Shown piece by piece: positions 1-64,000 of a stretch of 64,000 nucleotides of DNA. How positions within the stretch are numbered: the first letter of the stretch is position 1; each line of letters opens with the position of its first letter. A model generated the notes under the pieces. The model saw nothing but the letters and a program-made list of their open reading frames with translations, had not been told where the DNA came from and did not search any database. The stretch covers positions 90,534 to 154,533 of the forward strand of contig JAZQFC010000037.1 in the NCBI GenBank assembly GCA_045539315.1. Direction: 5' to 3'. This stretch comes from Acutalibacteraceae bacterium. GTDB taxonomy: Bacteria; Bacillota; Clostridia; Oscillospirales; Acutalibacteraceae. A program made the translations under genes and the position numbers.

Positions 1-40
1 GATTTATTAAAAATCACAGCACCGGAACAAATGTAAAATT

Positions 41-68
41 AAAAAGCGACCGTTAAGGTCGCTTTTTT
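41..68. terminator. Bidirectional Rho-independent terminator hairpin
   Basis: Stem GCGACC (46-51) / GGTCGC (57-62) with a 5-nt loop, A-run 41-45 and T-run 63-68. It sits just after a possible plus-strand ORF end (TAA 34-36); only 11 codons are visible, so that ORF is not called. Confidence 0.65.
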
Positions 69-74
69 CTTGCT

Positions 75-108
75 AAAAAAAGACGGGCAACAAAAGTTGG
101 CCGTCTTT
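75..108 (-). terminator. Rho-independent terminator of the secreted-protein gene
   Basis: Stem AGACGG (81-86) / CCGTCT (101-106). The plus-strand A-run 75-80 becomes the T-run after the hairpin on the minus strand. It lies a few nt downstream of the stop at 115-117. Confidence 0.6.
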
Positions 109-114
109 AAATAT

Positions 115-1674
115 TTATTCAAAATCAGGAGCAGAAGCCCAAGCATCTACCAATGTTTTAATATTCTCTGACAAACTATCATAAACTGCTGTATCTAATT
201 GACAAGATTGCGCTACTGTTCTTAATGAACGAGTTGAAACTGTGTCAGAATAAGAAACTGTTGTCACACCATTATAAGTTACTTTAACATAACCACGGCC
301 GACAAAATCTCTTGAGATATTACCCGAATTAATGTTAACAATAGAACCTACAATACCTTCAAAACCTGTGTTATCAGTAAAGTAACCATCTTTATTGTTA
401 AGGTTAAATACAACATTAACGATTTTTGCTTCATCTGTTTCAAGAGTCATTGCATCTGCATTCATATCTGCAGGACCGATGAGTGTGCCTGCCTCAACAG
501 TTGCACCATGAGCAACTAATTCTGCAATTTTGTCTGCATCTACAGTTGAATAAAAACGAATACCTGTTGGGTTGTTAAGTCTGATAGAAGCAGCCTCTAA
601 AGTATCAATATCAACATTAAAATCAGGTGTTACGTAATCAATAACAATACATTTACGAATATCATTATATTTTTCATTTCCATAAACTACAACTGTATTT
701 TTACCTTCTTTGAGTTTAGAAGTAATATCTTTATCACCACTTGAAACATAGTCCCAATCGCCATAACCATAGCCTGAATAGTCAATTTCACTGCTACCTG
801 CTACATCGTTATAAACAGTGTACCAAGAATTACCGTGACCATTAAGACCGGCACCGCTAGCGCTCATATTAAGAACTGCACTTTCATAACCCTTATAAAG
901 AGTAACCTTTGCATTGTTTGCAACTTCTTTGCCGTTAAGCGCGAAATCAATATCACCATAACCATTAAGTTGAATTTGGATTACTTTAAGAACTTTTGAA
1001 TAACCGCCATCGCCGAACAAAACAATTGTTGAACGACCTGACCAAAGAAGACTTGTAATGTTCCAAGAAGAACCATTGTATGCACTAACATACTCATAGC
1101 CTTGCATATTACCACTTGCGCTTTGATATGGAGTTAATTTGTTATAATAAGCATAATAAACACCAATCCAAGCATCACCTGCAGCACCATTTGCAGTAGG
1201 CTCTAATGTAACAGTATCACCATTTGTGAATGTTAAAAGTTCGCCATCTTCAACTGCTTGACCATTAATTGTAAAATCATAAGTTGTGCTAGAATTATCA
1301 ACTTCCACTACTGAAATATCTACAGATGCAGCAACGCCATAACCATCATTAGGCAATAACATAACTGTGTATTCGCCAACACCGATGCTACCTCTGTCAC
1401 CAGAAGTTGTTTTTGTAATATCTACCGCATTGCCTGAACCGTAATCAGCAACATAGTACCAGAAAATTGAAGGTGTTGTTCCGCTTGGAGTTTCACCTTT
1501 TTTATAAATACCTACCCAATCTGTACCTGAACCGGTTGCAGTAACCATAATCGCTTCGCCAATGCCATATTCAGACTTATCAGTTGAAAGGTTAGCATCT
1601 GCGCTTACTGTTGCAAAACAAAAGCAAGAAACAGCAATTGCAAAACATAAAAACAAACTTAAAAATCTTTTCAT
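115..1674 (-). CDS. Secreted protein of unknown function with three divergent internal repeats and a C-terminal domain
   Basis: 519-aa ORF with an AAGGAG RBS upstream of the ATG. Signal peptide MKRFLSLFLCFAIAVSCFCFATVSA. Three ~100-aa repeats with cores DWVGIY, AWIGVY and SWYTVY. No catalytic motif recognised. Confidence 0.8.
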   Translation of the reverse strand: MKRFLSLFLCFAIAVSCFCFATVSADANLSTDKSEYGIGEAIMVTATGSGTDWVGIYKKGETPSGTTPSIFWYYVADYGSGNAVDITKTTSGDRGSIGVGEYTVMLLPNDGYGVAASVDISVVEVDNSSTTYDFTINGQAVEDGELLTFTNGDTVTLEPTANGAAGDAWIGVYYAYYNKLTPYQSASGNMQGYEYVSAYNGSSWNITSLLWSGRSTIVLFGDGGYSKVLKVIQIQLNGYGDIDFALNGKEVANNAKVTLYKGYESAVLNMSASGAGLNGHGNSWYTVYNDVAGSSEIDYSGYGYGDWDYVSSGDKDITSKLKEGKNTVVVYGNEKYNDIRKCIVIDYVTPDFNVDIDTLEAASIRLNNPTGIRFYSTVDADKIAELVAHGATVEAGTLIGPADMNADAMTLETDEAKIVNVVFNLNNKDGYFTDNTGFEGIVGSIVNINSGNISRDFVGRGYVKVTYNGVTTVSYSDTVSTRSLRTVAQSCQLDTAVYDSLSENIKTLVDAWASAPDFE

Positions 1675-1742
1675 TTTTAAAAATCTCCTTTTTTAAAGAT
1701 AACAATATTTTACACTAAAATTTGTAAAAAGTCAACCAAGCA

Positions 1743-3011
1743 TCAAACTTTTTGGAGTGCTTGCACAATATCATCAATGATATCTTGTGCATCTTCGATA
1801 CCTATTGACATTCTGATAAGGTCTGGAGAAACACCACACTCAACTAATTGCTCATCTGACAACTGACGATGAGTTGTACTTGCAGGGTGCAAACAACAAG
1901 TTTTAATGTCTGCAACGTGAATTTCCATATGACAAAGTTTTAAATTCTCCATCAATTTTTTAGATGCTTCTTTGCCACCTTTAACACCAAACGCAATTAC
2001 ACCTGCTTGGCCATTTGGCAAATATTTTTGCGCAAGTGAATAATATTTATTGCTTTCAAGACCTGGATAATTAACCCAAGCAATTTTTTCGTTATTCTCT
2101 AAAAATTGAGCAACTTTTAATGCGTTTTCACAATGCTTTTGCATTCTGATATGAAGAGTTTGCATATTCATATTCAAAAGGAATGCGTTGAATGGGCTCA
2201 TTTGCGAACCCAAGTCACGCATAAGTTGAGTTCTTGCTTTTGTAATATAAGCCGCTTTGCCAAAAGCCTTTGTATAAACAACGCCATGATAAGATTCATC
2301 AGGAGTTGTAAGCCCTTCGAATTTGCCACTCTTTTCCCAGTCAAAATTACCACTATCAACAATAACGCCGCCGAGAGATACTGCATGGCCGTCAAGATAT
2401 TTACTTGTTGAATGAATAACAATATCAGCGCCAAACTCAAAAGGTCTGCAAAGCACAGGAGTTGGGAAAGTGTTATCAATGATAAGCGGAATATCGTTTT
2501 GATGCGCTACTTTTGCAAACTTTTCAATATCCAAAACATCAAGAGATGGGTTAGTTAATGTTTCACCAAAAATAAGTTTAGTATTATCTTTTACAAGTGA
2601 ATTTAACTCTTCTTCAGAGATGTTAACATCAACAAAAGTTGTTTCAATACCAAGTTTTCTGAGCGTTACATCAAAAAGGTTAAATGTACCGCCATAAATT
2701 GCGGCAGTTGAAATAATATGGTCGCCTGATGACGCGATATTTGTAATTGAAATCAAAGACGCTGCTTGACCAGCAGATGTTACCATTGCGCCAACGCCAC
2801 CCTCAAGCGCATTAATCTTATTTTCAACCGCTTCATTGGTTGGGTTTGAAAGTCTTGTATAAAAATGTCCACCGATTTTAAGGTCAAAAAGGTCGCCCAA
2901 AGTATCAACTTTATCATACTCAAAAGTTGTGCTTTGATAAATCGGCAATTGACCTGCCTGACCATTTTCAGGAGTGTAACCTGCTTGAACACATTTTGTA
3001 TCAATTCTCAT
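1743..3011 (-). CDS. metY: O-acetylhomoserine sulfhydrylase (PLP-dependent Cys/Met metabolism family)
   Basis: 422 aa. YGGTFNLF and STSKYLDGH (PLP lysine) motifs, plus an N-terminus (QAGQLPIYQSTTF) typical of MetY. The ATG lies 4 nt after the murC stop. Confidence 0.88.
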   Translation of the reverse strand: MRIDTKCVQAGYTPENGQAGQLPIYQSTTFEYDKVDTLGDLFDLKIGGHFYTRLSNPTNEAVENKINALEGGVGAMVTSAGQAASLISITNIASSGDHIISTAAIYGGTFNLFDVTLRKLGIETTFVDVNISEEELNSLVKDNTKLIFGETLTNPSLDVLDIEKFAKVAHQNDIPLIIDNTFPTPVLCRPFEFGADIVIHSTSKYLDGHAVSLGGVIVDSGNFDWEKSGKFEGLTTPDESYHGVVYTKAFGKAAYITKARTQLMRDLGSQMSPFNAFLLNMNMQTLHIRMQKHCENALKVAQFLENNEKIAWVNYPGLESNKYYSLAQKYLPNGQAGVIAFGVKGGKEASKKLMENLKLCHMEIHVADIKTCCLHPASTTHRQLSDEQLVECGVSPDLIRMSIGIEDAQDIIDDIVQALQKV

Positions 3012-3015
3012 AATT

Positions 3016-4401
3016 CTAGTCTTCTTTCTTTAATTTTTTTATCATAATATTGGCTGCTTTATAAATATCACCGCAACCCAAAGTGATAATCAAATCATCT
3101 TTTTCTGCTAATTCCAAAGCGCGAGCAGCAATTGACTCAAAACTGTCAAAACACTCGCTATCTGGTATTTTTTCGCAAAGCATTGATGAGTGCATTCCTA
3201 AATTATCGGTCTCTCTTGAGCCCATAATTTCGGTTAACAAGCACTTATCCGGTGTTTGCAACACCTTTACAAAATCATTAAATAGCAACTTTGTTCTTGA
3301 ATAAGTAAACGGTTGAAAAACTGCTATAACTTTATTATAACCCATTTTCATAGCCGAAGAAAGTGTTACTTCAAGTTCTTTTGGATGATGAGCATAGTCA
3401 TCGGCAATGGTTATATTTTCATCTTTGTATAAAATCTCAAATCTTCTGCCTGCGCCTGTGAAATTAGGCATTGCTTTTGCAATTTGCTCACCACTTGCGC
3501 CAACATAATGGCAAGCCGCCGCTGCCGCTAATGAATTTATAATATTATGGCTACCAGGCGCGCTAACAACTATGTGGCTTAAGAATTCGCCTTTATAATA
3601 TAAGTCATACTCGCCCGCTGTTCTAGATTTATACTCAACATTTTTAGCGCAGTAATCACATTTTTCACCCAAACCAAAAGTAATAACTTTTGTCTTTGTG
3701 TTTTTCATTGCAGACATAGTGTTGTCATCGTCGCCATTAACAATTGCTACTTTTGCCATATCGCAAAATGAAACAAAAGACTGTTTCAAACGCTCTAGTG
3801 TTTTAAAATACTCCATATGGTCTTCATCAATATTCAAAACAACTGCAACATCAGGCGAAAGACGTAAAAATGTATCAACATATTCGCAACTTTCACAAAC
3901 AAAAATATCAGACTCGCCTGCAAGACCATAAGAATTAATAAGCGGTAAATTTCCACCTATAACTGCAGACGGCGAAAATTCATTTTCAACAAGCACTTGG
4001 GTAATCATAGAAGTAACTGTTGTTTTACCATGAGTGCCACAAACGCCTATTACATTATTATAATTTCTTGTAAGCGCACCCAAAGCAAAAGAGCGCTCCA
4101 TAGTCGCAATTCCCTTACTACTTGCAGACACAAGTTCAGGGTTGTCTTTTGAAATTGCCGCAGAATAAATTACCAAATCAGCGCCTTCAACATTTTCAGG
4201 ATAATGCCCCATAATAACAGAAACGCCTTTTTTCTTTAACTTTTCTGTTTTATCTGAAATGTTATTATCAGAGCCGGTTATTTCTTTTCCCATTGTAAGA
4301 AGAATTTCTGCAATAGGATACATACCTGCGCCGCCGATTCCTATCATATGAATTTTTTTAGCTGTTTTTAATAAATTATCAGTAGATTTAAAATCTAACA
4401 A
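3016..4401 (-). CDS. murC: UDP-N-acetylmuramate--L-alanine ligase
   Basis: 461 aa Mur ligase with GIGGAGM, the GTHGKTT P-loop and DDYAHHP. TTG start preceded by GGTGGTG. Confidence 0.92.
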   Translation of the reverse strand: MLDFKSTDNLLKTAKKIHMIGIGGAGMYPIAEILLTMGKEITGSDNNISDKTEKLKKKGVSVIMGHYPENVEGADLVIYSAAISKDNPELVSASSKGIATMERSFALGALTRNYNNVIGVCGTHGKTTVTSMITQVLVENEFSPSAVIGGNLPLINSYGLAGESDIFVCESCEYVDTFLRLSPDVAVVLNIDEDHMEYFKTLERLKQSFVSFCDMAKVAIVNGDDDNTMSAMKNTKTKVITFGLGEKCDYCAKNVEYKSRTAGEYDLYYKGEFLSHIVVSAPGSHNIINSLAAAAACHYVGASGEQIAKAMPNFTGAGRRFEILYKDENITIADDYAHHPKELEVTLSSAMKMGYNKVIAVFQPFTYSRTKLLFNDFVKVLQTPDKCLLTEIMGSRETDNLGMHSSMLCEKIPDSECFDSFESIAARALELAEKDDLIITLGCGDIYKAANIMIKKLKKED

Positions 4402-4497
4402 TGTTTATCACACCACCGAATTTTTTATATACAAAGACATTATACATTATTTTAACGAAAAAATAAATAGTTATTTCAAAAAAATGTTTTTTATTTA

Positions 4498-4526
4498 TTG
4501 AAATAGCCAATAAAATACTATATAAT
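4498..4526 (+). promoter_or_regulatory. Sigma-A type promoter for the solute-binding lipoprotein gene
   Basis: TTGAAA (4498-4503), 17-nt spacer, TATAAT (4521-4526), about 34 nt upstream of the ATG at 4560. Confidence 0.5.
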
Positions 4527-4559
4527 AAGTTCATAAAAACCAAAAAAGGTGAAAATTTT

Positions 4560-6104
4560 ATGAAGTTTAAGAAATTTTTAATGATTTTTCTTTGCTTATC
4601 GTTATGTTTTTTAACTACCTCTTGTATAGGCGAAGATTATGAAGATAAGTCTATTATTTTTGCTACAGGGCAGTCAATTTCAACTTTTGACCCTCAACTT
4701 GCAAAAACTTCTGCCGAAGTTACTGTTGCAACTAACAGTTTCGAAGGTATTTTAACAAAAGATAGCGAAGGCAATATTATTAATGGTTGCGCCGAAAGTT
4801 ATACTGTGAATTCTGAAAAAACGGTTTATACTTTTAAAATTCGCGATGGTCTTATGTGGTCTGACGGAGAAACAAAACTTACCGCTAAAGACTTTGAATT
4901 TGGTATTAAGCGCGCAGTTATGCCTGAAACCGAATCGCCTTATGTTTCGGTGCTTTATTCAATAAAGAATGCTCAAAGAATTAATAAAAACGGCGCTGAT
5001 ATCAACACTTTAGGTGTTGTAGCAGACGAGAGCACAAATACAATTACTATTACTCTTGAAACTGCAGATGATGGTATTTTTGAATCACTAACAAAGCCTT
5101 TGTGTTTTCCTTGTAACCAAGAGTATTTTGAAGAAACTGCCGGAAAATACGGTCTTAAAAGCAAATATATAATATCGAATGGCGCTTATTCTATTGACTA
5201 TTTTAACCCTGATACAAAAACTGTTGTTATTCAGAAAAATTCCGATTACAAAGGTGCAAATAAAGGTATTCCAAGAGCAATTACTATTAACTATGGCGAG
5301 GATTTTGATAGCATCTATGAATCGTTTAAAGCAAACGAACTTGATATGTGCGAAATTGACTGTAGTTACTTGCCTGCGCTTGATGAATTAGGCAATAAAT
5401 CGCAACTATTTTATAATACCAACTACTGTTTATATGTTTCTGATACATTAGGTGACAGTTTTGGCGCAAACTTAAACAAAGCGCTTATGCAAGCGATAGA
5501 TTCAGGTGCAATAAAAAACAACATCACAGATTATTACAAGAGCGTTGGCGGAGTGGTTCCTGATGTAAACCTTTTCGGCGCAAAAAGTTACAGAAAACAG
5601 GTTTCAAATGTTTCTCTCTTACCTTATAATATTAAAAATGCTGAAAAAGAATTAGTGAATTTTGAAACTGCAAGTGATATTTTAAATGAACTCTCGCTTT
5701 ACTACCCTGCTAATAATTCAAAAATTTCTTTGATTTCTCACTTAATTGTTCAAGGTTGGCAAAAAGATTTAAACATCTTTATAAATTCCCACGAAGAAAT
5801 CGAAGAAACTATTTTGTCAAAAGTGCAAAGTGGCGAAATTAAAATAGCAATTATCCCTGTTTCAAGCGAAAACAATGACGCGGTTGCAAGTTTCAACTCG
5901 CTTAACAACTTAAATATATGTACAAGAGCAAATGTGAGTAGCGCAAAAGAATTGATAAAACTTGAGCAAAATCTTATTAACGACGGTTTAATCTACCCTA
6001 TTCTTACAGTACCAACTGCAATTAGCCATAATACTAGTATCGATGGTCTCACCGCCTCCGACGACGGCAAAATAATAGACTTCAGATACATCAAAAAATC
6101 ATAA
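4560..6104 (+). CDS. ABC-transporter solute-binding lipoprotein, family 5 (peptide/nickel type), orphan
   Basis: 514 aa. Signal peptide ending in a lipobox-like LTTSC. Length and layout resemble OppA/DppA-type binding proteins. AAGGTGA RBS. No permease or ATPase genes are adjacent. Confidence 0.8.
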   Translation: MKFKKFLMIFLCLSLCFLTTSCIGEDYEDKSIIFATGQSISTFDPQLAKTSAEVTVATNSFEGILTKDSEGNIINGCAESYTVNSEKTVYTFKIRDGLMWSDGETKLTAKDFEFGIKRAVMPETESPYVSVLYSIKNAQRINKNGADINTLGVVADESTNTITITLETADDGIFESLTKPLCFPCNQEYFEETAGKYGLKSKYIISNGAYSIDYFNPDTKTVVIQKNSDYKGANKGIPRAITINYGEDFDSIYESFKANELDMCEIDCSYLPALDELGNKSQLFYNTNYCLYVSDTLGDSFGANLNKALMQAIDSGAIKNNITDYYKSVGGVVPDVNLFGAKSYRKQVSNVSLLPYNIKNAEKELVNFETASDILNELSLYYPANNSKISLISHLIVQGWQKDLNIFINSHEEIEETILSKVQSGEIKIAIIPVSSENNDAVASFNSLNNLNICTRANVSSAKELIKLEQNLINDGLIYPILTVPTAISHNTSIDGLTASDDGKIIDFRYIKKS

Positions 6105-6111
6105 ATAAAAC

Positions 6112-6146
6112 AAAAACATCTGCTCTTATTCGAAGCAGATGTTTTA
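6112..6146. terminator. Bidirectional terminator between convergent genes
   Basis: 9-bp stem ACATCTGCT (6116-6124) / AGCAGATGT (6134-6142), flanked by an A-run and a T-run. Confidence 0.75.
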
Positions 6147-6152
6147 ATAAGT

Positions 6153-6425
6153 TTATTGATCTTTTTTTTCAAAACTTTTAACGGATAAGCCTTCTTGTTT
6201 ACCAACATACATAGCCACAAGTCCAACTACAACTGCAATTGAAGCAAGTGCAAATACATAAAGATAAAATACATCTGAAAAGAAAACTGCAATAGACTCG
6301 CCTGTGGTGCCACCGATAATCATAGCGATAATATATGCTACAAGCGGAATTGCACCGCCAAAGAAGGATATAGTCATAAGAATGCCATAAAGTTTATTAA
6401 GAAATTTATATATTTTTTCTCTCAT
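6153..6425 (-). CDS. Small integral membrane protein (90 aa, 2-3 TM helices), unknown function
   Basis: I chose the internal ATG at 6425 because AGGAGG lies 6-8 nt upstream. The longer track ORF (to 6521) would overlap the permease gene. The protein is hydrophobic throughout with a charged C-tail. Confidence 0.6.
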   Translation of the reverse strand: MREKIYKFLNKLYGILMTISFFGGAIPLVAYIIAMIIGGTTGESIAVFFSDVFYLYVFALASIAVVVGLVAMYVGKQEGLSVKSFEKKDQ

Positions 6426-6439
6426 ATCTATTCCTCCTA

Positions 6440-7801
6440 TTAAATTAAGCCGTAAATTGGTAACCAGCCCATTATCATAGCAACTGATAATATATAATGT
6501 ATAGCAATCCACACAAAACAATTTTTAAGTGTAGGACCAAGTTCAGATTCAGCAATACCCATACCTGTATATACACAAGCGCAATAAGGTGGTGTTACAC
6601 CGTGCATAGCACCGCAAATACAAGGAAGCATACCTGCTGCTAACATAGGATTACCACCTGCCGCAGCAATAACCGCAATTATAATCCCACCAAAAATTTT
6701 AATCTGTGTAGAACCAGGAATAAGCATACCCAAAATCGCAGTAAATAATGGTAAAATAAGCGCCACTGCAATAAGAGGAAGATTAAAACTACTGATATAG
6801 TTACCAATTGCTGTACCAACATCAATATCTTCAAGCAAATTACTTACAAAATAAGCAAACAACACAAGACAAGAAGTAGGCACAACACTCTTCATACCAT
6901 CACAAATAGATTTATAATCAAACTTAAGTGTCATCTTTTTAATGGTATCTTTGCCAGACAACAACACGCCACAAATAACAATTAACGATGGAATAAATGA
7001 TAAAATACTGCCTGAAAATGCTTTTGCACCTGTTTCACCAAGGCGCGAAACAAAAAATGCTTCAAAACTATTTGTTAAATAGAATGGCAAAAATACTATA
7101 ATTGGTAAAAAGATAGCCTTCCATCCTTTTTTAAGCGATTGTCTGATACTTGGAATATCTTCTTTTCTCATTGGCTCTACTTTATAATATCTACACATAA
7201 AGTAAAGAGTAACAATTCTTTGAGCAATAAACCAAATGGCAATTCCCCATAAAAGCATCCAATACTGTGACATTGTATATGTATTTGGATACAAAAGGTC
7301 TAAAGCAGCAAATGCAATAGCTATCATTCCTGCAGGGGGAATCATATTACCCATAGTACTTGCGTGCGCCTCAACATTTGCAGCCAAATGTGCTGGGAAA
7401 CCTGAACGTTTCATTGCAGGAATAGTAAACACACCTGTTGTTGCAACATTACCAGGACCAGAACCTGAAAGAGAGCCCATATAAGTACTACCTATAATTG
7501 CTACAAAACCTGCGCCACCTCTAAAACGACCAAAAATCGAAAGAATTATAGCAATACAGTCATCCATAATTGTTGTTTTTGCAAGCAAAGCCGCCGAAAC
7601 AACAAATACAATGATAACATACAAACTAGATTCAATCATAGCTTCCCATATATAAGTACCAATGTTAGCCCATGTTCCTGTAACTGCAACTAATGCTACA
7701 AAAGCCGCTATCATACATTCATACAAAGGTCTTTTAAGTAATGAGAAACCTATAATTGCCACTACGAATACAACTAAAAGATAACCTAATTCTACTGGCA
7801 A
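6440..7801 (-). CDS. TRAP-transporter large-permease (DctM-like) membrane protein without DctQ or DctP partners
   Basis: 453 aa and polytopic. The motif GSLSGSGPGNVATTGVFTIPAMKRSGFP resembles the DctM/TAXI-TRAP signature. TTG start is uncertain. Confidence 0.75.
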   Translation of the reverse strand: MPVELGYLLVVFVVAIIGFSLLKRPLYECMIAAFVALVAVTGTWANIGTYIWEAMIESSLYVIIVFVVSAALLAKTTIMDDCIAIILSIFGRFRGGAGFVAIIGSTYMGSLSGSGPGNVATTGVFTIPAMKRSGFPAHLAANVEAHASTMGNMIPPAGMIAIAFAALDLLYPNTYTMSQYWMLLWGIAIWFIAQRIVTLYFMCRYYKVEPMRKEDIPSIRQSLKKGWKAIFLPIIVFLPFYLTNSFEAFFVSRLGETGAKAFSGSILSFIPSLIVICGVLLSGKDTIKKMTLKFDYKSICDGMKSVVPTSCLVLFAYFVSNLLEDIDVGTAIGNYISSFNLPLIAVALILPLFTAILGMLIPGSTQIKIFGGIIIAVIAAAGGNPMLAAGMLPCICGAMHGVTPPYCACVYTGMGIAESELGPTLKNCFVWIAIHYILSVAMIMGWLPIYGLI

Positions 7802-7833
7802 ATTAAATTCACTTACCTTTCTTTTTTATATTT

Positions 7834-9138
7834 TTAAAAAGCGTTACGCTTTATAAAACAATTTGGGTCATATTTTGAAACAATCATATCATCACCGTTT
7901 TCATCGGTGATTTTAAGTGTTTTATAAATCCATTCAACTGTTTTTGCCATTTCTTCAGCAGTATCACATACAACATCGATTTCGGCAAACCGTTGATTCA
8001 CATTGTGGGTTGGTAAAATCTTATCCCCTACTTTATATCTCTCAAAAGCAGAAATAACTTTAGGGTGTTTTTTAATTTCTTCCAAGCCTTCAACACAAGA
8101 AATAGTTCCTGGTTTTAATGTTGGCAATACTTGAGAGGCAATTTTACCATCAAGCCACACATCATCTTTTTTCATCTCGTTGTTTTCTTCACTAACTTGC
8201 CCTGTAAGAGCAAATTCGATAAGAGGTTTTAACGGGTTTTTTGAAAAAACACTTGTAAACATTCTTTCATATTCTCCACCTGGTAGTCTAAGACCAGGAT
8301 CATAAAATCTAACAGCGTCCCCATCAACAAAACCCTGCATAAAGATAGGGGCATTAACAAGACCGATAGCACTAATAAACCTTTCGATTTTTTTATGCGC
8401 TTTTTGCATATACACATCAGTGAATACTGATGGCGAAGCAGAGCCAACTGCTAATTTATCAAGACCGTCTTCATATTTACCTAAAATTCTGTCAACAGTT
8501 CTGAACGGATATGCTTTACCGTTAATTACAAGAATAGTCATCGAAAAATCGTTAGCTTGTCCCATATATTTTTCAATAACTATCTTCCCGCTCGCACTTT
8601 CTGAAAGAGCAAACTCAATTCCATCTTTTGCTTCTTTGTAAAAATTACAAATAGACTGACCTCGAGAGCCACGGGAATCACAAGGTTTGATAAGTATAGG
8701 AAACTGAACATTTTGATTGCAAATTTCTTCTGTTTCAAAATCAACAATGTTATATTCAGGTATAACATCTACACCGTTTTCAACACAAGTCTTTTTAAAT
8801 GCTGTTTTATCTGTTAATATATGAAATTGTTCTTTTGTTCCAAAACAAGGAAATTTTAGTCTTTGGCAAACCTCATAATAAGGAAGTTGACAAGCGTCTA
8901 AAGATGTGGAAATAACACCATCTATTTTTTCTTTTTTGCACATATCCACAATTTCATCTATATCTGTGATATTGTGCATAAAATACTTATCTGCAATTTG
9001 TTTAGCCGGTGCTTGTTCTATAGGCAAATAATCAGTTACATATGTGATTACTCCCATGCTTTTCGCAGCCTCTACTAATTTACAGTGCTGAAAAGCACCT
9101 CCTATTATAAGTAGTTTTTTTCCTTTTAAACTCAACAA
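7834..9138 (-). CDS. ATP-grasp domain carboxylate-amine ligase, substrate unknown
   Basis: 434 aa. Pre-ATP-grasp N-domain (KKLLIIGGAFQHCKLVEAAKSMG), FPILIKPCDSRGSRG loop and IVIEKYM. Homologous to the ATP-grasp at 16206-17411. TTG start. Confidence 0.8.
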   Translation of the reverse strand: MLSLKGKKLLIIGGAFQHCKLVEAAKSMGVITYVTDYLPIEQAPAKQIADKYFMHNITDIDEIVDMCKKEKIDGVISTSLDACQLPYYEVCQRLKFPCFGTKEQFHILTDKTAFKKTCVENGVDVIPEYNIVDFETEEICNQNVQFPILIKPCDSRGSRGQSICNFYKEAKDGIEFALSESASGKIVIEKYMGQANDFSMTILVINGKAYPFRTVDRILGKYEDGLDKLAVGSASPSVFTDVYMQKAHKKIERFISAIGLVNAPIFMQGFVDGDAVRFYDPGLRLPGGEYERMFTSVFSKNPLKPLIEFALTGQVSEENNEMKKDDVWLDGKIASQVLPTLKPGTISCVEGLEEIKKHPKVISAFERYKVGDKILPTHNVNQRFAEIDVVCDTAEEMAKTVEWIYKTLKITDENGDDMIVSKYDPNCFIKRNAF

Positions 9139-9175
9139 AGGTCACCCTTTCTTTATTAGTAAATTACTAATTAGT

Positions 9176-9202
9176 TATAACCTTTATTACTCACAGGTTA
9201 TA
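9176..9202. promoter_or_regulatory. Interrupted dyad, candidate LysR-type operator
   Basis: TATAACC (9176-9182), 13-nt spacer, GGTTATA (9196-9202). It abuts the -10 box of the ATP-grasp operon promoter and lies in the divergent region shared with the LysR gene. Confidence 0.4.
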
Positions 9203-9230
9203 TTATATACTTTATTATCAAAAATGTCAA
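9202..9230 (-). promoter_or_regulatory. Consensus sigma-A promoter of the ATP-grasp/permease operon
   Basis: On the minus strand: TTGACA (9230-9225), 17-nt spacer, TATAAT (9207-9202). Confidence 0.6.
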
Positions 9231-9305
9231 GAAAAAATTTTTACTTGCATTTATTATATTTAAATGTTATTCTTAATATATACAAATTATAGGTTGGTAT
9301 AATAT

Positions 9306-10196
9306 ATGAATTCTCGTCAATTGCAATATGCTATTCTTTTATCTGAAATAGGCAGTTTTTCTTTAGTTGCAGAAAAACTTAATATAACTCAACCTGCACT
9401 TAGCAAACAAATATTAAGTTTAGAAAAAGAAATCGGAACTCCCCTTTTCAACAGAAACAACTCAAACACTACTCTAACCGCTGCCGGTGAGCATTTTATT
9501 AGACAAGCAAAAGAGATAGTTTACAAAGAAAAGCAACTGCTTCGCTCCATGGAGCAATTTAAAAGTGGCAGCTTTGGTAATCTCGTTATTGGAATGAGTT
9601 CTTTTAGAAGTTCATACCTTCTTCCGTCTGTTGTTAAAAAAGTTAGAGATAAATACCCTGGTATTCATGTTAAACTTCACGAAGCAAGTGTTGATACACT
9701 CAAAAAAGAGGCAACCGAAGGCAATTTTGATTTTGCTTTGGTTAATCTACCAGTTGATGATTCGCTTTTTGATGTTACACCAATAGAAAGTGATGATTTG
9801 GTGCTTGTTGTACATAATGACATCATAGAAAAAACACCATTAAAGGAAAAATTAGAAATCACTTTCGAAGAAACAAAAGATTTACCTTTTGTTGTTATTG
9901 GTCCTAATCAAGAAACTAGAAGACTATTTGAAAATCTTTGTGTTACAGCAGATATTTCTCCTAATATTGTAGCAGAAGTAGTAACATTAACAACTGCTTG
10001 GGAAATGGTATGCCATGGTGTTGGAGCCACACTTTTACCACTACAATTTATAAATAATAAGTCACTAAATGAAAATATTAAAACCATTAAAATCAAAAAT
10101 TCCGCACTATTAAGACAGCCGGCAATAATAACTATAAAAGGACAGTATATTTCCGAATGTGCAAAATATGCTATTGATTTACTAACAAACAAATAA
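9306..10196 (+). CDS. LysR-family transcriptional regulator
   Basis: 296 aa. N-terminal wHTH (FSLVAEKLNITQPALSKQILSLEKEIG) and a C-terminal substrate-binding domain. Divergent from the ATP-grasp operon. Confidence 0.9.
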   Translation: MNSRQLQYAILLSEIGSFSLVAEKLNITQPALSKQILSLEKEIGTPLFNRNNSNTTLTAAGEHFIRQAKEIVYKEKQLLRSMEQFKSGSFGNLVIGMSSFRSSYLLPSVVKKVRDKYPGIHVKLHEASVDTLKKEATEGNFDFALVNLPVDDSLFDVTPIESDDLVLVVHNDIIEKTPLKEKLEITFEETKDLPFVVIGPNQETRRLFENLCVTADISPNIVAEVVTLTTAWEMVCHGVGATLLPLQFINNKSLNENIKTIKIKNSALLRQPAIITIKGQYISECAKYAIDLLTNK

Positions 10197-10201
10197 TTTT
10201 T

Positions 10202-10234
10202 AAAAAACAGGAGTTTGAAAAAACTCCTGTTTTT
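10202..10234. terminator. Bidirectional terminator ending both the LysR gene and the polysaccharide operon
   Basis: Stem CAGGAGTTT (10208-10216) / AAACTCCTG (10221-10229), GAAA loop, flanking A-run and T-run. Confidence 0.8.
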
Positions 10235-10237
10235 CTT

Positions 10238-11467
10238 TTAATCTCTTGAGAACAGGTCTCTTGTATATACTTTTTCTTTTACATCTGAAAGTGAGTCATC
10301 ATTTCTATTTGCAACAATTACGCTACAACGAGATTTAAACTCATCTAAATCTCTTACAACTTCGCTGCCATAAAACTCACTATCTTTCAATGTTGGCTCA
10401 TAAACAAGAACTGTTACGCCCTTGGCATTAACTCGTTTCATAACACCTTGAATCGATGATTGACGGAAGTTGTCAGAGCCAGATTTCATAGTAAGTCTAT
10501 AAATACCAACTATATATTTAGAAGCATTTGCAAAATCAGACACGCCGTTTTCGTTATAGAAGCCGCATTTTCTTAAAATCTGGTCTGCGATAAAATCTTT
10601 ACGAGTGCGGTTAGACTCAACAATTGCGCCGATGATATTATTTGGAACATCTCTAAAGTTTGCAAGCAACTGTTTTGTATCTTTTGGCAAACAATAACCA
10701 CCATAACCAAACGATGGGTTGTTATAATGTGTACCTATTCTAGGGTCTAAACTCACGCCCTCGATAATCTGTTTTGTATCAAGACCACGAACTTCTGCAT
10801 AAGTATCAAGTTCATTAAAAAACGATACTCTAAGCGCTAAATATGTATTCGCAAAAAGTTTTATAGCCTCTGCTTCTGTTGTGTTTGTAATAAGAACATC
10901 TATATCTTGTTTTAAAGCGCCCTCTTTTAAAAGGTCTGCAAATTTTTCGGCAGCAGGCTTTAATTCAGGATAAATTTTTGGCACGCCAACAACTATTCTT
11001 GATGGGTTAAGGTTATCAAAAAGCGCCTTACCTTCACGTAAAAATTCAGGGCTGAAAAGTATATTCTTAATGCCATATTTTTCAATCATATCTTCAACAA
11101 AGCCAACAGGCACTGTTGATTTGATAACCAAAATAGCGCTTTCATTTACTTGCATAACTTTTTTGATAACATATTCAACAGAAGATGTATCAAAATAGTT
11201 TTTTTCAACATCATAGTTAGTTGGAGTTGAAACAATTATATATTCAGCGTCTTTATACGCTTTTTCATCATCAATTGTTGCTGTTAAATTAAGAGTTTTA
11301 GTAGCCAAATACTCTTCAATTTCTTTATCAATAATTGGTGATATTTTATTATTAATCATCTGGACCTTTTCAGGAATGATATCAACTGCCCAAACCTCGT
11401 GATTCTGCGCTAAAAGCACTGCATTTGAAAGGCCTACATATCCTGTTCCTGCAACTGCAATTTTCAT
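10238..11467 (-). CDS. ugd: UDP-glucose 6-dehydrogenase
   Basis: 409 aa with GTGYVGLS Rossmann motif and [12 protein letters not shown] catalytic-Cys motif. ATGA overlap with the upstream VanZ-like gene. Confidence 0.92.
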
Positions 11468-11964
11468 AATTTCTTCTCCTTTGCTTTTTGATGTTTATAG
11501 TATTTGATTGCTAAATATACTAAAACACCTACAACGCCTCCAAACAAATCAAGCCAAATATCTGAAACCAATGACTGTCTGTTTGATATTAACTGAATTG
11601 TTTCATCAACAAGTGCTATTGATAAAACAATATAAATCGAATTTATAAGTCTATATACATTTCTTTTTTTAAACAAATAATACTTGGAAACTATTATGCC
11701 AAATACCATATATTCAACAAAATGGGTGAATTTCCTAATTTTATGTATCAAGAAAACATCAAGCCACTTAATCTTACCATACGGAATAAATAACTGCACA
11801 ACTCTTCTAGGTAAATGAGAAAGCCATTGAGATATTCTACCATTCAGCATTGAATTTATCAAAATAAAACCCAAAACTGCGCCAATAACAATATACTTCT
11901 TTTGTTTAGGCGTTAAATTTTTTAAAAAAAGTTTTATTCTTTCAAAAATTTCTTTAAATTTCAT
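11464..11964 (-). CDS. VanZ-like membrane protein
   Basis: Internal ATG (MKFKEIF...) chosen, giving about 166 aa with 4-5 TM helices and VanZ-like hydrophobic blocks. Overlaps the epimerase stop by 11 nt and the ugd start by 4 nt. Confidence 0.65.
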
Positions 11965-12997
11965 AATATTCTTTATACCACTCGGCGAATTTTCTAAGTC
12001 CATCACGAAGCGATGTTGATGGTTTAAAACCAAAATCGCGTTCTAACGCAGATGTATCTGCGAATGTTACAGGCACATCGCCCGGTTGCATAGGAACTAA
12101 CTCCTTATGCGCCTCAAAATCATAATCTTTTGGCAAAACTTCTGCTCTAATTAACTCTTGTTGCAATATATCAACAAAATCAAGAAGGTTTTCAGGATTA
12201 TTGTTACCGATATTATAAACCTTGTATGGTGGAATTGGCAAACCATCTTCACCGTTTTTCTTTTCAGGCGCTTTGAACATAACACGTTTTACGCCTTCAA
12301 CAATATCATCAACATATGTAAAATCACGTTTGCAGTTACCAAAGTTAAAAATCTTTATAGTTTCGCCTTTAAGTAGTTTGTTTGTAAAGCCGAAATAAGC
12401 CATATCAGGACGACCTGCAGGACCGTAAACTGTAAAAAATCTAAGACCTGTTGATGGAATGTTGTAAAGTTTTGAATAAGCGTGAGCCATCAATTCATTG
12501 CTCTTTTTAGTAGCCGCATAAAGTGATACAGGGTTGTCCACTTTGTCGTCCGTACTATATGGCACCTTTTTATTTGATCCATAAACACTTGAAGACGAAG
12601 CATAAACCAAATGTTCAACCGGGTTATTTCTACACGCTTCTAAAATATTATAAAAACCGATAAGGTTTGATTCAATATAAACATCAGGATTTTCAATAGA
12701 ATATCTTACACCCGCTTGCGCTGCAAGGTTTACAACGATATCAGGCTTATGCTCGGCAAAAATGCTATCAATAAGCTCTTTATCTGCGATACTGCCTCTA
12801 ACAAATTCCCATTTATCTTGAGTTTTACAAGCCAATTCTTCAATTTTTTCAAGACGGTGTTCTTTTAATGAAACATCATAATAATCATTCATATTATCAA
12901 TGCCGATAATATCAAAAGTTTCATCAGAACGAAGCAGTTCAAGCACTAAATTAGCGCCGATAAAACCAGCCGCTCCTGTAACAAATATCTTTTTCAT
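11954..12997 (-). CDS. NAD-dependent UDP-glucuronate 4-epimerase (SDR)
   Basis: 347 aa with GAAGFIGANL and YAATKKSNE (YxxxK). Overall resemblance to the Cap1J/LpsL-type UDP-GlcA epimerases, and it is adjacent to ugd. Confidence 0.8.
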   Translation of the reverse strand: MKKIFVTGAAGFIGANLVLELLRSDETFDIIGIDNMNDYYDVSLKEHRLEKIEELACKTQDKWEFVRGSIADKELIDSIFAEHKPDIVVNLAAQAGVRYSIENPDVYIESNLIGFYNILEACRNNPVEHLVYASSSSVYGSNKKVPYSTDDKVDNPVSLYAATKKSNELMAHAYSKLYNIPSTGLRFFTVYGPAGRPDMAYFGFTNKLLKGETIKIFNFGNCKRDFTYVDDIVEGVKRVMFKAPEKKNGEDGLPIPPYKVYNIGNNNPENLLDFVDILQQELIRAEVLPKDYDFEAHKELVPMQPGDVPVTFADTSALERDFGFKPSTSLRDGLRKFAEWYKEYYEI

Positions 12998-13000
12998 AAA

Positions 13001-13090
13001 CTAATCTCCTAATATATTGTCGCAGATTTTGTCAACCCCATCTACCGAAAGTCTAACTTATATCGGTACTGTAAGGACTTCTAATTTCAT
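13001..13090 (-). pseudogene. Decayed 3-prime remnant of a DegT-family aminotransferase gene
   Basis: Minus-strand translation ..KLEVLTVPI*VRLSVDGVDKICDNILGD* aligns with the C-terminus of the intact DegT (..KKVLTLPMYAGLSTEEVDKICDIILGE*). By hand count, 54 of 78 nt match, including a 19-nt identical run. It has an in-frame stop and no upstream body. Confidence 0.7.
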
Positions 13091-13101
13091 ATTAATAATA
13101 T

Positions 13102-13635
13102 TTAAATATTATTTTTTCTACAATACTCTTTTTTTTCGTCATACGACATCTCTACCGTAAAATGCACATCGTCTTTTACTTTTTCATACCAGCTTTCAAC
13201 ATCGCCAATAATTCTTGCAGGCACTCCTCCTACTATAGAATTATCTGGCACATCTTTTGTAACAACAGCACCTGCACCAACTATGCAATTGTTTCCAATG
13301 GTTACATTTCTCAAAATAATACTATTTGCTCCAATAAAACAATTATTTCCTATTTTAATTCTCCCTAGCAAATCTGCTTTTTTACCATCAAATTTACCAA
13401 GTCCATTTACCACCTTAATGGAGCCATCATGAGTAAAAAACGATACATTTGACGAAATCAAACAATCTTCACCTATTTCAACTAAATACGGTTCTGAACC
13501 TAAACAATCAACACCTGACAATATTGTTACCTTATTTCCAATTATAGCGCCTTTTTTTCTAAGATACTCTACTTTTTTTGAATTATTTGTAGAAATTAGA
13601 ATTTTATAAAATACATTAAAAAGCTTTCTTATCAT
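13102..13635 (-). CDS. Hexapeptide-repeat (left-handed beta-helix) acetyltransferase
   Basis: 177 aa with repeated [LIV]G-x4 hexapeptides ([36 protein letters not shown]). It is flanked by the only two gaps over 100 nt in the locus. Confidence 0.85.
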
Positions 13636-13741
13636 AACTCTCTACCGCCTTCTTAGAATAAATAAGATTTAATCTATCAACTAATTAACTAATAATTTTT
13701 TGAACTTAATGCAATCTTTAACTTCATGCTTGAATTTCTTA

Positions 13742-14824
13742 TTACTCTCCCAAAATAATGTCGCAGATTTTGTCAACTTCTTCTGTTGAAAGACCTGCAT
13801 ACATAGGCAAAGTTAAAACTTTTTTAGAAACATCTAATGCAACCGGAGTTTTAGTTGCATCAAAGTCATAACACTCAAAATCATTTGTAAGTGGATAAAA
13901 ATATTTCCTTGCGATTATATCATTTTCGCGCAAACGAGCATCAACTTCATCACGAGTATATTTATACCCATCAAACACAACAGGGAAATACGCATAGTTT
14001 GGTTTTATGCCATCTTGAACTTTTAAAAGTTTGATACCTTCTACATTTGATAAGCGCTCAACATAAGTTTCATAAACTGCTTTTCTTTTTGCAATTTCTT
14101 CATCAATATGACGAAGATTGCAAATTCCCATAGCAGCGGCAAACTCATTCATTTTTGCATTACCACCAATAGCGGTAACGCGTTCAGCATTTTTAATGCC
14201 GAAGTTTTTAAGATTATTAAGTTTTGCTTTCAAAGTTTCATCTTTATATGTAACCGCGCCGCCTTCAATAGTATTAAACACTTTTGTTGCATGAAAACTG
14301 AACATTGAAGCATCACCTAACGAGCCAACGCCTTGTCCATCAATTTCCACACCAAATGCGTGAGCAGCATCATAAATAACTTTAAGATTATGCTTTTTAG
14401 CAATTCTGTCAATCTCTTTATAATCGCAGATATTACCATAAACATGCACAGGAATAATAGCAGTTGTTTTGTCTGTAATTAAACTCTCAATTTTTGATGG
14501 ATCAATAGTATAATCATCTGGGTTTATATCACAAAAAATAGGTGTTAAACCGTTTCTTACAATTGCGTGAGTAGTAGATGCAAATGTAAACGGAGTAGTA
14601 ATAACTTCACCCGCAAGCCCCATAGCCGCTATAACCATTTCAAGCGCTAAATGACCATTTACAAAAAGAGTTGTGTTATCAACTTTTAAATAATCACACA
14701 ATTCACTCTCTAACTGTCTGTGTTTAACACCATTATTAGTAAGCCATCTAGACTCCCAAATGTCTTTAATTTCTTCGCAATACTCGGCAAAATCCGGCAT
14801 AGAAGAACGAGTTACATTAATCAT
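13742..14824 (-). CDS. DegT/DnrJ/EryC1/StrS family sugar aminotransferase
   Basis: 360 aa from the ATG at 14824 (MINVTRS..), which has an AAAGGA RBS. The track ORF starts at a TTG at 14842 that lacks an RBS. PLP-lysine region SFHATKVFNTIEGG. Confidence 0.87.
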   Translation of the reverse strand: MINVTRSSMPDFAEYCEEIKDIWESRWLTNNGVKHRQLESELCDYLKVDNTTLFVNGHLALEMVIAAMGLAGEVITTPFTFASTTHAIVRNGLTPIFCDINPDDYTIDPSKIESLITDKTTAIIPVHVYGNICDYKEIDRIAKKHNLKVIYDAAHAFGVEIDGQGVGSLGDASMFSFHATKVFNTIEGGAVTYKDETLKAKLNNLKNFGIKNAERVTAIGGNAKMNEFAAAMGICNLRHIDEEIAKRKAVYETYVERLSNVEGIKLLKVQDGIKPNYAYFPVVFDGYKYTRDEVDARLRENDIIARKYFYPLTNDFECYDFDATKTPVALDVSKKVLTLPMYAGLSTEEVDKICDIILGE

Positions 14825-14855
14825 TTTAAAAAATCCTTTCAAAGATAAGGTTTGC

Positions 14856-15764
14856 TTATCTGTTTTGTTTTAAATATTCTTTGTATGGCATATCAGGGTC
14901 AAATCTTGCGCCACTATGCCAATTTCCACGCTCTTCTTGTGGTGGCAAAGTATTATAATCGCCATACATTACAGTTAAAACCCTATCAAACCCTATTGGA
15001 ATTGGAAATTCAAAGCCTTCAAATTTCCACATTAATTTATCACTGAAATCACACTTTTCAAAAATATTATTTTCTAAAGGATACAAAGTGAGTGGCGCTA
15101 CTGTTACTTTATCGGTATCGACATCTTCAAATTGAGAAGACAGTCTTTCCACCTCTTTAAAAATCTCATCAGGAGTCTTGCCTGAATAATTTTTAACCCT
15201 TTTTTTATTCTTCTCATCTAAATTAGGGTTTTTCATTCTCATATAAGTAGAAGAATCAATATTCAATGCGTTTATCTTTTGATAACGCTCTTTAGCGCCT
15301 TCTTCTATAAAATTATCAAGCGGTAAAATATCAATATGAATACCAAAATTCATATCTTGATATTTAAACATTTCATTAACACAAGTTGTATTTGAATTCT
15401 TTAACTTTGCCATTGAAAAACCTGACTCTTTATCAGTAAGTGGTGTTTGCAAAAAATAAGGTTCTTCTATCGTTTTAGCCAAAGACAAAAACTTGTTATA
15501 GTCTTTTCTTGGCATTAAAACATCAATATCATCATCCCAAGGAACAAATCCATGATGTCTAACAGCGCCCAAAAGAGTGCCATGCATTAGAAAATATGTT
15601 AAATTATATTTTTTACAAAGTTCATCAAATTCGAGTAATAAATCCAGTTCAATAGCCCAGATTTTTTTGCGAGTTTCATCAACTAAAAAGCCTTCTTGCA
15701 CTTCGCTTTTTAAAAAATCTTTATTTATTACACCTTTTTCTAAAATTCTTTGATACTCTTTCAT
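14856..15764 (-). CDS. LicD-family phosphotransferase
   Basis: 302 aa with LMHGTLLGAVRHHGFVPWDDDIDVLMPRKDY, typical of LicD (phosphocholine or other phospho-alcohol transfer to glycans). Confidence 0.82.
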   Translation of the reverse strand: MKEYQRILEKGVINKDFLKSEVQEGFLVDETRKKIWAIELDLLLEFDELCKKYNLTYFLMHGTLLGAVRHHGFVPWDDDIDVLMPRKDYNKFLSLAKTIEEPYFLQTPLTDKESGFSMAKLKNSNTTCVNEMFKYQDMNFGIHIDILPLDNFIEEGAKERYQKINALNIDSSTYMRMKNPNLDEKNKKRVKNYSGKTPDEIFKEVERLSSQFEDVDTDKVTVAPLTLYPLENNIFEKCDFSDKLMWKFEGFEFPIPIGFDRVLTVMYGDYNTLPPQEERGNWHSGARFDPDMPYKEYLKQNR

Positions 15765-15765
15765 C

Positions 15766-16206
15766 TTAGTCCTTTAAATCTTTTATCATATAAATGCTTT
15801 TTCTATCAGTATCAGACTCATAAACAAAGCCAATACTCTCATTTAATTTTATTGCAACAGGGTTATCGCAATCAACTTCTAAACGTGCGGTTTTCATACC
15901 GTCTTTTTTCATTTGCTTAAATCCAAAATTATATAACGCTTTGCCAAGACCTTTTCCTTGAAATTCGTGTTTTGTTGCCAAAAGTGTAAAATAGCCACAT
16001 TTTGTTTCAAAATCATTTGAATAAAATACCACAAAAGACGCATTCACACCATCTTCTTTTGCTGCTACTACCCATGAAAAATTTGAAAGTTTTTCTGAAA
16101 AGCCCAACAGGTCACTCTGCTTTTCTTTCAAGTGTGGCAAAAGTGGTAAAAATTCAGTTATTAAATTATAAATATCTTCTGCCTTTGTAATTCTTACAAG
16201 CTCCAT
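15766..16206 (-). CDS. GNAT-family N-acetyltransferase
   Basis: 146 aa. Acetyl-CoA binding motif FQGKGLGKALY. TAATG overlap with the upstream ATP-grasp gene. Confidence 0.8.
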   Translation of the reverse strand: MELVRITKAEDIYNLITEFLPLLPHLKEKQSDLLGFSEKLSNFSWVVAAKEDGVNASFVVFYSNDFETKCGYFTLLATKHEFQGKGLGKALYNFGFKQMKKDGMKTARLEVDCDNPVAIKLNESIGFVYESDTDRKSIYMIKDLKD

Positions 16207-17411
16207 TACTTAACTACTACCTTATAATAATCCTTAATATTATCAACAATTTTAAGCATTTCATCTGTCGTTTCGGCTTTAAAAATAATCGTTCCTAATG
16301 AATGTGTAGTATTTTTATATGCATAAACTTTATCGCCTTTTTTATGAGTACAATACACATCAATTAAATTATTCTTTTTAAAGTCTTCATTAAACCAAAG
16401 TTCTTCAAACTCACCATCGACTTCGCTTAAAATCATATAATTACTATAGCAACCATTTGTTTTTGCCATTTCAAGACCTGAACAATCTTCACCTACTGCA
16501 GCGCGAAGAGTGTACTCTATCATATCAACACCGGTTGCATATTTTATAAGTTGTGGAATATAACTGCCACCATTTCTAGGACCTAATTCCAATATGTAAA
16601 CATCATCATTTTCATCAATGATAACTTCTATATTATAAGCACAAGTTTTCATTCCTAGTGCTGTTATAAGTCTTTGAATCTCGCCATCAACCTTTTGCTT
16701 TTGCTCATCGGTTAAAAATGATGGCCAAAATTCACCTAGCGCCACATAATCACGAGTGCCAATAGAACTCTTGTTATATAACTCATTACCATAACTTGTG
16801 AAAACTAGCTTACCATCAACTGAAAAACCATCACCAGAAACCTGATAACCTTTTTTAACAATAAAACCTTCAATGATAAATCTGCCGTTTCTTGAATACG
16901 AAAGCGCTTCTTTAACTGCTTTTTTAAGCTCAGACTTATCAAAAATTTTGACAACGCCTTTACTACCAGATGAGTCAACTGGCTTTACCATAACAGGAAA
17001 ATGAAATTTATCTATTTCTTGCATTGCTTTTTCATAAGAACTATATCCTCTTGCTCTTGGAGTATGAAATCCGTTTTTAGCTAAAAATTCTCTAAACAAA
17101 TCTTTTTGAGTTAAAATTTTAACCGATTCAAACGGATTGCCAGGTAAATTAAGCTCTTGTGCAACATAAGCCGCTGTTGGTGCGGCAGGGTCAGAAGCAT
17201 AAGCAACAATACCATCTATTTCACATTTTTTTGCAAGTTCTAACACACCATCTAAATCGGTGGTGCTTACATTATAATATTCATCTGCGAACTTATGCCC
17301 TGGATTTTCTTCCAAATAATCACAGGTTATTACGTAATAACCCATATCTTTTGCTTGTTTAATAGCAGGGATTTGTTGCATGGTTCCGCCTAAAAATAAT
17401 AACTTTTTCAC
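16206..17411 (-). CDS. ATP-grasp domain carboxylate-amine ligase
   Basis: 401 aa with KKLLFLGGTMQQIPAIKQAKDMG, FPVMVKPVDSSGSKGV and FIIEGFI. Paralogous to 7834-9138. Confidence 0.82.
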   Translation of the reverse strand: MKKLLFLGGTMQQIPAIKQAKDMGYYVITCDYLEENPGHKFADEYYNVSTTDLDGVLELAKKCEIDGIVAYASDPAAPTAAYVAQELNLPGNPFESVKILTQKDLFREFLAKNGFHTPRARGYSSYEKAMQEIDKFHFPVMVKPVDSSGSKGVVKIFDKSELKKAVKEALSYSRNGRFIIEGFIVKKGYQVSGDGFSVDGKLVFTSYGNELYNKSSIGTRDYVALGEFWPSFLTDEQKQKVDGEIQRLITALGMKTCAYNIEVIIDENDDVYILELGPRNGGSYIPQLIKYATGVDMIEYTLRAAVGEDCSGLEMAKTNGCYSNYMILSEVDGEFEELWFNEDFKKNNLIDVYCTHKKGDKVYAYKNTTHSLGTIIFKAETTDEMLKIVDNIKDYYKVVVK

Positions 17412-17423
17412 TAAAACATTTCC

Positions 17424-18593
17424 TTATTTTTTATTCTTAATATCATTAACAAAACGAGATATTTTTTCAACTGCAAGTTGAAGTTTATCTAACTCTAATG
17501 TAAAAGCAATTCTTACAAAGTCATCATAATTATCGCCATAAGTTACTCCGGGAGCAACAGCGATATGTTGTTCTTTTAATAACTTTTCAGTAAACTCTAT
17601 CGATTTTATTCCGGTCTTTTCTATATTAACAAACAAATAGAATGTTCCTTCAGGGGTTTTACAAGAAAGACCATCAATCAAATTAATTGCTTTAGTTATG
17701 TAATCTCTTCGCTCTTGGAAGGTTTTTAACATTGACTTATCATCAATACATTTTTCATACGCCACAGTACCGGCATATTGTGATGGAAGAGGAGTACAAG
17801 CAGCAATGTTTTCCTGAAGTTTTGTCATAGTATCGATAAGTTGTTCAGGTGCCACCGCATAGCCTACTCTATACCCCGTCATTGAAAAGCGTTTAGAAAG
17901 ACTATCAATCAAAACTGTACGCTCTCGCATACCCTCACGAGTAAAAATACTGCTATGATTTTTGTTATCATAAATAAGATAACTATAAACTTCATCAGAA
18001 ATTACAACCAAATCATTTTGAATAGCAATTTCAGAAATTTCATCCAAAATATCATCGCCAAAAGCAGTACCGGTAGGGTTACAAGGTGAATTTAAAATAA
18101 TCGCAACTGTCTTTTTTGTTATAGCATTTTCAATTTGCTCTTTTGTTGGAATAAAACCGTTTTTCTCATTAGAATTTACTACAACAGGAATACCACCTGC
18201 CATTTTTATCATTTGAATATAATTAACATAATAAGGCGCTAAAACTATTACTTCATCGCCTTCATCAATAAGACTGGCAAGTGAAATATATAGCGCTCCC
18301 ATACCACCTACAGAAACCATTATCTCTGTTTCGGGGTCAACGCATATGTTATACTCATTTTTTATATGTTTTGCTAAAACTTTTCTCAACTCTATAATAC
18401 CTGCATTAGCAGAATAGTGAGTGCTGCCACTCATTATTGCATCACAAGCGGCTTGTCTAATTTCAAGATTTGGCACAACATCGGGGTCGCCAAGTGTTAA
18501 GTCTATAACATCATCATAATTTTTTGCAATGTTAAAAAACTGTCTTGTCAAAGATGTTTCAACTTGACTTGCTTTTTTAGAAATTTTCATCAA
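17424..18593 (-). CDS. Class I/II PLP-dependent aminotransferase (aspartate-aminotransferase fold)
   Basis: 389 aa. SLSKRFSMTGYRVGY (PLP lysine) and NSPCNPTG motifs. Confidence 0.87.
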   Translation of the reverse strand: MMKISKKASQVETSLTRQFFNIAKNYDDVIDLTLGDPDVVPNLEIRQAACDAIMSGSTHYSANAGIIELRKVLAKHIKNEYNICVDPETEIMVSVGGMGALYISLASLIDEGDEVIVLAPYYVNYIQMIKMAGGIPVVVNSNEKNGFIPTKEQIENAITKKTVAIILNSPCNPTGTAFGDDILDEISEIAIQNDLVVISDEVYSYLIYDNKNHSSIFTREGMRERTVLIDSLSKRFSMTGYRVGYAVAPEQLIDTMTKLQENIAACTPLPSQYAGTVAYEKCIDDKSMLKTFQERRDYITKAINLIDGLSCKTPEGTFYLFVNIEKTGIKSIEFTEKLLKEQHIAVAPGVTYGDNYDDFVRIAFTLELDKLQLAVEKISRFVNDIKNKK

Positions 18594-18615
18594 TTCGACC
18601 CCCTTTTTTAATAAT

Positions 18616-20073
18616 TTATCTATTTTTGAGTTTAACTAAAAATTTCTTCACCATATCTAAAACATACATAAATGCTTCGAGTTTAAATAACCAAGATACT
18701 CCGATATAAACAATCGCACCTGTTAGCACTTGTAGTGCTAATAATGCTATTGTCGGAAGCGGAATGTATTGCATAAAATACACAACAGCCGCCATAAACA
18801 CAGATACGATAAGGCTCGGAGCAATGTCTTTTAACTGCTCAAAATATGAGTATCCTAGCAACTTTTTGTTTGGGAAAGCATTGATAAAACTACTTGCAAA
18901 AGTACCAATTAACATACCTATTGCAATTGCTTTTACACCATAGAAGAAAGTGATTCCTAAGATTGCGAGTCCAACAACCTTTTTCACAATTTCAAGAATT
19001 AAGAATATATCACTTCTACCTACCGCTTTTATTGCGTTTAAGTTAGCAGTATGAATAGGATAGAATGCATAAGAAACGCAGAAAATTCTAAGATATATTG
19101 AGCAGTCCGCAATATCCCATTTTTCACCCAATAGTAATTCAAGTAGTGGAAATGCTATTGCCGCAAGACCCATCATCATAGGCCAAAGCACACACGAACT
19201 GGTTTTTATCGAACGACGAGTCATAGACTTAATCTTTTTAACATCGTCTTGCTCTTGACTTAACGCCGGGAATAAAACTCCATCAATAGAAGCATTTAAA
19301 TTTGATGCTATAATTTTTGGAATTTTTTGACCTTGGTCATATCGTCCTAAATCCGCACTGTCATATTTTGTGCCGATAAGAATTGTTCTGCACTCATTAT
19401 AAAGTCTATCAATCAAAGATGAACAGAACAATTTCCATCCATAAGAAAATAATCCACCAAGTCTTTTAAAAGAAAATGCCCAAACCGGTTTCCATTTCAC
19501 AGTAAACCACATAATCAAAGTGCTAAGTAAAGTGTTTAAAAGCCTTTGTGCAACTAACGCCCAAATTCCAAAGCCCATATATGCCATAACGACGCCGGCA
19601 ACACCGGAAATTATGATAGCAGGCATCGCCGAATAAAAGAATTTTTTAAACTGTAGTTTCTTAGAAATATAAGATACCTGAATATTTTTTAATCCAGAAA
19701 CAACAAGCGTCAACCCAAGCACTCGAATATATGAGGACAAACCTTCGTATTTACCCTCTAAATGCGGTGCTACAAAAAACAACGCAGCATACAAAACTGC
19801 ACAAACAACTATATTAAAATAAAATACTGTTGAAAAATCTATATCATCAGCATTCTTTTTTTGAATAAGTGCATTGCCCATACCACTATCAATAAACACT
19901 TGAAGTATCTCAGTAAAAGCAAGAATAAGCGCAACTGTACCAAGTGCATCTTCGCCAAGCTTTCTGGCTAAAACAATATTTACTATAAACGAAATACCTT
20001 GTAACCCAAATCTTTCGCCTAAACGCCAGAAAAAGCCTGCAAGCGTTTTTTGTTTTAAATTACTTTCTGCCAT
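18616..20073 (-). CDS. wzx: Wzx-type polysaccharide flippase (MOP superfamily)
   Basis: 485 aa, about 12-14 TM helices. The N-terminus (FWRLGERFGLQGISFIVNIVLARKL) is typical of Polysacc_synt flippases. Confidence 0.82.
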   Translation of the reverse strand: MAESNLKQKTLAGFFWRLGERFGLQGISFIVNIVLARKLGEDALGTVALILAFTEILQVFIDSGMGNALIQKKNADDIDFSTVFYFNIVVCAVLYAALFFVAPHLEGKYEGLSSYIRVLGLTLVVSGLKNIQVSYISKKLQFKKFFYSAMPAIIISGVAGVVMAYMGFGIWALVAQRLLNTLLSTLIMWFTVKWKPVWAFSFKRLGGLFSYGWKLFCSSLIDRLYNECRTILIGTKYDSADLGRYDQGQKIPKIIASNLNASIDGVLFPALSQEQDDVKKIKSMTRRSIKTSSCVLWPMMMGLAAIAFPLLELLLGEKWDIADCSIYLRIFCVSYAFYPIHTANLNAIKAVGRSDIFLILEIVKKVVGLAILGITFFYGVKAIAIGMLIGTFASSFINAFPNKKLLGYSYFEQLKDIAPSLIVSVFMAAVVYFMQYIPLPTIALLALQVLTGAIVYIGVSWLFKLEAFMYVLDMVKKFLVKLKNR

Positions 20074-20082
20074 TTAATAACC

Positions 20083-21300
20083 TCATTTAATCTTTAACTT
20101 TGCTTGCTTTATGAATTTAACGAGTTTCATTCCACCTATTTGATATACACTTGCAGATAACTTTTCTTTTTTTGACAAACAAAAGTTGTCAAATCCGTAA
20201 AACTCATCTGACTTAGATGAATTCTCTATAAACTCAAAATGGTGTTTATACTCTTTTAAATAGTCAGTTGTGCCTTCATCTGTGCGCTCATTTTTACTCA
20301 AAAAGTCGCCATATAAAATCGATTCTAAATATTCATTTATAGTTATATCTACAGGCTCTACCCTTTCAAGTTTAACCAATGTATCGTAGCCGTAAACTCC
20401 GATTGCTTCATTATCATATACATCAACTGAAATTGTTGGCACACATTCTAAATATGGAGGTTTCACACAACCTGCTCCTGCGATGCACACATTCATAAGT
20501 TTAAGCATTTTTCTAGGTATAGGAAACTGCTCACCAACAATAATTATCTCAACATTTGAATAGTTTTTAACATAATTTTTTATCGCTTTTTCAGGCTTTT
20601 TTCTTATACCACCGATACAAAATAAAATAAATTGTTCTGTCTTATGATACTGCGCAAAATCGCAAATTTTTTTCACGCTTTCAAAAACATAAGATTTATA
20701 ACCTCTGCCAATTAAACCTATTACCTTTTTGCCATTACATTTTTCTATATATTCCTCTGGGATTTCAACATCTTCAACAGGATTTCCTAATGCCGGTTTC
20801 AAGTGATAACACTCTTTATTTTCATCAAAAAGTTTTTGCATTCCCTTTTTTGAAATACAAGCAACTTCTTTGCGATTATATTTAAACTTCAAACAATCAA
20901 AAACGCTTTTTGAAAGTCCATCAAAATTTTCACCTAACAAGTAAACAATATGCTTTGCGCCTATTCGTTTTGCTAGTAATTCTCCCCATACTGCAAGGCA
21001 AGGTGTATGGCTTTCAATTATAATTTCATCGTTCTTGTTGTAATCAATTTCTTTGCAAATCCAATTTAATATATTGTCCACTCTTTTTAAAGAAAAGCAA
21101 TAAGGGTTTAAAGATAATTCTTCTAGAATCAAATCTGCATATTTTTTTAAAGGTTCTATTTCAATTTTTCCGTGTTTAGTAGAAAAAACATATGTATCAA
21201 ATCCTTGAGATTTACAATACTCTGACTTGTTTTTACAGTATATTTGACCGCCACCAACGGTATAAATAAAACTCGTTAATAAAATATACTTTTTACTCAT
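20083..21300 (-). CDS. Uncharacterised protein, possible divergent GT-B glycosyltransferase (tandem paralog B)
   Basis: 405 aa, about half identical by eye to the neighbour 21312-22541. Shared blocks: MSKKY, VGGGQIYCKNK, YCKSQGFDTY, IIESHT, AKHIVYLL, FPIP.KML.LM.VC.A.AGCV.PPY. Confidence 0.55.
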   Translation of the reverse strand: MSKKYILLTSFIYTVGGGQIYCKNKSEYCKSQGFDTYVFSTKHGKIEIEPLKKYADLILEELSLNPYCFSLKRVDNILNWICKEIDYNKNDEIIIESHTPCLAVWGELLAKRIGAKHIVYLLGENFDGLSKSVFDCLKFKYNRKEVACISKKGMQKLFDENKECYHLKPALGNPVEDVEIPEEYIEKCNGKKVIGLIGRGYKSYVFESVKKICDFAQYHKTEQFILFCIGGIRKKPEKAIKNYVKNYSNVEIIIVGEQFPIPRKMLKLMNVCIAGAGCVKPPYLECVPTISVDVYDNEAIGVYGYDTLVKLERVEPVDITINEYLESILYGDFLSKNERTDEGTTDYLKEYKHHFEFIENSSKSDEFYGFDNFCLSKKEKLSASVYQIGGMKLVKFIKQAKLKIK

Positions 21301-21311
21301 TGCTTCCCTTT

Positions 21312-22541
21312 CTAATGTTTTCTTCTTAATTTTCTAATCCATCTAATTAGTTTTACACCGCCGATTTTACTAAGAAGTGACCATATTTTTTCTTTTTTTG
21401 TTAGAACAACATTGTTAAATTCATAATATTCCTTTTGTTTTGAAGAATCTTCAATAAACTTAAAATGAACATCATAGGCCTTATCAAAATCAATCGGCTC
21501 TGGCGCTGTAAATTCATTTTCTTTTATAAAATTACCATAAATAATTTCTTCAAGATAATAATTTTTCGGTTTGTTTAATTCTTTTTTTCTCGATAAAGTT
21601 GCAAATGTATCATAACCCATTACACCGATTGGTTTATTATCATAAACATCCATCGTAATAGTAGGAATACCTTCGTAATAAGGTGGTCTTACACAACCTG
21701 CTGCCGCAAAACAAACATCCATAAGATGGAGCATTTTTTTAGGAATTGGGAATTGGTTATCTGTAAATACCAACTCCACATTTACACAGTTTTTAGCACA
21801 TTTTTGTTGTTTTTGATAAAAACCATCTACAATACTTCCTATAACAAGCAAAACAAACTTGTCTTCTTTATGTTTATTGGCGAAGTCACAAGCATCTTTA
21901 ACAGCTTGGTAAACATAATTTTTACCACCTCTACCAATAATACCGATTACCTTTTTATTTTTGCATTTTTCTATGTATTCATCTGGGATTTCAATATCCT
22001 CAACAGGTACACCAAGTGTCGCTTTTAAAAAGAAGCACTCTTCTTCTAAAAGTTTTTTATAAGGAGCAAACATTTTTTGCATTGCAATTTTATCTATACA
22101 AGCAAGTTCTTTTCGACTATATTTGAAATCTAAAAATTTAAAAACATAGTCTGAAAGTTCATCAAAACTTTCAGTTAACAAATAAACAATATGCTTTGCT
22201 TTTATTCTTTTTGCTACCATTTCACCCCAAAGCGCAAGTTCTTCCGTGTGACTCTCAATTATAACTTCATCATCTTCACAATAATTTATTCCTTTTAAAA
22301 TCTTTTCTATTGTTTTTTCTGTTGTTCTTTCATTAAAAATCGTTGGGAAAAAATCTAATGCTTTAATAATTAACGACGAAAATTTTTCTAAATCTTTTAT
22401 AATTATTTTTCCGTTATAAGGTGAAAAAATATATGTATCAAAACCTTGAGATTTACAATATTTAATTTTGTTTTTGCAATAAATCTGGCCACCGCCAACA
22501 TTGGTTATTCCGCATGTTAAAATGACATATTTTTTGCTCAT
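21312..22541 (-). CDS. Uncharacterised protein, possible divergent GT-B glycosyltransferase (tandem paralog A)
   Basis: 409 aa, tandem duplicate of 20083-21300 separated by 11 nt. No E-x7-E motif recognised. Confidence 0.55.
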   Translation of the reverse strand: MSKKYVILTCGITNVGGGQIYCKNKIKYCKSQGFDTYIFSPYNGKIIIKDLEKFSSLIIKALDFFPTIFNERTTEKTIEKILKGINYCEDDEVIIESHTEELALWGEMVAKRIKAKHIVYLLTESFDELSDYVFKFLDFKYSRKELACIDKIAMQKMFAPYKKLLEEECFFLKATLGVPVEDIEIPDEYIEKCKNKKVIGIIGRGGKNYVYQAVKDACDFANKHKEDKFVLLVIGSIVDGFYQKQQKCAKNCVNVELVFTDNQFPIPKKMLHLMDVCFAAAGCVRPPYYEGIPTITMDVYDNKPIGVMGYDTFATLSRKKELNKPKNYYLEEIIYGNFIKENEFTAPEPIDFDKAYDVHFKFIEDSSKQKEYYEFNNVVLTKKEKIWSLLSKIGGVKLIRWIRKLRRKH

Positions 22542-22566
22542 TTTTACCCCTTCGTTTTTATTGCTT

Positions 22567-23469
22567 TTATTTACTTAAATCAAGCATTTCACCAAGTTTT
22601 AAGTTCCATTCATCCGGCTCAAATTCTTTAAAGCCACAAGCAGGATAGAATGTGATTTCACCAAAATAAAGTTTACCTTCAACCTCATAAAAATCGATTC
22701 TTGAAAACTTTTTGCCTTCTGATAAAACTTTCGCAATTTCAATCATTTTTTCAAAATTCTTTGGTTTTTCAGGTGTTATTTTCGCGTTTTTACAACCTTT
22801 TCTTTTTAATTCTAAATGGTTCCAGTTAAGGTCAAAAAAATCGATGCAAAGGTCGCCTTTTTCTCTATCAGTACAAGTATGAAGCATTTTAACTTCGCCA
22901 TTAAAGCAGAAAAATTTATAATCAATTAATTCAGTACCTAAAAACTTTTCTGCAATAATAAGTGGTTTTACATTTTTATATGGCCATTCTCTTCCATGAT
23001 AGAAAAAATTAATTTTCAAATTTTTATTTAAAAACTTTTTAGTTTTAATTCTATCTAGTTTTGACTTGTCATCACAAACTATAAAGCCGCCACTATTATG
23101 ATTACACTTTAACACAAACTTTTCTGGCAAACTATCAAAATCAATATCATCAAAGTTTTCCCAAACACCGAGTGTTGGAATTGTGTATTCTTCACCAACT
23201 TTTTCTGATACGAAATCTTTTACTTTTAATTTATCAACAAGTTCTGTGTACAAAGGGTTTCTATCATAAAGTTTTAGCCATTGTAATTTTGCTTCAAAAG
23301 TTTTTGGATTGTCAAGGTCTAATTCTCTTTTAAAAGCATACTTATATCTTTTTTTCAAGTATTTTTCATCATCAATTCTTTTGACAAACCAAAAACGGCT
23401 TAGAACTGTTAATCTATATTCAGAATCAAATATTAATCTTAAATACTTATTCATTTTATATACAACCAC
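22567..23469 (-). CDS. TupA-like ATP-grasp amidoligase family protein (copy 2)
   Basis: 300 aa. Blocks NPKTFEAKLQWLKLYDRNP, IPTLGVWENFDDIDFDSLPEKFVLKCNHNSGG, REWPYKNVKPLIIAEKF and YKFFCFNG match the teichuronopeptide TupA-type family. Start is GTG at 23469 or ATG at 23454. Confidence 0.8.
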   Translation of the reverse strand: MVVYKMNKYLRLIFDSEYRLTVLSRFWFVKRIDDEKYLKKRYKYAFKRELDLDNPKTFEAKLQWLKLYDRNPLYTELVDKLKVKDFVSEKVGEEYTIPTLGVWENFDDIDFDSLPEKFVLKCNHNSGGFIVCDDKSKLDRIKTKKFLNKNLKINFFYHGREWPYKNVKPLIIAEKFLGTELIDYKFFCFNGEVKMLHTCTDREKGDLCIDFFDLNWNHLELKRKGCKNAKITPEKPKNFEKMIEIAKVLSEGKKFSRIDFYEVEGKLYFGEITFYPACGFKEFEPDEWNLKLGEMLDLSK

Positions 23470-23488
23470 ATCATATTAATATTTCAAA

Positions 23489-24904
23489 CTAATCAATATC
23501 TGGTATAATACCAAATTGTTCTTTGTATTTTAACTTACAGAAAAGTGCAAATATAATTCCAAGCAATGTCCAACTGCCGACTATTGCAAATTCTACCGGT
23601 GCAAGCGCAGTTGCTGATTTAGGAATCAGATACATAACTACCAATAAACCTGATAATGCAACTGCCAAAGCCCCAACTAATTTATAATGTTTTATTTTAT
23701 AAGGCCTTTCGAGTTCTGGTTCTTTCTTACGCAATATCAAAAACGATATTGATACTATGCAGTATGCTACACAACACGCAAAACTCGCCGCGTTTGAAAT
23801 CCAAACAAGCATTTGTCTGCCAAAGAACACCGAAACAATAGATAGTATTCCGATAAGAATAATAGCAGTTGTTGGGGTTTTTCTTTTTTGATTAAGTTTT
23901 GAAAAAAATGCAGGAATCATTTTTGCCTCACCCATAGCATAAATAACACGACTACCACCGATTAAAAATGAGTTCCAACTTGTAATGATGCCACACATAC
24001 CTCCAATTATGAGTACCTTTGACATAATACTGCTATTAAACGCCTTTGACATTGCATCAGCAGTTACAAGACTAGCGCCTTGGGTAGAATTAGCAATATC
24101 GTTCGAGTTAAGAACCAATCCCACAGCGAGCACAACCAAAGCATAAAAAGCAACTGCTAAAACTATTGATAACAACAACAATTTTCCTACTTTTTTAAGT
24201 GGTATATTAATTTCTTCCGCAACCTGTGGAATCACATCAAATCCGAGTAAGAAAAAAGGTGTTACAACTGCGATTGCAAGAATATTTTTAAATGAATCAA
24301 ATCCAGTGCTACCTACAAACGCTTGTCCTTCAAGGTTTTTAATATCACCAGTGAAAAGCGATGCCACAACAAGTAAAATCCCAACAATAGCAATTACAAC
24401 AGTTAAAACCGTTTGAACAATTGCAGCAATTTTTACTCCTCGCATATTTATCCAAGTAATAATTACAGCAAAAATTATTGCAGTTACAAGCCAAGTAGCA
24501 TAAATATCAAATCCTGCGACAGAATATAAATAACCTTGTAAAAACGGTGGATAAATATATTGAATAATTGTAGGCAAAGCACATGCTTCAAAGCAAACAA
24601 CTCCTACATAACTCAATACCAATGCCCACGAGCAAATAAATGAACCTGCAGGTCCTAATGCTCTAAAACTAAAAACATGTTCACCACCGCACTGTGGTAA
24701 TGCAGTTGTAAGTTCCGCATAAGTAAGACCAACAAAAAATATCATAAGACCGCCAATTAAAAACGAAATAACTGTTCCCAAAACACCCGCAGTTTGAATC
24801 CAGTTGCCTGATGATACTACCCAGCCCCAACCAATCATAGCACCAAATGCCGTTACAATAATATCGCCAGAACCAAGTACCTTTGAAAATTTCGATTTAG
24901 CCAT
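23489..24904 (-). CDS. APC-superfamily amino-acid (or amine) permease
   Basis: 471 aa, 12 predicted TM helices. N-terminal GAMIGWGW block and an AELTTALPQCGGEHVF motif typical of APC permeases. The ATG directly abuts the TAA of the upstream gene, and an AAAGGAG RBS sits inside that gene. Confidence 0.85.
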   Translation of the reverse strand: MAKSKFSKVLGSGDIIVTAFGAMIGWGWVVSSGNWIQTAGVLGTVISFLIGGLMIFFVGLTYAELTTALPQCGGEHVFSFRALGPAGSFICSWALVLSYVGVVCFEACALPTIIQYIYPPFLQGYLYSVAGFDIYATWLVTAIIFAVIITWINMRGVKIAAIVQTVLTVVIAIVGILLVVASLFTGDIKNLEGQAFVGSTGFDSFKNILAIAVVTPFFLLGFDVIPQVAEEINIPLKKVGKLLLLSIVLAVAFYALVVLAVGLVLNSNDIANSTQGASLVTADAMSKAFNSSIMSKVLIIGGMCGIITSWNSFLIGGSRVIYAMGEAKMIPAFFSKLNQKRKTPTTAIILIGILSIVSVFFGRQMLVWISNAASFACCVAYCIVSISFLILRKKEPELERPYKIKHYKLVGALAVALSGLLVVMYLIPKSATALAPVEFAIVGSWTLLGIIFALFCKLKYKEQFGIIPDID

Positions 24905-25825
24905 TTATTTTTCTCCTTTATTATTTGGTAATTGAAGCCAACTGCCAAATCTATAATCCCATTCTTCAGGTTCATAAGGTTCAAAGCCGGAATTATGAAA
25001 GAATGTCATCTCACCAAAATAAATCTTACCATCTACCAAATATGTATCAAATCTCACATGTGGTATATCTTTTGCAAATTTTTCTGCAATTTCAATTAAT
25101 TTATCAAGTTCTTTTGGTTTTCTTAATTCAGTTTTAGAATGTGGAAATAATACTTTTACATCAATTCTGTTGAAATCTACATCCAAGAAATCATTAGTTC
25201 TTTGATTCTCTCCAAGTCCATGTGCATCGCCTTTACACACTAAAATGCACTTAACCTTACCATTGAAACAGAAAAACTTATACTCTGCACACTCAGGACC
25301 ATTTAACTTTACAAATTTTTCAGCTATAATTCGAGGTTTAACATTTTTGTAAGGCCATTCTCTACCGTGCTTGTAATAATTAATTCTAAGAGTCTTGTTA
25401 ATTTTCTTTCTAGCTTTTTTCAAATCCAATTTAGATTTATCCTTGCATATAATTAAACCACCACTATCGTGAGTGCACTTTAACACAAACTGATTTGGCA
25501 AAGCATCAAAATCTATATCATCAAAATTATCCCATACCCCAAGTGTTGGAATTATATATTCTTCACCGATTAAATCAGACACATACTTTTTAGCTTCATA
25601 TTTATCAACCATGGTTGTATAAATATCTTTTCTATTATAAAGTTTTAACCATTGAAGTTTCTCATTAAATGTTTTAGGGTTATCAAGATTTAATTTGTTA
25701 CCTATTCTAAGTTTATAGAATAGTTTTAAATATATTTTATCTGGTAAAAAATTAAACAATCCCTTAGATTCTAAATAAAATAAAACTAATTTAGGATTCT
25801 TTATTATCTTCAAAAATCGTTTCAC
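24905..25825 (-). CDS. TupA-like ATP-grasp amidoligase family protein (copy 1)
   Basis: 306 aa with NPKTFNEKLQWLKLYNRKD, IPTLGVWDNFDDIDFDALPNQFVLKCTHDSGG, REWPYKNVKPRIIAEKF and YKFFCFNG. Overlaps the wzy stop by 35 nt. Confidence 0.8.
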   Translation of the reverse strand: MKRFLKIIKNPKLVLFYLESKGLFNFLPDKIYLKLFYKLRIGNKLNLDNPKTFNEKLQWLKLYNRKDIYTTMVDKYEAKKYVSDLIGEEYIIPTLGVWDNFDDIDFDALPNQFVLKCTHDSGGLIICKDKSKLDLKKARKKINKTLRINYYKHGREWPYKNVKPRIIAEKFVKLNGPECAEYKFFCFNGKVKCILVCKGDAHGLGENQRTNDFLDVDFNRIDVKVLFPHSKTELRKPKELDKLIEIAEKFAKDIPHVRFDTYLVDGKIYFGEMTFFHNSGFEPYEPEEWDYRFGSWLQLPNNKGEK

Positions 25826-27107
25826 TTTTTATCTCCTTATTATCTTTGTTAAGCTTATAATACATAAAGGCGGAAATGAAAAATGGATAATACATTTCCA
25901 TACAATAATACATACTATATGATGTTGTTGCAAAAGTAAAAATCATAAAAACTACCAAAACCAAACCTAGTTGTTGCTTGTTTTTTAAATAGCATTTTAA
26001 CAACCCAAAGGCAAACGAAATTAATGGCACATAATATATTGCAGTTCCAACAAGCCCTAAAGTTGATAACAGTTCTAATAAGTTATTATGAGAATAAGCA
26101 ATATGTGAACTTCCTATTTCTCTCATATACTGCGCGAAATTATTACACCCGTAACCAAGAATAGGATGCTGTTTGAAAAGTTCTATCGCTTTTTCAGCAA
26201 AAAAAGCTCTTTCATTCATACTAGAATCTGCTTCTGTCCCTAAAAAAGTATTAAGCATAGATTCAAATCGAAATCCGATTACATTATAAAAAAATTCTAC
26301 ATTCATCATAACATACCACAATACTATCAATGGTATCGCTATAACTAATATCAAAACAATTTTTTTAGTTAAATCTTCTTTTAAATTTTGTCTAGTGACT
26401 TTTCTGCGTTGCTTATATAAAATAATATAAGCAGACACACATAATAGTATCATACCGATTGATTTTCTAGACCCTGTAAGCAAAACAAGTATAGACAAAC
26501 CAATAGCTGAAATCATATAAAACCATTTTAGATTTTTAACAGTAGTGAAAAAATATACACTAATCAACACACCTACTGCAAGACGGAACCCTATATCATT
26601 AGCATGTAAACCTGTCGCATTACCAATACGCTCAGTTCCAAATTCCTCTGCAGGTGTTACAATTAAAATATACACACCAAGGTAAAGGAAGGACAAGTGT
26701 ATTAATTTAAACAACTTGTTTATATCTTCATTAGACTTTAATTGTTGTGAAAGACCTAATGCAACTGCAAATATCTGAATAAATGTATTTGAGTATAACA
26801 TTACATCGCTTTGATTTCGAGCCCACATATACGACAAATAACAATAACCAAAAAAAGCAAACAACCAAAGTATATAGTAATTTATTGTTAATCGTTCTTT
26901 ATTAATTAGAAAGCTTAGTGCCACAGATCCTACATACAACACAAATGTTATTCGAATGAAAAGTGCATCAAATCCCTCTCCTGACTGATGCGCAGAAGTT
27001 GCACACAAATATAAAAACAAACAAAAATTCATTAACTTTTCTATACTAAGCAACATGTTTTCATTTGTTTTCGCAATGTCACTTTTTGAAACAATAATTT
27101 TTCCCAC
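25791..27107 (-). CDS. wzy: O-antigen polymerase/ligase-like (Wzy family) membrane protein
   Basis: 438 aa and polytopic. The extracytoplasmic loop HPILGYGCNNFAQYM...YSHNNLLELLSTLGLVG is typical of the Wzy_C domain. GTG start with a GGAGG RBS. Confidence 0.78.
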   Translation of the reverse strand: MGKIIVSKSDIAKTNENMLLSIEKLMNFCLFLYLCATSAHQSGEGFDALFIRITFVLYVGSVALSFLINKERLTINYYILWLFAFFGYCYLSYMWARNQSDVMLYSNTFIQIFAVALGLSQQLKSNEDINKLFKLIHLSFLYLGVYILIVTPAEEFGTERIGNATGLHANDIGFRLAVGVLISVYFFTTVKNLKWFYMISAIGLSILVLLTGSRKSIGMILLCVSAYIILYKQRRKVTRQNLKEDLTKKIVLILVIAIPLIVLWYVMMNVEFFYNVIGFRFESMLNTFLGTEADSSMNERAFFAEKAIELFKQHPILGYGCNNFAQYMREIGSSHIAYSHNNLLELLSTLGLVGTAIYYVPLISFAFGLLKCYLKNKQQLGLVLVVFMIFTFATTSYSMYYCMEMYYPFFISAFMYYKLNKDNKEIKSETIFEDNKES

Positions 27108-27108
27108 A

Positions 27109-28179
27109 TTAACCTCCGATATTTTCTAGTAATCGACTTGCGATTACTTCTGCCGAATAGTTCTCTTTTACAAATTCCCTTCCACTATTAGCTATTTTTT
27201 CTTTATCTAATTGAAATAACATTTTTTCAATTGCCCCGGACATAGCATCTGAATCATTTACAGGTACTAACAAGCCATTCTCTCCGTCAATAATCAAATC
27301 TGACGGACCTGTTGGACAGTCAGTTGAAACGCAAGGCACGCCTGCTGCCATTGCTTCCATCAAAGAGTTTGGCATTCCTTCATAATCCGATGACAAAACA
27401 TACAAATCAATCGATTCAAACATAGATTTCATATCATTTGTTCTGCCCATCAAATTTACACATTCATCTAAGCCTTTATCAGTTATATATTTTTCTAACT
27501 GTTCTTTTAACTCTCCATCGCCAAAAATCTCAAGCACTATCTTTTTATGATTTTGAAAAACTTTCTCGAATGCATCAATAAGCATAAAAAAGTTCTTTTG
27601 AGAATTAAGTCTTCCTGCCGACGCAATTACCAATTTTTCATTATCTTTTTGACTTTTACAGTCGAACAAATCGCCTCTTACCGGATTTGGTAAAACAAAA
27701 ATTTTCTTTTGAGTTTTCTCGTCAAAATAACTCTTTTGATTCTCATTTTGAACAAAAGTTTTAAATGAAAATTTTATAAATAAGTCACGCAAAAATCTAT
27801 GTAATTTGCCTTCAGGTAAAGTTCTTGGGTCATTTCTTACAGTTTGAATTATTTTATGTTTTGTACCAAATAATGCAACACAAGTCTGAATACAAACATG
27901 CGATAAAAATGGAACAACAAAATCAGGTTTTTCAACTTTTGCGACTTTACGAATTTTTGAAAGTCTTTCAAAATAATTCATACTATCATAAGCCTCTTCA
28001 AAACCGTCAGAAAGATATATTTTTTTAACACTCTCTGACATTTCATATTCATTTTCTGTTTTAAAATAAACAAGCACGCTTGCTTCGTGTCCCATTTCTA
28101 CCAAAGCGCTTGCAAGAACAGATACAACTCTTTCTGCTCCACCTTTTGATAAAGATGGAATTACAAATAAAAACTTCAT
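27109..28179 (-). CDS. Glycosyltransferase family 4 (GT-B)
   Basis: 356 aa with GGAERV at the N-terminus and E-x7-E region EGMPNSLMEAMAAGVPCVSTD. Confidence 0.88.
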   Translation of the reverse strand: MKFLFVIPSLSKGGAERVVSVLASALVEMGHEASVLVYFKTENEYEMSESVKKIYLSDGFEEAYDSMNYFERLSKIRKVAKVEKPDFVVPFLSHVCIQTCVALFGTKHKIIQTVRNDPRTLPEGKLHRFLRDLFIKFSFKTFVQNENQKSYFDEKTQKKIFVLPNPVRGDLFDCKSQKDNEKLVIASAGRLNSQKNFFMLIDAFEKVFQNHKKIVLEIFGDGELKEQLEKYITDKGLDECVNLMGRTNDMKSMFESIDLYVLSSDYEGMPNSLMEAMAAGVPCVSTDCPTGPSDLIIDGENGLLVPVNDSDAMSGAIEKMLFQLDKEKIANSGREFVKENYSAEVIASRLLENIGG

Positions 28180-28182
28180 TAA

Positions 28183-29256
28183 CTAACCTTCTGTTACTAT
28201 ATCATAAATGTCTGCATATTGTTTTAAAACAACACAGTCAAGATATGTGTCCTTAACTCTTTGCACATTAAAATCAGACATTTTCTGTCTCAAACTTTTA
28301 TCGGTCAACTCATTCAAAGCCGATTTTAATTCATTTGGACTTTGTTGAGAAATAACTTTACCGCCTTCCCCGTAATCAATCATATCAGCATTTGCAGCCC
28401 AATCAGTAACTATACAAGGAAGACCTGCCGCCATTGCTTCTGTAAGTGCGCAAGAAAAACCTTCGCCGAAGTATCTTGATAAAAACACAAAAACATCATT
28501 GCTATCAAGTTGCTCTTTTACATAATCTGCATTTTGAACCCCATGAAGTCTAACGTTTTCAGAAATCTCAAGATTTTTTATTTCATCAGAAATTGCACCA
28601 ACTAAATTAAACTGAATTTCAGGCATCTCTCTAGCAGCAGCGATAATAGTATCACACCCTTTTTCAGGTGTTACACCACCAACAAACACAACTTTGTTGA
28701 TTTGTTCATTTATTTCTTTCTTTTTATCGAAATTAAGTTCAGATTCCATAACGAAGTTTGGTATAATCTGAACTTTTGCTTTTTTATTCAAACTTTTAAC
28801 AAAATCATAAGACTTTTGATTAAGAACAATTATTCCATCGCAAAGGCGAGAAAACCATTTAAACACAAGTCTTTTGTAACCTTTATTAACTACATTCGGC
28901 ATAGTACAGTGACAGTGAAGAATAAACTTCTTGTTATATTTTTTAGCGATTCTTCCTGTTACATATTCTCTTAACATACCAAACACAGTACAAGGAATAT
29001 TAGTATGTACAACAGAGATTTCAGGCTCATTTTTTAAAGCAGCTTTCTCTTGTTTCCAAATAGACATAGAGCGAACATACTCGTCTTTGATATGTCTTTT
29101 TGTATTTTCAAAAGGGTCTCTGCCATTAATTGTGTTTGAATTAATATGCACTATACCCCAGCCACTTGGCAAACCTATTGTCAAAACTCTTTTAGTCCAA
29201 GTTGCAATGCCGCCTGCTGGTGGTGGATAATGCGATATAAGCAAAACTTTTTTCAT
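28183..29256 (-). CDS. Glycosyltransferase family 4 (GT-B)
   Basis: 357 aa with PPAGGIATW at the N-terminus and EGFSCALTEAMAAGLPCIVTD. Confidence 0.88.
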   Translation of the reverse strand: MKKVLLISHYPPPAGGIATWTKRVLTIGLPSGWGIVHINSNTINGRDPFENTKRHIKDEYVRSMSIWKQEKAALKNEPEISVVHTNIPCTVFGMLREYVTGRIAKKYNKKFILHCHCTMPNVVNKGYKRLVFKWFSRLCDGIIVLNQKSYDFVKSLNKKAKVQIIPNFVMESELNFDKKKEINEQINKVVFVGGVTPEKGCDTIIAAAREMPEIQFNLVGAISDEIKNLEISENVRLHGVQNADYVKEQLDSNDVFVFLSRYFGEGFSCALTEAMAAGLPCIVTDWAANADMIDYGEGGKVISQQSPNELKSALNELTDKSLRQKMSDFNVQRVKDTYLDCVVLKQYADIYDIVTEG

Positions 29257-29264
29257 AAACTCTC

Positions 29265-29819
29265 CTAAAATTTAAAAGTTTCAGAAAAACTTCCCCATTT
29301 TTGGTCTTTTTCTGAAATAATAAGTTCTACACCTTCTTCAAGCGGCCATTCTATGCCGATTTCAGCGTCATTCCACATAACGCCACCTTCATCGCCTGGG
29401 CGATAAAAGTCAGTGCATTTATAGCAAAATTCTGCAGTATCAGAAAGCACCAAAAATCCATGCGCAAACCCTGGAGAAATATAAAACTGTTTCATATTTT
29501 CTGCCGACAAAATCTCTCCGTGCCATTTGCCATAAGTTTGGGAATCTTTTCTCAAATCAACTGCAACATCAAAAACTTTACCTTTGATTACTCGTACTAA
29601 TTTTCCCTGTGGATACTCTTTTTGATAATGAAGTCCACGAAGCACGCCTCTTTTTGACATTGACTGGTTATCTTGAACAAAAACCATATTAAGACCTGCA
29701 TCGTTCATATCTTTTTGGTTATATGTTTCAACAAAATAGCCCCTGTTATCGCCATAAACTGTTGGCTCAATAGTATAAAGCCCTTTTATTGAACATTCTT
29801 TAACAGTAATTTTACCCAT
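29265..29819 (-). CDS. rfbC: dTDP-4-dehydrorhamnose 3,5-epimerase
   Basis: 184 aa with GDNRGYFVETY and VLRGLHYQ cupin motifs. TAATG overlap with the upstream SDR gene. Confidence 0.92.
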   Translation of the reverse strand: MGKITVKECSIKGLYTIEPTVYGDNRGYFVETYNQKDMNDAGLNMVFVQDNQSMSKRGVLRGLHYQKEYPQGKLVRVIKGKVFDVAVDLRKDSQTYGKWHGEILSAENMKQFYISPGFAHGFLVLSDTAEFCYKCTDFYRPGDEGGVMWNDAEIGIEWPLEEGVELIISEKDQKWGSFSETFKF

Positions 29820-30652
29820 TATTTACCCTTCGCTTTTAGTATTTTTTCTATTTTTTCGCTATTTCCCCAAACTGCATCTGAATCATACGCTCTGTCAGGA
29901 AAAGCGCCATAAATGAGTTTTATATCATAGTCATTTTCTTTGATAAACTGCTCTACTCTGTCTGCAAGACTTACAGGTTTGCCAGAGCAAATGTTTATAA
30001 TACCGTTCACATCATTTTGCATAACTGCCGCTGACACTTGAGATGCAAATTCTTCATAATTAAGAAAATCGTATTTATTTTTACCGGTTGTAAACGGAAA
30101 TTCTTTTTTACCTTCTTCTACTGCAGAAGTGATTTTTGAAAATATTGAGTTACCAAACTTTGAATTACCAACGATATAGTAACCACGAAGCCATTGAAAA
30201 ACAACATTATTAGTTTTGCACAAAAGTTCTGCTGCAACTCTTAATGCGTTTTTTGCAACGCCGTATAAATTAAGCGGTTTGCAAGGTGTATTCTCATCAA
30301 TGCACCCCTCATAAAAGCCAATTTCATGCATTGAACCTAAAACTGCAACTTGACGTACTCCGCCTTTTATTATATTTTCAATAAACTCATAATGCTTTGG
30401 CAAATCGTTAAGATGGTTAGGCGAATTATGCACAAAACCATCGCGCCAAGCCAAATGCAATAAAACATCAGGACTTTCAAAATACTCAAAAGGATTTTCG
30501 ACATTGAACAAATCAACTGACATCTTTTTTGCTCTTTCATCAACAAAGTCCAAATTAAAATCAACTGCTAAAACTTCGGCACCGTCATCAATTAACTGTT
30601 TTACAATGCCTTGTCCTAAATACCCGTTTGCACCGGTAACAAGAATTTTCAT
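29819..30652 (-). CDS. SDR-family NAD(P)-dependent reductase/epimerase occupying the rfbD position
   Basis: 277 aa from the internal ATG (MKILVTGANGYLG) 7 nt after the rfbB stop. YGVAK (YxxxK). It does not look like canonical RmlD, so it may be a dTDP-4-keto-6-deoxyhexose reductase of different stereochemistry. Confidence 0.65.
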   Translation of the reverse strand: MKILVTGANGYLGQGIVKQLIDDGAEVLAVDFNLDFVDERAKKMSVDLFNVENPFEYFESPDVLLHLAWRDGFVHNSPNHLNDLPKHYEFIENIIKGGVRQVAVLGSMHEIGFYEGCIDENTPCKPLNLYGVAKNALRVAAELLCKTNNVVFQWLRGYYIVGNSKFGNSIFSKITSAVEEGKKEFPFTTGKNKYDFLNYEEFASQVSAAVMQNDVNGIINICSGKPVSLADRVEQFIKENDYDIKLIYGAFPDRAYDSDAVWGNSEKIEKILKAKGK

Positions 30653-30659
30653 ACTTAAA

Positions 30660-31679
30660 TTATCTATCCTTATACATTTTTTCGTAGTAATCTTGGTAGT
30701 CACCTTTAAGAATGTTTTGCCACCATTCTTTGTTATCAAGATACCACTGAATAGTTTTCTTTATACCATCATCAAATTTAGTTTCCGGCAACCAACCCAA
30801 ATCATTATGAATCTTTGTTGGGTCAATTGCATATCTCAAATCATGACCAGGTCTGTCAGTAACATAAGTTATCAAACTTTCCGGTTTATTAAGAGCCTTC
30901 AAAATTGTTTTAACAACTTCTAAATTGCTCTTTTCATTATGACCGCCGATATTATAAATCTCGCCAACCTTACCTTTTCTAATAATAAGGTCGATAGCGC
31001 TACAATGGTCTTCAACATAAAGCCAGTCACGAACATTTTCGCCTTTGCCATAAACCGGCAAACTCTCATCATCAAGCGCACGAGAAATCATAAGCGGAAT
31101 TAACTTTTCAGGGAAGTGATATGGGCCATAGTTATTAGAACAACGAGAAATTGTTACAGGAAGACCATAAGTTCTCTGATAAGCGCCCACCAACAAATCT
31201 GCCGCCGCTTTTGAAGATGAATAAGGCGAAGAAGTATGAATTGGTGTTTCTTCTGTGAAGAACAAATCAGGTCTGTCAAGCGGCAAATCGCCGTAAACTT
31301 CGTCAGTTGAAACCTGATGATAACGTTTAACGCCGTATTTTCTCGAAGCATCCATAAGCACAGATGTGCCTATGATATTTGTTTTCAGGAAAATTTCAGG
31401 GTCTTCAACGCTTCTGTCAACATGGCTTTCAGCGGCGAAGTTAACAACTATATCAAATTTTTCTTCTTGGAACAATTTATAAACCGCTTCTCTATCAGCG
31501 ATATCGCCTTTTACAAAACGGAAATTATCATTTTTCATAGCCTCTTCAAGAGTTTGAAGATTTCCTGCATATGTAAGCGCATCAAGACAAACAATTCTGT
31601 CTTCAGGATGATTTTTAAGTTGGAAGTAAACAAAGTTACTTCCAATAAATCCGGCACCGCCGGTTACTAAAATATTCAT
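30660..31679 (-). CDS. rfbB: dTDP-glucose 4,6-dehydratase
   Basis: 339 aa from the ATG at 31679 (MNILVTGGAGFIGSNF) with a GAGGG RBS. YSSSKAAAD catalytic motif. Confidence 0.93.
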   Translation of the reverse strand: MNILVTGGAGFIGSNFVYFQLKNHPEDRIVCLDALTYAGNLQTLEEAMKNDNFRFVKGDIADREAVYKLFQEEKFDIVVNFAAESHVDRSVEDPEIFLKTNIIGTSVLMDASRKYGVKRYHQVSTDEVYGDLPLDRPDLFFTEETPIHTSSPYSSSKAAADLLVGAYQRTYGLPVTISRCSNNYGPYHFPEKLIPLMISRALDDESLPVYGKGENVRDWLYVEDHCSAIDLIIRKGKVGEIYNIGGHNEKSNLEVVKTILKALNKPESLITYVTDRPGHDLRYAIDPTKIHNDLGWLPETKFDDGIKKTIQWYLDNKEWWQNILKGDYQDYYEKMYKDR

Positions 31680-31694
31680 AAAATACCCTCTCAA

Positions 31695-32576
31695 TTAATA
31701 AAAAAGTTTTCCTTCGGCAACGTTTTTAAGGTGTTGTCCATAAGGACTTTTACCGTAAGCTTTAGCCGATTCAAGCAAATTATCTTTATCTATCCAACCA
31801 TTGTTGTAAGCGATTTCTTCTAAAGATGAAATTACAACGCCACATTGTTGAATTGTTTTAACAAAGTCGCCCGCTTCTACTAAACTATCAACAGTGCCAG
31901 TATCAAGCCATGCAAAACCGCGACCTAAAACTTCTAATTTAAGCGAATTGTCATCAAGATACATTTTGTTCAAATCTGTAATTTCCAACTCGCCACGGTC
32001 TGATGGTTTAACTTTTTTTGCAAAATCTACAACTCTATTGTCATAGAAATAAAGACCGGTTACAGCATAATTTGATTTTGGCTCTTTAGGTTTTTCTTCT
32101 AAAGATAAAACATTCAACTCTTTATCAAACTCTGCAATGCCAAAACGCTCTGGGTCATTAACATAATAGCCAAACAAAGTACACAAACCTTTTTCGCTAT
32201 TTTCTACTGCGTTTTTAAGTAATCTTGTAAAACCATGACCATAGAAAATATTATCGCCTAAACACAAAGCGCAACTATCATCACCAATAAACTCTTCACC
32301 AATGATAAACGCTTGAGCAAGTCCATCAGGAGAGGGTTGAATAGCATATGAAAGTTTTATGCCGTACTGACTACCATCGCCCAAAAGATTTTTAAAATTT
32401 TGACTATCTTCAGGAGTTGTAATAATTAAAATATCACGAATTCCTGCTAACATAAGAGTAGAAATAGGGTAAAAAACCATTGGCTTATCATAAACTGGTA
32501 ACAACTGTTTAGAAGTTACTTTTGTAAGTGGATAAAGTCGAGTACCAGAACCGCCTGCAAGTACAATACCTTTCAT
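31695..32576 (-). CDS. rfbA: Glucose-1-phosphate thymidylyltransferase
   Basis: 293 aa with [18 protein letters not shown] and the typical RmlA C-terminus. Confidence 0.94.
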
Positions 32577-32592
32577 TTTTTAATTCCTCTCT

Positions 32593-33585
32593 TTAAACTT
32601 CAAAAATTTGTTTTAAGAATCCTCTTAAAGAATATTTTTCATAAATTTCTTGGTCTATATCCTGATATGGCTCTTTGAAAAACTCATTTTCAAAATCAAA
32701 CTCGCCATCGTATATGTAAATATTTTTTGGATTGTAAAAATCATAATTCACAAGGTCTTTGTTAGTAGTGATAAGTTTTACCTTTGCGGCTAAACTTTCA
32801 ATAACCCTTATAGTTGCGCCATCTTGATTATCTTGAGGAGAATCAAGCACACACTTTGAACTTTTTACAATCTGCATTGTTTTGGTCTTTGACAAAGTTT
32901 CCTGTTTGAAATCACTCAACTTTGCTTTTTTGTATTCAACGTCTTTTAACTTGTGATAGAAAAATTTAAGTTTTGAAGGCATATAGTGATAAATGAATTG
33001 TTTATCATAAACACCCTTTAATTTTTCTGACATCTCGTTAATAAACTTAAACTTTTTAGGGTGCGCTGTTCCGATATAACAACAGTCATATTCAAACTCA
33101 TCTGTCTTTTGTTTGCCGAGCGCCTCGTAATCTCTGTCATAAAAAAGTGGTAAAAACTCTAATTTTTCGTATTTTAAAGTATCAATTCTGTCAAAAGAAA
33201 AGCATCTGTCAAAATATTGCCAAAACCTTTCAATATCATGAAGATTAATAATTGAATCCCACTGATACGATAAAAATTTCGCGTCGCTTTGAGAGGTCTT
33301 TAATCTTTTCATCATGTCATCATCAAAGCAATAAGACATTCCTCTAACAAAGAAAACATAATCATATTTCACACTTTTTGTAGCCTCGATAATACTTTCA
33401 AAATACGAGCCAACTTTTTTTCTAACAAGTTTCGGATTAACTCTTGAAACCGCTCTAAAAAGGCTGTTTTGAGTTGGTCTGTCAGAAAAAGTATCAACCG
33501 AAAAGCCTAATAATTTTAACTCGTCTTCAATTTTTTTGTAATATCCAAAATATTGAGAGGCGATTAATAATACTTTTTTGCTCAT
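32593..33585 (-). CDS. Uncharacterised polysaccharide-locus protein (tentatively CgeB-like / GT-B-like C-terminus)
   Basis: 330 aa soluble protein with no motif I can assign with confidence. ATGA overlap with the upstream gene. Confidence 0.5.
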   Translation of the reverse strand: MSKKVLLIASQYFGYYKKIEDELKLLGFSVDTFSDRPTQNSLFRAVSRVNPKLVRKKVGSYFESIIEATKSVKYDYVFFVRGMSYCFDDDMMKRLKTSQSDAKFLSYQWDSIINLHDIERFWQYFDRCFSFDRIDTLKYEKLEFLPLFYDRDYEALGKQKTDEFEYDCCYIGTAHPKKFKFINEMSEKLKGVYDKQFIYHYMPSKLKFFYHKLKDVEYKKAKLSDFKQETLSKTKTMQIVKSSKCVLDSPQDNQDGATIRVIESLAAKVKLITTNKDLVNYDFYNPKNIYIYDGEFDFENEFFKEPYQDIDQEIYEKYSLRGFLKQIFEV

Positions 33586-34760
33586 AAACTACCTTCAAAA
33601 ATTTTTAAATCTTTATAAACTTCGTTAACCTCATTTACCGAGTCGATAACTTTTTTATAACTGATACTATCACTATGTTTAAATATCTTTTTGAACAGAT
33701 GCCTTATAGGTAAATATATAAATCCGAAATACTTAAAGAAATTATACTTTTTAGCAAGTGACCATGTTAAAAGCGCTCTGTTTTGAGTAAAGATAAAAAA
33801 TGCCACGACTTTATTTTTCTTGTGAATTCTAACGCTACCATTAGCATAAGTTTCTTCAACCTCACGCTTAACACCAAAGTTTCCTTTTTTTAGCGATAAA
33901 TCGAACAACGCGTCCGCCGTTGTATTTTCAATATTCTGATTCAAAAAATATTTATTAAACAATTTTGTGCAGATAATCGCGAAATTATAAAGACCATATT
34001 TTTTCAAAACATCTACGTTCTCTTTGCTTTCAAAGAAATCGCCGTTATTTAAAACAAAAAATCCCCAGTCTAAAATTTGGCGAAGACCTAAACCATCTTT
34101 TGAAATATGCCTTTCCATATGCAAAAGCAAAGATAATGCTTGATATAACTGGGATAATGATTCGAACTCATTATTACCAAACTTAACATTTTTAACTTGA
34201 TTTAATGCATTATCTAGTTGCTTTTTTAGAGCAACTGCTTTTTCTAAATTTGGAAAATCTGTCATTTCAAAATGAAGTTCAAAAACGACATCCGATTTCT
34301 TTAAAGTGCAATGGAAATGATTATCGCCATTGTTTATCAACTGATAACCGTTTTTAATTAAAAAGCGTTTAACCTTTTGATACTCATTTTTTCTAACCAA
34401 AACATCAACATCTCCTAAAGTTCGAAGGTCTGGTTTTGGATAATCTTTTGCTATAGACAAGCCTTTTAAAATTGCATATTTAATATCATTTTTTTCGAAC
34501 AACTCGCAAAGTTCGCCTTGCGCTTTTACAATTTTGTCATTATTGAACATTACTGCAACTGTGTGACTTTTGAATTTTTTCAAAACTTCTTCAGGAATAT
34601 TTTCAATTCCTGCAGTTGCATCATATGCGAACGGCACAACTGATTGAAAAATTGCTTCTTCTAAAACTTCTTGCCAATCAACATTGTCCGGAATGTTCGC
34701 CTCAAAATTAAAGAGGCTTTTTTTCAACAACCCGATTAGCACTTGCTGCGACTGTGTCAA
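33582..34760 (-). CDS. Uncharacterised nucleotidyltransferase family protein (NTP_transf_5-like)
   Basis: 392 aa. Block ILKGLSIAKDYPKPDLRTLGDVDVLV...FLIKNGY matches that family signature. TTG start with an AAGGAGG RBS. Confidence 0.7.
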   Translation of the reverse strand: MTQSQQVLIGLLKKSLFNFEANIPDNVDWQEVLEEAIFQSVVPFAYDATAGIENIPEEVLKKFKSHTVAVMFNNDKIVKAQGELCELFEKNDIKYAILKGLSIAKDYPKPDLRTLGDVDVLVRKNEYQKVKRFLIKNGYQLINNGDNHFHCTLKKSDVVFELHFEMTDFPNLEKAVALKKQLDNALNQVKNVKFGNNEFESLSQLYQALSLLLHMERHISKDGLGLRQILDWGFFVLNNGDFFESKENVDVLKKYGLYNFAIICTKLFNKYFLNQNIENTTADALFDLSLKKGNFGVKREVEETYANGSVRIHKKNKVVAFFIFTQNRALLTWSLAKKYNFFKYFGFIYLPIRHLFKKIFKHSDSISYKKVIDSVNEVNEVYKDLKIFEGSL

Positions 34761-34793
34761 ACAAAAACCTCCTTTTCTATAATCTTTTAATTT

Positions 34794-35483
34794 TTAGTTA
34801 CCTGTTTTCCTAAACACCGATACAAAGGTCATAAAGAAAATTTTAACATCCAAAACAAAGTTTCTGTTGTCAACATAGTACAATTCCATTTTCTGACGCT
34901 CGCCTGTTGCATAAACCGCATCGTTTCTGGCGTACGCCTGCCAATATCCCGTAAGCCCCGGTTTTACGCTTAATAACTTTTGTGCATCTTCACCGTAGTT
35001 TTCTAACTCTTCTTCAACTATCGGCCTTGGACCTATCAAGGTTAAATCGCCTTTTAAAACATTCAACAACTGCGGTAATTCATCAAGACTTGTTTTTCTC
35101 AAGAACTTGCCTACCTTTGTAATTCTTGGGTCATTCTCAAGTTTGAACTCTGACATAAAAATTTCTAACTCTTGTGGAGTTAACATTTCTTCAAGTTTGT
35201 CCGCATTCATTTTCATACTGCGGAATTTGTATATGTAAAGTTCTTTGCCAAACTGACCAACTCTTTTGTGTTTATAAAAAGCAGTGCCCTTATCGTCAAT
35301 CTTTATTGCAATTGCAATAATCAAAAAGAACGGTGATAAAACAATCAGCCCTAATGATGAACCGATGATATCAACCGCACGCTTAAAAAAGAGATAAAAA
35401 GATGCCTTTTCTCTCTTTTGTTTATTCTCTATATTTTTTGTTACTTTTTCTTCATTGATATTCTTCACTATATTCTTTTCCAC
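34794..35483 (-). CDS. Undecaprenyl-phosphate sugar phosphotransferase (bacterial sugar transferase family, priming enzyme)
   Basis: About 229 aa with one N-terminal TM helix and SLDELPQLLNVLKGDLTLIGPRP. The GTG at 35483 has GAGGG 6 nt upstream. The track start (TTG at 35489) is too close to that RBS. Confidence 0.88.
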   Translation of the reverse strand: MEKNIVKNINEEKVTKNIENKQKREKASFYLFFKRAVDIIGSSLGLIVLSPFFLIIAIAIKIDDKGTAFYKHKRVGQFGKELYIYKFRSMKMNADKLEEMLTPQELEIFMSEFKLENDPRITKVGKFLRKTSLDELPQLLNVLKGDLTLIGPRPIVEEELENYGEDAQKLLSVKPGLTGYWQAYARNDAVYATGERQKMELYYVDNRNFVLDVKIFFMTFVSVFRKTGN

Positions 35484-35542
35484 AATCAACCCTCATTTGT
35501 TGGCTTTGCTAGACACAATTCCACAAATTAAAACTTTAATAT

Positions 35543-35571
35543 ATTATAATATATAATATATAAAAAGTCAA
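35543..35571 (-). promoter_or_regulatory. Consensus sigma-A promoter of the polysaccharide operon
   Basis: On the minus strand: TTGACT (35571-35566), 17-nt AT-rich spacer, TATAAT (35548-35543), about 55 nt upstream of the first gene. Confidence 0.55.
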
Positions 35572-35643
35572 TGAATTCTTGTTATTTTCGGCTAATCCAC
35601 ACGCAATTTTTATCGTTTTTTCGTGTATTTTGTCAAAAATTAG

Positions 35644-35670
35644 AAAAAGCCACTTAATTAGTGGCTTTTT
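35644..35670 (-). terminator. Rho-independent terminator of the GH5 gene (contains its stop codon)
   Basis: Stem AAAAAGCCACT (35644-35654) / AGTGGCTTTTT (35660-35670) with a 5-nt loop. It insulates the polysaccharide promoter from upstream transcription. Confidence 0.75.
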
Positions 35671-36937
35671 TCATTGCATCTATTATTTTTTCTTGGGATA
35701 TTTTTGCAGTTTTTCTGTCAAAAATCGCCATGTTGTTTCCGTTGTCATTCCAGAAGCAAACCGCATAATAATTATAGGCAGTTGAAACAAAATAATTTGC
35801 ATAGTTTTGTCTAGCGGTTATATTGCCTTTATCAACCGCGCCAAATTCACCTACAACAAACGGTATTTTAAGCGCTGAAAACCTTGAATTCAACACGGAA
35901 AAAACTCTGTCAATATACTGTTTTTCTTCCTTTGAACCCCAGATGTTTTTCTGGCTTTCATCAAGGCAAAAACTACTTGGAACATAGACATTAACTTTTG
36001 CAATTAACTTGTTTTTTGCGCTATCTTTTGGCAATGTAAAACCGTCTAAAGTAGCGCTATCTATAAACGAGCCGTAAGTTGAAATAATCAAGTGACGTTT
36101 TTTATTATTTCCGCCTGTATTTCTAACTGAATTTACAAATTCCTGATTAATAATATTAGCGTTTTTCAAATCAGTTTTAGAAGGCGCGCTTTTATCATTT
36201 TCCGCTTTTAGAATTTCAGAAACACCTTCGAACAAAAGGTTGTCATTATACCTTTCAAATCTGTTTGCAACAGAGGTCCACATTGTGCTAAATTTCTTCT
36301 TTGTTTGCTCGAAATTTTTCGCAGAAGTTGTAAGCCAATTTTGGTCATTTTGAGCACTTATTATGCAGTACATACCATTGTCCAAAACATAGTCAACAAC
36401 CTCATTTAATCTAATTAACCATTCATCTTCAACAAAGCCCATATCATTAAAATGTTCGCCGAATGAAACAGGAATTCTAACGATAGAAAAGCCGGCATTT
36501 TTATACGATTCAATCAACTCTTCTGTAACAATTGGATTGCCAAGATGAGTTTCATAATCAGTTACTTTTGCGCCTTCCGGCAAACCGCGAGCGGTAAAAG
36601 AATCTCCGAGTGTAATGCCTGTGCCTAACTGTGAAATAAGTTGTTTTGAAGTGATTTTTCTCATTGCGGTTGTCTGCTCAAAAACCGGTCTTGCTCCTTG
36701 CCTTTTAACTGTTGTAGGCAAGGTTTCAACCGCCGCGCCTTGCTCGGTTTCGGTTGCTTTTGAAGACTGCGTTGTAAAAGAATTTGGCTCTGCTGTTGTA
36801 GCCGTTTTAAATGCGGTATTATACACTTTTTGAGAGGCCTTTGGCTCATCATCCGGCTTATCCCCTGTACAAGCGACACTACAAGCGAGTATTCCCAAGC
36901 ACAAAACAAACGAAATTAACTTAATGATTTTTTCCAT
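35654..36937 (-). CDS. Glycoside hydrolase family 5-like lipoprotein
   Basis: 427 aa. Lipobox LGILAC, a Thr/Ala/Gln-rich linker, then a GH5-like (beta/alpha)8 region with AGFSIVRIPVSF, WTSVANRFERYNDNLLFE and the nucleophile block PFVVGEFG. Confidence 0.72.
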   Translation of the reverse strand: MEKIIKLISFVLCLGILACSVACTGDKPDDEPKASQKVYNTAFKTATTAEPNSFTTQSSKATETEQGAAVETLPTTVKRQGARPVFEQTTAMRKITSKQLISQLGTGITLGDSFTARGLPEGAKVTDYETHLGNPIVTEELIESYKNAGFSIVRIPVSFGEHFNDMGFVEDEWLIRLNEVVDYVLDNGMYCIISAQNDQNWLTTSAKNFEQTKKKFSTMWTSVANRFERYNDNLLFEGVSEILKAENDKSAPSKTDLKNANIINQEFVNSVRNTGGNNKKRHLIISTYGSFIDSATLDGFTLPKDSAKNKLIAKVNVYVPSSFCLDESQKNIWGSKEEKQYIDRVFSVLNSRFSALKIPFVVGEFGAVDKGNITARQNYANYFVSTAYNYYAVCFWNDNGNNMAIFDRKTAKISQEKIIDAMKKATN

Positions 36938-36963
36938 AAAAATCTTTGCTCACCTTTCAAATC

Positions 36964-38070
36964 TTATAAATCTAAACATTCATAAACTAAATCTCTGATA
37001 GAAACATGGTGTTGATAACCTTCGCCCCAACCGAGTGTATGGCAACCGATAAACACACCAACATTATTTTCAACATCTACCAAAACATAAGCGCAAGCGG
37101 CGCTATCCCAACCAAACTCGCCGAGCGGTGCACCTGTTTTGCTATTGTCGATAAGTGTTCTAACGCCAAGACCATAGCCATAACCACTATCTTTTTTGAA
37201 GAAATTTCTCATTAATTCTTCACTTACAAGATGGTTCGTTTTCATAGCATCAATCGACTCTTTTGAAAGCAATTTATAGCCATTTTCAGCGACTCCGTAA
37301 TTAGCCAATGCTTTAACAAATTTTATGTAATCATTGATGTTGCCGATAAGACCTGCGCCACCACTTTCATAATTATCTGTAAAGATAAAATTATTGTTTT
37401 GATGCGCTAATTTAAACGCCTTTTCTTTATCATCATACCAATATTGAGGTAATATTCTTTCATTCAAACTTTCGTTATATCTAAAAGTAGAATTTTTCAT
37501 ATCAAGTGGCTCAAAAATGTTCTTTTCAACATATTCAGCAAACTTCATTCCTGATACAACTTCGATAACTGCACCAAGAATATCAAGGCCTAAACCATAG
37601 CAGAACATATCACCAGGAAAATTCTCAACATAATCTTTACCAATTGCTTTTACAACATCAATTGTTGAAGCATTTTTATTTTTAATTATTTCTTTAATAT
37701 TCTCTTTTTCAAGATTGTAATTAAAGCCACCTGTCATAGTTAAAAGATGACGAATTGTAAGAGTTTTTTCAATAGGAACACGAGATTCCCAAGCGTAAAG
37801 TTTTTTAAATTCAGGTATGTAATTTCCAACAGGGTCATCTAACGAAATCTTACCTTTTTCAACTAGTTGCATAGCCGAAACCGCTGTTATAACTTTTGAT
37901 GCCGAATACATAAAAAACAAATCATCATAATCGGCATTAGTGCCATCTTTTCTTTTTCCAAAGACGTTTTCATAAACTTCTTTACCGTCTTTTACAACTT
38001 TTATTCCATAAAAGGGGCAACCATCATCTTTAATTTTTTTGATAAATAAATCCAATTTTTCAAAGTTCAT
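36964..38070 (-). CDS. Serine hydrolase, beta-lactamase/PBP4-like family
   Basis: About 368 aa from the ATG at 38070 (GGAGAG RBS). SxxK motif YSASKVITA. Confidence 0.8.
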   Translation of the reverse strand: MNFEKLDLFIKKIKDDGCPFYGIKVVKDGKEVYENVFGKRKDGTNADYDDLFFMYSASKVITAVSAMQLVEKGKISLDDPVGNYIPEFKKLYAWESRVPIEKTLTIRHLLTMTGGFNYNLEKENIKEIIKNKNASTIDVVKAIGKDYVENFPGDMFCYGLGLDILGAVIEVVSGMKFAEYVEKNIFEPLDMKNSTFRYNESLNERILPQYWYDDKEKAFKLAHQNNNFIFTDNYESGGAGLIGNINDYIKFVKALANYGVAENGYKLLSKESIDAMKTNHLVSEELMRNFFKKDSGYGYGLGVRTLIDNSKTGAPLGEFGWDSAACAYVLVDVENNVGVFIGCHTLGWGEGYQHHVSIRDLVYECLDL

Positions 38071-38118
38071 TTCAAATACTCTCCATAAACAAAAAGGCAT
38101 AATAACCTATGATAGATT

Positions 38119-38147
38119 ATTATACCATTTTAACTTTATTAAAACAA
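38119..38147 (-). promoter_or_regulatory. Candidate promoter for the serine hydrolase/GH5 unit
   Basis: On the minus strand: TTGTTT, 17-nt spacer, TGgTATAAT (extended -10). Confidence 0.4.
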
Positions 38148-38170
38148 GTGGTTTTTATTAGAAATTTTTA

Positions 38171-38416
38171 TTAGTTTTCTACAATTTTGTAAAGCAGACA
38201 AGCATCGTCTTTTTTTACAACTTCTTTCACATCGGTAACTTCGGCTTTAAAAGGTTTTGAGCCAAAATTAATCTCAATAACATCTCCGATTTTTACGTCA
38301 TAAGAAGCCCTTTGCGCCTTACCATTTACAACAACTCTGCCCGCATCACAAGCATCATTTGCAACGGTTCTACGCTTAATAATTCGGGATACTTTAAGGT
38401 ATTTATCTAATCTCAT
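38171..38416 (-). CDS. S4-domain RNA-binding protein (YabO/Hsp15-like)
   Basis: 81 aa with MRLDKYLKVSRIIKRRTVANDACDAGRVVVNG. Confidence 0.85.
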   Translation of the reverse strand: MRLDKYLKVSRIIKRRTVANDACDAGRVVVNGKAQRASYDVKIGDVIEINFGSKPFKAEVTDVKEVVKKDDACLLYKIVEN

Positions 38417-38806
38417 TTACTCTTCCTCACAAAAAGCATAACAACTGCCATCAAGACAGAGTTTTTCTCTATATTCTTCTTTTTTATCAGACAAACATTC
38501 ATCTTTATCTTCACAATGAGAGCATAATTTTTTCTTCACATTGTTAAGCATTTTTTCATACTCTACGCGCTCGAGAACTACTGCTTCCATCTCAAAAAAT
38601 TCGCCAATTTGATTTATGTGAACATAAACATCATCAATCTCTTCTAAAATGAAATATGGCGCAACGCATTTTCTTTCAAAAAGATGACGAAGTTTTATAA
38701 ATTTTTTGTTGTAATTTTCAAGAAATTCGGCAAACTCATCAATTGTTTGCACCCCATCAGGATACAAATAATATTCGCTTTTATCATCAATATACAAAAC
38801 CTTCAT
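38417..38806 (-). CDS. Hypothetical protein with a Cys-rich acidic C-terminus
   Basis: 129 aa. The stop abuts the yabO-like ATG (TAAATG). C-terminal CSHCEDKDEC...CLDGSCYAFCEEE. No family recognised. Confidence 0.55.
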   Translation of the reverse strand: MKVLYIDDKSEYYLYPDGVQTIDEFAEFLENYNKKFIKLRHLFERKCVAPYFILEEIDDVYVHINQIGEFFEMEAVVLERVEYEKMLNNVKKKLCSHCEDKDECLSDKKEEYREKLCLDGSCYAFCEEE

Positions 38807-38824
38807 AAAAGTTCTCCTTTATTA

Positions 38825-38860
38825 CAAAAAACGAAGGCGACTCGATACTTCAAGTCGCCC
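38825..38860 (-). terminator. Terminator after hup
   Basis: Stem GGCGACT (38836-38842) / AGTCGCC (38853-38859), followed on the minus strand by a T-run. Confidence 0.7.
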
Positions 38861-38879
38861 ACGATAAATAATTCAATAA

Positions 38880-39152
38880 TTATTTTACAGCATCTTTGAA
38901 TGCTTTTGCAGCTTTGAAAGCAGGAGCTTTTGAAGCAGCGATTTGGATTTTTTCTTTAGTTTTTGGGTTGATACCTGTTCTTGCAGCTCTTGTTTTAACT
39001 TCGAAGCTACCGAAACCAGCTAAAGCAACTTTGTCGCCAGCTTTAACAGCGTCAACAACTGTGTCAACGAATGCTTTGTAAGCAGCGTCTGCATCTTTCT
39101 TTGAGAGTCCAGCTTTTGCAGCGATAGCTGCTACGAATTCTGTCTTGTTCAT
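38880..39152 (-). CDS. hup: HU-family DNA-binding protein
   Basis: 90 aa from the ATG at 39152 (GGAGG RBS) with MNKTEFVAAIA...GFGSFEVKTRAARTGINPKT. Confidence 0.93.
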   Translation of the reverse strand: MNKTEFVAAIAAKAGLSKKDADAAYKAFVDTVVDAVKAGDKVALAGFGSFEVKTRAARTGINPKTKEKIQIAASKAPAFKAAKAFKDAVK

Positions 39153-39209
39153 TTTAAATTCCTCCAAAATAAATTTAATTTTTTAATATTTTATTTAAAG
39201 ACTAAAAGT

Positions 39210-40013
39210 CTAAAAATTCTTTTTCTTTACCTCTTCCCAAATACTATCTAGTTCTTCGAGAGTAGAGTTTTTCATATCAATGTTTCGCTCATTGCAAATC
39301 TCTTCAACCTTTTGGAATCTGCTAATAAACTTATCAGTAGCGCGATTCAAAGTTTCTTCAGAATCTACTTTTATAAAGCGAGAAACATTTACAACTGCAA
39401 AAAGCAAATCGCCAAATTCTTCTGAAATGCTCATAGGACAACCATTTTCAATAGCCTCTTCAAGTTCTGAAAGTTCTTCGCCGACTTTGAAAAGTGGCTC
39501 ATAAACATCTTCCCAATCGAAATTTGCTTTTGCCGCGCGCTTTTGAACTTTTGCCGCACGCATTAATGCAGGAAAAGCAGCCGGCACACTTTTTAAAGTA
39601 TCAGTATAACTTGACTGATTTTTCTCTTGCATTTTTATTTTATCCCAATTATCAAGCACCTTATCACTAGTTTCGGCAACTACATCGCCAAAAATATGAG
39701 GGTGCCTTAAAATTAACTTTTTACAAACGCCATCTGCAACATCTGATAATTCAAAACCATCTTGCTCTTTTTCAATTTGAGTATGAAAAATTACTTGCAA
39801 TAAAACATCGCCTAATTCTTCTTTAAGGTCTTCTTTATCATCTCTATCAATAGCGTCAACTACTTCATAGACCTCTTCTAAAAAGTTATTGCGAATAGAA
39901 TCATGAGTTTGCTCTTTATCCCAAGGGCAACCATCTTCTGAACGCAAAATCTCCATAATTTTCACAAGGTCTTGCACATCATAGTTATCTTTAAATTCAA
40001 AATCCTTGACCAT
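39210..40013 (-). CDS. mazG: MazG nucleoside-triphosphate pyrophosphohydrolase (tandem MazG domains)
   Basis: 267 aa with two EExxE/ELGD-type blocks (EEVYEVVDAI, ELGDVLLQV; EELSELEEAI, EFGDLLFAV). Confidence 0.9.
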   Translation of the reverse strand: MVKDFEFKDNYDVQDLVKIMEILRSEDGCPWDKEQTHDSIRNNFLEEVYEVVDAIDRDDKEDLKEELGDVLLQVIFHTQIEKEQDGFELSDVADGVCKKLILRHPHIFGDVVAETSDKVLDNWDKIKMQEKNQSSYTDTLKSVPAAFPALMRAAKVQKRAAKANFDWEDVYEPLFKVGEELSELEEAIENGCPMSISEEFGDLLFAVVNVSRFIKVDSEETLNRATDKFISRFQKVEEICNERNIDMKNSTLEELDSIWEEVKKKNF

Positions 40014-40148
40014 TTATTTAACTTCTCCTAATGGATTTCGCATATATACATTTTACCCTAAAACGCCCTAATTTGCAAGTGATTTTTAATAAAAACATTC
40101 AAAAAACTTCACTTTTTAATGCTATTTCGGAATTTTTATTCAGTTATG

Positions 40149-40823
40149 TTAACCAAAAACCGAAAGCACCATATTAATCAACACATCTTCTTTTAAATTA
40201 TTCGTTTCGCGATAAGTATCAGCCGCGGTATCATCGGCATCATCAGAAAGTTTTCTAATAGACACAAAAGGCATATTCATCTTATAACAAACAGAAGCAA
40301 CTGCCGCCGATTCCATATCGCAACAACCACCATTGAATTTTTCAATGATATAATCTTTTTTATCTTTTGCCGATACAAACATATCGCCCGTTACAAACAC
40401 GCAAGGCTTAATAGAAGTGTATTTATTTACAAACTTTTCAAACAAATCTTTATCAGGCTCGTAAATATAAACAGGTTGAGGTTTTACCCCCACCTCATAG
40501 CCGAGCGGTGATAAATCAAAATCGTGTTCTAAAAGTTTTTCGCAAATAACAATATCATTTTTATAAACGCCTTTAATAGCGCCTGATAAACCAAAATTAA
40601 TAATACAGTCAGTTTTTTCTTTGCAAATAAGCGCAGCGGTAGCGCCTGCGGCATTAACTTTACCTGTTCCACAAAGAACTGCAACTATCTGGTTGCCACA
40701 CATTGTTTCGAAAGAAACCGCTTTATCGCCACAAATCTCATAAGTTTTGCCATTATAAAGTTTTGCTTTTTCAACGACAGGAGCAAACTCCATATCGTCC
40801 GCTATAACAAGTCCTATTTTCAT
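40149..40823 (-). CDS. mtnN: MTA/SAH nucleosidase family (PNP_UDP_1) protein
   Basis: About 224 aa from the ATG at 40823 (AAAGGA RBS) with GTGKVNAA and CDMESAAVASVC blocks. Confidence 0.65.
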   Translation of the reverse strand: MKIGLVIADDMEFAPVVEKAKLYNGKTYEICGDKAVSFETMCGNQIVAVLCGTGKVNAAGATAALICKEKTDCIINFGLSGAIKGVYKNDIVICEKLLEHDFDLSPLGYEVGVKPQPVYIYEPDKDLFEKFVNKYTSIKPCVFVTGDMFVSAKDKKDYIIEKFNGGCCDMESAAVASVCYKMNMPFVSIRKLSDDADDTAADTYRETNNLKEDVLINMVLSVFG

Positions 40824-40840
40824 TTTATATCCTTTCAAAA

Positions 40841-40870
40841 AACAAAACGGCTAAATTAGTAGCCGTTTTA
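40841..40870 (-). terminator. Terminator after the zinc-ribbon gene
   Basis: Stem ACGGCT / AGCCGT with a T-rich tail on the minus strand. Confidence 0.6.
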
Positions 40871-40885
40871 TTCTAGCTTAAATTA

Positions 40886-41242
40886 TTATAATTGTTGACC
40901 GCAGTTTGCACAAAAAGATGCGGTATCTGCACATTTAGCGCCACAAGCAGAACACACTTTAGTTTGCTTGGTTTCATTAATTTCACATTCAATGCTATCA
41001 AGTTCATCAAACTTTGCATCAATAGAACCAATGATTTCAGCATAATCAGTTACTTCTTCGCCTGATTCTTTTGCTGATTCATAATAAAGCCTACCGAGAG
41101 TTTCAAAGTCTTTTGATAACTGTGAATTAACTTGGGTTGCTTTTAATTTTAATTTTTGAACAGATACAACCTCACCTGTTTTTTTAGCAGCAACATCATA
41201 TAAATCTTTAGCCTTTACAACTGCTTCTTCAAAAAATCCCAT
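40886..41242 (-). CDS. Zinc-ribbon domain protein
   Basis: About 118 aa from the ATG at 41242 (GGGAG RBS). Coiled N-terminal part, then C-terminal CSACGAKC...CANCG. Confidence 0.65.
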   Translation of the reverse strand: MGFFEEAVVKAKDLYDVAAKKTGEVVSVQKLKLKATQVNSQLSKDFETLGRLYYESAKESGEEVTDYAEIIGSIDAKFDELDSIECEINETKQTKVCSACGAKCADTASFCANCGQQL

Positions 41243-41307
41243 TATAAAAACTCCCTTCAAGTTTCTTTATGCTAATTATACACTAAAAGCCTTTAAAAAT
41301 CAATGTT

Positions 41308-42729
41308 TTAATTAAAAAATTCATAGATTTTTTGCTTTCTGTTTATCATTTCATCAAACCCTCTTATGTACTCATAAGGGTATTTGTAATTAAAAATTCG
41401 TTCAATTTTATTTTTATCAACCAACTTTGTTGAAGCGCCTGCGCCAAGGGATAAAATAGTTTGCACTTCTTCCATAATGAAAATATTGTAATAAGACTCA
41501 AACCCAGGTTTTGCCCAACCAATATTCTCATTATTACCTGCCATTTTGCTTTGACGGTACATATAGTACGGATTATAGCCGTTTTGTGATAAAACTTTAC
41601 TCGAATATTCAAGCATTTTAGAAACCGTATCGCCCTCAGGGTTATAAACCGCATCGCCTTTATACACAAGTGTTGACGAACGTTTTACAGACAAGCAATG
41701 CACCGTTATACATTCAGGCGCAAGTTTTACAATATCATCTATTGTATTTTTAAAAGATTCATATGTATCTGATGGCAACCCTGCAATTAAATCGGTGTTA
41801 ATATTATCAAAACCAATTTCTTTTGCAAGATTATAAGCATCATAAAACTCTTTTACAGTATGGCGCCTTTTTATAATATGCAACACATCATCATTTAGTG
41901 TTTGCGGATTAATTGAAATTCTGGTTGCGCCATTTTGTTTTATTTTCTCTAATTTTTCACGAGTGATGGTATCAGGTCTGCCTGCTTCTACGGTAAATTC
42001 AAGCAAATCAGACACATCAAAATGAGTGTTTACCGCCTGCATAATCGCAGATAAATCTTCGGCAGAAATAGCGGTAGGTGTGCCACCGCCGATATAAACA
42101 GTTTGAAGTTTTAAGTTTAAGTCCCTCGCTACTTTTGCAGTATATTCAATTTCTTTTAAAAGATTTTTGACATATTCAGGTATCAACTTTTTAGACTGCT
42201 CAATATCGTGAGAAATAAACGAACAATATGAGCAACGAGAAGCGCAAAACGGAATAGAAATATAAAGGCTGAATGAATTATCATTCATTTTAGCAAGTAT
42301 TGTGTTTTGCAAATCAACTATTCTCTTTGCCATCAGGAACTTTTCATCAGAAATAAGCAAATTTTCTTGCATATACTCTCTTGCCGAAGTTTCTCCTTGA
42401 TGCTCAATTAAATTACGAAGCAACTTTGTTGGTCTAACGCCTGTTTGAATACCCCATTTAGGCACAAGAAAAGTATGCGCTGACAAAATTTCAAATAGCA
42501 TTTTGCAAAGCAGACGCTCGCTATCATTATCCACAAAAGCGACTGCGCGTTTTTCATAATATTCGCCGTCTATTCTGACTGTAACCGATAAATTTAGGTT
42601 ATACTTAAAAACAGAAATCTTTGCAAAATCGCCATCAAGCGGAGAAGTTTTCTGCTCTGGAAAAAACAATTGTATTATATTTTCTATCTCGAATTTATAA
42701 TCATTTCCTACAAGTTCTAATTTTATCAT
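41308..42729 (-). CDS. hemZ: HemN-like radical SAM protein (HemZ-type coproporphyrinogen dehydrogenase family)
   Basis: 473 aa with CASRCSYCSF (CxxxCxxC). Lies in the typical clostridial relA/MBL/hemZ neighbourhood. Confidence 0.75.
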   Translation of the reverse strand: MIKLELVGNDYKFEIENIIQLFFPEQKTSPLDGDFAKISVFKYNLNLSVTVRIDGEYYEKRAVAFVDNDSERLLCKMLFEILSAHTFLVPKWGIQTGVRPTKLLRNLIEHQGETSAREYMQENLLISDEKFLMAKRIVDLQNTILAKMNDNSFSLYISIPFCASRCSYCSFISHDIEQSKKLIPEYVKNLLKEIEYTAKVARDLNLKLQTVYIGGGTPTAISAEDLSAIMQAVNTHFDVSDLLEFTVEAGRPDTITREKLEKIKQNGATRISINPQTLNDDVLHIIKRRHTVKEFYDAYNLAKEIGFDNINTDLIAGLPSDTYESFKNTIDDIVKLAPECITVHCLSVKRSSTLVYKGDAVYNPEGDTVSKMLEYSSKVLSQNGYNPYYMYRQSKMAGNNENIGWAKPGFESYYNIFIMEEVQTILSLGAGASTKLVDKNKIERIFNYKYPYEYIRGFDEMINRKQKIYEFFN

Positions 42730-43352
42730 AGATACCTCGAAAGTGGGTTGAAATTACGCTCATCATTCAAAGTGGTAGAATTTTGATGACCGGGAAGCAT
42801 TAAATAATCGCCTTCTAATTGGCAAAGTTTATAGTAAGAATCAATAAGCGATGACAAACTGCCTGTTGGAAAATCAGTTCTACCATAAGAGCCTTGAAAA
42901 ATAGTATCGCCACAGAAAATAACGTCATCACACAAAAAGCACAATGAACCATCAGTATGCCCAGGTGTATGAATAACTGTTATATGCTTTTCGCCAAACT
43001 CTAACACATCGCCATCATTTACTGCGATGTCAATAGTTTCAGGCACATAGTCTTCTAAATAGCAACCAATTGCGCTATGAAGATTCGCTTTTGCGCTAGA
43101 CAGACGCTCTGCTTCATTTATATGCGCAACAATGCTAGCGCCTGTTAGCATTTTAACAGTATGCACTGCCATAATATGGTCTGCGTGAGCGTGAGTTAAC
43201 AAAATATATTTGATATTAGCCTTCTCAACTTCGCTTAATAATTTTTCTGTAACAAAAGCAGGGTCAACAATTACCGATTCTCCTGTTTTATCATCGGTAA
43301 ACAAATAGCAATTTGTAGATAACGGTCCTATTTCAAATCTTTTAACTGACAC
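42726..43352 (-). CDS. MBL-fold metallo-hydrolase
   Basis: 208 aa with the THAHADH motif. 4-nt overlap with hemZ. Confidence 0.85.
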   Translation of the reverse strand: MSVKRFEIGPLSTNCYLFTDDKTGESVIVDPAFVTEKLLSEVEKANIKYILLTHAHADHIMAVHTVKMLTGASIVAHINEAERLSSAKANLHSAIGCYLEDYVPETIDIAVNDGDVLEFGEKHITVIHTPGHTDGSLCFLCDDVIFCGDTIFQGSYGRTDFPTGSLSSLIDSYYKLCQLEGDYLMLPGHQNSTTLNDERNFNPLSRYL

Positions 43353-43356
43353 TTTA

Positions 43357-43602
43357 TCACCTATTTCTTAAAACGAACATCGCTTTTTCATAATCTTTTC
43401 TGCGAACATAAACTTTGTACTCATACATATTTTGTTGATGAACAAAAGAATTTACAGGTACGCGAACACCATTATGCAAAGTAATGTTTTTTACTCTCAC
43501 AATATAATCAATATCATTAGAAGCAAGAATATCACGAACTTTTGCCTGCTCACCTATATCATAAGTGATTAAAACTTCTTCTCTATTAAAAATAGTAATC
43601 AT
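43357..43602 (-). CDS. Small hypothetical protein (81 aa)
   Basis: Tightly packed between relA and the MBL gene. No motif recognised. Confidence 0.5.
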   Translation of the reverse strand: MITIFNREEVLITYDIGEQAKVRDILASNDIDYIVRVKNITLHNGVRVPVNSFVHQQNMYEYKVYVRRKDYEKAMFVLRNR

Positions 43603-43604
43603 AT

Positions 43605-45779
43605 CTACATTCCTGTTCTTTCTATTGAGAATACACCGTTGATTTTTGAAAGTTTATTGATAATATTTTTCAAATGCTCAACCGATTCAATGCTAATAGT
43701 AATAATTACAACGCAGTTTCCATCTTTAATTTCTCTTGCGCTGATAGAGTGAAGCGCTAATCTCATATTAGCAATTTCCATAGTAATATCAGCAACAATT
43801 TGTGGTCTGTCAATTGCATGAATAGTTAATGTTGACTGGAAGTTTTCACGAGTGTTACCTGTCCATTTAACACCTATCCAACGCTCTGGGTCTTCACATT
43901 TTGTCATATCTCTTGGCACATTAGCGCAATCTCTTTTATGCACAGAAATACCGTGACCACGAGTTACAAAGCCGATAATAGCGTCCCCAGGCAATGGGTT
44001 ACAACATTTTGAAAGTTTGATAAGACAATTATCAGTACCATCAACAACTACTGCGCCATCGTTTGACCTTGGTTTGATTTTAACAAGGTTTTCAGAAACG
44101 CTGTCAGCAGGTTTTGGTTTATACTGCTCTTTGATTCTTGGAATAAACTTTGAAAAAACAATTCCGCCATAACCAATTGCAGCATAAAAATCATCAACAG
44201 ACTTATGCCCTTGACGCTCTGATATTTTTAAAATAACCTCATTATATTCATCTTCGGTTAAACTAATATAATTTTTCTTTAATTCTTTTTCAATTTCTAA
44301 CTTACCGCGCTCAATATTTTCAGGGCGCTTTTCTTTTTTAAACCAAGTTCTGATTTTAGATTTTGCTTCACTGGTTCTTACAATGCCGAGCCAGTCTCTA
44401 CTAGGTCCGTGAGGTTGAGAAGTGGTAAGAATTTCAATAACATCGCCTGTTTGAATCTTATAGTCAATAGGCACAATTCTACCATCAACTTTAGCGCCTA
44501 CCATTTTATTACCAACAGCGGTGTGAATAGCATAAGCAAAGTCTATTACACAAGAGCCTGACGGAAGTGAAATAACATCGCCTTTTGGTGTTACCGCAAA
44601 AACATCATCTTGAGTTAAATCGCTTTTAATATTTGCAACAATTTCTTGTGGGTTGTCGCTCTCTTTTTGGTTTTCCAGCAAATGGCGCACCCAATTCAAG
44701 CGTTCATCTGATTTCTGGTCAGATTTTGAAACACCACTTTTATATTTCCAATGCGCCGCGATACCGAGTTCTGCAGTTTGGTGCATTTCCCAAGTTCTTA
44801 TCTGCACCTCAAAAGGAATACCCTCTCTTGGCAAAACAGTTGAGTGAAGCGACTGATACATATTAGGTTTCGGAGTTGAAATATAATCTTTAAACCTACC
44901 TGGAATAGGGCGGAACATATCATGAATATAACCCAAAATATTATAGCAATCAACTACTGTATCGGTAATAATTCTGATTGCATAAATATCATAGATTTCT
45001 TCAAATGTTTTGCCCTGCATATACATTTTTCTATAAATACCGTGAATAGATTTAACACGGCCATCTATACGAATATTAGGAATAACGCCATCTAATCTTT
45101 TTTCAATTCTTAAAATAATTGAACGAAGATAACTCTCTCTTTTGTCTTCTTGAGAAGCGAGCGAATCTTCAATATCTTTATAAGCAATTGGGTCTAGCAC
45201 TCGAATTGCCAAATCTTCTAATTCTTCTTTTATCGCTCTGATACCAAGACGGTGAGCAATAGGCGCATAAATTTCAAGCGTTTCTTTAGCAATATCTCTA
45301 CGCTTTGTTTCAGATTTATGCCCCTCAATTGTTCGCATATTATGAAGCCTGTCAGCAAGTTTGATAATAATTACTCTTATATCTTCTGACATGGCAAGAA
45401 GCATTTTTCTAATATTTTCTGCTTGAGCATCTTCTCTTGTTACAAAAGGAATATTAGAAAGTTTTGTGAGCGATTCAACCAAGTTGCAAACATCTGCTCC
45501 AAACTCTTTTTTAATTGTTTCGCAAGTGATTTCAGTATCTTCAACAACATCATGCAAAAGCGCAGCGATAACCGATTCATTGTCCATTCCAAGTTCTATA
45601 ATTGTGAGCGCTACTGCAATTGGGTGGCTAAAATAACTCTCGCCCGATTTGCGATACTGACCCTCATGCGCCTTTTGACCAAACAAAAAGGCTTTTTCTA
45701 TTCTGTTTAAATCATAGTCTTTTTTAGTTGCAGTTATATGCTCAACTATGTCGCTAAAAGTGTACTCCTTAAAAGCCAT
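43605..45779 (-). CDS. relA: Bifunctional (p)ppGpp synthetase/hydrolase
   Basis: 724 aa with an HD domain (HDVVEDT), a RelA/SpoT synthetase block, and TGS and ACT regions. Confidence 0.93.
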   Translation of the reverse strand: MAFKEYTFSDIVEHITATKKDYDLNRIEKAFLFGQKAHEGQYRKSGESYFSHPIAVALTIIELGMDNESVIAALLHDVVEDTEITCETIKKEFGADVCNLVESLTKLSNIPFVTREDAQAENIRKMLLAMSEDIRVIIIKLADRLHNMRTIEGHKSETKRRDIAKETLEIYAPIAHRLGIRAIKEELEDLAIRVLDPIAYKDIEDSLASQEDKRESYLRSIILRIEKRLDGVIPNIRIDGRVKSIHGIYRKMYMQGKTFEEIYDIYAIRIITDTVVDCYNILGYIHDMFRPIPGRFKDYISTPKPNMYQSLHSTVLPREGIPFEVQIRTWEMHQTAELGIAAHWKYKSGVSKSDQKSDERLNWVRHLLENQKESDNPQEIVANIKSDLTQDDVFAVTPKGDVISLPSGSCVIDFAYAIHTAVGNKMVGAKVDGRIVPIDYKIQTGDVIEILTTSQPHGPSRDWLGIVRTSEAKSKIRTWFKKEKRPENIERGKLEIEKELKKNYISLTEDEYNEVILKISERQGHKSVDDFYAAIGYGGIVFSKFIPRIKEQYKPKPADSVSENLVKIKPRSNDGAVVVDGTDNCLIKLSKCCNPLPGDAIIGFVTRGHGISVHKRDCANVPRDMTKCEDPERWIGVKWTGNTRENFQSTLTIHAIDRPQIVADITMEIANMRLALHSISAREIKDGNCVVIITISIESVEHLKNIINKLSKINGVFSIERTGM

Positions 45780-45806
45780 TTTGCTCTCCTTTCGTTTCAG
45801 TTTGCT

Positions 45807-47825
45807 CTAACTAAAATAAGTAAATAATTTTGATTCTATTAAATCTCTGTGACCTGCTGTTTCATTTAAGAAAATTTTATATTTTCCATCAAAACTTAAA
45901 TCAACAAACCCAAGTTCAACTAAAACATCTAAAATAATTCTTAATTTAAACCAGTCTTCAGTTTTGAAAATATTCAAAAGCGCTATATCATCTGCTTGAA
46001 TATATTTTATCATTCTGATTTTCTTATATACAAGCGCAACATCTTCGCGAGTTATAACAAGACTTCTCTCTTGCTCACCAAAATATTTAAATTTTTGATA
46101 ATCTCTTATATCTTTTATTAAATTTTCTTGGTCTATATTCGCACTTCTTATATCTTTTAAAATAATTGACAAGTTTTCATTGCCATTATAAACATTAACA
46201 TCTAAAGTTACTGCCACATCAACTTTATCGCCTTTTCTAAATGAAAACTCCTCTAAAGTTGTAAAAAACGACATAACTTCAATAGCATTATCAAACCCAC
46301 CTGTGCGTGATAAAACAAGTTTTAAATGCTTTCCGCCTGATAACGAGATAATATTCACAATGCTCATATTTAAAATTGCAAATGTAGGCTTTTCATTACC
46401 CTCGCCAAAAGGCTCTAAATTCATCTGAGCATAAGCAGAATTTATATCCAAAGAATTAGGGTTTAATTTACAAGCGATTTCTAATTTATCAAAAGGCATT
46501 ACTTTATAAAGATTTTTTGCGCTATATTGAATCTCTTTTATCGCCTTATCAAAATTTTCTCTTGCAATAGTAATTCCTGCCGCCGAATTATGACCGCCAA
46601 AACTTACTGCATAATCAGAAACACTTGATAATATTTCATAAATAGATGCGTCTTCAAAACTTCTTGCAGAGCCTACTGCGCTAGCATCATCAAGCGAGAA
46701 AACAACTGCAGGGCGAGAAAACATACTGCAAAGTTTTGCCGCAACTATTCCTATAACACCGTGGTGCCAACCCTCTTTATAAACAACAATAACGGGTGCG
46801 GACAATGCTTTTTCATCTCTTGAGAGCATTTCTAATGCTTCACTTAAAATCTCTGCTTCTAAATCTCTGCGCTTTGTATTTAACTCGCACAATTCATTAG
46901 CAAGTTTTTCTGCTTGAGCCTCATTATCGCACAACAAAAGTTCAATGGCTTTTTCAGGGCGAAAAACTCTGCCACAAGCATTAATTCTTGGCGCAATAGT
47001 AAAAGCAACGCCGGTTGAATTGATTTTTTCAACAGAAGAGCCCGCGGCACTAATTAAAGCGCTAACACCCACTCTTATTTGATTTTTAATGCATTTAAGC
47101 CCCTCTTTAACAATTGCTCTGTTATCCTGAATTATCGGCATAACATCGGCAATGGTGCCAATAGCCACCAAATCGCCATATTCTTTTAAAAGGTCTTCAG
47201 GCGCAGTATCAGTGAGCGCGCAACAAAGCATAAATGCCACGCCAACACCTGCAAAATCTTTAAATTCAGTCGCACAGTCAACTCGTTTTGGGTTAACAAC
47301 TGCAACTGCATTTGGCAAACTCTCCCCTGGCAAGTGGTGGTCAGTTACCACAACATCAATATTTTTAGCGCTTGCATAATCAATTTCATCAAAAGCAGAA
47401 ATGCCATTATCAACAGTGATAATAAGTTTTACACCTGCTTGATGCAACTCATCAATTGCGCCGATGCTCATTCCATACCCCTCATCACGAGATGGTACTC
47501 GCCAAATACAGTTAGCGCCAAGTTCAGATAAAACGCTGAAAAGCAAAGTTGTTGAAGTTACACCGTCACAGTCATAGTCTCCAAAAACTGCGATTTTTTC
47601 ACCAGAATTTATCGCGATATGTATTCTCTCTACTGCCTTTTGCATATCAGCAAAAGTATAAGGGTCTTGGCATATACATTCGTCAGACAAAAACTCATCT
47701 ACTAAAAATGGGTCACAAATTCCTTTTGAACATAGCAAATACGCAGTAAAAGTATCAATACCGCACTCTTCTGCTAAACTTGTTGCTATTTTTTTGTCAA
47801 CTTCTGAAAATACCCATTGTTTCAT
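45807..47825 (-). CDS. recJ: Single-stranded-DNA-specific exonuclease RecJ
   Basis: DHH motifs (GDYDCDGVTS, VTDHHLP) and a DHHA1 domain. ATG at 47825 is preferred; the track ORF starts at a TTG at 47831. Confidence 0.9.
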   Translation of the reverse strand: MKQWVFSEVDKKIATSLAEECGIDTFTAYLLCSKGICDPFLVDEFLSDECICQDPYTFADMQKAVERIHIAINSGEKIAVFGDYDCDGVTSTTLLFSVLSELGANCIWRVPSRDEGYGMSIGAIDELHQAGVKLIITVDNGISAFDEIDYASAKNIDVVVTDHHLPGESLPNAVAVVNPKRVDCATEFKDFAGVGVAFMLCCALTDTAPEDLLKEYGDLVAIGTIADVMPIIQDNRAIVKEGLKCIKNQIRVGVSALISAAGSSVEKINSTGVAFTIAPRINACGRVFRPEKAIELLLCDNEAQAEKLANELCELNTKRRDLEAEILSEALEMLSRDEKALSAPVIVVYKEGWHHGVIGIVAAKLCSMFSRPAVVFSLDDASAVGSARSFEDASIYEILSSVSDYAVSFGGHNSAAGITIARENFDKAIKEIQYSAKNLYKVMPFDKLEIACKLNPNSLDINSAYAQMNLEPFGEGNEKPTFAILNMSIVNIISLSGGKHLKLVLSRTGGFDNAIEVMSFFTTLEEFSFRKGDKVDVAVTLDVNVYNGNENLSIILKDIRSANIDQENLIKDIRDYQKFKYFGEQERSLVITREDVALVYKKIRMIKYIQADDIALLNIFKTEDWFKLRIILDVLVELGFVDLSFDGKYKIFLNETAGHRDLIESKLFTYFS

Positions 47826-47858
47826 AGACAAACACTTTTCCTTATATTCTATTTATAA

Positions 47859-47887
47859 ATAATACCATTTTTAAAGGCTTTTTTCAA
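47859..47887 (-). promoter_or_regulatory. Candidate promoter of the recJ-relA unit
   Basis: On the minus strand: TTGAAA, 17-nt spacer, TGgTATTAT. Confidence 0.45.
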
Positions 47888-47907
47888 GATATTTTGACAA
47901 ATTATTA

Positions 47908-47936
47908 TTGATGAATTAAAATAAAAATGCTATAAT
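47908..47936 (+). promoter_or_regulatory. Candidate promoter of fruK
   Basis: TTGATG (47908-47913), 17-nt spacer, TGcTATAAT (-10 at 47931-47936). Confidence 0.45.
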
Positions 47937-47967
47937 TATTCAAAACAAGAAAAAAGCGAGGCTTTTT

Positions 47968-48855
47968 ATGATTTACACAGTCACTTTCAACCCTGCTATT
48001 GACTACTGTATGAAAATACAAGATTTATCATTAGGCAAGACAAATCGCTCTTGCAATGAACAAATCTATTTTGGCGGCAAGGGTATAAATGTTTCATTAG
48101 TTTTAAAACAACTTGATACACCTTCTATTTGTTTAGGTTTTATTGCAGGTTTTACAGGGAATGCTTTAGAAACTCATTTGAAAGAAAAAGGCATACAAAC
48201 CGATTTTATAAATCTTAAAAACGGAAACACAAGAATTAATGTGAAACTCAAAGGCGAAGCAGAAACCGAAATCAATGCAGATGGCCCCGAAATTGATAGT
48301 GGTTCAATAAACGCTCTTTTTGAAAAAATTGAACTTCTCAAAGATGGCGATACTTTGGTTCTTGCGGGTAGTATTCCAAAATCATTGCCTGATGATATTT
48401 ATGAAAAAATTCTTGAAAGAGTGGCAGATAAACAAATTAGAATTGTAATTGACGCTACTAAAAGCTTACTTTTAAACACGCTTAAATACAAACCATTTTT
48501 AATAAAGCCTAACATTGATGAATTGCAAGAAATTTTCGGCAAAGAAATTTCATCTGATAAAGATATAATCGAATGCGCAAAAGAATTGCAACAAAAAGGT
48601 GCTATAAATGTTATTGTATCATTAGGCGAAAATGGTGCAATTTTAGTTGATAATTGTGGCAAAGTTTACAAGCAAAAAGCAATAGGTGGGCGCGCAGTAA
48701 ATTCAGTTGGCGCAGGCGATTCTATGATAGCAGGTTTTTTAAGTGGAATCGACAATGGTTTTGATTATGCAATGAAACTCGGCTCTTGTGCAGCAGGCGC
48801 TACTGCTGTGAGTGAAAATTTAGCAACAAAACAAGAAATTTTAGATTTAATGTAA
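47968..48855 (+). CDS. fruK: 1-phosphofructokinase (PfkB family)
   Basis: 295 aa with MIYTVTFNPAIDY, GGKGINVS and GAGDSMIAGF. Monocistronic, with no fruR or fruA adjacent. Confidence 0.85.
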   Translation: MIYTVTFNPAIDYCMKIQDLSLGKTNRSCNEQIYFGGKGINVSLVLKQLDTPSICLGFIAGFTGNALETHLKEKGIQTDFINLKNGNTRINVKLKGEAETEINADGPEIDSGSINALFEKIELLKDGDTLVLAGSIPKSLPDDIYEKILERVADKQIRIVIDATKSLLLNTLKYKPFLIKPNIDELQEIFGKEISSDKDIIECAKELQQKGAINVIVSLGENGAILVDNCGKVYKQKAIGGRAVNSVGAGDSMIAGFLSGIDNGFDYAMKLGSCAAGATAVSENLATKQEILDLM

Positions 48856-48888
48856 AAAAAAGGAGTTCCAAAACGGAACTCCTTTTTT
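48854..48888. terminator. Bidirectional terminator between fruK and the PqqD-like gene
   Basis: Stem AGGAGTTCC (48861-48869) / GGAACTCCT (48875-48883), flanked by an A-run and a T-run. Confidence 0.8.
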
Positions 48889-48891
48889 AAT

Positions 48892-49230
48892 TTATTTTTT
48901 AAAACTTATAAAATTATAACTTCTTAAAATCTCGAAAAACTGCGAAAGTCTTTCATACAAAGGGTTTGCTTTTTCACCAAAATGCTCTTTAACTTCTTGA
49001 CCGATAGCAATAATGTTTTTCTCGCCATCTATTAAAGGCCAAACAAAACTGCCATTTTCATCAAGATGAATATAAGTAATTTTCGGCTTTTTAAAAAGCA
49101 GTTGAAACACTCTGTTAAACATGCCCTTATTTTCAATTTCAAGGGTAACTATTCCGTTTTCATCGCTAGACCAACCGATTTTTTCGTTTTTAACAGGTAT
49201 TTTCTCTAATATATTTTCATTATTCTTCAT
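48892..49230 (-). CDS. PqqD-like (RRE-type peptide-binding fold) small protein
   Basis: 112 aa with LDENGSFVWPLIDGEKNIIAIGQEVKEHFGE...YERLSQFFEILRSYNFI, resembling the PqqD family. Its start overlaps the OPT gene stop by 11 nt. Confidence 0.6.
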   Translation of the reverse strand: MKNNENILEKIPVKNEKIGWSSDENGIVTLEIENKGMFNRVFQLLFKKPKITYIHLDENGSFVWPLIDGEKNIIAIGQEVKEHFGEKANPLYERLSQFFEILRSYNFISFKK

Positions 49231-51139
49231 CTTCTGCTACCTTTTTAGGTTTTCTCCAGAGCGAGAATTTCAAAACAGTAAGAATGATAATTGCGAATAA
49301 TACAAGCGCACCATAATTATAAACTGATGCCGGAATATAAGATGAAAGGTCGATTACTTTATCAATACCGAATACTGCAAGTAATGCAAGAATGATACCT
49401 ACAAGGCCTTCGCCTGCAATCATACCTGAACAGAAAAGAACACCATCGTTAACAATGCGTTTTTTCTCTTCTTCTTTTTTCTTCATCTTATCAAGAGCCA
49501 AACGGATAAGACCGCCAACCATAATACAAGCATTAAGTTGAACAGGCAAGTAAACACCAATTGCAAATGGCAATACAGGAATACCGATAAGTTCAACAAC
49601 AACTGCAATAAACACACCTGTGAAAACAAGTGCCCAAGGAAGATTTCCTTCCATAACACCTTCGATAATAAGTTTCATCAAAGTTGCTTGTGGAGCAGCA
49701 AGTTGGTCTGAACCAAAGCCCCAAGCAGCGTCTAACAAATACAATGTTCCACCAATAGCAAATGCAGCGGCAATAACACCAACTATTTCACCAACTTGTT
49801 GTTTTTTAGGTGTTGCGCCTAAAAGATAACCTGTTTTCAAGTCTTGTGAAGTATCGCCCGCGATAGCAGATACAATACAAATAACTGAACCGATAGCAAT
49901 GGCGCTAACCATACCTTCAACACCGCTTGCACCTGTTACTTTAAGAATAAGTGTTGCAATAAGAAGTGTAGCAATTGCCATACCTGAAACAGGGTTGTTA
50001 CTACTACCAACAAGACCTACCATTCTACTTGAAACAGTTGCAAAGAAGAAACCGAATACAACAATGATAAATGCGCCGAGCAATGATACAGGAATTGCAG
50101 GAATAAGCCATACTAAAAATGTTAAAACAACAATTGCAGCGATAACAACTTTAATGTTAATATCTTGCTGTGTACGCTCTGTACCTGCTGTACCTGCGCC
50201 TTTCATACTCTTCATAGCGCCTGTAAATGTTTTAACGATAAGTGGCAATGATTTGATAAGGCTGATAATACCACCTGCTGCGAGCGCACCTGCGCCGATG
50301 TATCTGATATAAGTACCCCAGATAGCGCCTGCGCCACCATCAGCAAAAATTTTACTAATTGGAGCAGTACCAGGATAAAGAACGATATCTGCGCCAAAAA
50401 GAACGATAAGCGGAATTAATACGAGCCAACTTAAAACGCCACCTGCGAACATATAAGAAGAAATTCTTGCTCCACAAATATAACCAACGCTCATTACTGC
50501 AGGATAAATTTGTGTACCAATTTCACCGGCAAAACCTTTTACTCTAAAAGAAATTTCGCCTGTTACAACCTTAAGACCATCAATAATAAATTTAAAGAGA
50601 GCCGCAAAACCCATACCTGCAAATACTGCAGAAGCATTTGCGCCACCTTTTTCGCCTGCTAAAAGCACTTCTGCACAAGCAGTTCCTTCAGGATAAGGCA
50701 AAACACCATGCTCTTTAACGATAAGCGCATTTCTAAGCGGTACCATAAAGAACACACCCAAAAGACCGCCGATTAAAGCGATAAGAGTGATACTAATGAT
50801 ATCTGGTTTTTCCATTTTACCCTCTGCTGCCCATAAGAACAAAGCAGGAAGTGTAAAAATTGCACCTGCTGCCAATGATTCACCGGCAGAACCAATTGTT
50901 TGAACAACGTTACTTTCAAGAATTGAGTTTTTACGCATTAAAATACGAATAACACCCATTGAAATAACTGCCGCTGGAATTGAAGCCGAAACTGTCATAC
51001 CAACTCGAAGTCCTAAATAAGCGTTTGCTGCGCCAAATACAACTGCCAAAATAATACCCATTACAATAGAAGTTATTGTAATTTCAGGAGTGATTTTTGA
51101 AGCAGGAATATAAGGCTTGAATTCTTTTTTACTGTCCAT
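49220..51139 (-). CDS. OPT-family oligopeptide transporter
   Basis: 639 aa, about 16 TM helices, Gly/Ala-rich helices typical of bacterial OPT proteins. Confidence 0.82.
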   Translation of the reverse strand: MDSKKEFKPYIPASKITPEITITSIVMGIILAVVFGAANAYLGLRVGMTVSASIPAAVISMGVIRILMRKNSILESNVVQTIGSAGESLAAGAIFTLPALFLWAAEGKMEKPDIISITLIALIGGLLGVFFMVPLRNALIVKEHGVLPYPEGTACAEVLLAGEKGGANASAVFAGMGFAALFKFIIDGLKVVTGEISFRVKGFAGEIGTQIYPAVMSVGYICGARISSYMFAGGVLSWLVLIPLIVLFGADIVLYPGTAPISKIFADGGAGAIWGTYIRYIGAGALAAGGIISLIKSLPLIVKTFTGAMKSMKGAGTAGTERTQQDINIKVVIAAIVVLTFLVWLIPAIPVSLLGAFIIVVFGFFFATVSSRMVGLVGSSNNPVSGMAIATLLIATLILKVTGASGVEGMVSAIAIGSVICIVSAIAGDTSQDLKTGYLLGATPKKQQVGEIVGVIAAAFAIGGTLYLLDAAWGFGSDQLAAPQATLMKLIIEGVMEGNLPWALVFTGVFIAVVVELIGIPVLPFAIGVYLPVQLNACIMVGGLIRLALDKMKKKEEEKKRIVNDGVLFCSGMIAGEGLVGIILALLAVFGIDKVIDLSSYIPASVYNYGALVLFAIIILTVLKFSLWRKPKKVAEDEE

Positions 51140-51205
51140 ATATTTTCTCCATTCTGTAAATTTTAATTATTATACCATATTTTATTATTTATTGCAAACA
51201 ATATT

Positions 51206-52651
51206 TTATTTGCATTTTTCAAGAATTGATAAAACAAGATTAAAAATTCTTCCCACTGAAGAAATACTTAATTTTTCCCCTGTTGTATGAACATCGTAAA
51301 GTTGTGGGCCAATTGAAATGCAGTCAAGATTTTCTATCTTTGCCGAGAACACTCCACACTCAAGACCTGCATGAATTGCCTCAACTTTTGCATCAAAACC
51401 AAATTGCTCTTTAAATGCAGTTTTATAAATCTCTTGCAAAGTTGAATTTTCAACAAATTCCCAAGGCGGATAATCGCCAGACGCTTTTGTTTCAAAATCT
51501 CCGATGCTAAAGAACAAGAAAAGTCTATCTTTCAAATTTTCAAGTGCAGAGAGTTTATTGCTTCTCAAAGCAAAGCCAAAATTAATGCCATTTTCTTCTG
51601 TGTTTAAAATTCCCAAATTAAGCGAAGTTTCAACAAGCCCCTCTATCTCTTTGCTCATTGAAATTATGCCGTTTGGTACACAAACAAGAGTATAAATAAG
51701 CATATTTTTAGAAGTTTCATCAATTACTGAATGCTCTTTATTTTCATTATCAACAGTTATTGAAAATGAAAAATTTTCTTCTCTTGATTTTATCTCTTTT
51801 TTGATAATTTCGAGATATTCACTTGCTTTTTTAGTTAATTTTTCAACATCTTCTGCAACTAATCTTACTTTGCATCTATTTGGAATAGCATTTGACTTAT
51901 CGCCACCTACTATATCAATTACATTATAATCGCAAACGCCTTTTAAATGTTGCAAAACTCTGCCCATTAAAACAGACGCATTAACGCCACCTCGGTCAAT
52001 TTCAACACCTGAATGGCCACCCATAAGACCGCTTAAAGTAATATCTACTTCTGCGCCCAAAAAGGTTTCTCTCGCTACATTTAATCTTGCCTGAAAATCG
52101 CTACCACCTGCGCAAGAAACAGTAACGGTATCATCTTCTTCAGAGTCTAAATTAATCATTCTTTTAGCAGATAAACCATCTGTGCAAAGCGCAGTTGCGC
52201 CTATCATACCAACTTCTTCATCGGTAGTGAAAACCGCCTCAATAGCAGGGTGAGCATACTCATCACTTTCTAAAATAGCCAAAACACAAGCTACCGCAAT
52301 GCCATTATCTGCGCCGAGTGTTGTACCATTTGCAAAAACAAAATCGCCATCAACTGCTAAATCAAGCCCATCTGTTTCAAAGTTTATACTGCTATCTTCT
52401 GTTTTTTGACAAACCATATCAAGATGACCTTGAAGAATTACAGGAACACTTTCTTCATAACCCTTTGATGCTTCTTTAAAAATGATAACATTATTTGCTT
52501 CATCTCTTACTGCTTTTAAATTATGCTTTTTAGCAAATTCCAAACAATATGCGCTTATTTTTTCCATATCATAAGAGCCGTGTGGAATACTGCATATTTC
52601 TTCGAAATATTTAAAAACTCTTTCAGGTTTTAAACCCTCTAATTTTAACAT
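51206..52651 (-). CDS. pepD: Aminoacyl-histidine dipeptidase (M20C, PepD)
   Basis: 481 aa. N-terminus LKPERVFKYFEEICSIPHGS and metal-ligand blocks HLDMV and TDEEVGM. Confidence 0.88.
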   Translation of the reverse strand: MLKLEGLKPERVFKYFEEICSIPHGSYDMEKISAYCLEFAKKHNLKAVRDEANNVIIFKEASKGYEESVPVILQGHLDMVCQKTEDSSINFETDGLDLAVDGDFVFANGTTLGADNGIAVACVLAILESDEYAHPAIEAVFTTDEEVGMIGATALCTDGLSAKRMINLDSEEDDTVTVSCAGGSDFQARLNVARETFLGAEVDITLSGLMGGHSGVEIDRGGVNASVLMGRVLQHLKGVCDYNVIDIVGGDKSNAIPNRCKVRLVAEDVEKLTKKASEYLEIIKKEIKSREENFSFSITVDNENKEHSVIDETSKNMLIYTLVCVPNGIISMSKEIEGLVETSLNLGILNTEENGINFGFALRSNKLSALENLKDRLFLFFSIGDFETKASGDYPPWEFVENSTLQEIYKTAFKEQFGFDAKVEAIHAGLECGVFSAKIENLDCISIGPQLYDVHTTGEKLSISSVGRIFNLVLSILEKCK

Positions 52652-52680
52652 TTATATCTCCCTTTTTTAAAATTTTTATT

Positions 52681-52709
52681 ATTATACCACAAAAGACTAA
52701 AAAGTGCAA
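52681..52709 (-). promoter_or_regulatory. Candidate pepD promoter
   Basis: On the minus strand: TTGCAC, 17-nt spacer, TGgTATAAT, about 30 nt upstream of the ATG. A GGGAG RBS follows. Confidence 0.5.
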
Positions 52710-52718
52710 ACAACAAAT

Positions 52719-52755
52719 AAAAAAACAGAGCGCCAGAATCTGACGCTCTGTTTTT
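52719..52755. terminator. Orphan terminator-like hairpin between divergent promoters
   Basis: Stem CAGAGCG (52726-52732) / CGCTCTG (52744-52750), A-run before and T-run after. No annotated gene ends here on either strand. Confidence 0.5.
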
Positions 52756-52916
52756 CAAATAGAGAGGGACGAAAAACTAAGAACTTTTTTCGCTTTTCAC
52801 TTATTAAGTGTAAAACAAAAGTCAAAAAGTTTCAAATTTTCAAAGATTTTTAAAAATAACATTTTCACCTTTTGAGAATAGAATATTATAGAACGATAAA
52901 TACAGGTGAAAGCAAA

Positions 52917-53141
52917 ATGAATTCTACTCTTGATGACATACAATTAGGCGAAAATGCCACTGTATATAAACTAAATTCCACAGGAAATATTAGAAGAAGA
53001 TTTTTAGATATAGGTCTTATTGAAAATACAACTGTAAAATGCGTTGGCGAAAACGCAAGTAAAAACATGAAAGCATTTTTAATAAGGGGTGCAATAATTG
53101 CTATTCGCACAGATGATTTGAAAGATATTTTGATTAAATAG
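52917..53141 (+). CDS. feoA: FeoA-family protein
   Basis: 74 aa from the ATG at 52917 (AGGTGA RBS) with an SH3-like FeoA pattern (GENATVYKL...RRRFLDIGLIENTTV). Confidence 0.85.
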   Translation: MNSTLDDIQLGENATVYKLNSTGNIRRRFLDIGLIENTTVKCVGENASKNMKAFLIRGAIIAIRTDDLKDILIK

Positions 53142-53150
53142 GTGGTTTTT

Positions 53151-55226
53151 ATGGAAAACAAAACTATTGCGCTCGCAGGCAACCCCAACGTTGGCAAAAG
53201 CACCGTTTTTAATGGGCTTACAGGTATGAATCAACACACAGGAAACTGGGCAGGAAAAACAGTAGAAAACGCCTTTGGAATAGTAACAGGAAATAAAAAC
53301 ACCTATACTCTTGTTGATATCCCTGGTACATATTCACTTATGGCTAATTCAAAAGAAGAACAAATCGCCAGGTTCTACCTTTGTTTTGAAAACTGCGATG
53401 CTGTTATCGTTGTTTGCGATGCTACTTGCATTGAAAGAAATCTCAACCTTGTTTTGCAAACAATGGAGATACATAAAAATGTTTTGGTTTGCGTTAACCT
53501 TTTAGACGAGGCAAAAAGAAAAGGAATAACAGTTGATTTAGACCTTTTATCTAAAAGGCTTGGCACTTGTGTTTTTGGCACAACTGCAAAGGATAAAAAG
53601 AGTTTGAAAACTGTTTTAGACACGCTTGATGATTATTTTGAAAAAAGCAAAAACAACTCTTTTTTTAATATTTTATATGATGATGCAATTGAAAAAGCGA
53701 TTTGCGTTTTGCAAAGCGAAATTGAAAAGATAGACTGCAAAACCCTAAATCCAAGATGGATAAGTTTAAAAATTCTTGAAAAAGATATGAGTTTAATAGA
53801 TGAAATAAGCGATTTTCTGGGTGTTGATTTGCTCCAAAACGAAGCAATAATAAACGCAATTAAAAAAGCGAATAAAATCTTGGCAGAAGAAAATTTAGCA
53901 GGAGAAAAAATCAAAGATAAAATCGTTTTTTCAATAGTAAATTACGCAGAACTTATCTGCAAAAATATTATTAAAACAACTTCTCAAAAATCATATAACA
54001 AAGACCAAAAAATCGACAAAATCTTAACTTCAAAAACCTTTGGTTTTCCGATAATGTTTATTGGTTTGCTAGTTATTTTGTGGCTAACAATAAGCGGTGC
54101 AAACTATCCTTCAAATCTGCTTTACACTCTTTTTATGTATTTGCAGGATAAACTAATTGAGTTAAGCATAATTATTGGCTTACCGCAGTGGCTTTATAAT
54201 GCATTGTTTCTCGGCGTTTTCAGAGTGCTTTCATGGGTTGTTGCAGTAATGCTTCCGCCTATGACAATATTTTTTCCGCTTTTCACTCTGCTTGAAGATG
54301 TCGGCTTTTTGCCGAGAGTTGCATATAATCTTGATAAGCCTTTTAAAAAATGCAACGCTTGTGGAAAACAAGCGCTGACTATGTGTATGGGGTTTGGTTG
54401 CAACGCAGTCGGTGTTACAGGGTGCAGAATAATCGATTCAAAAAGAGAGCGACTAATCGCAATTTTAACCAACACTTTTGTGCCTTGCAATGGCAGATTC
54501 TCAAGTTTAATCGCAGTTATCACTATGTTTTTTATCGGCAGTAGCATTGGGCTTTTCTCATCGCTTTTTTCTGCGTTTCTTTTAGCGCTGACAATACTTT
54601 TAGGAATACTGATAACATTTTTAGCAAGCAACTTCTTGTCTAAAACGCTACTCAAAGGCGAACCATCATCATTCACACTCGAACTGCCATCATATCGCAA
54701 ACCTCAAATTTTAAAAGTAATTGTGCGCTCAATTTTCGATAGAACACTTTATGTTTTAAAACGAGCGATAATAGTAGCCGCCCCTGCAGGTCTTATAATA
54801 TGGCTTTTTGCTAATATTCACATAGGTGGGCAAACAATTCTTGAAATTTCATCCTTATATTTACACCCAATTGCTAAAATTTTTGGGCTTGATGGCGTAA
54901 TTTTACTTGCATTTATACTCGGTTTTCCTGCAAATGAAATCGTTATACCAATTATACTTATGGCTTATCTTTCAAGCAGTACGCTAATTGATTATTCCGA
55001 TTTGTCAACTCTAAAAACGCTTTTTGTTGACAACGGTTGGACTATAACGACAGCGCTTTGCTTTATTGTATTTTCACTTTTCCATTGGCCTTGCTCAACC
55101 ACTGTTTTAACAATAAAACACGAAACAAACAGTTTAAAATGGACACTTGTTTCTGTGATTTTACCAACTGCAATAGGGCTTATACTCTGCTTTTTAATCA
55201 ACTTATTATCAACAATTTTTGCATAA
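53151..55226 (+). CDS. feoB: Ferrous iron transporter FeoB
   Basis: 691 aa from the ATG at 53151 (AGGTGG RBS). G-domain GNPNVGKSTVFN and DIPG, followed by a polytopic membrane domain. Confidence 0.93.
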   Translation: MENKTIALAGNPNVGKSTVFNGLTGMNQHTGNWAGKTVENAFGIVTGNKNTYTLVDIPGTYSLMANSKEEQIARFYLCFENCDAVIVVCDATCIERNLNLVLQTMEIHKNVLVCVNLLDEAKRKGITVDLDLLSKRLGTCVFGTTAKDKKSLKTVLDTLDDYFEKSKNNSFFNILYDDAIEKAICVLQSEIEKIDCKTLNPRWISLKILEKDMSLIDEISDFLGVDLLQNEAIINAIKKANKILAEENLAGEKIKDKIVFSIVNYAELICKNIIKTTSQKSYNKDQKIDKILTSKTFGFPIMFIGLLVILWLTISGANYPSNLLYTLFMYLQDKLIELSIIIGLPQWLYNALFLGVFRVLSWVVAVMLPPMTIFFPLFTLLEDVGFLPRVAYNLDKPFKKCNACGKQALTMCMGFGCNAVGVTGCRIIDSKRERLIAILTNTFVPCNGRFSSLIAVITMFFIGSSIGLFSSLFSAFLLALTILLGILITFLASNFLSKTLLKGEPSSFTLELPSYRKPQILKVIVRSIFDRTLYVLKRAIIVAAPAGLIIWLFANIHIGGQTILEISSLYLHPIAKIFGLDGVILLAFILGFPANEIVIPIILMAYLSSSTLIDYSDLSTLKTLFVDNGWTITTALCFIVFSLFHWPCSTTVLTIKHETNSLKWTLVSVILPTAIGLILCFLINLLSTIFA

Positions 55227-55261
55227 GAAAAAACACTTAAGTTTTACCTTAAGTGTTTTTT
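55227..55261. terminator. Bidirectional terminator between feoB and the lactate dehydrogenase gene
   Basis: Stem ACACTTAAG (55233-55241) / CTTAAGTGT (55248-55256) with flanking A-run and T-run. Confidence 0.8.
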
Positions 55262-55264
55262 AAT

Positions 55265-56659
55265 TTAAAAACAAATTTTGCCTGGGTTTAGAATATTTTT
55301 ATCATCAAATGCTTTTTTGATTTGTTGCATTAAAACAATAGGTGTTTCGCCATATTGCTTTTTCAAAAATTCTTTTTTAGCATAGCCAATACCATGCTCG
55401 CCTGAAACTAAACCACCTAATTCTTCTGCTCTATTATACATTTTATCAAAACAAGCGGTTAAAGTTTCTTCCCAGTCTTTATCAGACAAATCATCTCTGC
55501 AGATATACACGTGCAAGTTGCCATCGCCTGCGTGACCAAATGATGGAATACGCACTTTAAATTCATCTGCAAGTGTATGAGTATATTTAATAAACTCATC
55601 AACCTGACTTACAGGCACAACAACATCGCACTCATCCATTTCGGTAGTAGATGCTTTTATAGCCTCTAAAAATGCGCCACGAGCAGACCAAACCGAAGTT
55701 TTGCGCTCATCTGTATCAACGATATACGCATCAATTGCGCCAATTTCAAGGCACAAATCAGCAACAGTAGTTAAATCTGCTTGTACCTGCGCTTCGGTGT
55801 TGCCATCAAATGTTAAAAGTATATACGCATCATTTTTAGTATCAGGGAATTTTTTACCTAGATAATCTTCAGAGAAAAGAATTGTATCTCTTGACATATA
55901 TTCTATAGCAGTTGGAATAACTTTTGAACGGAAAATTTTTGGCACCGATTCAATAGCGCTTTTCATATCAGAAAATGGCACTAAAAGTGATGTTGAAACT
56001 TTTGGAAGCGGTACTAATTTTAAAACCGCTTCGCAGATAATACAAAGAGTACCTTCAGAGCCGATAACCAAATCTTTTAAAGAATAACCTGAACTGTTTT
56101 TAGCAACTGTTGCGCCAAGTTTTAAAATCTCGCCATTTGGCATTACAACAGTAAGCGAGCGAACATAATCTCTTGTTACACCGTATTTAACCGCTCTCAT
56201 ACCACCTGCATTTGTTGAAATATTGCCACCAATTGTTGCAGATTTTTCGCCTGGGTCTGGTGGATAAAGAAAATCATTTTCTTCACAAAATTGCGCTAGT
56301 TCCATCAACAAAACACCAGGTTGAACGGTAACTGTTGAATTATTTTCATCAAGTTCTAAAATTTTATTCATTTTGGTGGTTTCAAGCAAAATGCCACCTT
56401 CTATTGCAACTGCAGAGCCTACAAGACCTGTGCCGCTACCACGAACAGTTACAGGAATTTCTCGCGCATAAGCGTGTTTCATAATCTGCGAGACCTGTTC
56501 GGTAGATGTAACTCTAACCAAAACTTCAGGCATTTTGTAGGTGCCACCTAACTCATCATGAGCATAATCAGGATTTATCGCATCGCCAACAAAAACTTGC
56601 GCTTCGCCAACGATATTTTGCAAAACTTTAATATCATCTGAACAAACTTTGTTATACAT
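55265..56659 (-). CDS. FAD-linked oxidase (GlcD/LctD-type lactate dehydrogenase)
   Basis: 464 aa with an FAD-binding PCMH domain ([12 protein letters not shown]) and C-terminal GEHGIG. 1-nt overlap with etfA. Confidence 0.85.
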
Positions 56660-57843
56660 TACGACTCCTCCTTAATCTTTTTAATAAGTTTTGGCACGAT
56701 TTCATTAACATCTCCAACAATTTGATAATGAGCAACATCAAAAATAGGTGCCGATTTATCTGTGTTTATAGCGACAATGCAATCAGAAGACTTCATACCT
56801 GCGGCAAACTGAACTGCACCTGAAATACCTAAACAAAATATAAGTTTTGGTTTTACAGTTCTGCCTGAAAGACCAATTTGATGTTTAGCATCAAAAATAT
56901 TTGATTCAACCATAGGTCTTGTACAAGCAACAACGCCACCTAAAGCCTGTGCAAGTTCTTCTGCTTTTTCTCTCATTGCTTCAGACGATGCACCACGACC
57001 AACTGCAACAATTACATCTGCTTCTGAAATATCAATATCTTTTGGTTTAGATTTTGAATCAATTACATCAATTGCAGATATACGCATCTCATCTGTAACA
57101 TTCATTTTAACGATTTCGCCATTTGCTTCTTGAGTTCTTTGAGGCTCATTAAACACTTTATATCTTGCAGTGCAAAACTGCGGTCTTGTATTTGGTGTGA
57201 TAATCTGCGCCATAATATTACCACCAAAAGCAGGACGAATCTGCACTAAATCTGTATTTTCTTTCATTTGAAGAACAGTACAGTCTGCAGTAAGACCTGT
57301 TTTGCATCTAGCGGCAACTCTTGGCGCTAATTGCCTACCAAGATTAGTAGCGCCAACTAAAATTGAAGATGGCTTAATATTTTCAACAAAATCATAAAAC
57401 GCCGCTGTATAAGGCTCGATTCTGAATTCGCTGAAAGCCTTGTCGTCATAAACAAAAACTTTCTGGACGCCATAATGCAAAAGTTCACTTGCGCACTCTT
57501 CAACATTATAGCCTATCAAAATTGCATAAACTTTATGCTTTGTAACTTCGGCTAATTCTTTTGCCTTGCCACAAAGTTCATATGTAACGCGATGAATTTT
57601 ACCGCCTGTGCAGTCGGCATAAACGCAAATGCCATTCCACAAAGATTTATCAATTTCTTTTGCATCTTCAACAAAATCAATTACACCTGCGCCTTTTCTC
57701 ACGCACATTTTACACATTTTACACGCAGATGAAATTTCCAAAGTATCATTCTCATAAGAAATTGCATTAAAAGGGCAAAGATTTATAACCGCTTGCGCGC
57801 TTTCTGGTGTTACTAACTTTTTATTTACAACTAGTTTTCCCAT
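56659..57843 (-). CDS. etfA: Electron transfer flavoprotein alpha subunit with an N-terminal ferredoxin-like Cys cluster (LctC-type)
   Basis: 394 aa. N-terminal CPFNAI...CKMCKMC, then the EtfA core ([12 protein letters not shown]). Confidence 0.87.
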
Positions 57844-57856
57844 CTCATCTTCCCCC

Positions 57857-58645
57857 TTATATCATTTTATTCTCACGCAAGATGTTAAACAATTCTTGAG
57901 TTTGTTCATCTGCAGAGCCTGTGATTTCTCTTTTTTCTGCTAATTTTTCAGGTGGAAAAATTCTCTCAACTTGAGTAGCAGAGCCTGTTAAACCATAGTT
58001 ATCAGGATTCTGGTCATCAAAATCTTCAAATGTGAAGAATTTAACCGCACTGTCATCAAGTTGCTTTTTAACTTTATAAGATGGCAGTCTAGGAGTGTTT
58101 ATATCGCCATCAACCGAAATCAAACAAGGCAAATTAACGCTCATTTTAACTACCTTTTCATCTAAAGAAGCGGTAACATAAACTTTGCCATCTTTCACAT
58201 CATCAACAGATAAAACATTAGAAACATTAGGTATATTCAAATACTCGGCAACCTCTGCGCCAACTTGAGCAGTATCGCCATCGGTGGTTTGTTTACCACA
58301 AATAATCAAATCAAACTCGCCACATTTTCTAATGCCTTGAGATAAAGTATAAGCAGTTGCCAAAACATCTGCGCCTGCAAATTTTCTATCTGTTAACACA
58401 ACGCCACTTTCAGCGCCCATACAAACAGTTTCTAAAATAACTTCTTTTGCTTGTGGTGGGCCCATAGTGATACTGTTAACGCTACCGCCATATTTTTCAG
58501 AAAGTGTTAACGCAGTTTCAATAGCATACAAATCATAAGGATTGATTTTACTTGCTATTCCGCTACGCTTCAAAACACCTGTTACAGGGTCAACTTCAAC
58601 ATTGTTAGACCCAGGCACTTGCTTAACGCAAATAAGAATTTTCAT
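57857..58645 (-). CDS. etfB: Electron transfer flavoprotein beta subunit (LctB-type)
   Basis: 262 aa with MKILICVKQVPG and ICGKQTTDGDTAQVG. Confidence 0.9.
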   Translation of the reverse strand: MKILICVKQVPGSNNVEVDPVTGVLKRSGIASKINPYDLYAIETALTLSEKYGGSVNSITMGPPQAKEVILETVCMGAESGVVLTDRKFAGADVLATAYTLSQGIRKCGEFDLIICGKQTTDGDTAQVGAEVAEYLNIPNVSNVLSVDDVKDGKVYVTASLDEKVVKMSVNLPCLISVDGDINTPRLPSYKVKKQLDDSAVKFFTFEDFDDQNPDNYGLTGSATQVERIFPPEKLAEKREITGSADEQTQELFNILRENKMI

Positions 58646-58677
58646 GATAAGTTCTCTCCATTTATATATAATAAAGA

Positions 58678-58706
58678 ATTATACCATAATTAACTACTGT
58701 TTTCAA
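58678..58706 (-). promoter_or_regulatory. Strong candidate promoter for etfB-etfA-ldh
   Basis: On the minus strand: TTGAAA (58706-58701), 17-nt spacer, TGgTATAAT (-10 at 58683-58678). A GGAGAG RBS precedes the ATG. Confidence 0.55.
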
Positions 58707-58718
58707 GCAATTTCCAAC

Positions 58719-58749
58719 AAAAAAAGGCAGGTTTAGCCTGCCTTTTTTG
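58719..58749 (-). terminator. Terminator immediately after larA
   Basis: Stem AGGCAGG (58725-58731) / CCTGCCT (58737-58743) with a T-run on the minus strand. Confidence 0.75.
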
Positions 58750-60027
58750 TTATTTTGTAACCATAACTGCAATTCCATCAGGAATTGCCACTATTGATGC
58801 ATCGCTTTTGTTTATTATCTCTTTAGCCTTTCTTATTGCTTCATCTAAAGAATGAGCAGGTATCATATGCATATTTTCAACCATTTCATCAGGCATTTCT
58901 GAAACATAAATAACTTTTGAGCGAAGCAAAATCCTAACTAAAATCTGCGACTGCCATTGGTCTGGTTTAGTTTCTTCTCTGCCACGCGATAAAAACAACT
59001 GCATTGTTTTATTGATATCTTTTTCATCGGCTAACTGATGGTAAAAATGGTCGCCACCGGTACCATCGGTTGAACTAGCGAGCATTATAATTACGCCGCC
59101 TTGTTTTACAGTTGACTCTGCCGCGGTCATACCTTTAACTGCTTGATAAACATTTTGGTCAAGTGGATAACCACCGTTTGTTGAAATAACAATATCGGCT
59201 TCTTTTGCTTTTGCGCCACAAAGTGTATTAAGAAAATCTGTACCGTTTTTGTGCGCTTTTTCAACATCGCCTGCAACTGCATAAATAACTTTTTTCTCGG
59301 CATTCAAAACAACATTAACTATAAACGCTAAATTCGCCTGTTTTGCCGCCCAGAGCATATCTTTATGAATCGGATTATTCTCTAAAACACCTGTACGAGC
59401 ATAATCGTTTGCAATAAACTCTGAACAATGGTTGCTAAGCACAGTTTTTCTACTGCAAACACCAGGTAACACGCTTTTTCTACCGCCTGAAAAACCTGCA
59501 AAGAAATGAGGCTCAATAAAGCCTTCTGCAACCAGCAAATCGGCGTTTACTGCGATAGAATTTACTTCGCATTTACCACCCGATGGCAATGTGCCGATAT
59601 CTGTTAATTTATCAGTTTCAAGACAGTCGTGTATGTAAATATTTTCGTTTTTTACTATTTCCTCGCCAAATTTTGAAACCAATTCTTCTTTTGTAGTTTC
59701 TCTATGACAACCTGTTGCAATTAAAATTGTGATATTAGCATCAGGGTTTCCTTTTCTGATTTCTCTCAACATTATTGGCATAATCACTTTGCTAGGCACA
59801 GGGCGAGTATGGTCAGAAGCGATAATTACAACTTCCTGTTTGCCCTTTGAAAGTTCACTCAAACTTTCAGAGCCGATAGGATTTGCAACTGCATTTTCAA
59901 CCAAGGTAATCTCATCGGCAGTTGGAGTATATTCTTCAACAGAAGAAGTAAGCACACCGATTAAATTTTCATCTTTAAAATCATATTCTAACATTTGTTT
60001 TCCATAAGGAAATGAAATTTTACTCAT
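58750..60027 (-). CDS. larA: Nickel-dependent lactate racemase LarA family
   Basis: 425 aa with SDHTRPVP, ATGCHR and FSGGRKS blocks characteristic of LarA. Confidence 0.85.
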   Translation of the reverse strand: MSKISFPYGKQMLEYDFKDENLIGVLTSSVEEYTPTADEITLVENAVANPIGSESLSELSKGKQEVVIIASDHTRPVPSKVIMPIMLREIRKGNPDANITILIATGCHRETTKEELVSKFGEEIVKNENIYIHDCLETDKLTDIGTLPSGGKCEVNSIAVNADLLVAEGFIEPHFFAGFSGGRKSVLPGVCSRKTVLSNHCSEFIANDYARTGVLENNPIHKDMLWAAKQANLAFIVNVVLNAEKKVIYAVAGDVEKAHKNGTDFLNTLCGAKAKEADIVISTNGGYPLDQNVYQAVKGMTAAESTVKQGGVIIMLASSTDGTGGDHFYHQLADEKDINKTMQLFLSRGREETKPDQWQSQILVRILLRSKVIYVSEMPDEMVENMHMIPAHSLDEAIRKAKEIINKSDASIVAIPDGIAVMVTK

Positions 60028-60031
60028 AATA

Positions 60032-60583
60032 TCACTCCTTTTCAGATTTTGGTCTAAATTTATTTAAAATCGCCATAATGCACGGTATAAGTATAAGTTG
60101 CAAAACAATACCCGGCAAAGCATCAACAAAACCACCCATTAAAAATGCATAAAAACCAAATTTTGAACTACCAATACCAAGCAAAAGTGTTTTCACAACG
60201 CCCCAGACAACTCTACCTGAAATCATTGAAACTATCAAAGAAATATAAACTGTTTTAACGCTTTTTTGCTTAAATCTAGAATACAAAAGTCCAATTACCA
60301 AACCATAAGTTGCAAGTTCAAAAGCCATCCAAACAGCATTTGGATAAATAGGTGGCATACCAAAAGTTAATGCTCTGAAAATTGGTAAGATAAACCCTGT
60401 TATTGCCCCATATTTTGCACCGCAAATAAGACCGCAAAGCAAAATTGGAATATGCATTGGCAAAAGCGAATCGCCTATCTCTTTTACAGAAGCAGTAAAC
60501 AATGGCAAAACAACACCGATGCTCAAAAACATCGCCGATAATATTAACTTTTTAAGACTGCTATTAACATACAGTTTTTCCAT
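60032..60583 (-). CDS. Small polytopic membrane protein, probable ECF-transporter S-component
   Basis: 183 aa, 5-6 TM helices, LLPMHIPILLCGLICGAKYG block. Its last codons carry the AAGGAG RBS of larA (4-nt gap). Confidence 0.55.
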   Translation of the reverse strand: MEKLYVNSSLKKLILSAMFLSIGVVLPLFTASVKEIGDSLLPMHIPILLCGLICGAKYGAITGFILPIFRALTFGMPPIYPNAVWMAFELATYGLVIGLLYSRFKQKSVKTVYISLIVSMISGRVVWGVVKTLLLGIGSSKFGFYAFLMGGFVDALPGIVLQLILIPCIMAILNKFRPKSEKE

Positions 60584-60636
60584 AATATCACGCCCTTTTT
60601 AGACAGTATAACACATATTAAAAACAAAAGCAACAA

Positions 60637-60670
60637 AACAAAAGCCTGTCTTAAAAAAGACAGGCTTTTG
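60637..60670 (-). terminator. Terminator after the DtxR-like gene
   Basis: 11-bp stem AAAGCCTGTCT / AGACAGGCTTT with a T-rich tail on the minus strand. Confidence 0.8.
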
Positions 60671-60673
60671 AAA

Positions 60674-61036
60674 TTATTTTTGAATAAATTTTTTTATTGC
60701 GTCAAACGCTTCATCGCTGATAAAATGCTCTATTTTACAAGCGTCTTCCGTTGCAATGCTACTTTCAACACCTAATTTTATAAGACACTCGGTTAAAATA
60801 GTATGTCTTTCATAAACTTTTTTGGCAATTTTCTCGCCTTTTTCCAAAAGGGTAATAAAGCCATCTTTATTCATCTCGATAAGACCTTTTTCACGAAGGT
60901 TTTTCATTGCAACTGAAACCGATGGTTTTGAAAAGCCTAGTTCATTGGCAATATCAATTGAACGAACTTTACTGCCTTTTAAAGACAAAACATAAATTGT
61001 TTCTAAATAGTTTTCAGCAGATTCTAAAACTTTCAT
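60674..61036 (-). CDS. DtxR/MntR-family metal-dependent transcriptional regulator (short form)
   Basis: 120 aa with ENYLETIYVL and the HTH SIDIANELGFSKPSVSVAMKNLREKGLI. Confidence 0.85.
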   Translation of the reverse strand: MKVLESAENYLETIYVLSLKGSKVRSIDIANELGFSKPSVSVAMKNLREKGLIEMNKDGFITLLEKGEKIAKKVYERHTILTECLIKLGVESSIATEDACKIEHFISDEAFDAIKKFIQK

Positions 61037-61057
61037 TTGAAGTCCTCCTAATTAGCC

Positions 61058-62422
61058 TTATCTTTCACTAAATGGAATATACTCTCTGCGCTCGCCCACT
61101 GCCTTGTAAGCAGGACGGATGATTTTACCGGCATTGATAAGTTCTTCCATTCTGTGAGCCGACCAACCTGAAATTCTTGCAATAGCAAAAAGCGGTGTGA
61201 ACAACTCTCTTGGAATACCAAGCATTTCATAAACAAAACCAGAATAAAAGTCAACATTTGCGCTAACGCCTTTATACATTTTCTTGCTACCTGAAATAAG
61301 ATTTGGCGCAATTGCAGCAACCGAATTATAAAGTTTAAACTCATCTTCTCTGTGTTTTTCTTTGGACAAAGTTTCAACAAATTGTTTGAATACATTTGCT
61401 CTTGGGTCTGACTTTGAATAAACCGCGTGACCGATACCATAAACCAAGCCTGTTTTATCAAACGCTTCTTTATTAAGAATCTTTTGAATATAGCATTCAA
61501 TCTCTTCCATGTCATTCCAATCGCGAACATTCTCTTTGATATTATCAAGCATACCACAAACTTTAATGTTTGCACCGCCGTGTTTTGGACCTTTTAATGA
61601 GCCAAGCGCCGCAGAAATTGCCGCATAAGTATCAGTACCAGAAGATGTTACAACGTGGGTTGTAAAACTTGAGTTGTTACCGCCGCCATGCTCTGCGTGT
61701 AAAATAAGCGCAATATCAAGAATTTTTGCTTCTAAATGAGTAAACTTTGAGTCAGGACGAAGCATATGCAAAATATTCTCTGCAATTGAATAATCAGGGT
61801 TTGGGTCATGCATAAAGAAACTCTTATTGCCCTTGATATAATAATTATAAGCCTGATAACTATAAACTGTAAGTTGCGGGAACATTGCAATAAGTTGCAA
61901 ACATTGGCGCAAAACATTTGGCAAACTTGTATCATCAGGGTTGTGGTCATAAGAATAAAGAGTTAAAACACTTCTTGCAAGCGAGTTCATCATATTTTCA
62001 CTTGGTGCTTTCATAATAACATCTCTTGCAAATGATGTTGGCAAAGTAGCATAGCCATTGAGAATGTTTTTAAACTCGGCTAACTCTTTCTTGTTTGGCA
62101 ACTGACCCATAAGCAAAAGATAAGTGATTTCTTCAAAACCAAATCTATCATCTTTTATAAGGTCGTTAACAATATCATAAATATTATAACCCCTATATAT
62201 AAGTTCGCCATCGATAGGAACAACCTGACCGTTTACAAAATCTTTTGACTTAATCTCTGAAATCTCTGTAAGACCTGTAAGAACGCCATTACCATTTAAG
62301 TCACGAAGACCCCTGTTTACAGCGAATTTTTTATATAAATCTTTATCAATAATATTGTTGTTAACACAAATTTCAGAAAGATTTGAAATCTCTGGAGTTA
62401 TAATAGAATAATCTTTTTTCAC
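61058..62422 (-). CDS. Citrate synthase family protein
   Basis: 454 aa from the GTG at 62422 (AGGAGG 7 nt upstream) with GHAVYSKSDPRA and HGGANIKV motifs. The track ORF start at 62482 would overlap the MarR gene. Confidence 0.88.
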   Translation of the reverse strand: MKKDYSIITPEISNLSEICVNNNIIDKDLYKKFAVNRGLRDLNGNGVLTGLTEISEIKSKDFVNGQVVPIDGELIYRGYNIYDIVNDLIKDDRFGFEEITYLLLMGQLPNKKELAEFKNILNGYATLPTSFARDVIMKAPSENMMNSLARSVLTLYSYDHNPDDTSLPNVLRQCLQLIAMFPQLTVYSYQAYNYYIKGNKSFFMHDPNPDYSIAENILHMLRPDSKFTHLEAKILDIALILHAEHGGGNNSSFTTHVVTSSGTDTYAAISAALGSLKGPKHGGANIKVCGMLDNIKENVRDWNDMEEIECYIQKILNKEAFDKTGLVYGIGHAVYSKSDPRANVFKQFVETLSKEKHREDEFKLYNSVAAIAPNLISGSKKMYKGVSANVDFYSGFVYEMLGIPRELFTPLFAIARISGWSAHRMEELINAGKIIRPAYKAVGERREYIPFSER

Positions 62423-62447
62423 TTCGACACCTCCTAATAAATGTCTG

Positions 62448-62927
62448 TTATCTATTTTCTTTAATTTCATCATCAAAGGCATTTAATATAAGTTCAGACA
62501 AATGCAAAAACTGAATAATGTTTTCTCTGCCAACTCTATCATAAACCTTTAAAATGAAATCGTGAATAATTTTATCATTTTCTTGTTTTACTTCTACACC
62601 TTTTTCAGTTATGAAAACCAATGTGTTTCTTCTGTTTTCTTTTTCAACCTCTCTGGTGATAAGGCCTTTTTTCTCTAATGCGTTTAAAGTTTTTGTAATC
62701 GAAGGCGCAGTAATTTTAAGCCTTTTTGTTAAATTAGAAACTCTCACATAAGTATTTTCTTCTTTTTCAATGATTTTAGATAAAACTTTAAGCATAGTGT
62801 ATTCACTTGAATTAATACCTTTATGAATAGGATTAAAACTCATTGAATGAAGTTTTTTAACTTTAGAAAGAATATCTATTTCTTCGTGTAACAAAACTAT
62901 TCCCCCACTCGAATTATGTCGAAACAT
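62448..62927 (-). CDS. MarR-family transcriptional regulator
   Basis: 159 aa with the wHTH VSNLTKRLKITAPSITKTLNALEKKGLITRE. The true start may be the internal TTG 11 codons downstream, preceded by GGGGGA. Confidence 0.82.
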   Translation of the reverse strand: MFRHNSSGGIVLLHEEIDILSKVKKLHSMSFNPIHKGINSSEYTMLKVLSKIIEKEENTYVRVSNLTKRLKITAPSITKTLNALEKKGLITREVEKENRRNTLVFITEKGVEVKQENDKIIHDFILKVYDRVGRENIIQFLHLSELILNAFDDEIKENR

Positions 62928-62982
62928 TTAGCCTGGCTAATTATTAACCTTGTTTATATTACCATACTAAACCAATTAAAAT

Positions 62983-62999
62983 GTTAACAAATTGTGAAC
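62983..62999. promoter_or_regulatory. Near-perfect palindrome, candidate MarR operator
   Basis: GTTAACAA-A-TTGTGAAC (7 of 8 positions symmetric), about 56-72 nt upstream of the MarR start. It is nested between 9-bp inverted arms AACCTTGTT (62946-62954) / AACAAGGTT (62997-63005). Confidence 0.35.
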
Positions 63000-63037
63000 A
63001 AGGTTTATACTTTACTTAAATTATACCCTTTTTAACG

Positions 63038-63070
63038 CAAAAACCACTCGTCAAAAAACGAGTGGTTTTT
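63038..63070 (-). terminator. Terminator after the GH94 gene
   Basis: 10-bp stem AAACCACTCG / CGAGTGGTTT with a T-run on the minus strand. Confidence 0.8.
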
Positions 63071-63083
63071 AATTTCTTTGTTT

Positions 63084-64000
63084 TTAACCCATAATAACTT
63101 TTACTTCGCGAACTTTATTGCCAACAGGTTTGATAGCGCCGAATGGCACTTCTTCGCCATCAACAATAAGTTTTGCAACACCTTTTTGCGCTTTTGCGCT
63201 GTTATCAACTGTGATATTGAAAGTGTCGCCTCTGAATTTACGAGTAACTGTAAATTCAGTAATATCATCAGGAAGGCAAGGGTCAACTACAAGACCATCA
63301 TAATCAGGTTTGATACCTAGAATAAATCTTGAAACATTATAGAAAGTCCAAGCCGCAGTACCTGTAAGCCATGAGTTTTTAGCCTCGCCATGATTTTTAG
63401 CATCTCTACCTGCAATCATTTGTGAGTAAACATAAGGCTCTGTTCTGTGAACTTCAGAAATATCCTCTAAATAAGCAGGGCAAGTTTTTCTATAAACTTC
63501 AAACGCTCTATTACCTCTGCCTACAACTGTTTCTGCAATTGAAACCCAAGGGTTATTATGACAGAAAATACCGCCATTCTCTTTATATCCCGGTGGATAT
63601 GAAGAAATCTCGCCAAGTTCAATATGATAACGTGTGTAAGATGGGCTATTAAGCACGATACCATATTTAGTATCAAGATATTTTTCAACAGACTCTAAAG
63701 CCTTTAATGCTCTGCCATCTTCAACACCGATACCTGCCATTACGCAGAAGCCTTGTGGCTCAATAAAGATTTTACCTTCATCACATTCTTTTGAACCGAT
63801 TTTGTTGCTATAAGCGTCATAAGCACGAACAAACCATTCGCCGTCCCAACCTGCAGTGAGCACTGCTTCGGTCATTTCATCAATTGCTTTTTGAGCGGCT
63901 TTTGCTTCTTCAACAAGTCCTTTTTGTTCGCACATTCTAATATAATCAGGGCCAACTGCAACAAACATACCTGCAATAAATACAGATTCAGCAACAGGAC
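63084..64000 (-). CDS. GH94 cellobiose/cellodextrin phosphorylase, C-terminal part (5-prime end outside the window)
   Basis: The frame stays open to the window edge. [26 protein letters not shown] and [10 protein letters not shown] blocks are typical of GH94. Confidence 0.85.

Follow-up and report, generated by a model that had tools for sequence, protein, structure and literature searches.

A 25-gene locus in the 64-kb stretch of DNA analysed here (the window) most likely builds a surface polysaccharide whose acidic sugars and amino sugars carry amino acids. As an explanation of the whole, we consider it likely that the locus directs a surface polysaccharide of an uncultured, Acutalibacteraceae-like gut bacterium (Oscillospirales, Clostridia) and is polymorphic. 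The locus type is familiar, and this version of it is previously unstudied. The original prediction of a Wzx/Wzy-type locus with genes for 6-deoxyhexose, uronic acid and amino sugar was upheld: Wzx, a Wzy_C protein and a priming phosphoglycosyl transferase (PGT) were found along with five other glycosyltransferases, as were RmlA/B/C, Ugd, a probable epimerase and a DesI-like aminotransferase.

Gene content and layout

HMM annotation, which the original prediction had called for, confirmed nearly all of its gene calls by Pfam and NCBIfam. The features are given below in window positions; loci in other genomes carry L numbers, L020 being that of a sister MAG.

35543–35571, minus: sigma-70-type promoter TTGACT-17-TATAAT, 11/12 consensus match
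34794–35489, minus: small monotopic phosphoglycosyl transferase (priming, Bac_transf; PF02397, 214 bits)
33582–34760, minus: NTP_transf_5 protein, Pol-beta-type nucleotidyltransferase fold (PF14907, 143 bits)
32593–33585, minus: WaaS/CpsH-family glycosyltransferase, 330 aa (NF053598, 246 bits, cutoff 60, full length)
31695–32576, minus: RmlA glucose-1-phosphate thymidylyltransferase (TIGR01207, 462 bits, cutoff 361)
30660–31679, minus: RmlB dTDP-glucose 4,6-dehydratase (TIGR01181, 494 bits, cutoff 365; ATG and SD at 31679)
29819–30652, minus: extended-SDR protein in the place of RmlD (PF01370, 76 bits)
29265–29819, minus: RmlC dTDP-4-dehydrorhamnose 3,5-epimerase (TIGR01221, 254 bits, cutoff 156)
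28183–29256, minus: GT4 glycosyltransferase a (PF00534, 92 bits; PF13692, 77 bits)
27109–28179, minus: GT4 glycosyltransferase b, PglH-like (PF00534, 130 bits; NF050056, 157 bits, below cutoff)
20600–27107, minus: low-GC, recently exchanged central cassette with Wzy, TupA1, APC, TupA2, UnkA and UnkB in its 3' part (from GC and from mosaic identity to L020)
25791–27107, minus: Wzy_C-domain membrane protein (PF04932, 83 bits)
24905–25825, minus: TupA-like ATP-grasp ligase 1 (PF14305, 219 bits, positions 1–238 of 241)
23489–24904, minus: APC-family permease, amino acid or ethanolamine type, accessory gene (PF13520/PF00324)
22567–23454, minus: TupA-like ATP-grasp ligase 2 (PF14305, 214 bits, full length)
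21312–22541, minus: UnkA, presumed glycosyltransferase, GT-B fold (AF2 and Foldseek)
20083–21300, minus: UnkB, UnkA paralog (54% identity by alignment)
18616–20073, minus: Wzx flippase, MOP family (PF13440, 296 bits)
17424–18590, minus: class I Asp/aromatic-type amino-acid aminotransferase (PF00155, 201 bits; PDB 1dju/1gd9, 282 bits)
16206–17411, minus: L-amino-acid-ligase-type (LAL-type) ATP-grasp enzyme (CPSase_L_D2, ATP-grasp_4, LAL_C2)
15766–16206, minus: GNAT N-acetyltransferase (PF00583, 54 bits)
14856–15764, minus: LicD-family phosphotransferase (PF04991, 154 bits)
13742–14824, minus: DegT/DesI-like sugar 4-aminotransferase (PF01041, 329 bits; TIGR04427 DesI, 309 bits, below cutoff; PDB DesI 2po3, 210 bits)
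13102–13635, minus: hexapeptide-repeat acetyltransferase, inserted cassette (PF00132)
13002–13036, minus: relic copy of the DegT 3' end, direct repeat with 13743–13777 flanking the acetyltransferase cassette
11954–12997, minus: probable UDP-glucuronate 4-epimerase, extended SDR (PF01370, 190 bits; PDB 5u4q, 386 bits)
11464–11964, minus: VanZ-family membrane protein, start uncertain (PF04892, 50 bits; NF037970, 47 bits)
10238–11467, minus: Ugd, UDP-glucose 6-dehydrogenase (TIGR03026, 327 bits, cutoff 190; PRK15057, 588 bits, below its cutoff of 757)
10203–10234, bidirectional: intrinsic terminator common to the locus and the convergent LysR gene (14-bp stem, U-tract)

The predicted run of 25 tightly packed co-directional genes was borne out by the ORF listing, with exactly 25 ORFs on the minus strand from 35489 down to 10238. 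With SD-supported starts the gaps are 0–34 nt, close to the limit of 33 nt first proposed, apart from two of 106 and 104 nt, one on each side of the hexapeptide acetyltransferase gene, that had been put at about 105 nt. Overlaps of 1 nt (SDR/RmlC and ATP-grasp/GNAT) and 4 nt (NTP_transf_5/GT and VanZ/Ugd) were found at two junctions each, as described previously; a 35-nt Wzy/TupA1 overlap, kept in L001, L020 and L022, had been missed.

At the 5' end of the locus, the priming transferase matched the C-terminal domain of WbaP/EPS sugar transferases, under the full-length cutoffs. The neighbouring NTP_transf_5 protein (AF2 model pLDDT 89.9) had MenT, LnuA, ANT(2'') and FKRP as its nearest folds and contains an invariant G116-D117-x-D119; distant homologs are fused to GT32. 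The extended-SDR protein, encoded between rmlB and rmlC also in L001, L007, L020, L022 and L024, gave only weak matches in the PDB and is presumed to be a dTDP-4-keto-6-deoxy-L-hexose 4-reductase leading toward L-Rha or 6-deoxy-L-Tal. A canonical RmlD at this position was rejected (PF04321, 24 bits, below 27; TIGR01214, 18 bits, below 224). The probable UDP-GlcA epimerase reached none of the NCBIfam equivalog cutoffs and scored 150 bits against the B. cereus UDP-GlcA epimerase (PDB 6zl6).

Three proteins had originally been left unassigned. The 330-aa one is a WaaS/CpsH glycosyltransferase by NF053598, with no Pfam match, whereas the other two, UnkA and UnkB, did prove to be without a family model: UnkA had no Pfam or NCBIfam match, and neither protein matched the Pfam glycosyltransferase models, GT56 included. 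The AF2 model of UnkA (pLDDT 89.9) matched GlgM, MshA, BshA, PglA and OtsA in Foldseek (E down to 1e-8), and on this predicted structure both proteins are presumed glycosyltransferases. 2-Epimerases also occur among the Foldseek matches, GT-B folds including them. The UnkA family comprises 1006 clusters at 50% identity, one natural fusion joins UnkA to a weak GT4-like domain, and the tandem pair is kept in L001, L006, L007 and L020. By raw count, 22 of some 28 distant, non-redundant loci have a DegT-family gene within 10 kb of the UnkA-family gene, and in 17 of those 22 its identity to the DegT of the window is 39% or more. A Wzx gene is present within ~5 kb in 17 of the approximately 28 loci, often with RmlA/B alongside, and Wzx homologs of 34–55% identity adjoin the UnkA-family gene in about 17 of 28.

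The amino-acid-handling genes were also called correctly in the original prediction. PF14305 was matched twice and CPSase_L_D2 once, consistent with two TupA-like ligases and one CPSase-like ligase, the latter now seen to be LAL-type; the class I and DegT aminotransferases, GNAT and hexapeptide acetyltransferases, LicD, APC, NTP_transf_5 and VanZ all had Pfam matches. By analogy with Cj1438C (PMC11800397), ligase 1 is a presumed uronate-carboxyl amidoligase. In the PDB, the LAL-type enzyme matched 4dim (113 bits), the L-amino-acid ligase 3vot (94 bits) and BacD, and its homologs (~40% identity) stand directly beside Wzx or DegT in L008, L018, L030–L033 and L037. The permease scored 176 bits with TIGR00909 and 149 bits with the second-best model, the ethanolamine permease TIGR00908, both below cutoff; homologs with 59–62% identity occur in UnkA-Wzx-DegT-ATP-grasp modules of L030, L032, L033 and L037.

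Variation at a fixed chromosomal site

In Acutalibacteraceae-like genomes, the locus occupies a fixed site between GH5 and LysR. As anticipated for a variable island, at least four or five locus variants occur at this site, including one with a canonical rmlD (L023) and one with a fused double-TupA protein (L024). The 5' end, PGT and NTP_transf_5, is conserved side by side in all variants of the lineage (the latter gene being found in L021–L024). Between the two TupA genes lies the permease gene in the window and L020, an AlaDH-family gene in L006 and no gene in L001 and L007; the permease gene is missing in all three of L001, L006 and L007.

The central part (~20–27 kb) had been described by eye as AT-rich, and positions 20600–27107 are indeed the lowest-GC 6.5-kb window of the 64 kb, with a GC of 0.305 compared to 0.348 outside the locus. 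Without the permease gene, which has a GC of 0.361, the block falls to 0.289. Nucleotide identity to L020 is ~98–99% over ~21.1–27.1 kb and 90–95% over 20.1–21.1 kb, while on both sides of the centre it is 71–88% except for one 500-nt bin at 91%. The ~99% identity to the sister MAG in the centre, against 71–88% in the flanks, indicates that the AT-rich centre is a cassette recently swapped between genomes.

The hexapeptide acetyltransferase gene also behaves as a cassette. It is missing in three syntenic relatives (L001, L006 and L007), where the DegT stop is 6–9 nt from the epimerase start, and is 99.6% identical to L020 at the nucleotide level, compared to ~85% in its flanks. The 35-nt duplication that flanks it is identical at 31 of 35 positions.

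Transcription and alternative readings

The locus is probably transcribed from one conserved promoter, and we infer a single transcript. The promoter already proposed at 35543–35571 holds up by its score and by conservation in diverged orthologous GH5-PGT spacers, which are ~50% identical outside the boxes: the -35 box is invariant across five of them, four of which have TATAAT as the -10 box, whereas L021 has TATACT. The terminator predicted at the other end was recovered by folding as a strong hairpin with a U-run after it (10203–10234; −18.1 kcal/mol, z = −5.3). It appears rather unlikely that the 25 genes are instead divided by the acetyltransferase cassette and/or internal promoters into separately expressed parts. 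The two ~105-nt gaps flanking the cassette and two internal sigma-70-like sites (12241–12212 and 33770–33741, each 11/12) would fit such a division, but the gaps contain no significant structure when folded (z = 0.15 and 1.27), promoter-like sites occur at about chance density (80 vs 66 ± 9 and 70 vs 59 ± 8 in shuffled sequence), no convincing minus-strand terminator was found inside the locus, and the three relatives without the cassette have DegT 6–9 nt from the next gene.

The nature of the product was weighed in the same way. The PF04932 (Wzy_C) family also takes in WaaL- and PglL-type enzymes, that is, ligases and O-oligosaccharyltransferases. The Wzy_C protein, here a presumed polymerase of repeat units, could by its 83-bit match instead be a PglL/WsaB-type enzyme transferring a single flipped oligosaccharide to S-layer, flagellin or other proteins, a reading in line with the low score of the polymerase model TIGR04370 (18.8 bits) and with the best NCBIfam match of Wzx, the 'O-glycosylation flippase' NF058658 (251 bits). 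It would also account for the lack of an LCP ligase or chain-length regulator nearby: as stated in the original prediction, LCP, CpsB and CpsC/D were not found in the 64-kb window (Pfam for the larger ORFs and translations by eye at 60–64 kb, covering all but a few ORFs of 112–124 aa). This absence, which applies to these 64 kb, carries little weight, because all lineage variants start with PGT and NTP_transf_5, and genes of this kind can be located in other parts of the genome. Protein O-glycosylation is judged improbable, since the NF058658 match is far under its cutoff of 720, no target protein gene adjoins the locus, and the Wzy_C gene sits in the exchanged, serotype-variable block, with 41–45% identity to its L001/L007 orthologs against 76–95% for neighbouring genes; it thus behaves like a linkage-specific polymerase, unlike transferases of relaxed specificity. 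Even less probable, and very unlikely overall, is that the aminotransferase, LAL-type ATP-grasp, GNAT and permease form a hitch-hiking small-molecule pathway, e.g. for an N-acetyl dipeptide or amino-acid conjugate, with no part in glycan decoration. The closest solved relatives of the ATP-grasp do make free dipeptides (3vot, BacD), the aminotransferase is of the ordinary Asp/aromatic type, and immediately beyond the locus (6440–9138) there is another LAL-type ATP-grasp, accompanied by a transporter. Against this, the genes are spaced 1–25 nt apart between wzx and licD/degT, the arrangement is kept in all five syntenic loci, and in unrelated taxa (Lachnospiraceae, Phascolarctobacterium and several metagenomes) the ATP-grasp homolog again directly adjoins Wzx or DegT.

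Known systems and a proposed pathway

The Campylobacter jejuni HS:2 capsule locus likewise combines a TupA-like ATP-grasp (Cj1438 C-terminal amidoligase), a UDP-glucose dehydrogenase (Cj1441) and a PLP transaminase (Cj1437). There, the TupA-like domain of Cj1438C amidates the C6 carboxylate of GlcA in an ATP-dependent reaction following glycosyl transfer, UDP-GlcA not being a substrate and the amine being supplied by the transaminase (PMC11800397, PMC11800379). The ligases of the present locus are free-standing, ~300 aa and duplicated, whereas the HS:2 ligase is fused to a GT2; assembly depends on Wzx/Wzy and does not use an ABC transporter and a poly-Kdo anchor, the transaminase belongs to the Asp/aromatic class I type, and there is a permease and no HAD phosphatase. 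Free-standing TupA-like proteins in Wzx/Wzy loci are shared with the amino-acid-amidated O-antigens of Proteus/Providencia, where their predicted role is the attachment of amino acids to uronic acids, the activity of WemR also being a prediction (PMC13419641). Those are LPS O-antigens of diderm Proteobacteria, whereas the present locus belongs to a Clostridia lineage and has two TupA-like ligases plus a third, LAL-type ATP-grasp, its own aminotransferase and its own permease. The Bacillus halodurans teichuronopeptide, a Gram-positive wall polymer with uronic and amino acid, gave the family its name through TupA; compared at Pfam-domain level, TupA enzymology not being established, it has no other gene organisation in common. 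The Fuc4NAc module of enterobacterial common antigen (RffH/RffG, WecE, WecD, WzxE, WecF) resembles the locus in its RmlA/B-type enzymes, DegT-family 4-aminotransferase, GNAT, Wzx and dedicated transferase beside the flippase. UnkA/UnkB differ from that transferase in being duplicated and without a Pfam glycosyltransferase match (GT56 included), and the module here and in relatives includes ATP-grasp ligases and, in some cases, a permease. In Firmicute cps/eps loci (CpsA-D, CpsE, Wzx/Wzy), too, a single co-directional block whose centre is variable and low in GC contains the priming transferase, GTs, Wzx, Wzy and the genes for sugar nucleotides, but the present locus lacks CpsA (LCP), CpsB, CpsC and CpsD and has PGT and NTP_transf_5 as its conserved 5' end.

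The product is predicted, with fair probability, to be a Wzx/Wzy heteropolysaccharide of 6-deoxyhexose, amidated uronic acids and N-acylated 4-amino-4,6-dideoxyhexose, whose amino-acid substituents we infer from gene content. In the proposed pathway, the small PGT would prime undecaprenyl phosphate, and five cytoplasmic glycosyltransferases (WaaS/CpsH-type, two GT4, UnkA and UnkB, the last two possibly tied to the 4-amino sugar) would assemble a repeat unit containing up to six sugars. RmlA/B/C and the non-canonical SDR reductase would supply dTDP-L-rhamnose or dTDP-6-deoxy-L-talose, Ugd and the epimerase UDP-GlcA and UDP-GalA, and RmlA/B with the DesI-like DegT dTDP-4-amino-4,6-dideoxyhexose. 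The 4-amino sugar may be N-acylated with acetyl, by the GNAT or hexapeptide transferase, or by the LAL-type ATP-grasp with an amino acid that the class I aminotransferase would provide and the GNAT cap. In the manner of Cj1438C, the two TupA-like ligases could act after glycosyl transfer and use amino acids or amines to amidate uronic acid C6 carboxyls. The APC permease would import the substituent, and LicD may add a phospho-linked group. Wzx would flip the unit and the Wzy_C protein polymerise it, with attachment and chain-length functions presumably encoded elsewhere. The AT-rich centre may be the serotype-determining cassette that moves among genomes by recombination.

Gene content and transcriptional organization of the glycan locus

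The ORF list contained 25 consecutive minus-strand ORFs, from 35489 down to 10238, in agreement with the co-directional operon of the original prediction, and nearly all gene calls made there were confirmed by Pfam and NCBIfam models.

Components of the glycan locus (all on the minus strand) with their best-supporting models or structures
Small phosphoglycosyl transferase (PGT): PF02397, 214 bits
NTP_transf_5 protein: PF14907
RmlA: NCBIfam equivalog TIGR01207, 462 bits (cutoff 361)
RmlB: NCBIfam equivalog TIGR01181, 494 bits (cutoff 365)
RmlC: NCBIfam equivalog TIGR01221, 254 bits (cutoff 156)
Two GT4 enzymes: PF00534, PF13692
Wzy_C protein: PF04932, 83 bits
Two TupA-like ATP-grasp proteins (TupA1, TupA2): PF14305, 219 and 214 bits, 238–240 of 241 model positions
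APC permease: PF13520/PF00324
Wzx, MOP-family flippase: PF13440, 296 bits; PF01943, 107 bits
Class I aminotransferase: nearest solved structures Asp/aromatic aminotransferases, 282 bits
16206–17411 (−), L-amino-acid-ligase (LAL)-type ATP-grasp protein: nearest solved structures 4dim and the L-amino-acid ligases 3vot (94 bits) and BacD
GNAT acetyltransferase: PF00583
LicD: PF04991
DegT aminotransferase: DesI, a dTDP-4-keto-6-deoxyglucose 4-aminotransferase, as top match among both models and structures
Hexapeptide acetyltransferase: PF00132
Extended SDR, UDP-GlcA 4-epimerase-like: 150 bits to the Bacillus cereus UGA epimerase 6zl6
VanZ: PF04892
Ugd: TIGR03026, above cutoff

Three proteins had originally been left unassigned. 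Two of these, UnkA and UnkB, indeed lacked a family model, and the third (330 aa) was found to be a glycosyltransferase of the WaaS/CpsH family (NF053598, 246 bits, cutoff 60). The LAL-type ATP-grasp protein scored above the cutoffs for CPSase_L_D2 (46 bits, cutoff 19.8) and ATP-grasp_4 (44 bits) and below that for LAL_C2 (23 bits, cutoff 29.4). The epimerase-like SDR gave 386 bits to 5u4q, deposited as a dTDP-glucose dehydratase, and no NCBIfam equivalog model matched it above cutoff. The SDR encoded between rmlB and rmlC (29819–30652) was rejected as a canonical RmlD (TIGR01214, 18 bits, cutoff 224; PF04321, 24 bits, cutoff 27), and the 6-deoxy-L-hexose may thus be rhamnose or 6-deoxytalose. 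When solved structures were searched by sequence, no relatives of the TupA-like or NTP_transf_5 proteins were found.

Using gene starts with Shine-Dalgarno support, the intergenic gaps were 0–34 nt and the predicted short overlaps were recovered (1 nt at SDR/RmlC and ATP-grasp/GNAT, 4 nt at NTP_transf_5/GT and VanZ/Ugd), while a 35-nt overlap between the Wzy and TupA1 genes had gone unmentioned. The latter (25791–25825) covers the region of the Wzy stop and the GTG codon at which TupA1 starts, with the Shine-Dalgarno motif AGGAG upstream; its conservation in three relatives' loci (L001, L020 and L022) suggests that the polymerase and the ligase are translationally coupled. The two gaps of about 105 nt reported earlier measured 106 and 104 nt, flank the hexapeptide acetyltransferase gene and are the sole long gaps in the locus.

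The promoter proposed at 35571–35543 (TTGACT-17-TATAAT) matches the consensus at 11 of 12 positions. When five orthologous GH5-PGT spacers were aligned, the −35 box was invariant and the −10 box was TATAAT in four (TATACT in L021), with approximately 50% identity outside the boxes. The proposed terminator likewise held, as a hairpin at 10203–10234 with a 14-bp stem (−18.1 kcal/mol, z = −5.3 relative to shuffled sequences) followed by a U-run; a separate terminator (35670–35644) serves the upstream GH5 gene. Neither of the two 105-nt gaps yielded a terminator or a structured RNA when searched (z = 0.15 and 1.27 relative to shuffled sequence), and promoter-like and terminator-like matches inside the locus occurred at approximately chance density. 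With no excess folding in the gaps and internal signals near chance, a single transcription unit would be the simplest reading of the locus; a division into multiple transcripts is possible.

Same-site variants and cassette exchange

The nearest named relatives of the window are Acutalibacteraceae MAGs, and its gene order is shared by five loci: L001 (on the same ENA metagenome contig as L021), L006 and L007 (GTDB MAGs), L020 (GCA_052831945.1) and L022 (a JGI metagenome sequence that stops within the first TupA-like gene). The locus had been proposed to be a variable island between LysR and GH5, and the site is conserved (RecJ-RelA-...-beta-lactamase-GH5 followed by PGT-NTP_transf_5-..., with LysR at the distal end) with polymorphic gene content. 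L001 and L007 have neither the permease nor the hexapeptide acetyltransferase. L006 lacks the acetyltransferase and, where the permease lies between the TupA-like genes of the window, has a gene of the alanine-dehydrogenase/PNT family (1255–2223, 322 aa); in its short length it resembles enzymes of the N5-(carboxyethyl)ornithine synthase type, and if it were such an enzyme an opine-type substituent derived from an amino acid might be expected. Further variants include L023, with rmlA-rmlC-rmlB and a canonical rmlD and without the WaaS/CpsH glycosyltransferase, and L024, encoding a 601-aa protein of two fused TupA-like ATP-grasp domains (18806–20611) between two GT4 genes. Across the variants, sequence identity is 41–45% for Wzy, 50–68% for the TupA and Unk proteins and 90–96% for RmlA/B, the epimerase and Ugd. 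Divergent Wzy, TupA and Unk proteins between conserved sugar-pathway arms are typical of a locus whose centre determines serotype.

In 500-nt bins, the window and L020 shared 98–99% nucleotide identity at approximately 21.1–27.1 kb (from the 3′ part of UnkB to Wzy), with a transition at 20.1–21.1 kb (90–95%), and 99.6% in the acetyltransferase cassette at 13.1–13.6 kb; the remaining bins gave 71–88%, apart from one 91% bin within the ATP-grasp gene. The AT-rich centre originally noticed by eye coincides with the high-identity block (GC 0.305, compared to 0.348 outside the locus), which has the lowest GC content of any 6.5-kb stretch in the 64 kb (0.289 without the permease gene, which itself has a GC of 0.361). 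The acetyltransferase cassette lies between 35-nt direct repeats (31/35 identical), one at the true DegT 3′ end (13743–13777) and the other a relic (13002–13036) directly upstream of the epimerase start; in three cassette-free relatives, the DegT stop is 6–9 nt from the epimerase start. From these sequence comparisons, the central block and the acetyltransferase gene are mobile cassettes moved by recombination, which accounts for the GC dip as well as for the two unusually long gaps.

The UnkA/UnkB family and its genomic neighborhoods

UnkA (21312–22541, −) and UnkB (20083–21300, −) are paralogs sharing 54% sequence identity. No Pfam or NCBIfam model matched these proteins or their relatives even at E ≤ 5, the Pfam glycosyltransferase matches among 14 family members at this threshold being only chance-level ones to Glyco_trans_4_2 and Glyco_transf_4. 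An AlphaFold2 model of UnkA, built from the family alignment (pLDDT 89.9, pTM 0.82), has a GT-B fold with two Rossmann-like domains and matched 248 PDB chains at E ≤ 1e-3; the top matches listed were GT-B enzymes (GT4, GT20 and 2-epimerases), headed by GlgM, a chlorovirus GT, MshA, BshA, PglA and OtsA alongside UDP-GlcNAc 2-epimerases. Membership in WecF/GT56 was rejected on sequence, leaving functional analogy alone. A word-indexed search recovered 14 clusters of the family, compared to 1006 clusters (50% identity) in a full profile search, 773 of them at E ≤ 1e-30; the members have a uniform length of approximately 400–420 aa and are nameless or labelled hypothetical in their sources. In the natural fusion P0063 (858 aa, from an 11-member cluster at 90% identity), the UnkA-family domain comprises residues 1–407; the C-terminal domain showed only weak Glycos_transf_1 and Glyco_transf_4 signals, and a PDB sequence search with this half gave no match.

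The genomic context of the family was sampled in 13 GTDB and 34 metagenome loci using tblastn with the window proteins, and counts refer to approximately 28 non-redundant distant loci with usable flanks. A DegT-family gene was located within 10 kb of the UnkA-family gene in 22 loci (17 of the 22 encoding proteins 39–68% identical to the DegT of the window), a Wzx homolog (34–55% identity) within approximately 5 kb, mostly adjacent, in 17, and LAL-type ATP-grasp genes in 13, with RmlA and RmlB frequently following. The order UnkA-Wzx-DegT-ATP-grasp(41%)-x-ATP-grasp-APC permease recurred in L030, L032, L033 and L037, the permeases being 59–62% identical to that of the window. In raw counts, the linkage of UnkA-family genes to DegT and Wzx is strong. 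In a Phascolarctobacterium MAG (L018), the interval between an ATP-grasp gene and DegT (13896–19123) encodes two FabH-like proteins, a ketoreductase, a PglD-like hexapeptide acyltransferase and a metallo-beta-lactamase-fold protein, which we take to be, apparently, a kit for a hydroxyacyl N-substituent on the same amino sugar. These neighborhoods are consistent with an N-acylated dTDP-4-amino-4,6-dideoxyhexose as the common theme of the UnkA-family loci, and on this contextual basis UnkA and UnkB were assigned as putative transferases associated with that sugar.

Conserved ORFs of 309–410 aa were also observed within UnkA-Wzx-DegT-ATP-grasp modules (L033, 15574–16503, 309 aa; L008, 13880–16086; L018, 13896–14879), those of L008 and L018 having no Pfam or NCBIfam match. 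Genes encoding a DDE transposase, a caspase-like peptidase C14 and a ThsB/TIR-domain protein adjoin a biogas-reactor UnkA locus (L004, 8652–12225), a probable defence island beside glycan genes.

In the window itself, the LysR gene (9306–10196, +) beyond the locus terminator is divergently paired with minus-strand genes (6440–9306), namely a second LAL-type ATP-grasp gene (7834–9138, −; LAL_C2, PylC-like_N) and, after it, a gene for a DctM-type transporter (6440–7801), with a promoter matching the consensus at 12 of 12 positions ahead of them (9230–9202). Homologs of the second ATP-grasp protein (25–45% identity) are found within UnkA-Wzx-DegT modules elsewhere, e.g. in L036 and L025, and it may therefore be functionally tied to the glycan locus. 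The flanks of the locus otherwise encode housekeeping functions (MurC, RelA, RecJ, FeoB, citrate synthase and others); a 519-aa ORF with no Pfam/NCBIfam family (115–1674, −) adjoins murC and an O-acetylhomoserine sulfhydrylase gene.

Proposed pathway and relation to known systems

From the gene families, their arrangement, conservation and co-occurrence, we infer the following chemistry. The PGT would prime the lipid carrier, and five glycosyltransferases would assemble a unit of up to six sugars from dTDP-6-deoxy-L-hexose, UDP-GlcA/GalA and N-acylated dTDP-4-amino-4,6-dideoxyhexose donors. The LAL-type ATP-grasp protein, which accompanies DegT in many lineages, most likely links an amino-acid carboxylate to the 4-amino group of the sugar, the class I aminotransferase being the probable source of the amino acid, and the GNAT enzyme may cap it or acetylate the sugar directly. 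The two TupA-like ligases would amidate one or two uronic acids of the lipid-linked unit. In Cj1438, the TupA-like domain couples a transaminase-made amine to the C6 carboxylate of GlcA through an amide bond once the GlcA has been transferred, UDP-GlcA not being a substrate (PMC11800397, PMC11800379), and WemR is among the TupA-like proteins predicted to attach amino acids to O-antigens (PMC13419641). That TupA1 and TupA2 form ATP-dependent amides on the carboxyl group of a uronate is suggested by the Cj1438C precedent (PMC11800397), and Ugd and a probable UDP-GlcA epimerase are encoded in the same locus. The variable slot between the TupA-like genes looks to hold substituent-supply genes, i.e. 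an importer here and the alanine-dehydrogenase-family enzyme in L006. LicD would attach a phospho-linked group, and Wzx would export the unit and Wzy polymerize it.

The original prediction stressed the absence of LCP, CpsB and CpsC/D from the window, and none was found using Pfam on the larger ORFs (those at 60–64 kb were judged by eye from their translations, and a few of 112–124 aa were left out), nor was a chain-length regulator or cell-surface ligase found within the 64-kb window. This absence weighs little, since the analysis covered 64 kb only. A diderm host, which would make the missing LCP trivial, was dropped as an explanation, the closest loci being Acutalibacteraceae MAGs (Clostridia). 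In the window and in L021–L024, the 5′ end of the locus encodes the PGT and NTP_transf_5 proteins, not CpsA-D, and NTP_transf_5 adjoins the PGT in every variant. In its structural model, NTP_transf_5 adopts a Pol-beta nucleotidyltransferase fold and retains the G-D-x-D motif intact; the model resembles MenT, LnuA and ANT(2″), and to a lesser degree the catalytic domain of FKRP, a LicD-family enzyme. Distant homologs (P0292, P0295, P0298 and P0300, approximately 657 aa) are fused to GT32-type domains (PF04488, PF05704, PF12919), which ties the family to glycan synthesis.

Alternatively, the genes could form an O-glycosylation cluster in which the Wzy_C protein acts as an oligosaccharyltransferase. 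The Wzy_C domain (PF04932) spans ligases and OTases besides polymerases and is thus ambiguous, the protein reached only 18.8 bits against the polymerase model TIGR04370 (cutoff 40), the best model for Wzx is an O-glycosylation flippase (though far under cutoff), and no LCP is encoded nearby. The placement of the Wzy_C gene in the variable block and its divergence nevertheless favor a polymerase, and O-glycosylation is disfavored. It is also unlikely that the amino-acid genes represent a hitch-hiking small-molecule pathway, as they are tightly embedded in the locus and ATP-grasp genes are repeatedly linked to Wzx and DegT in unrelated taxa.

Returning to the proposed polysaccharide pathway, its fullest version, which we consider unlikely as a whole, would yield a glycopeptide-like, possibly zwitterionic polysaccharide with three independent amide-linked amino-acid groups, on two uronic acids and one 4-amino-4,6-dideoxyhexose. 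Its core would be an unrecognized, widespread and portable module comprising the unmodelled GT-B family, a cognate Wzx, the DesI-like aminotransferase, LAL-type ligase(s) and a dedicated amino-acid importer, which would build N-aminoacyl amino sugars and install them in glycans at the surface of gut Clostridia, Negativicutes and Bacteroidales. Equally speculatively, NTP_transf_5 would be a new core component replacing CpsA-D-type functions in this lineage.

The locus was likened to the amidated capsule of Campylobacter jejuni and to the amino-acid-bearing O-antigens of Proteus and Providencia, and it carries an amino-sugar module like that of the enterobacterial common antigen, where WecF adjoins WzxE and WecE; UnkA and UnkB presumably act alike, although outside the WecF family. 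In organization it resembles a Firmicute cps locus, but without CpsA-D. No near-identical characterized cluster and no paper on the locus were found in the literature searched, nor anything relevant on ATP-grasp enzymes with Qui4N, on PF14907 or on an Acutalibacteraceae capsule. All components fall into known enzyme classes, and the locus follows a standard logic overall. What sets it apart is that it accumulates three ATP-grasp enzymes of amide-forming type alongside an aminotransferase and an importer of their own, that it includes a GT-B family without a Pfam/NCBIfam model, that the PGT is constantly partnered by NTP_transf_5, and that there is clear evidence for very recent cassette exchange between related gut genomes.

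These results do not overturn current understanding and instead extend known chemistry and locus dynamics to a new lineage, flagging a glycosyltransferase family of approximately 1000 clusters with a clear genomic signature. Surface glycans of abundant uncultured gut Clostridia are almost unknown, and shape phage susceptibility and host immune recognition. The locus offers a testable gene-to-structure hypothesis for amino-acid-decorated polysaccharides outside Proteobacteria and Campylobacter.

Follow-up and report, generated by a model that had tools for sequence, protein, structure and literature searches.

A TupA-like ATP-grasp ligase translationally coupled to an APC-superfamily permease in a Wzx/Wzy-type glycan operon of an Acutalibacteraceae bacterium

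The licABCD system is the known paradigm for the scavenging of a compound and its use in decoration: LicB takes up choline, and LicD attaches phosphocholine to LOS or teichoic acid. Uronic acids of bacterial surface polysaccharides commonly carry amines or amino acids in amide linkage, yet assignments of the responsible enzymes are rare and the source of the amine has hardly ever been established. In the TupA-like family, ATP-dependent amidation of a glycan carboxylate has been demonstrated biochemically for Cj1438C only, a domain that uses ATP to amidate the C6 carboxylate of GlcA with ethanolamine phosphate or serinol phosphate (PMC11800379). In the Campylobacter jejuni HS:2 capsule locus this domain is fused to a GT2 (Cj1438), and the amine is an endogenous product of dedicated PLP enzymes, from which a HAD phosphatase later removes the phosphate. 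Pfam family PF14305 was founded on TupA of Bacillus halodurans C-125, a protein associated with a polyglucuronate-containing wall polymer with amino acid material (PMC8153356). In this teichuronopeptide the amino acid material is poly-gamma-L-glutamate; no importer has been described for it and the molecular role of TupA was never defined. WemR of Proteus mirabilis and TupA-like ligases of other Gram-negative O-antigen and capsule loci are proposed to be amino acid decorators (PMC13419641); no paired transporter is mentioned there, and they use proteinogenic amino acids, which the cell already contains. In the type 1 capsule of Staphylococcus aureus, taurine is amide-linked to GalNAcA, a uronic acid amidated with an amine (PMC12043029), a parallel that is chemical only.

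The window analysed here (a stretch of 64,000 nucleotides), from an uncultured Clostridia bacterium of gut or rumen, contains a glycan operon in which a TupA-like ligase gene is directly followed by that of a permease. As in the HS:2 capsule locus (PMC11800379), UDP-GlcA supply is encoded nearby, so that both the TupA-like ligase and the UDP-GlcA dehydrogenase of a C. jejuni-type glucuronamide pathway are present. Unlike Cj1438 the ligase is a stand-alone protein, and where C. jejuni makes its amine, an importer is coupled to the ligase. As PLP enzymes the operon encodes DegT, a sugar aminotransferase, and an aminotransferase of class I/II, and its scanned genes include none of the HAD family; a dedicated route to a phosphorylated amine (Cj1436/Cj1437-type PLP enzymes with a Cj1435-type phosphatase) was not identified here. 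As in licABCD, an importer is encoded with enzymes that would decorate a surface glycan with a small molecule from outside, rendering surface chemistry dependent on the environment. The two systems differ in their importers (DMT in licABCD, APC or SSF here), in activation (kinase, cytidylyltransferase and phosphotransferase as against a proposed one-step ATP-grasp amide ligation) and in linkage (phosphodiester as against a proposed amide).

Table 1. Features of the glycan operon and of the ligase-permease trio (positions in the window)
Feature	Position	Strand	Remarks
Wzx/Wzy-type glycan operon, Bac_transf priming transferase to ugd	10238..35489	-	Pfam and NCBIfam scans; 25 kb
TupA1, TupA-like ATP-grasp amidoligase	24905..25825	-	306 aa; GTG start behind AAGGAG; permease-linked ligase
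TupA1 C-terminal module, importer-linked type	24908..25312	-	Residues about 172-306
Permease RBS AAAGGAG	24913..24919	-	Within last TupA1 codons; read from sequence
APC-superfamily permease	23489..24904	-	471 aa, 12 hydrophobic segments; glycan-locus clade of widespread family
TupA2, second TupA-like ligase	22567..23469	-	300 aa; likelier ATG start at 23454; PF14305 match
L-amino-acid-ligase-like ATP-grasp (ATP-grasp-401)	16206..17411	-	401 aa; CPSase_L_D2, ATP-grasp_4, LAL_C2
LicD	14856-15764	-	In operon
UDP-GlcA 4-epimerase-like gene	11954-12997	-	PDB matches 5u4q, 6zl6
VanZ	11464-12033	-	
ugd	10238-11467	-	All three UDPG_MGDP_dh domains
Hairpin, likely operon terminator	10203..10234		14-bp stem; terminator scan; directly after ugd

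The operon (Table 1) runs uninterrupted on one strand from Bac_transf and RmlABCD through two GT4 genes, Wzy, TupA1, the permease and TupA2, then through two uncharacterised paralogues, Wzx, the class I/II aminotransferase, ATP-grasp-401, GNAT and LicD to DegT, Hexapep, the epimerase, VanZ and Ugd. The terminator scan found no convincing terminator inside it. Matches to Bac_transf (214 bits), Polysacc_synt_3 (297 bits) and Wzy_C (83 bits) identify a Wzx/Wzy locus, the glycosyltransferases of which are the two GT4 proteins and a WaaS/CpsH glycosyltransferase. The best solved relatives of the epimerase are 5u4q (386 bits) and the UDP-GlcA 4-epimerase of Bacillus cereus (6zl6, 150 bits), which is consistent with the supply of UDP-GlcA and UDP-GalA that a first-pass annotation had ascribed to ugd and the epimerase; these two genes are presumed to be the source of uronic acid carboxylates. 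Close homologues of ATP-grasp-401 (291-407 bits) were also observed in three other loci (L026, L067 and L003), in which an ATP-grasp gene and an opine-dehydrogenase gene precede a permease of this family.

Both flanking ligases belong to the ATPgrasp_TupA family (PF14305, cut-off 25 bits), TupA1 scoring 219 bits over positions 1-238 of the 241 in the profile and TupA2 214 bits over positions 1-240, and they are 49% identical to each other over 301 residues (E = 3e-98). The protein between them is a member of the APC superfamily (PF13520, 150 bits, cut-off 27; PF00324, 147 bits, cut-off 24.6), its segment count coming from a crude hydropathy scan, and its best PDB relatives are 6f2g and 5oqt (about 88 bits). 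The description of this region in the first-pass annotation, as a 12-TM APC permease between two TupA-like ligases in a glycan operon, is borne out by these matches; the positions and minus-strand orientation it gave all hold, and the four motif blocks it quoted for the ligases are present in both. The same applies to its observation that the permease start codon directly abuts the ligase stop codon, with an internal AAAGGAG. TupA1 and the permease are translationally coupled: the junction reads ...AAT AAT AAA GGA GAA AAA TAA/ATG GCT, in which the TAA of TupA1 (24905-24907) adjoins the ATG of the permease (24902-24904) and the ribosome binding site is located inside TupA1, 8 nt upstream of that ATG. 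An identical junction and ribosome binding site arrangement occurs in a Logan contig (L090), the TupA of which is 98% identical.

An AlphaFold2 model of TupA1 (pLDDT 90.9, pTM 0.87) predicts an ATP-grasp fold, its top Foldseek matches being D-Ala-D-Ala ligases, biotin carboxylase, LysX/ArgX and PsnB (probability 1.0, TM-scores 0.36-0.48). Residues K116, E169, R258, D260 and E272 do not vary among 35-40 homologues, and TupA1 and TupA2 both have them. By analogy, K116 (FVLKC), E169 (IIAEKF) and the Asp/Glu residues of RxDxY...GExTF are putative nucleotide/Mg2+ ligands.

Among NCBIfam subfamily models, none is matched by the permease above its cut-off. The best is TIGR00909 (ABT-type amino acid transporter; 176 bits, cut-off 557) and the second-best the ethanolamine permease TIGR00908 (149 bits, cut-off 382), and the protein lies outside both of these curated subfamilies. 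The latter match would suit an alternative raised in the first-pass annotation, namely that the permease imports an amino alcohol (ethanolamine or choline) which is activated and then transferred as a phospho-substituent by LicD, in the manner of licABCD. LicD is encoded in the operon and also in the related locus L001/L002. However, the TIGR00908 score is far under its cut-off and, while LicD and an importer are both present, the operon genes that were scanned include no choline/ethanolamine-kinase-like or LicC-type cytidylyltransferase gene. Furthermore, LicD homologues were found in only two of the 86 permease loci surveyed (L001/L002), none being called in L087, and a sister-species locus (see below) possesses LicD without the permease. 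The amino-alcohol route fails as a general explanation and is considered very improbable.

The C-terminal module of TupA1 was compared with its top 120 homologues, the identities of which are bimodal: 14 are at least 55% identical and the rest at most 47.6%. In all five distinct loci where the context of a TupA1-type ligase could be read, a small sample that is not fully independent, an importer is encoded immediately downstream. It is an APC permease in L090, L001 and L087 and an SSF symporter in L088 and L173, that of L173 having been predicted prior to look-up and then found. An importer lies next door to only two of about 93 other TupAs (80 metagenome loci). In a neighbour-joining tree of the module, one clade holds seven transporter-linked ligases, seven of unread context and none that is transporter-less (bootstrap 31/40 for the core, 13/40 with two borderline SSF cases included). 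A TupA-APC pair is present again in an Acutalibacteraceae MAG. Among unrelated glycan loci, L001/L002 has the pair with a permease 83% identical, and L087 (GCA_965342825.1) has the exact TupA-APC-TupA trio at 54-62% identity (permease 54%).

The SSF partners are 60-86% identical to each other and are not homologous to the APC family. As two non-homologous importer families fill the same slot, uptake is likely to be the selected function, and net uptake by the permease is assumed here. Many APC members are antiporters of the precursor/product type (AdiC, GadC and PotE), and permeases of the catabolic clade described below are frequently fused to an Fe-ADH making an end-product alcohol, which would suit amine-in, alcohol-out exchange. 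That the transporter is an exporter or exchanger, engaged in by-product removal or precursor/product exchange rather than net import for the ligase, is nonetheless highly unlikely: the SSF symporters beside TupA1-type ligases are Na+-coupled importers, and ATP-grasp amide ligation yields no obvious small-molecule by-product for export.

A sister-species locus (L171 and L172) is collinear with the operon at approximately 77% nucleotide identity. No permease is encoded in it anywhere from MazG to ugd and its two TupA genes are adjacent, with a 35-nt spacer, whereas LicD, ATP-grasp-401, GNAT and DegT are retained. This makes the permease an accessory element subject to exchange, and the operon as such can do without the importer. 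TupA1 itself is a mosaic. Identity to the positional orthologue L171a is 74% over the N-half but only 40% over the C-module; the module is 86% identical to that of the permease-linked TupA of L001, from another family, and 60% identical to L087a/b. TupA2 resembles L171b most in its C-half (60% identity, compared with 44-49% for the others). By these comparisons TupA2 is the ancestral neighbour, with a C-half orthologous to L171b, and the C-module of TupA1 was probably exchanged together with the permease. The functional link between permease and ligases drawn in the first-pass annotation is thus backed by comparative genomics, but for the upstream TupA1 only, and specifically for its C-terminal module; the proposal that the TupA/APC/TupA sandwich forms one functional unit does not hold, and to call the permease an integral operon member was an overstatement.

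Relatives of the permease fall into two groups. In about 70 of 86 loci the permease is of the sister clade and is encoded in an amine-catabolic rather than a glycan operon, where its neighbours are an ArgD-type transaminase and an Fe-ADH, the latter often fused to it. This amine-utilisation operon (ArgD-type transaminase, cytidylate-kinase-like protein and permease, the last often fused to Fe-ADH), so far uncharacterised, is widespread in gut anaerobes. In a neighbour-joining tree the permease lies outside the clade of 74 catabolic-operon permeases and the glycan-locus permeases form their own lineage. An ATP-grasp gene (TupA, CPSase-like or ATPgrasp_ST) is located at position -1 or -2 upstream of the glycan-clade permease in 14 of 14 loci read, 13 of them inside glycan loci. 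Across both clades 113 positions are at least 95% conserved, including motifs in TM1, TM6 and TM8, and only 10 mostly conservative positions tell the clades apart. The catabolic neighbours together with these shared motifs indicate a primary-amine cargo, and the catabolic operon probably acts on the compound used for decoration or on a close relative of it.

The near identity of the two clades at such positions, the preponderance of catabolic operons unrelated to glycans and the missing permease of the sister locus would also be expected of a common nutrient transporter that has no role in making the glycan and came by chance to lie in a variable glycan locus prone to recombination. We regard this as improbable, since it leaves unexplained the repeated adjacency to an ATP-grasp ligase (14 of 14 glycan-clade loci), the co-variation with the TupA C-module, the occupation of the same slot by a further, unrelated importer family and the abutting codons with a ribosome binding site embedded in the ligase gene; moreover, all 74 catabolic permeases fall into a clade that excludes those of glycan loci.

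Ugd was not seen within 8-10 kb of L001, L087 and L088, and a uronic acid acceptor is therefore not general in the flanks fetched. This would suit a different chemistry, in which the imported amino acid is activated at its own carboxylate and joined to the amino group of a DegT-made amino sugar (N-acylation), by TupA1 acting in the opposite orientation or by ATP-grasp-401, and the permease does not serve uronic acid amidation. About nine loci have a permease of this clade behind a CPSase-like ATP-grasp and an opine-dehydrogenase-type gene, mostly with DegT following, and close homologues of Wzx, ATP-grasp-401 and DegT of the window occur in such loci. There the Octopine_DH gene best matches CENDH (1bg6, 193 bits) and the OCD-family gene 4m54, deposited as 'putative ornithine cyclodeaminase', which we take to be SbnB; ATP-grasp-401 carries a LAL_C2 domain. 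Against this, the sole characterised TupA-like enzyme activates a sugar carboxylate (PMC11800379), L001, L087 and L173 possess the TupA-importer pair without ATP-grasp-401 or DegT within reach, and the sister locus keeps ATP-grasp-401, GNAT and DegT while lacking the permease. The permease is coupled to TupA1, whereas ATP-grasp-401 is 6 kb away. N-acylation is accordingly judged unlikely.

The reading preferred here, to which we assign a probability of roughly 0.6, is that TupA1 and the APC permease constitute a mobile ligase-plus-importer cassette in a pre-existing Wzx/Wzy operon, amidating the glycan with a scavenged amine. The permease would import an amine or amino acid, a small compound with a primary amine, of which the cell makes too little; the best guesses are basic or omega-amino compounds, such as lysine, ornithine, a diamine, GABA, beta-alanine, taurine or ethanolamine. 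With ATP, TupA1 would convert a carboxylate on the lipid-linked repeat unit, most likely C6 of the GlcA or GalA provided by Ugd and the epimerase, to an acyl-phosphate, and attack by the imported amine would give the amide. The amidated unit would then be flipped by Wzx and polymerised by Wzy. As the C-terminal module of TupA1 co-varies with the importer, it is presumed to recognise the amine. TupA2 may be an older, independent ligase for another substituent or residue, and ATP-grasp-401 is a possible second user of the imported compound. Cassette exchange would alter surface chemistry in the manner of a serotype switch.

More tentatively, and at less than even odds, a TupA subfamily with a swappable C-module may be obligately paired with an APC or SSF importer and mark a class of surface glycans of gut and rumen Firmicutes that are amidated with a host- or diet-derived compound beyond the bacterium's own biosynthetic capacity, taurine, a polyamine or a non-proteinogenic amino acid being examples. 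Bacteria are generally not known to synthesise taurine and hence would have to scavenge it. If true, capsule chemistry would depend on the chemical environment, and the glycan should change on supplying or withholding the cargo. The ligase type that travels with an importer would then serve as a sequence marker for glycans bearing scavenged compounds. Horizontal swapping of the cassette, or just of the ligase C-module and importer, would switch the surface antigen, providing an example of antigenic switching in which a ligase specificity module is swapped along with its supply gene.

Both genes flanking the permease match the family of TupA-like ATP-grasp proteins and the gene between them matches APC models, as the first-pass annotation had anticipated, and all four of the motif blocks it quoted for the two ligases were found in TupA1 and in TupA2 (49% pairwise identity). 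Its description of the junction also holds: the ATG of the permease directly adjoins the TAA of TupA1 and the Shine-Dalgarno sequence lies within the ligase gene, the sequence reading ...AAAGGAGAAAAATAA and then ATG. The permease shows 12 hydrophobic segments in a hydropathy scan. That this gene might instead be the Wzx flippase was ruled out, as it matches AA_permease models and the true Wzx lies elsewhere in the operon. A structure model of TupA1 (pLDDT 90.9) was matched by Foldseek to D-Ala-D-Ala ligases, biotin carboxylase, LysX/ArgX and PsnB (probability 1.0); no solved structure of a close TupA1 relative was found.

Features of the glycan operon and its surroundings (positions in the window)
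Feature	Position	Strand	Remarks
GH5 cellulase-family and beta-lactamase-fold genes	35654-38100	minus	between MazG/HU/S4-domain housekeeping genes and the priming transferase
Wzx/Wzy-type operon	~35489 to 10238	minus	
rmlB	30660-31694	minus	
RmlD-like ORF	29819-30739	minus	80-nt overlap with rmlB end when called from TTG
TupA1	24905-25825	minus	306 aa; PF14305 219 bits
APC permease	23489-24904	minus	471 aa; PF13520 150 bits, PF00324 147 bits
TupA2	22567-23469	minus	300 aa; likelier start ATG at 23454; PF14305 214 bits
Tandem paralogues (409 and 405 aa)	20083-22541	minus	directly after TupA2; 409-aa gene at 21312-22541
Wzx	18616-20073	minus	
VanZ-family membrane protein gene	11464-12033	minus	between epimerase and ugd; from TTG start overlaps epimerase gene by ~80 nt
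LysR gene	9306-10196		divergent
ATP-grasp/TRAP pair	6440-9138	minus	past the LysR gene; 434 aa (PylC-like_N, LAL_C2), then 453 aa

The trio lies within one long same-strand operon, which begins with Bac_transf, NTP_transf_5, a WaaS/CpsH-type glycosyltransferase, RmlA, RmlB, the RmlD-like ORF, RmlC, two GT4 genes and Wzy. These are followed by TupA1, the permease, TupA2, the two tandem paralogues and Wzx, then by a class I/II aminotransferase, an L-amino-acid-ligase-like ATP-grasp protein (401 aa), GNAT and LicD, and finally by a DegT sugar aminotransferase, a hexapeptide acetyltransferase, an epimerase, VanZ and Ugd. No convincing internal terminator was found in the operon; a 14-bp hairpin lies 3' of ugd, and an Rfam scan of the window gave no match. 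The best solved relatives of the epimerase are 5u4q (386 bits) and the UDP-GlcA 4-epimerase of Bacillus cereus (150 bits), which makes the proposed supply of UDP-GlcA and UDP-GalA by this operon plausible.

A locus collinear from MazG, past ugd, as far as the LysR gene was identified in a related species (GCA_045649405.1; ~77% nucleotide identity). It keeps the GH5 cellulase-family and beta-lactamase-fold genes as well as the tandem paralogues, which share ~65% nucleotide identity with each other and have no Pfam or NCBIfam match (nor, for the 409-aa protein, a PDB match). In place of VanZ it has an Acyl_transf_3 gene, and it lacks the hexapeptide acetyltransferase. The RmlD-like ORF, whose matches to NCBIfam RmlD-type models are very weak, probably starts further downstream than called, the gene of the sister species encoding 277 aa. 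Past the LysR gene lies a second ligase-transporter pair, in which an L-amino-acid-ligase-like ATP-grasp gene precedes that of a DctM-type TRAP large subunit; the sister species has this pair in the corresponding position (L172:12339-15016).

The gene order of the sister locus is Wzy-TupA-TupA-unk409-unk405-Wzx onwards, with a 35-nt spacer between the TupA genes, and no permease was found anywhere in the collinear stretch. The permease, previously regarded as an integral member of the operon, is therefore accessory rather than ancestral. Since LicD, DegT and the 401-aa ATP-grasp protein are all retained in its absence, none of those steps needs it. The alternative offered in the first-pass annotation, that the permease imports an amino-alcohol for the LicD step, fails because LicD is present in this permease-less locus and because, of the permease loci surveyed, only L001/L002, from an Acutalibacteraceae MAG, have a LicD homologue.

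TupA1 itself is a mosaic. Its N-terminal half is 74% identical to the first TupA of the sister locus, 71% to the TupA of L001 and 58-63% to the two TupAs of L087 (GCA_965342825.1, a TupA-APC-TupA locus), the corresponding values for the C-terminal half (residues ~172-306, here the C-module) being 40%, 86% and 60%. Against the first sister TupA, identity in 30-residue windows falls from 60-90% to at most 33% from residue 171 on. The window permease is 83% identical to that of L001, and the C-terminal half of TupA2 is closest to the second TupA of the sister locus (60%). On these comparisons, the simplest history would be the import from an L001-like source of either the TupA C-module with the permease (~25312-23489) or the whole of TupA1 with the permease. 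The C-module acts as a unit in other homologues too. Among the 120 best TupA1 homologues, 110 are 414-476 aa long rather than ~300 aa (P0125, P0126, P0143, P0160 and most of P0123-P0240). A tandem second C-module of ~130 residues, sharing 38-46% identity with the first, was seen in the alignment consensus and in all four long homologues examined.

Identity to TupA1 in the C-terminal half is bimodal among these best 120 homologues (14 at ≥55%, the others at ≤47.6%), while N-terminal identity is unimodal at ~67%. Residues specific to the subfamily are H202, R209, T210, N211 and D212. Every member with high C-half identity and readable context has a transporter gene directly downstream: an APC permease in L001, L087 and L090 (a Logan contig whose TupA is 98% identical to TupA1), and an SSF sodium:solute symporter in L088/L089 and in L173, the last predicted before its context was read. 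Together with those of L116 and L127, the SSF partners make up a single orthologous group (60-86% identity); against curated subfamily models, every score for the permease and the SSF partner was under cut-off. In 80 metagenome loci holding ~93 TupA genes (median C-half identity 41%), no APC neighbour was found and two genes had an SSF neighbour, each with a C-half identity near the top of the range. Neighbour-joining of the C-modules placed seven importer-linked, seven context-unread and no importer-less ligases in one clade (bootstrap 31/40 for the core, 13/40 with two borderline cases). The 450-aa SSF-linked TupA of L088 fell outside the core clade in a tree from the full-length alignment, and monophyly of all importer-linked ligases is therefore not claimed. 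The C-terminal half of TupA1 alone, used as query, returned short gene fragments only, from which the subfamily could not be sized. The occupation of the same slot by two unrelated importer families argues for solute uptake as the selected function, and the SSF partners make it unlikely that the transporter is an exporter or exchanger.

Relatives of the permease number in the thousands, and gene neighbourhoods were sampled at 80 loci from species-representative genomes (61-69% identity) and six from contig look-ups. The majority setting (~70 loci) is a catabolic operon comprising an HTH-cupin (or PucR) regulator, an ArgD-family class III aminotransferase (TIGR00707, 430 bits, over cut-off), a Cytidylate_kin2-like protein, the permease and an iron-type alcohol dehydrogenase, with hosts among Lachnospiraceae, Megasphaera, Selenomonas, Bifidobacterium and Treponema. 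As transamination is followed by an alcohol dehydrogenase, a primary-amine substrate is implied. This operon (L004, L014, L020, L039, L061, L070 and ~65 other loci; e.g. L020:7082-12637) is widespread in gut anaerobes of several phyla and apparently uncharacterised; L020 is from Anaerostipes hadrus and L075, a further example, from Blautia wexlerae. Permease and dehydrogenase often form one fused ORF of 860-980 aa; such an in-frame transporter-dehydrogenase fusion is unusual and hints at an amine-in, alcohol-out metabolism.

In the minority setting, which is glycan-related, the permease is in every instance the first or second gene downstream of an ATP-grasp ligase. In the window and in L001/L002, L087 and L090 this ligase is a TupA. 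In L003, L026, L036, L041, L064, L067, L074, L076 and L081 it is a CPSase-like ATP-grasp protein, mostly with an opine-dehydrogenase-type gene after it, and in L084 it is the product of ATPgrasp_ST genes. The dehydrogenase slot alternates between two unrelated families, Octopine_DH (best PDB match CENDH, 1bg6) and OCD/mu-crystallin (best PDB match 4m54, a 'putative ornithine cyclodeaminase' that we take to be SbnB). The complete three-gene module recurs in L003, L026, L036, L041, L067, L076 and L081 (e.g. L041:7563-11404), mostly within glycan loci beside DegT, the L036 copy lying outside any visible glycan locus; it suggests opine-like (N-carboxyalkyl amino acid) substituents. A permease that had joined the operon as a chance hitch-hiker is hard to reconcile with this recurrent upstream ligase, with the C-half of TupA1 following the permease-linked L001 TupA and not the sister locus, or with a transporter beside every readable TupA1-type ligase.

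TupA-like ligases in glycan loci, one of which amidates GlcA, and importers dedicated to glycan decoration (LicB, for choline) are already known. A ligase-importer module in glycan loci was not found in the literature searched, which is no proof of absence; nor did we find described a discrete TupA subfamily whose members consistently have an APC or SSF importer as partner, the movement of such a pair as a cassette, or module-level TupA exchange between sister species.

Ddl, VanA and ATP-grasp ligases like them have their determinants for the incoming nucleophile in the C-terminal domain, and the co-variation of the C-module with the importer would agree with such a role. The only biochemically characterised TupA-like enzyme, the C-terminal domain of C. 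jejuni Cj1438, consumes ATP to form an amide between ethanolamine-P or serinol-P and the C6 carboxylate of GlcA as the capsule chain grows (PMC11800379). If TupA1 works likewise, the permease would bring in an amine that the ligase may join to a uronic acid residue in the lipid-linked repeat, ahead of flipping and polymerisation. In the reverse orientation, an imported amino acid may instead be joined via its own carboxylate to a DegT-derived amino sugar: the permease clade also accompanies other ATP-grasp ligases beside DegT, and the flanking sequence retrieved for L001, L087 and L088 showed no ugd.

As to the cargo, no Rfam match offering a riboswitch or T-box clue was found beside seven catabolic operons, the one T-box seen being that of an unrelated gene. 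The neighbouring iron-type dehydrogenases are only remotely related to 6jko, presumably BkTauF (160 bits for one Treponema member, under the listing threshold for one from Bifidobacterium, with other alcohol dehydrogenases scoring higher), and the SarD model gave 253 bits against a cut-off of 700. A specific link between the catabolic operon and the published TauF taurine-nitrogen cluster (PMC6616044) is thus not supported; taurine itself is neither backed nor ruled out as the cargo. By neighbour-joining, the 74 catabolic permeases group together in a single clade, to which none of the 19 glycan-associated permeases belongs. At 113 positions conservation reaches at least 95% in each group, the motifs of TM1 (AFGAMIGWGW), TM6 (GFDVIPQ) and TM8 (TSWNSF) among them, and only 10 positions, mostly with conservative changes, separate the two. 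The two settings therefore probably share one cargo or have very similar ones. The catabolic setting suggests a primary amine open to transamination to an aldehyde, and the opine-dehydrogenase setting an amino compound able to undergo reductive condensation with a keto acid; the candidate solutes are lysine, ornithine, diamines, omega-amino acids, taurine and ethanolamine.
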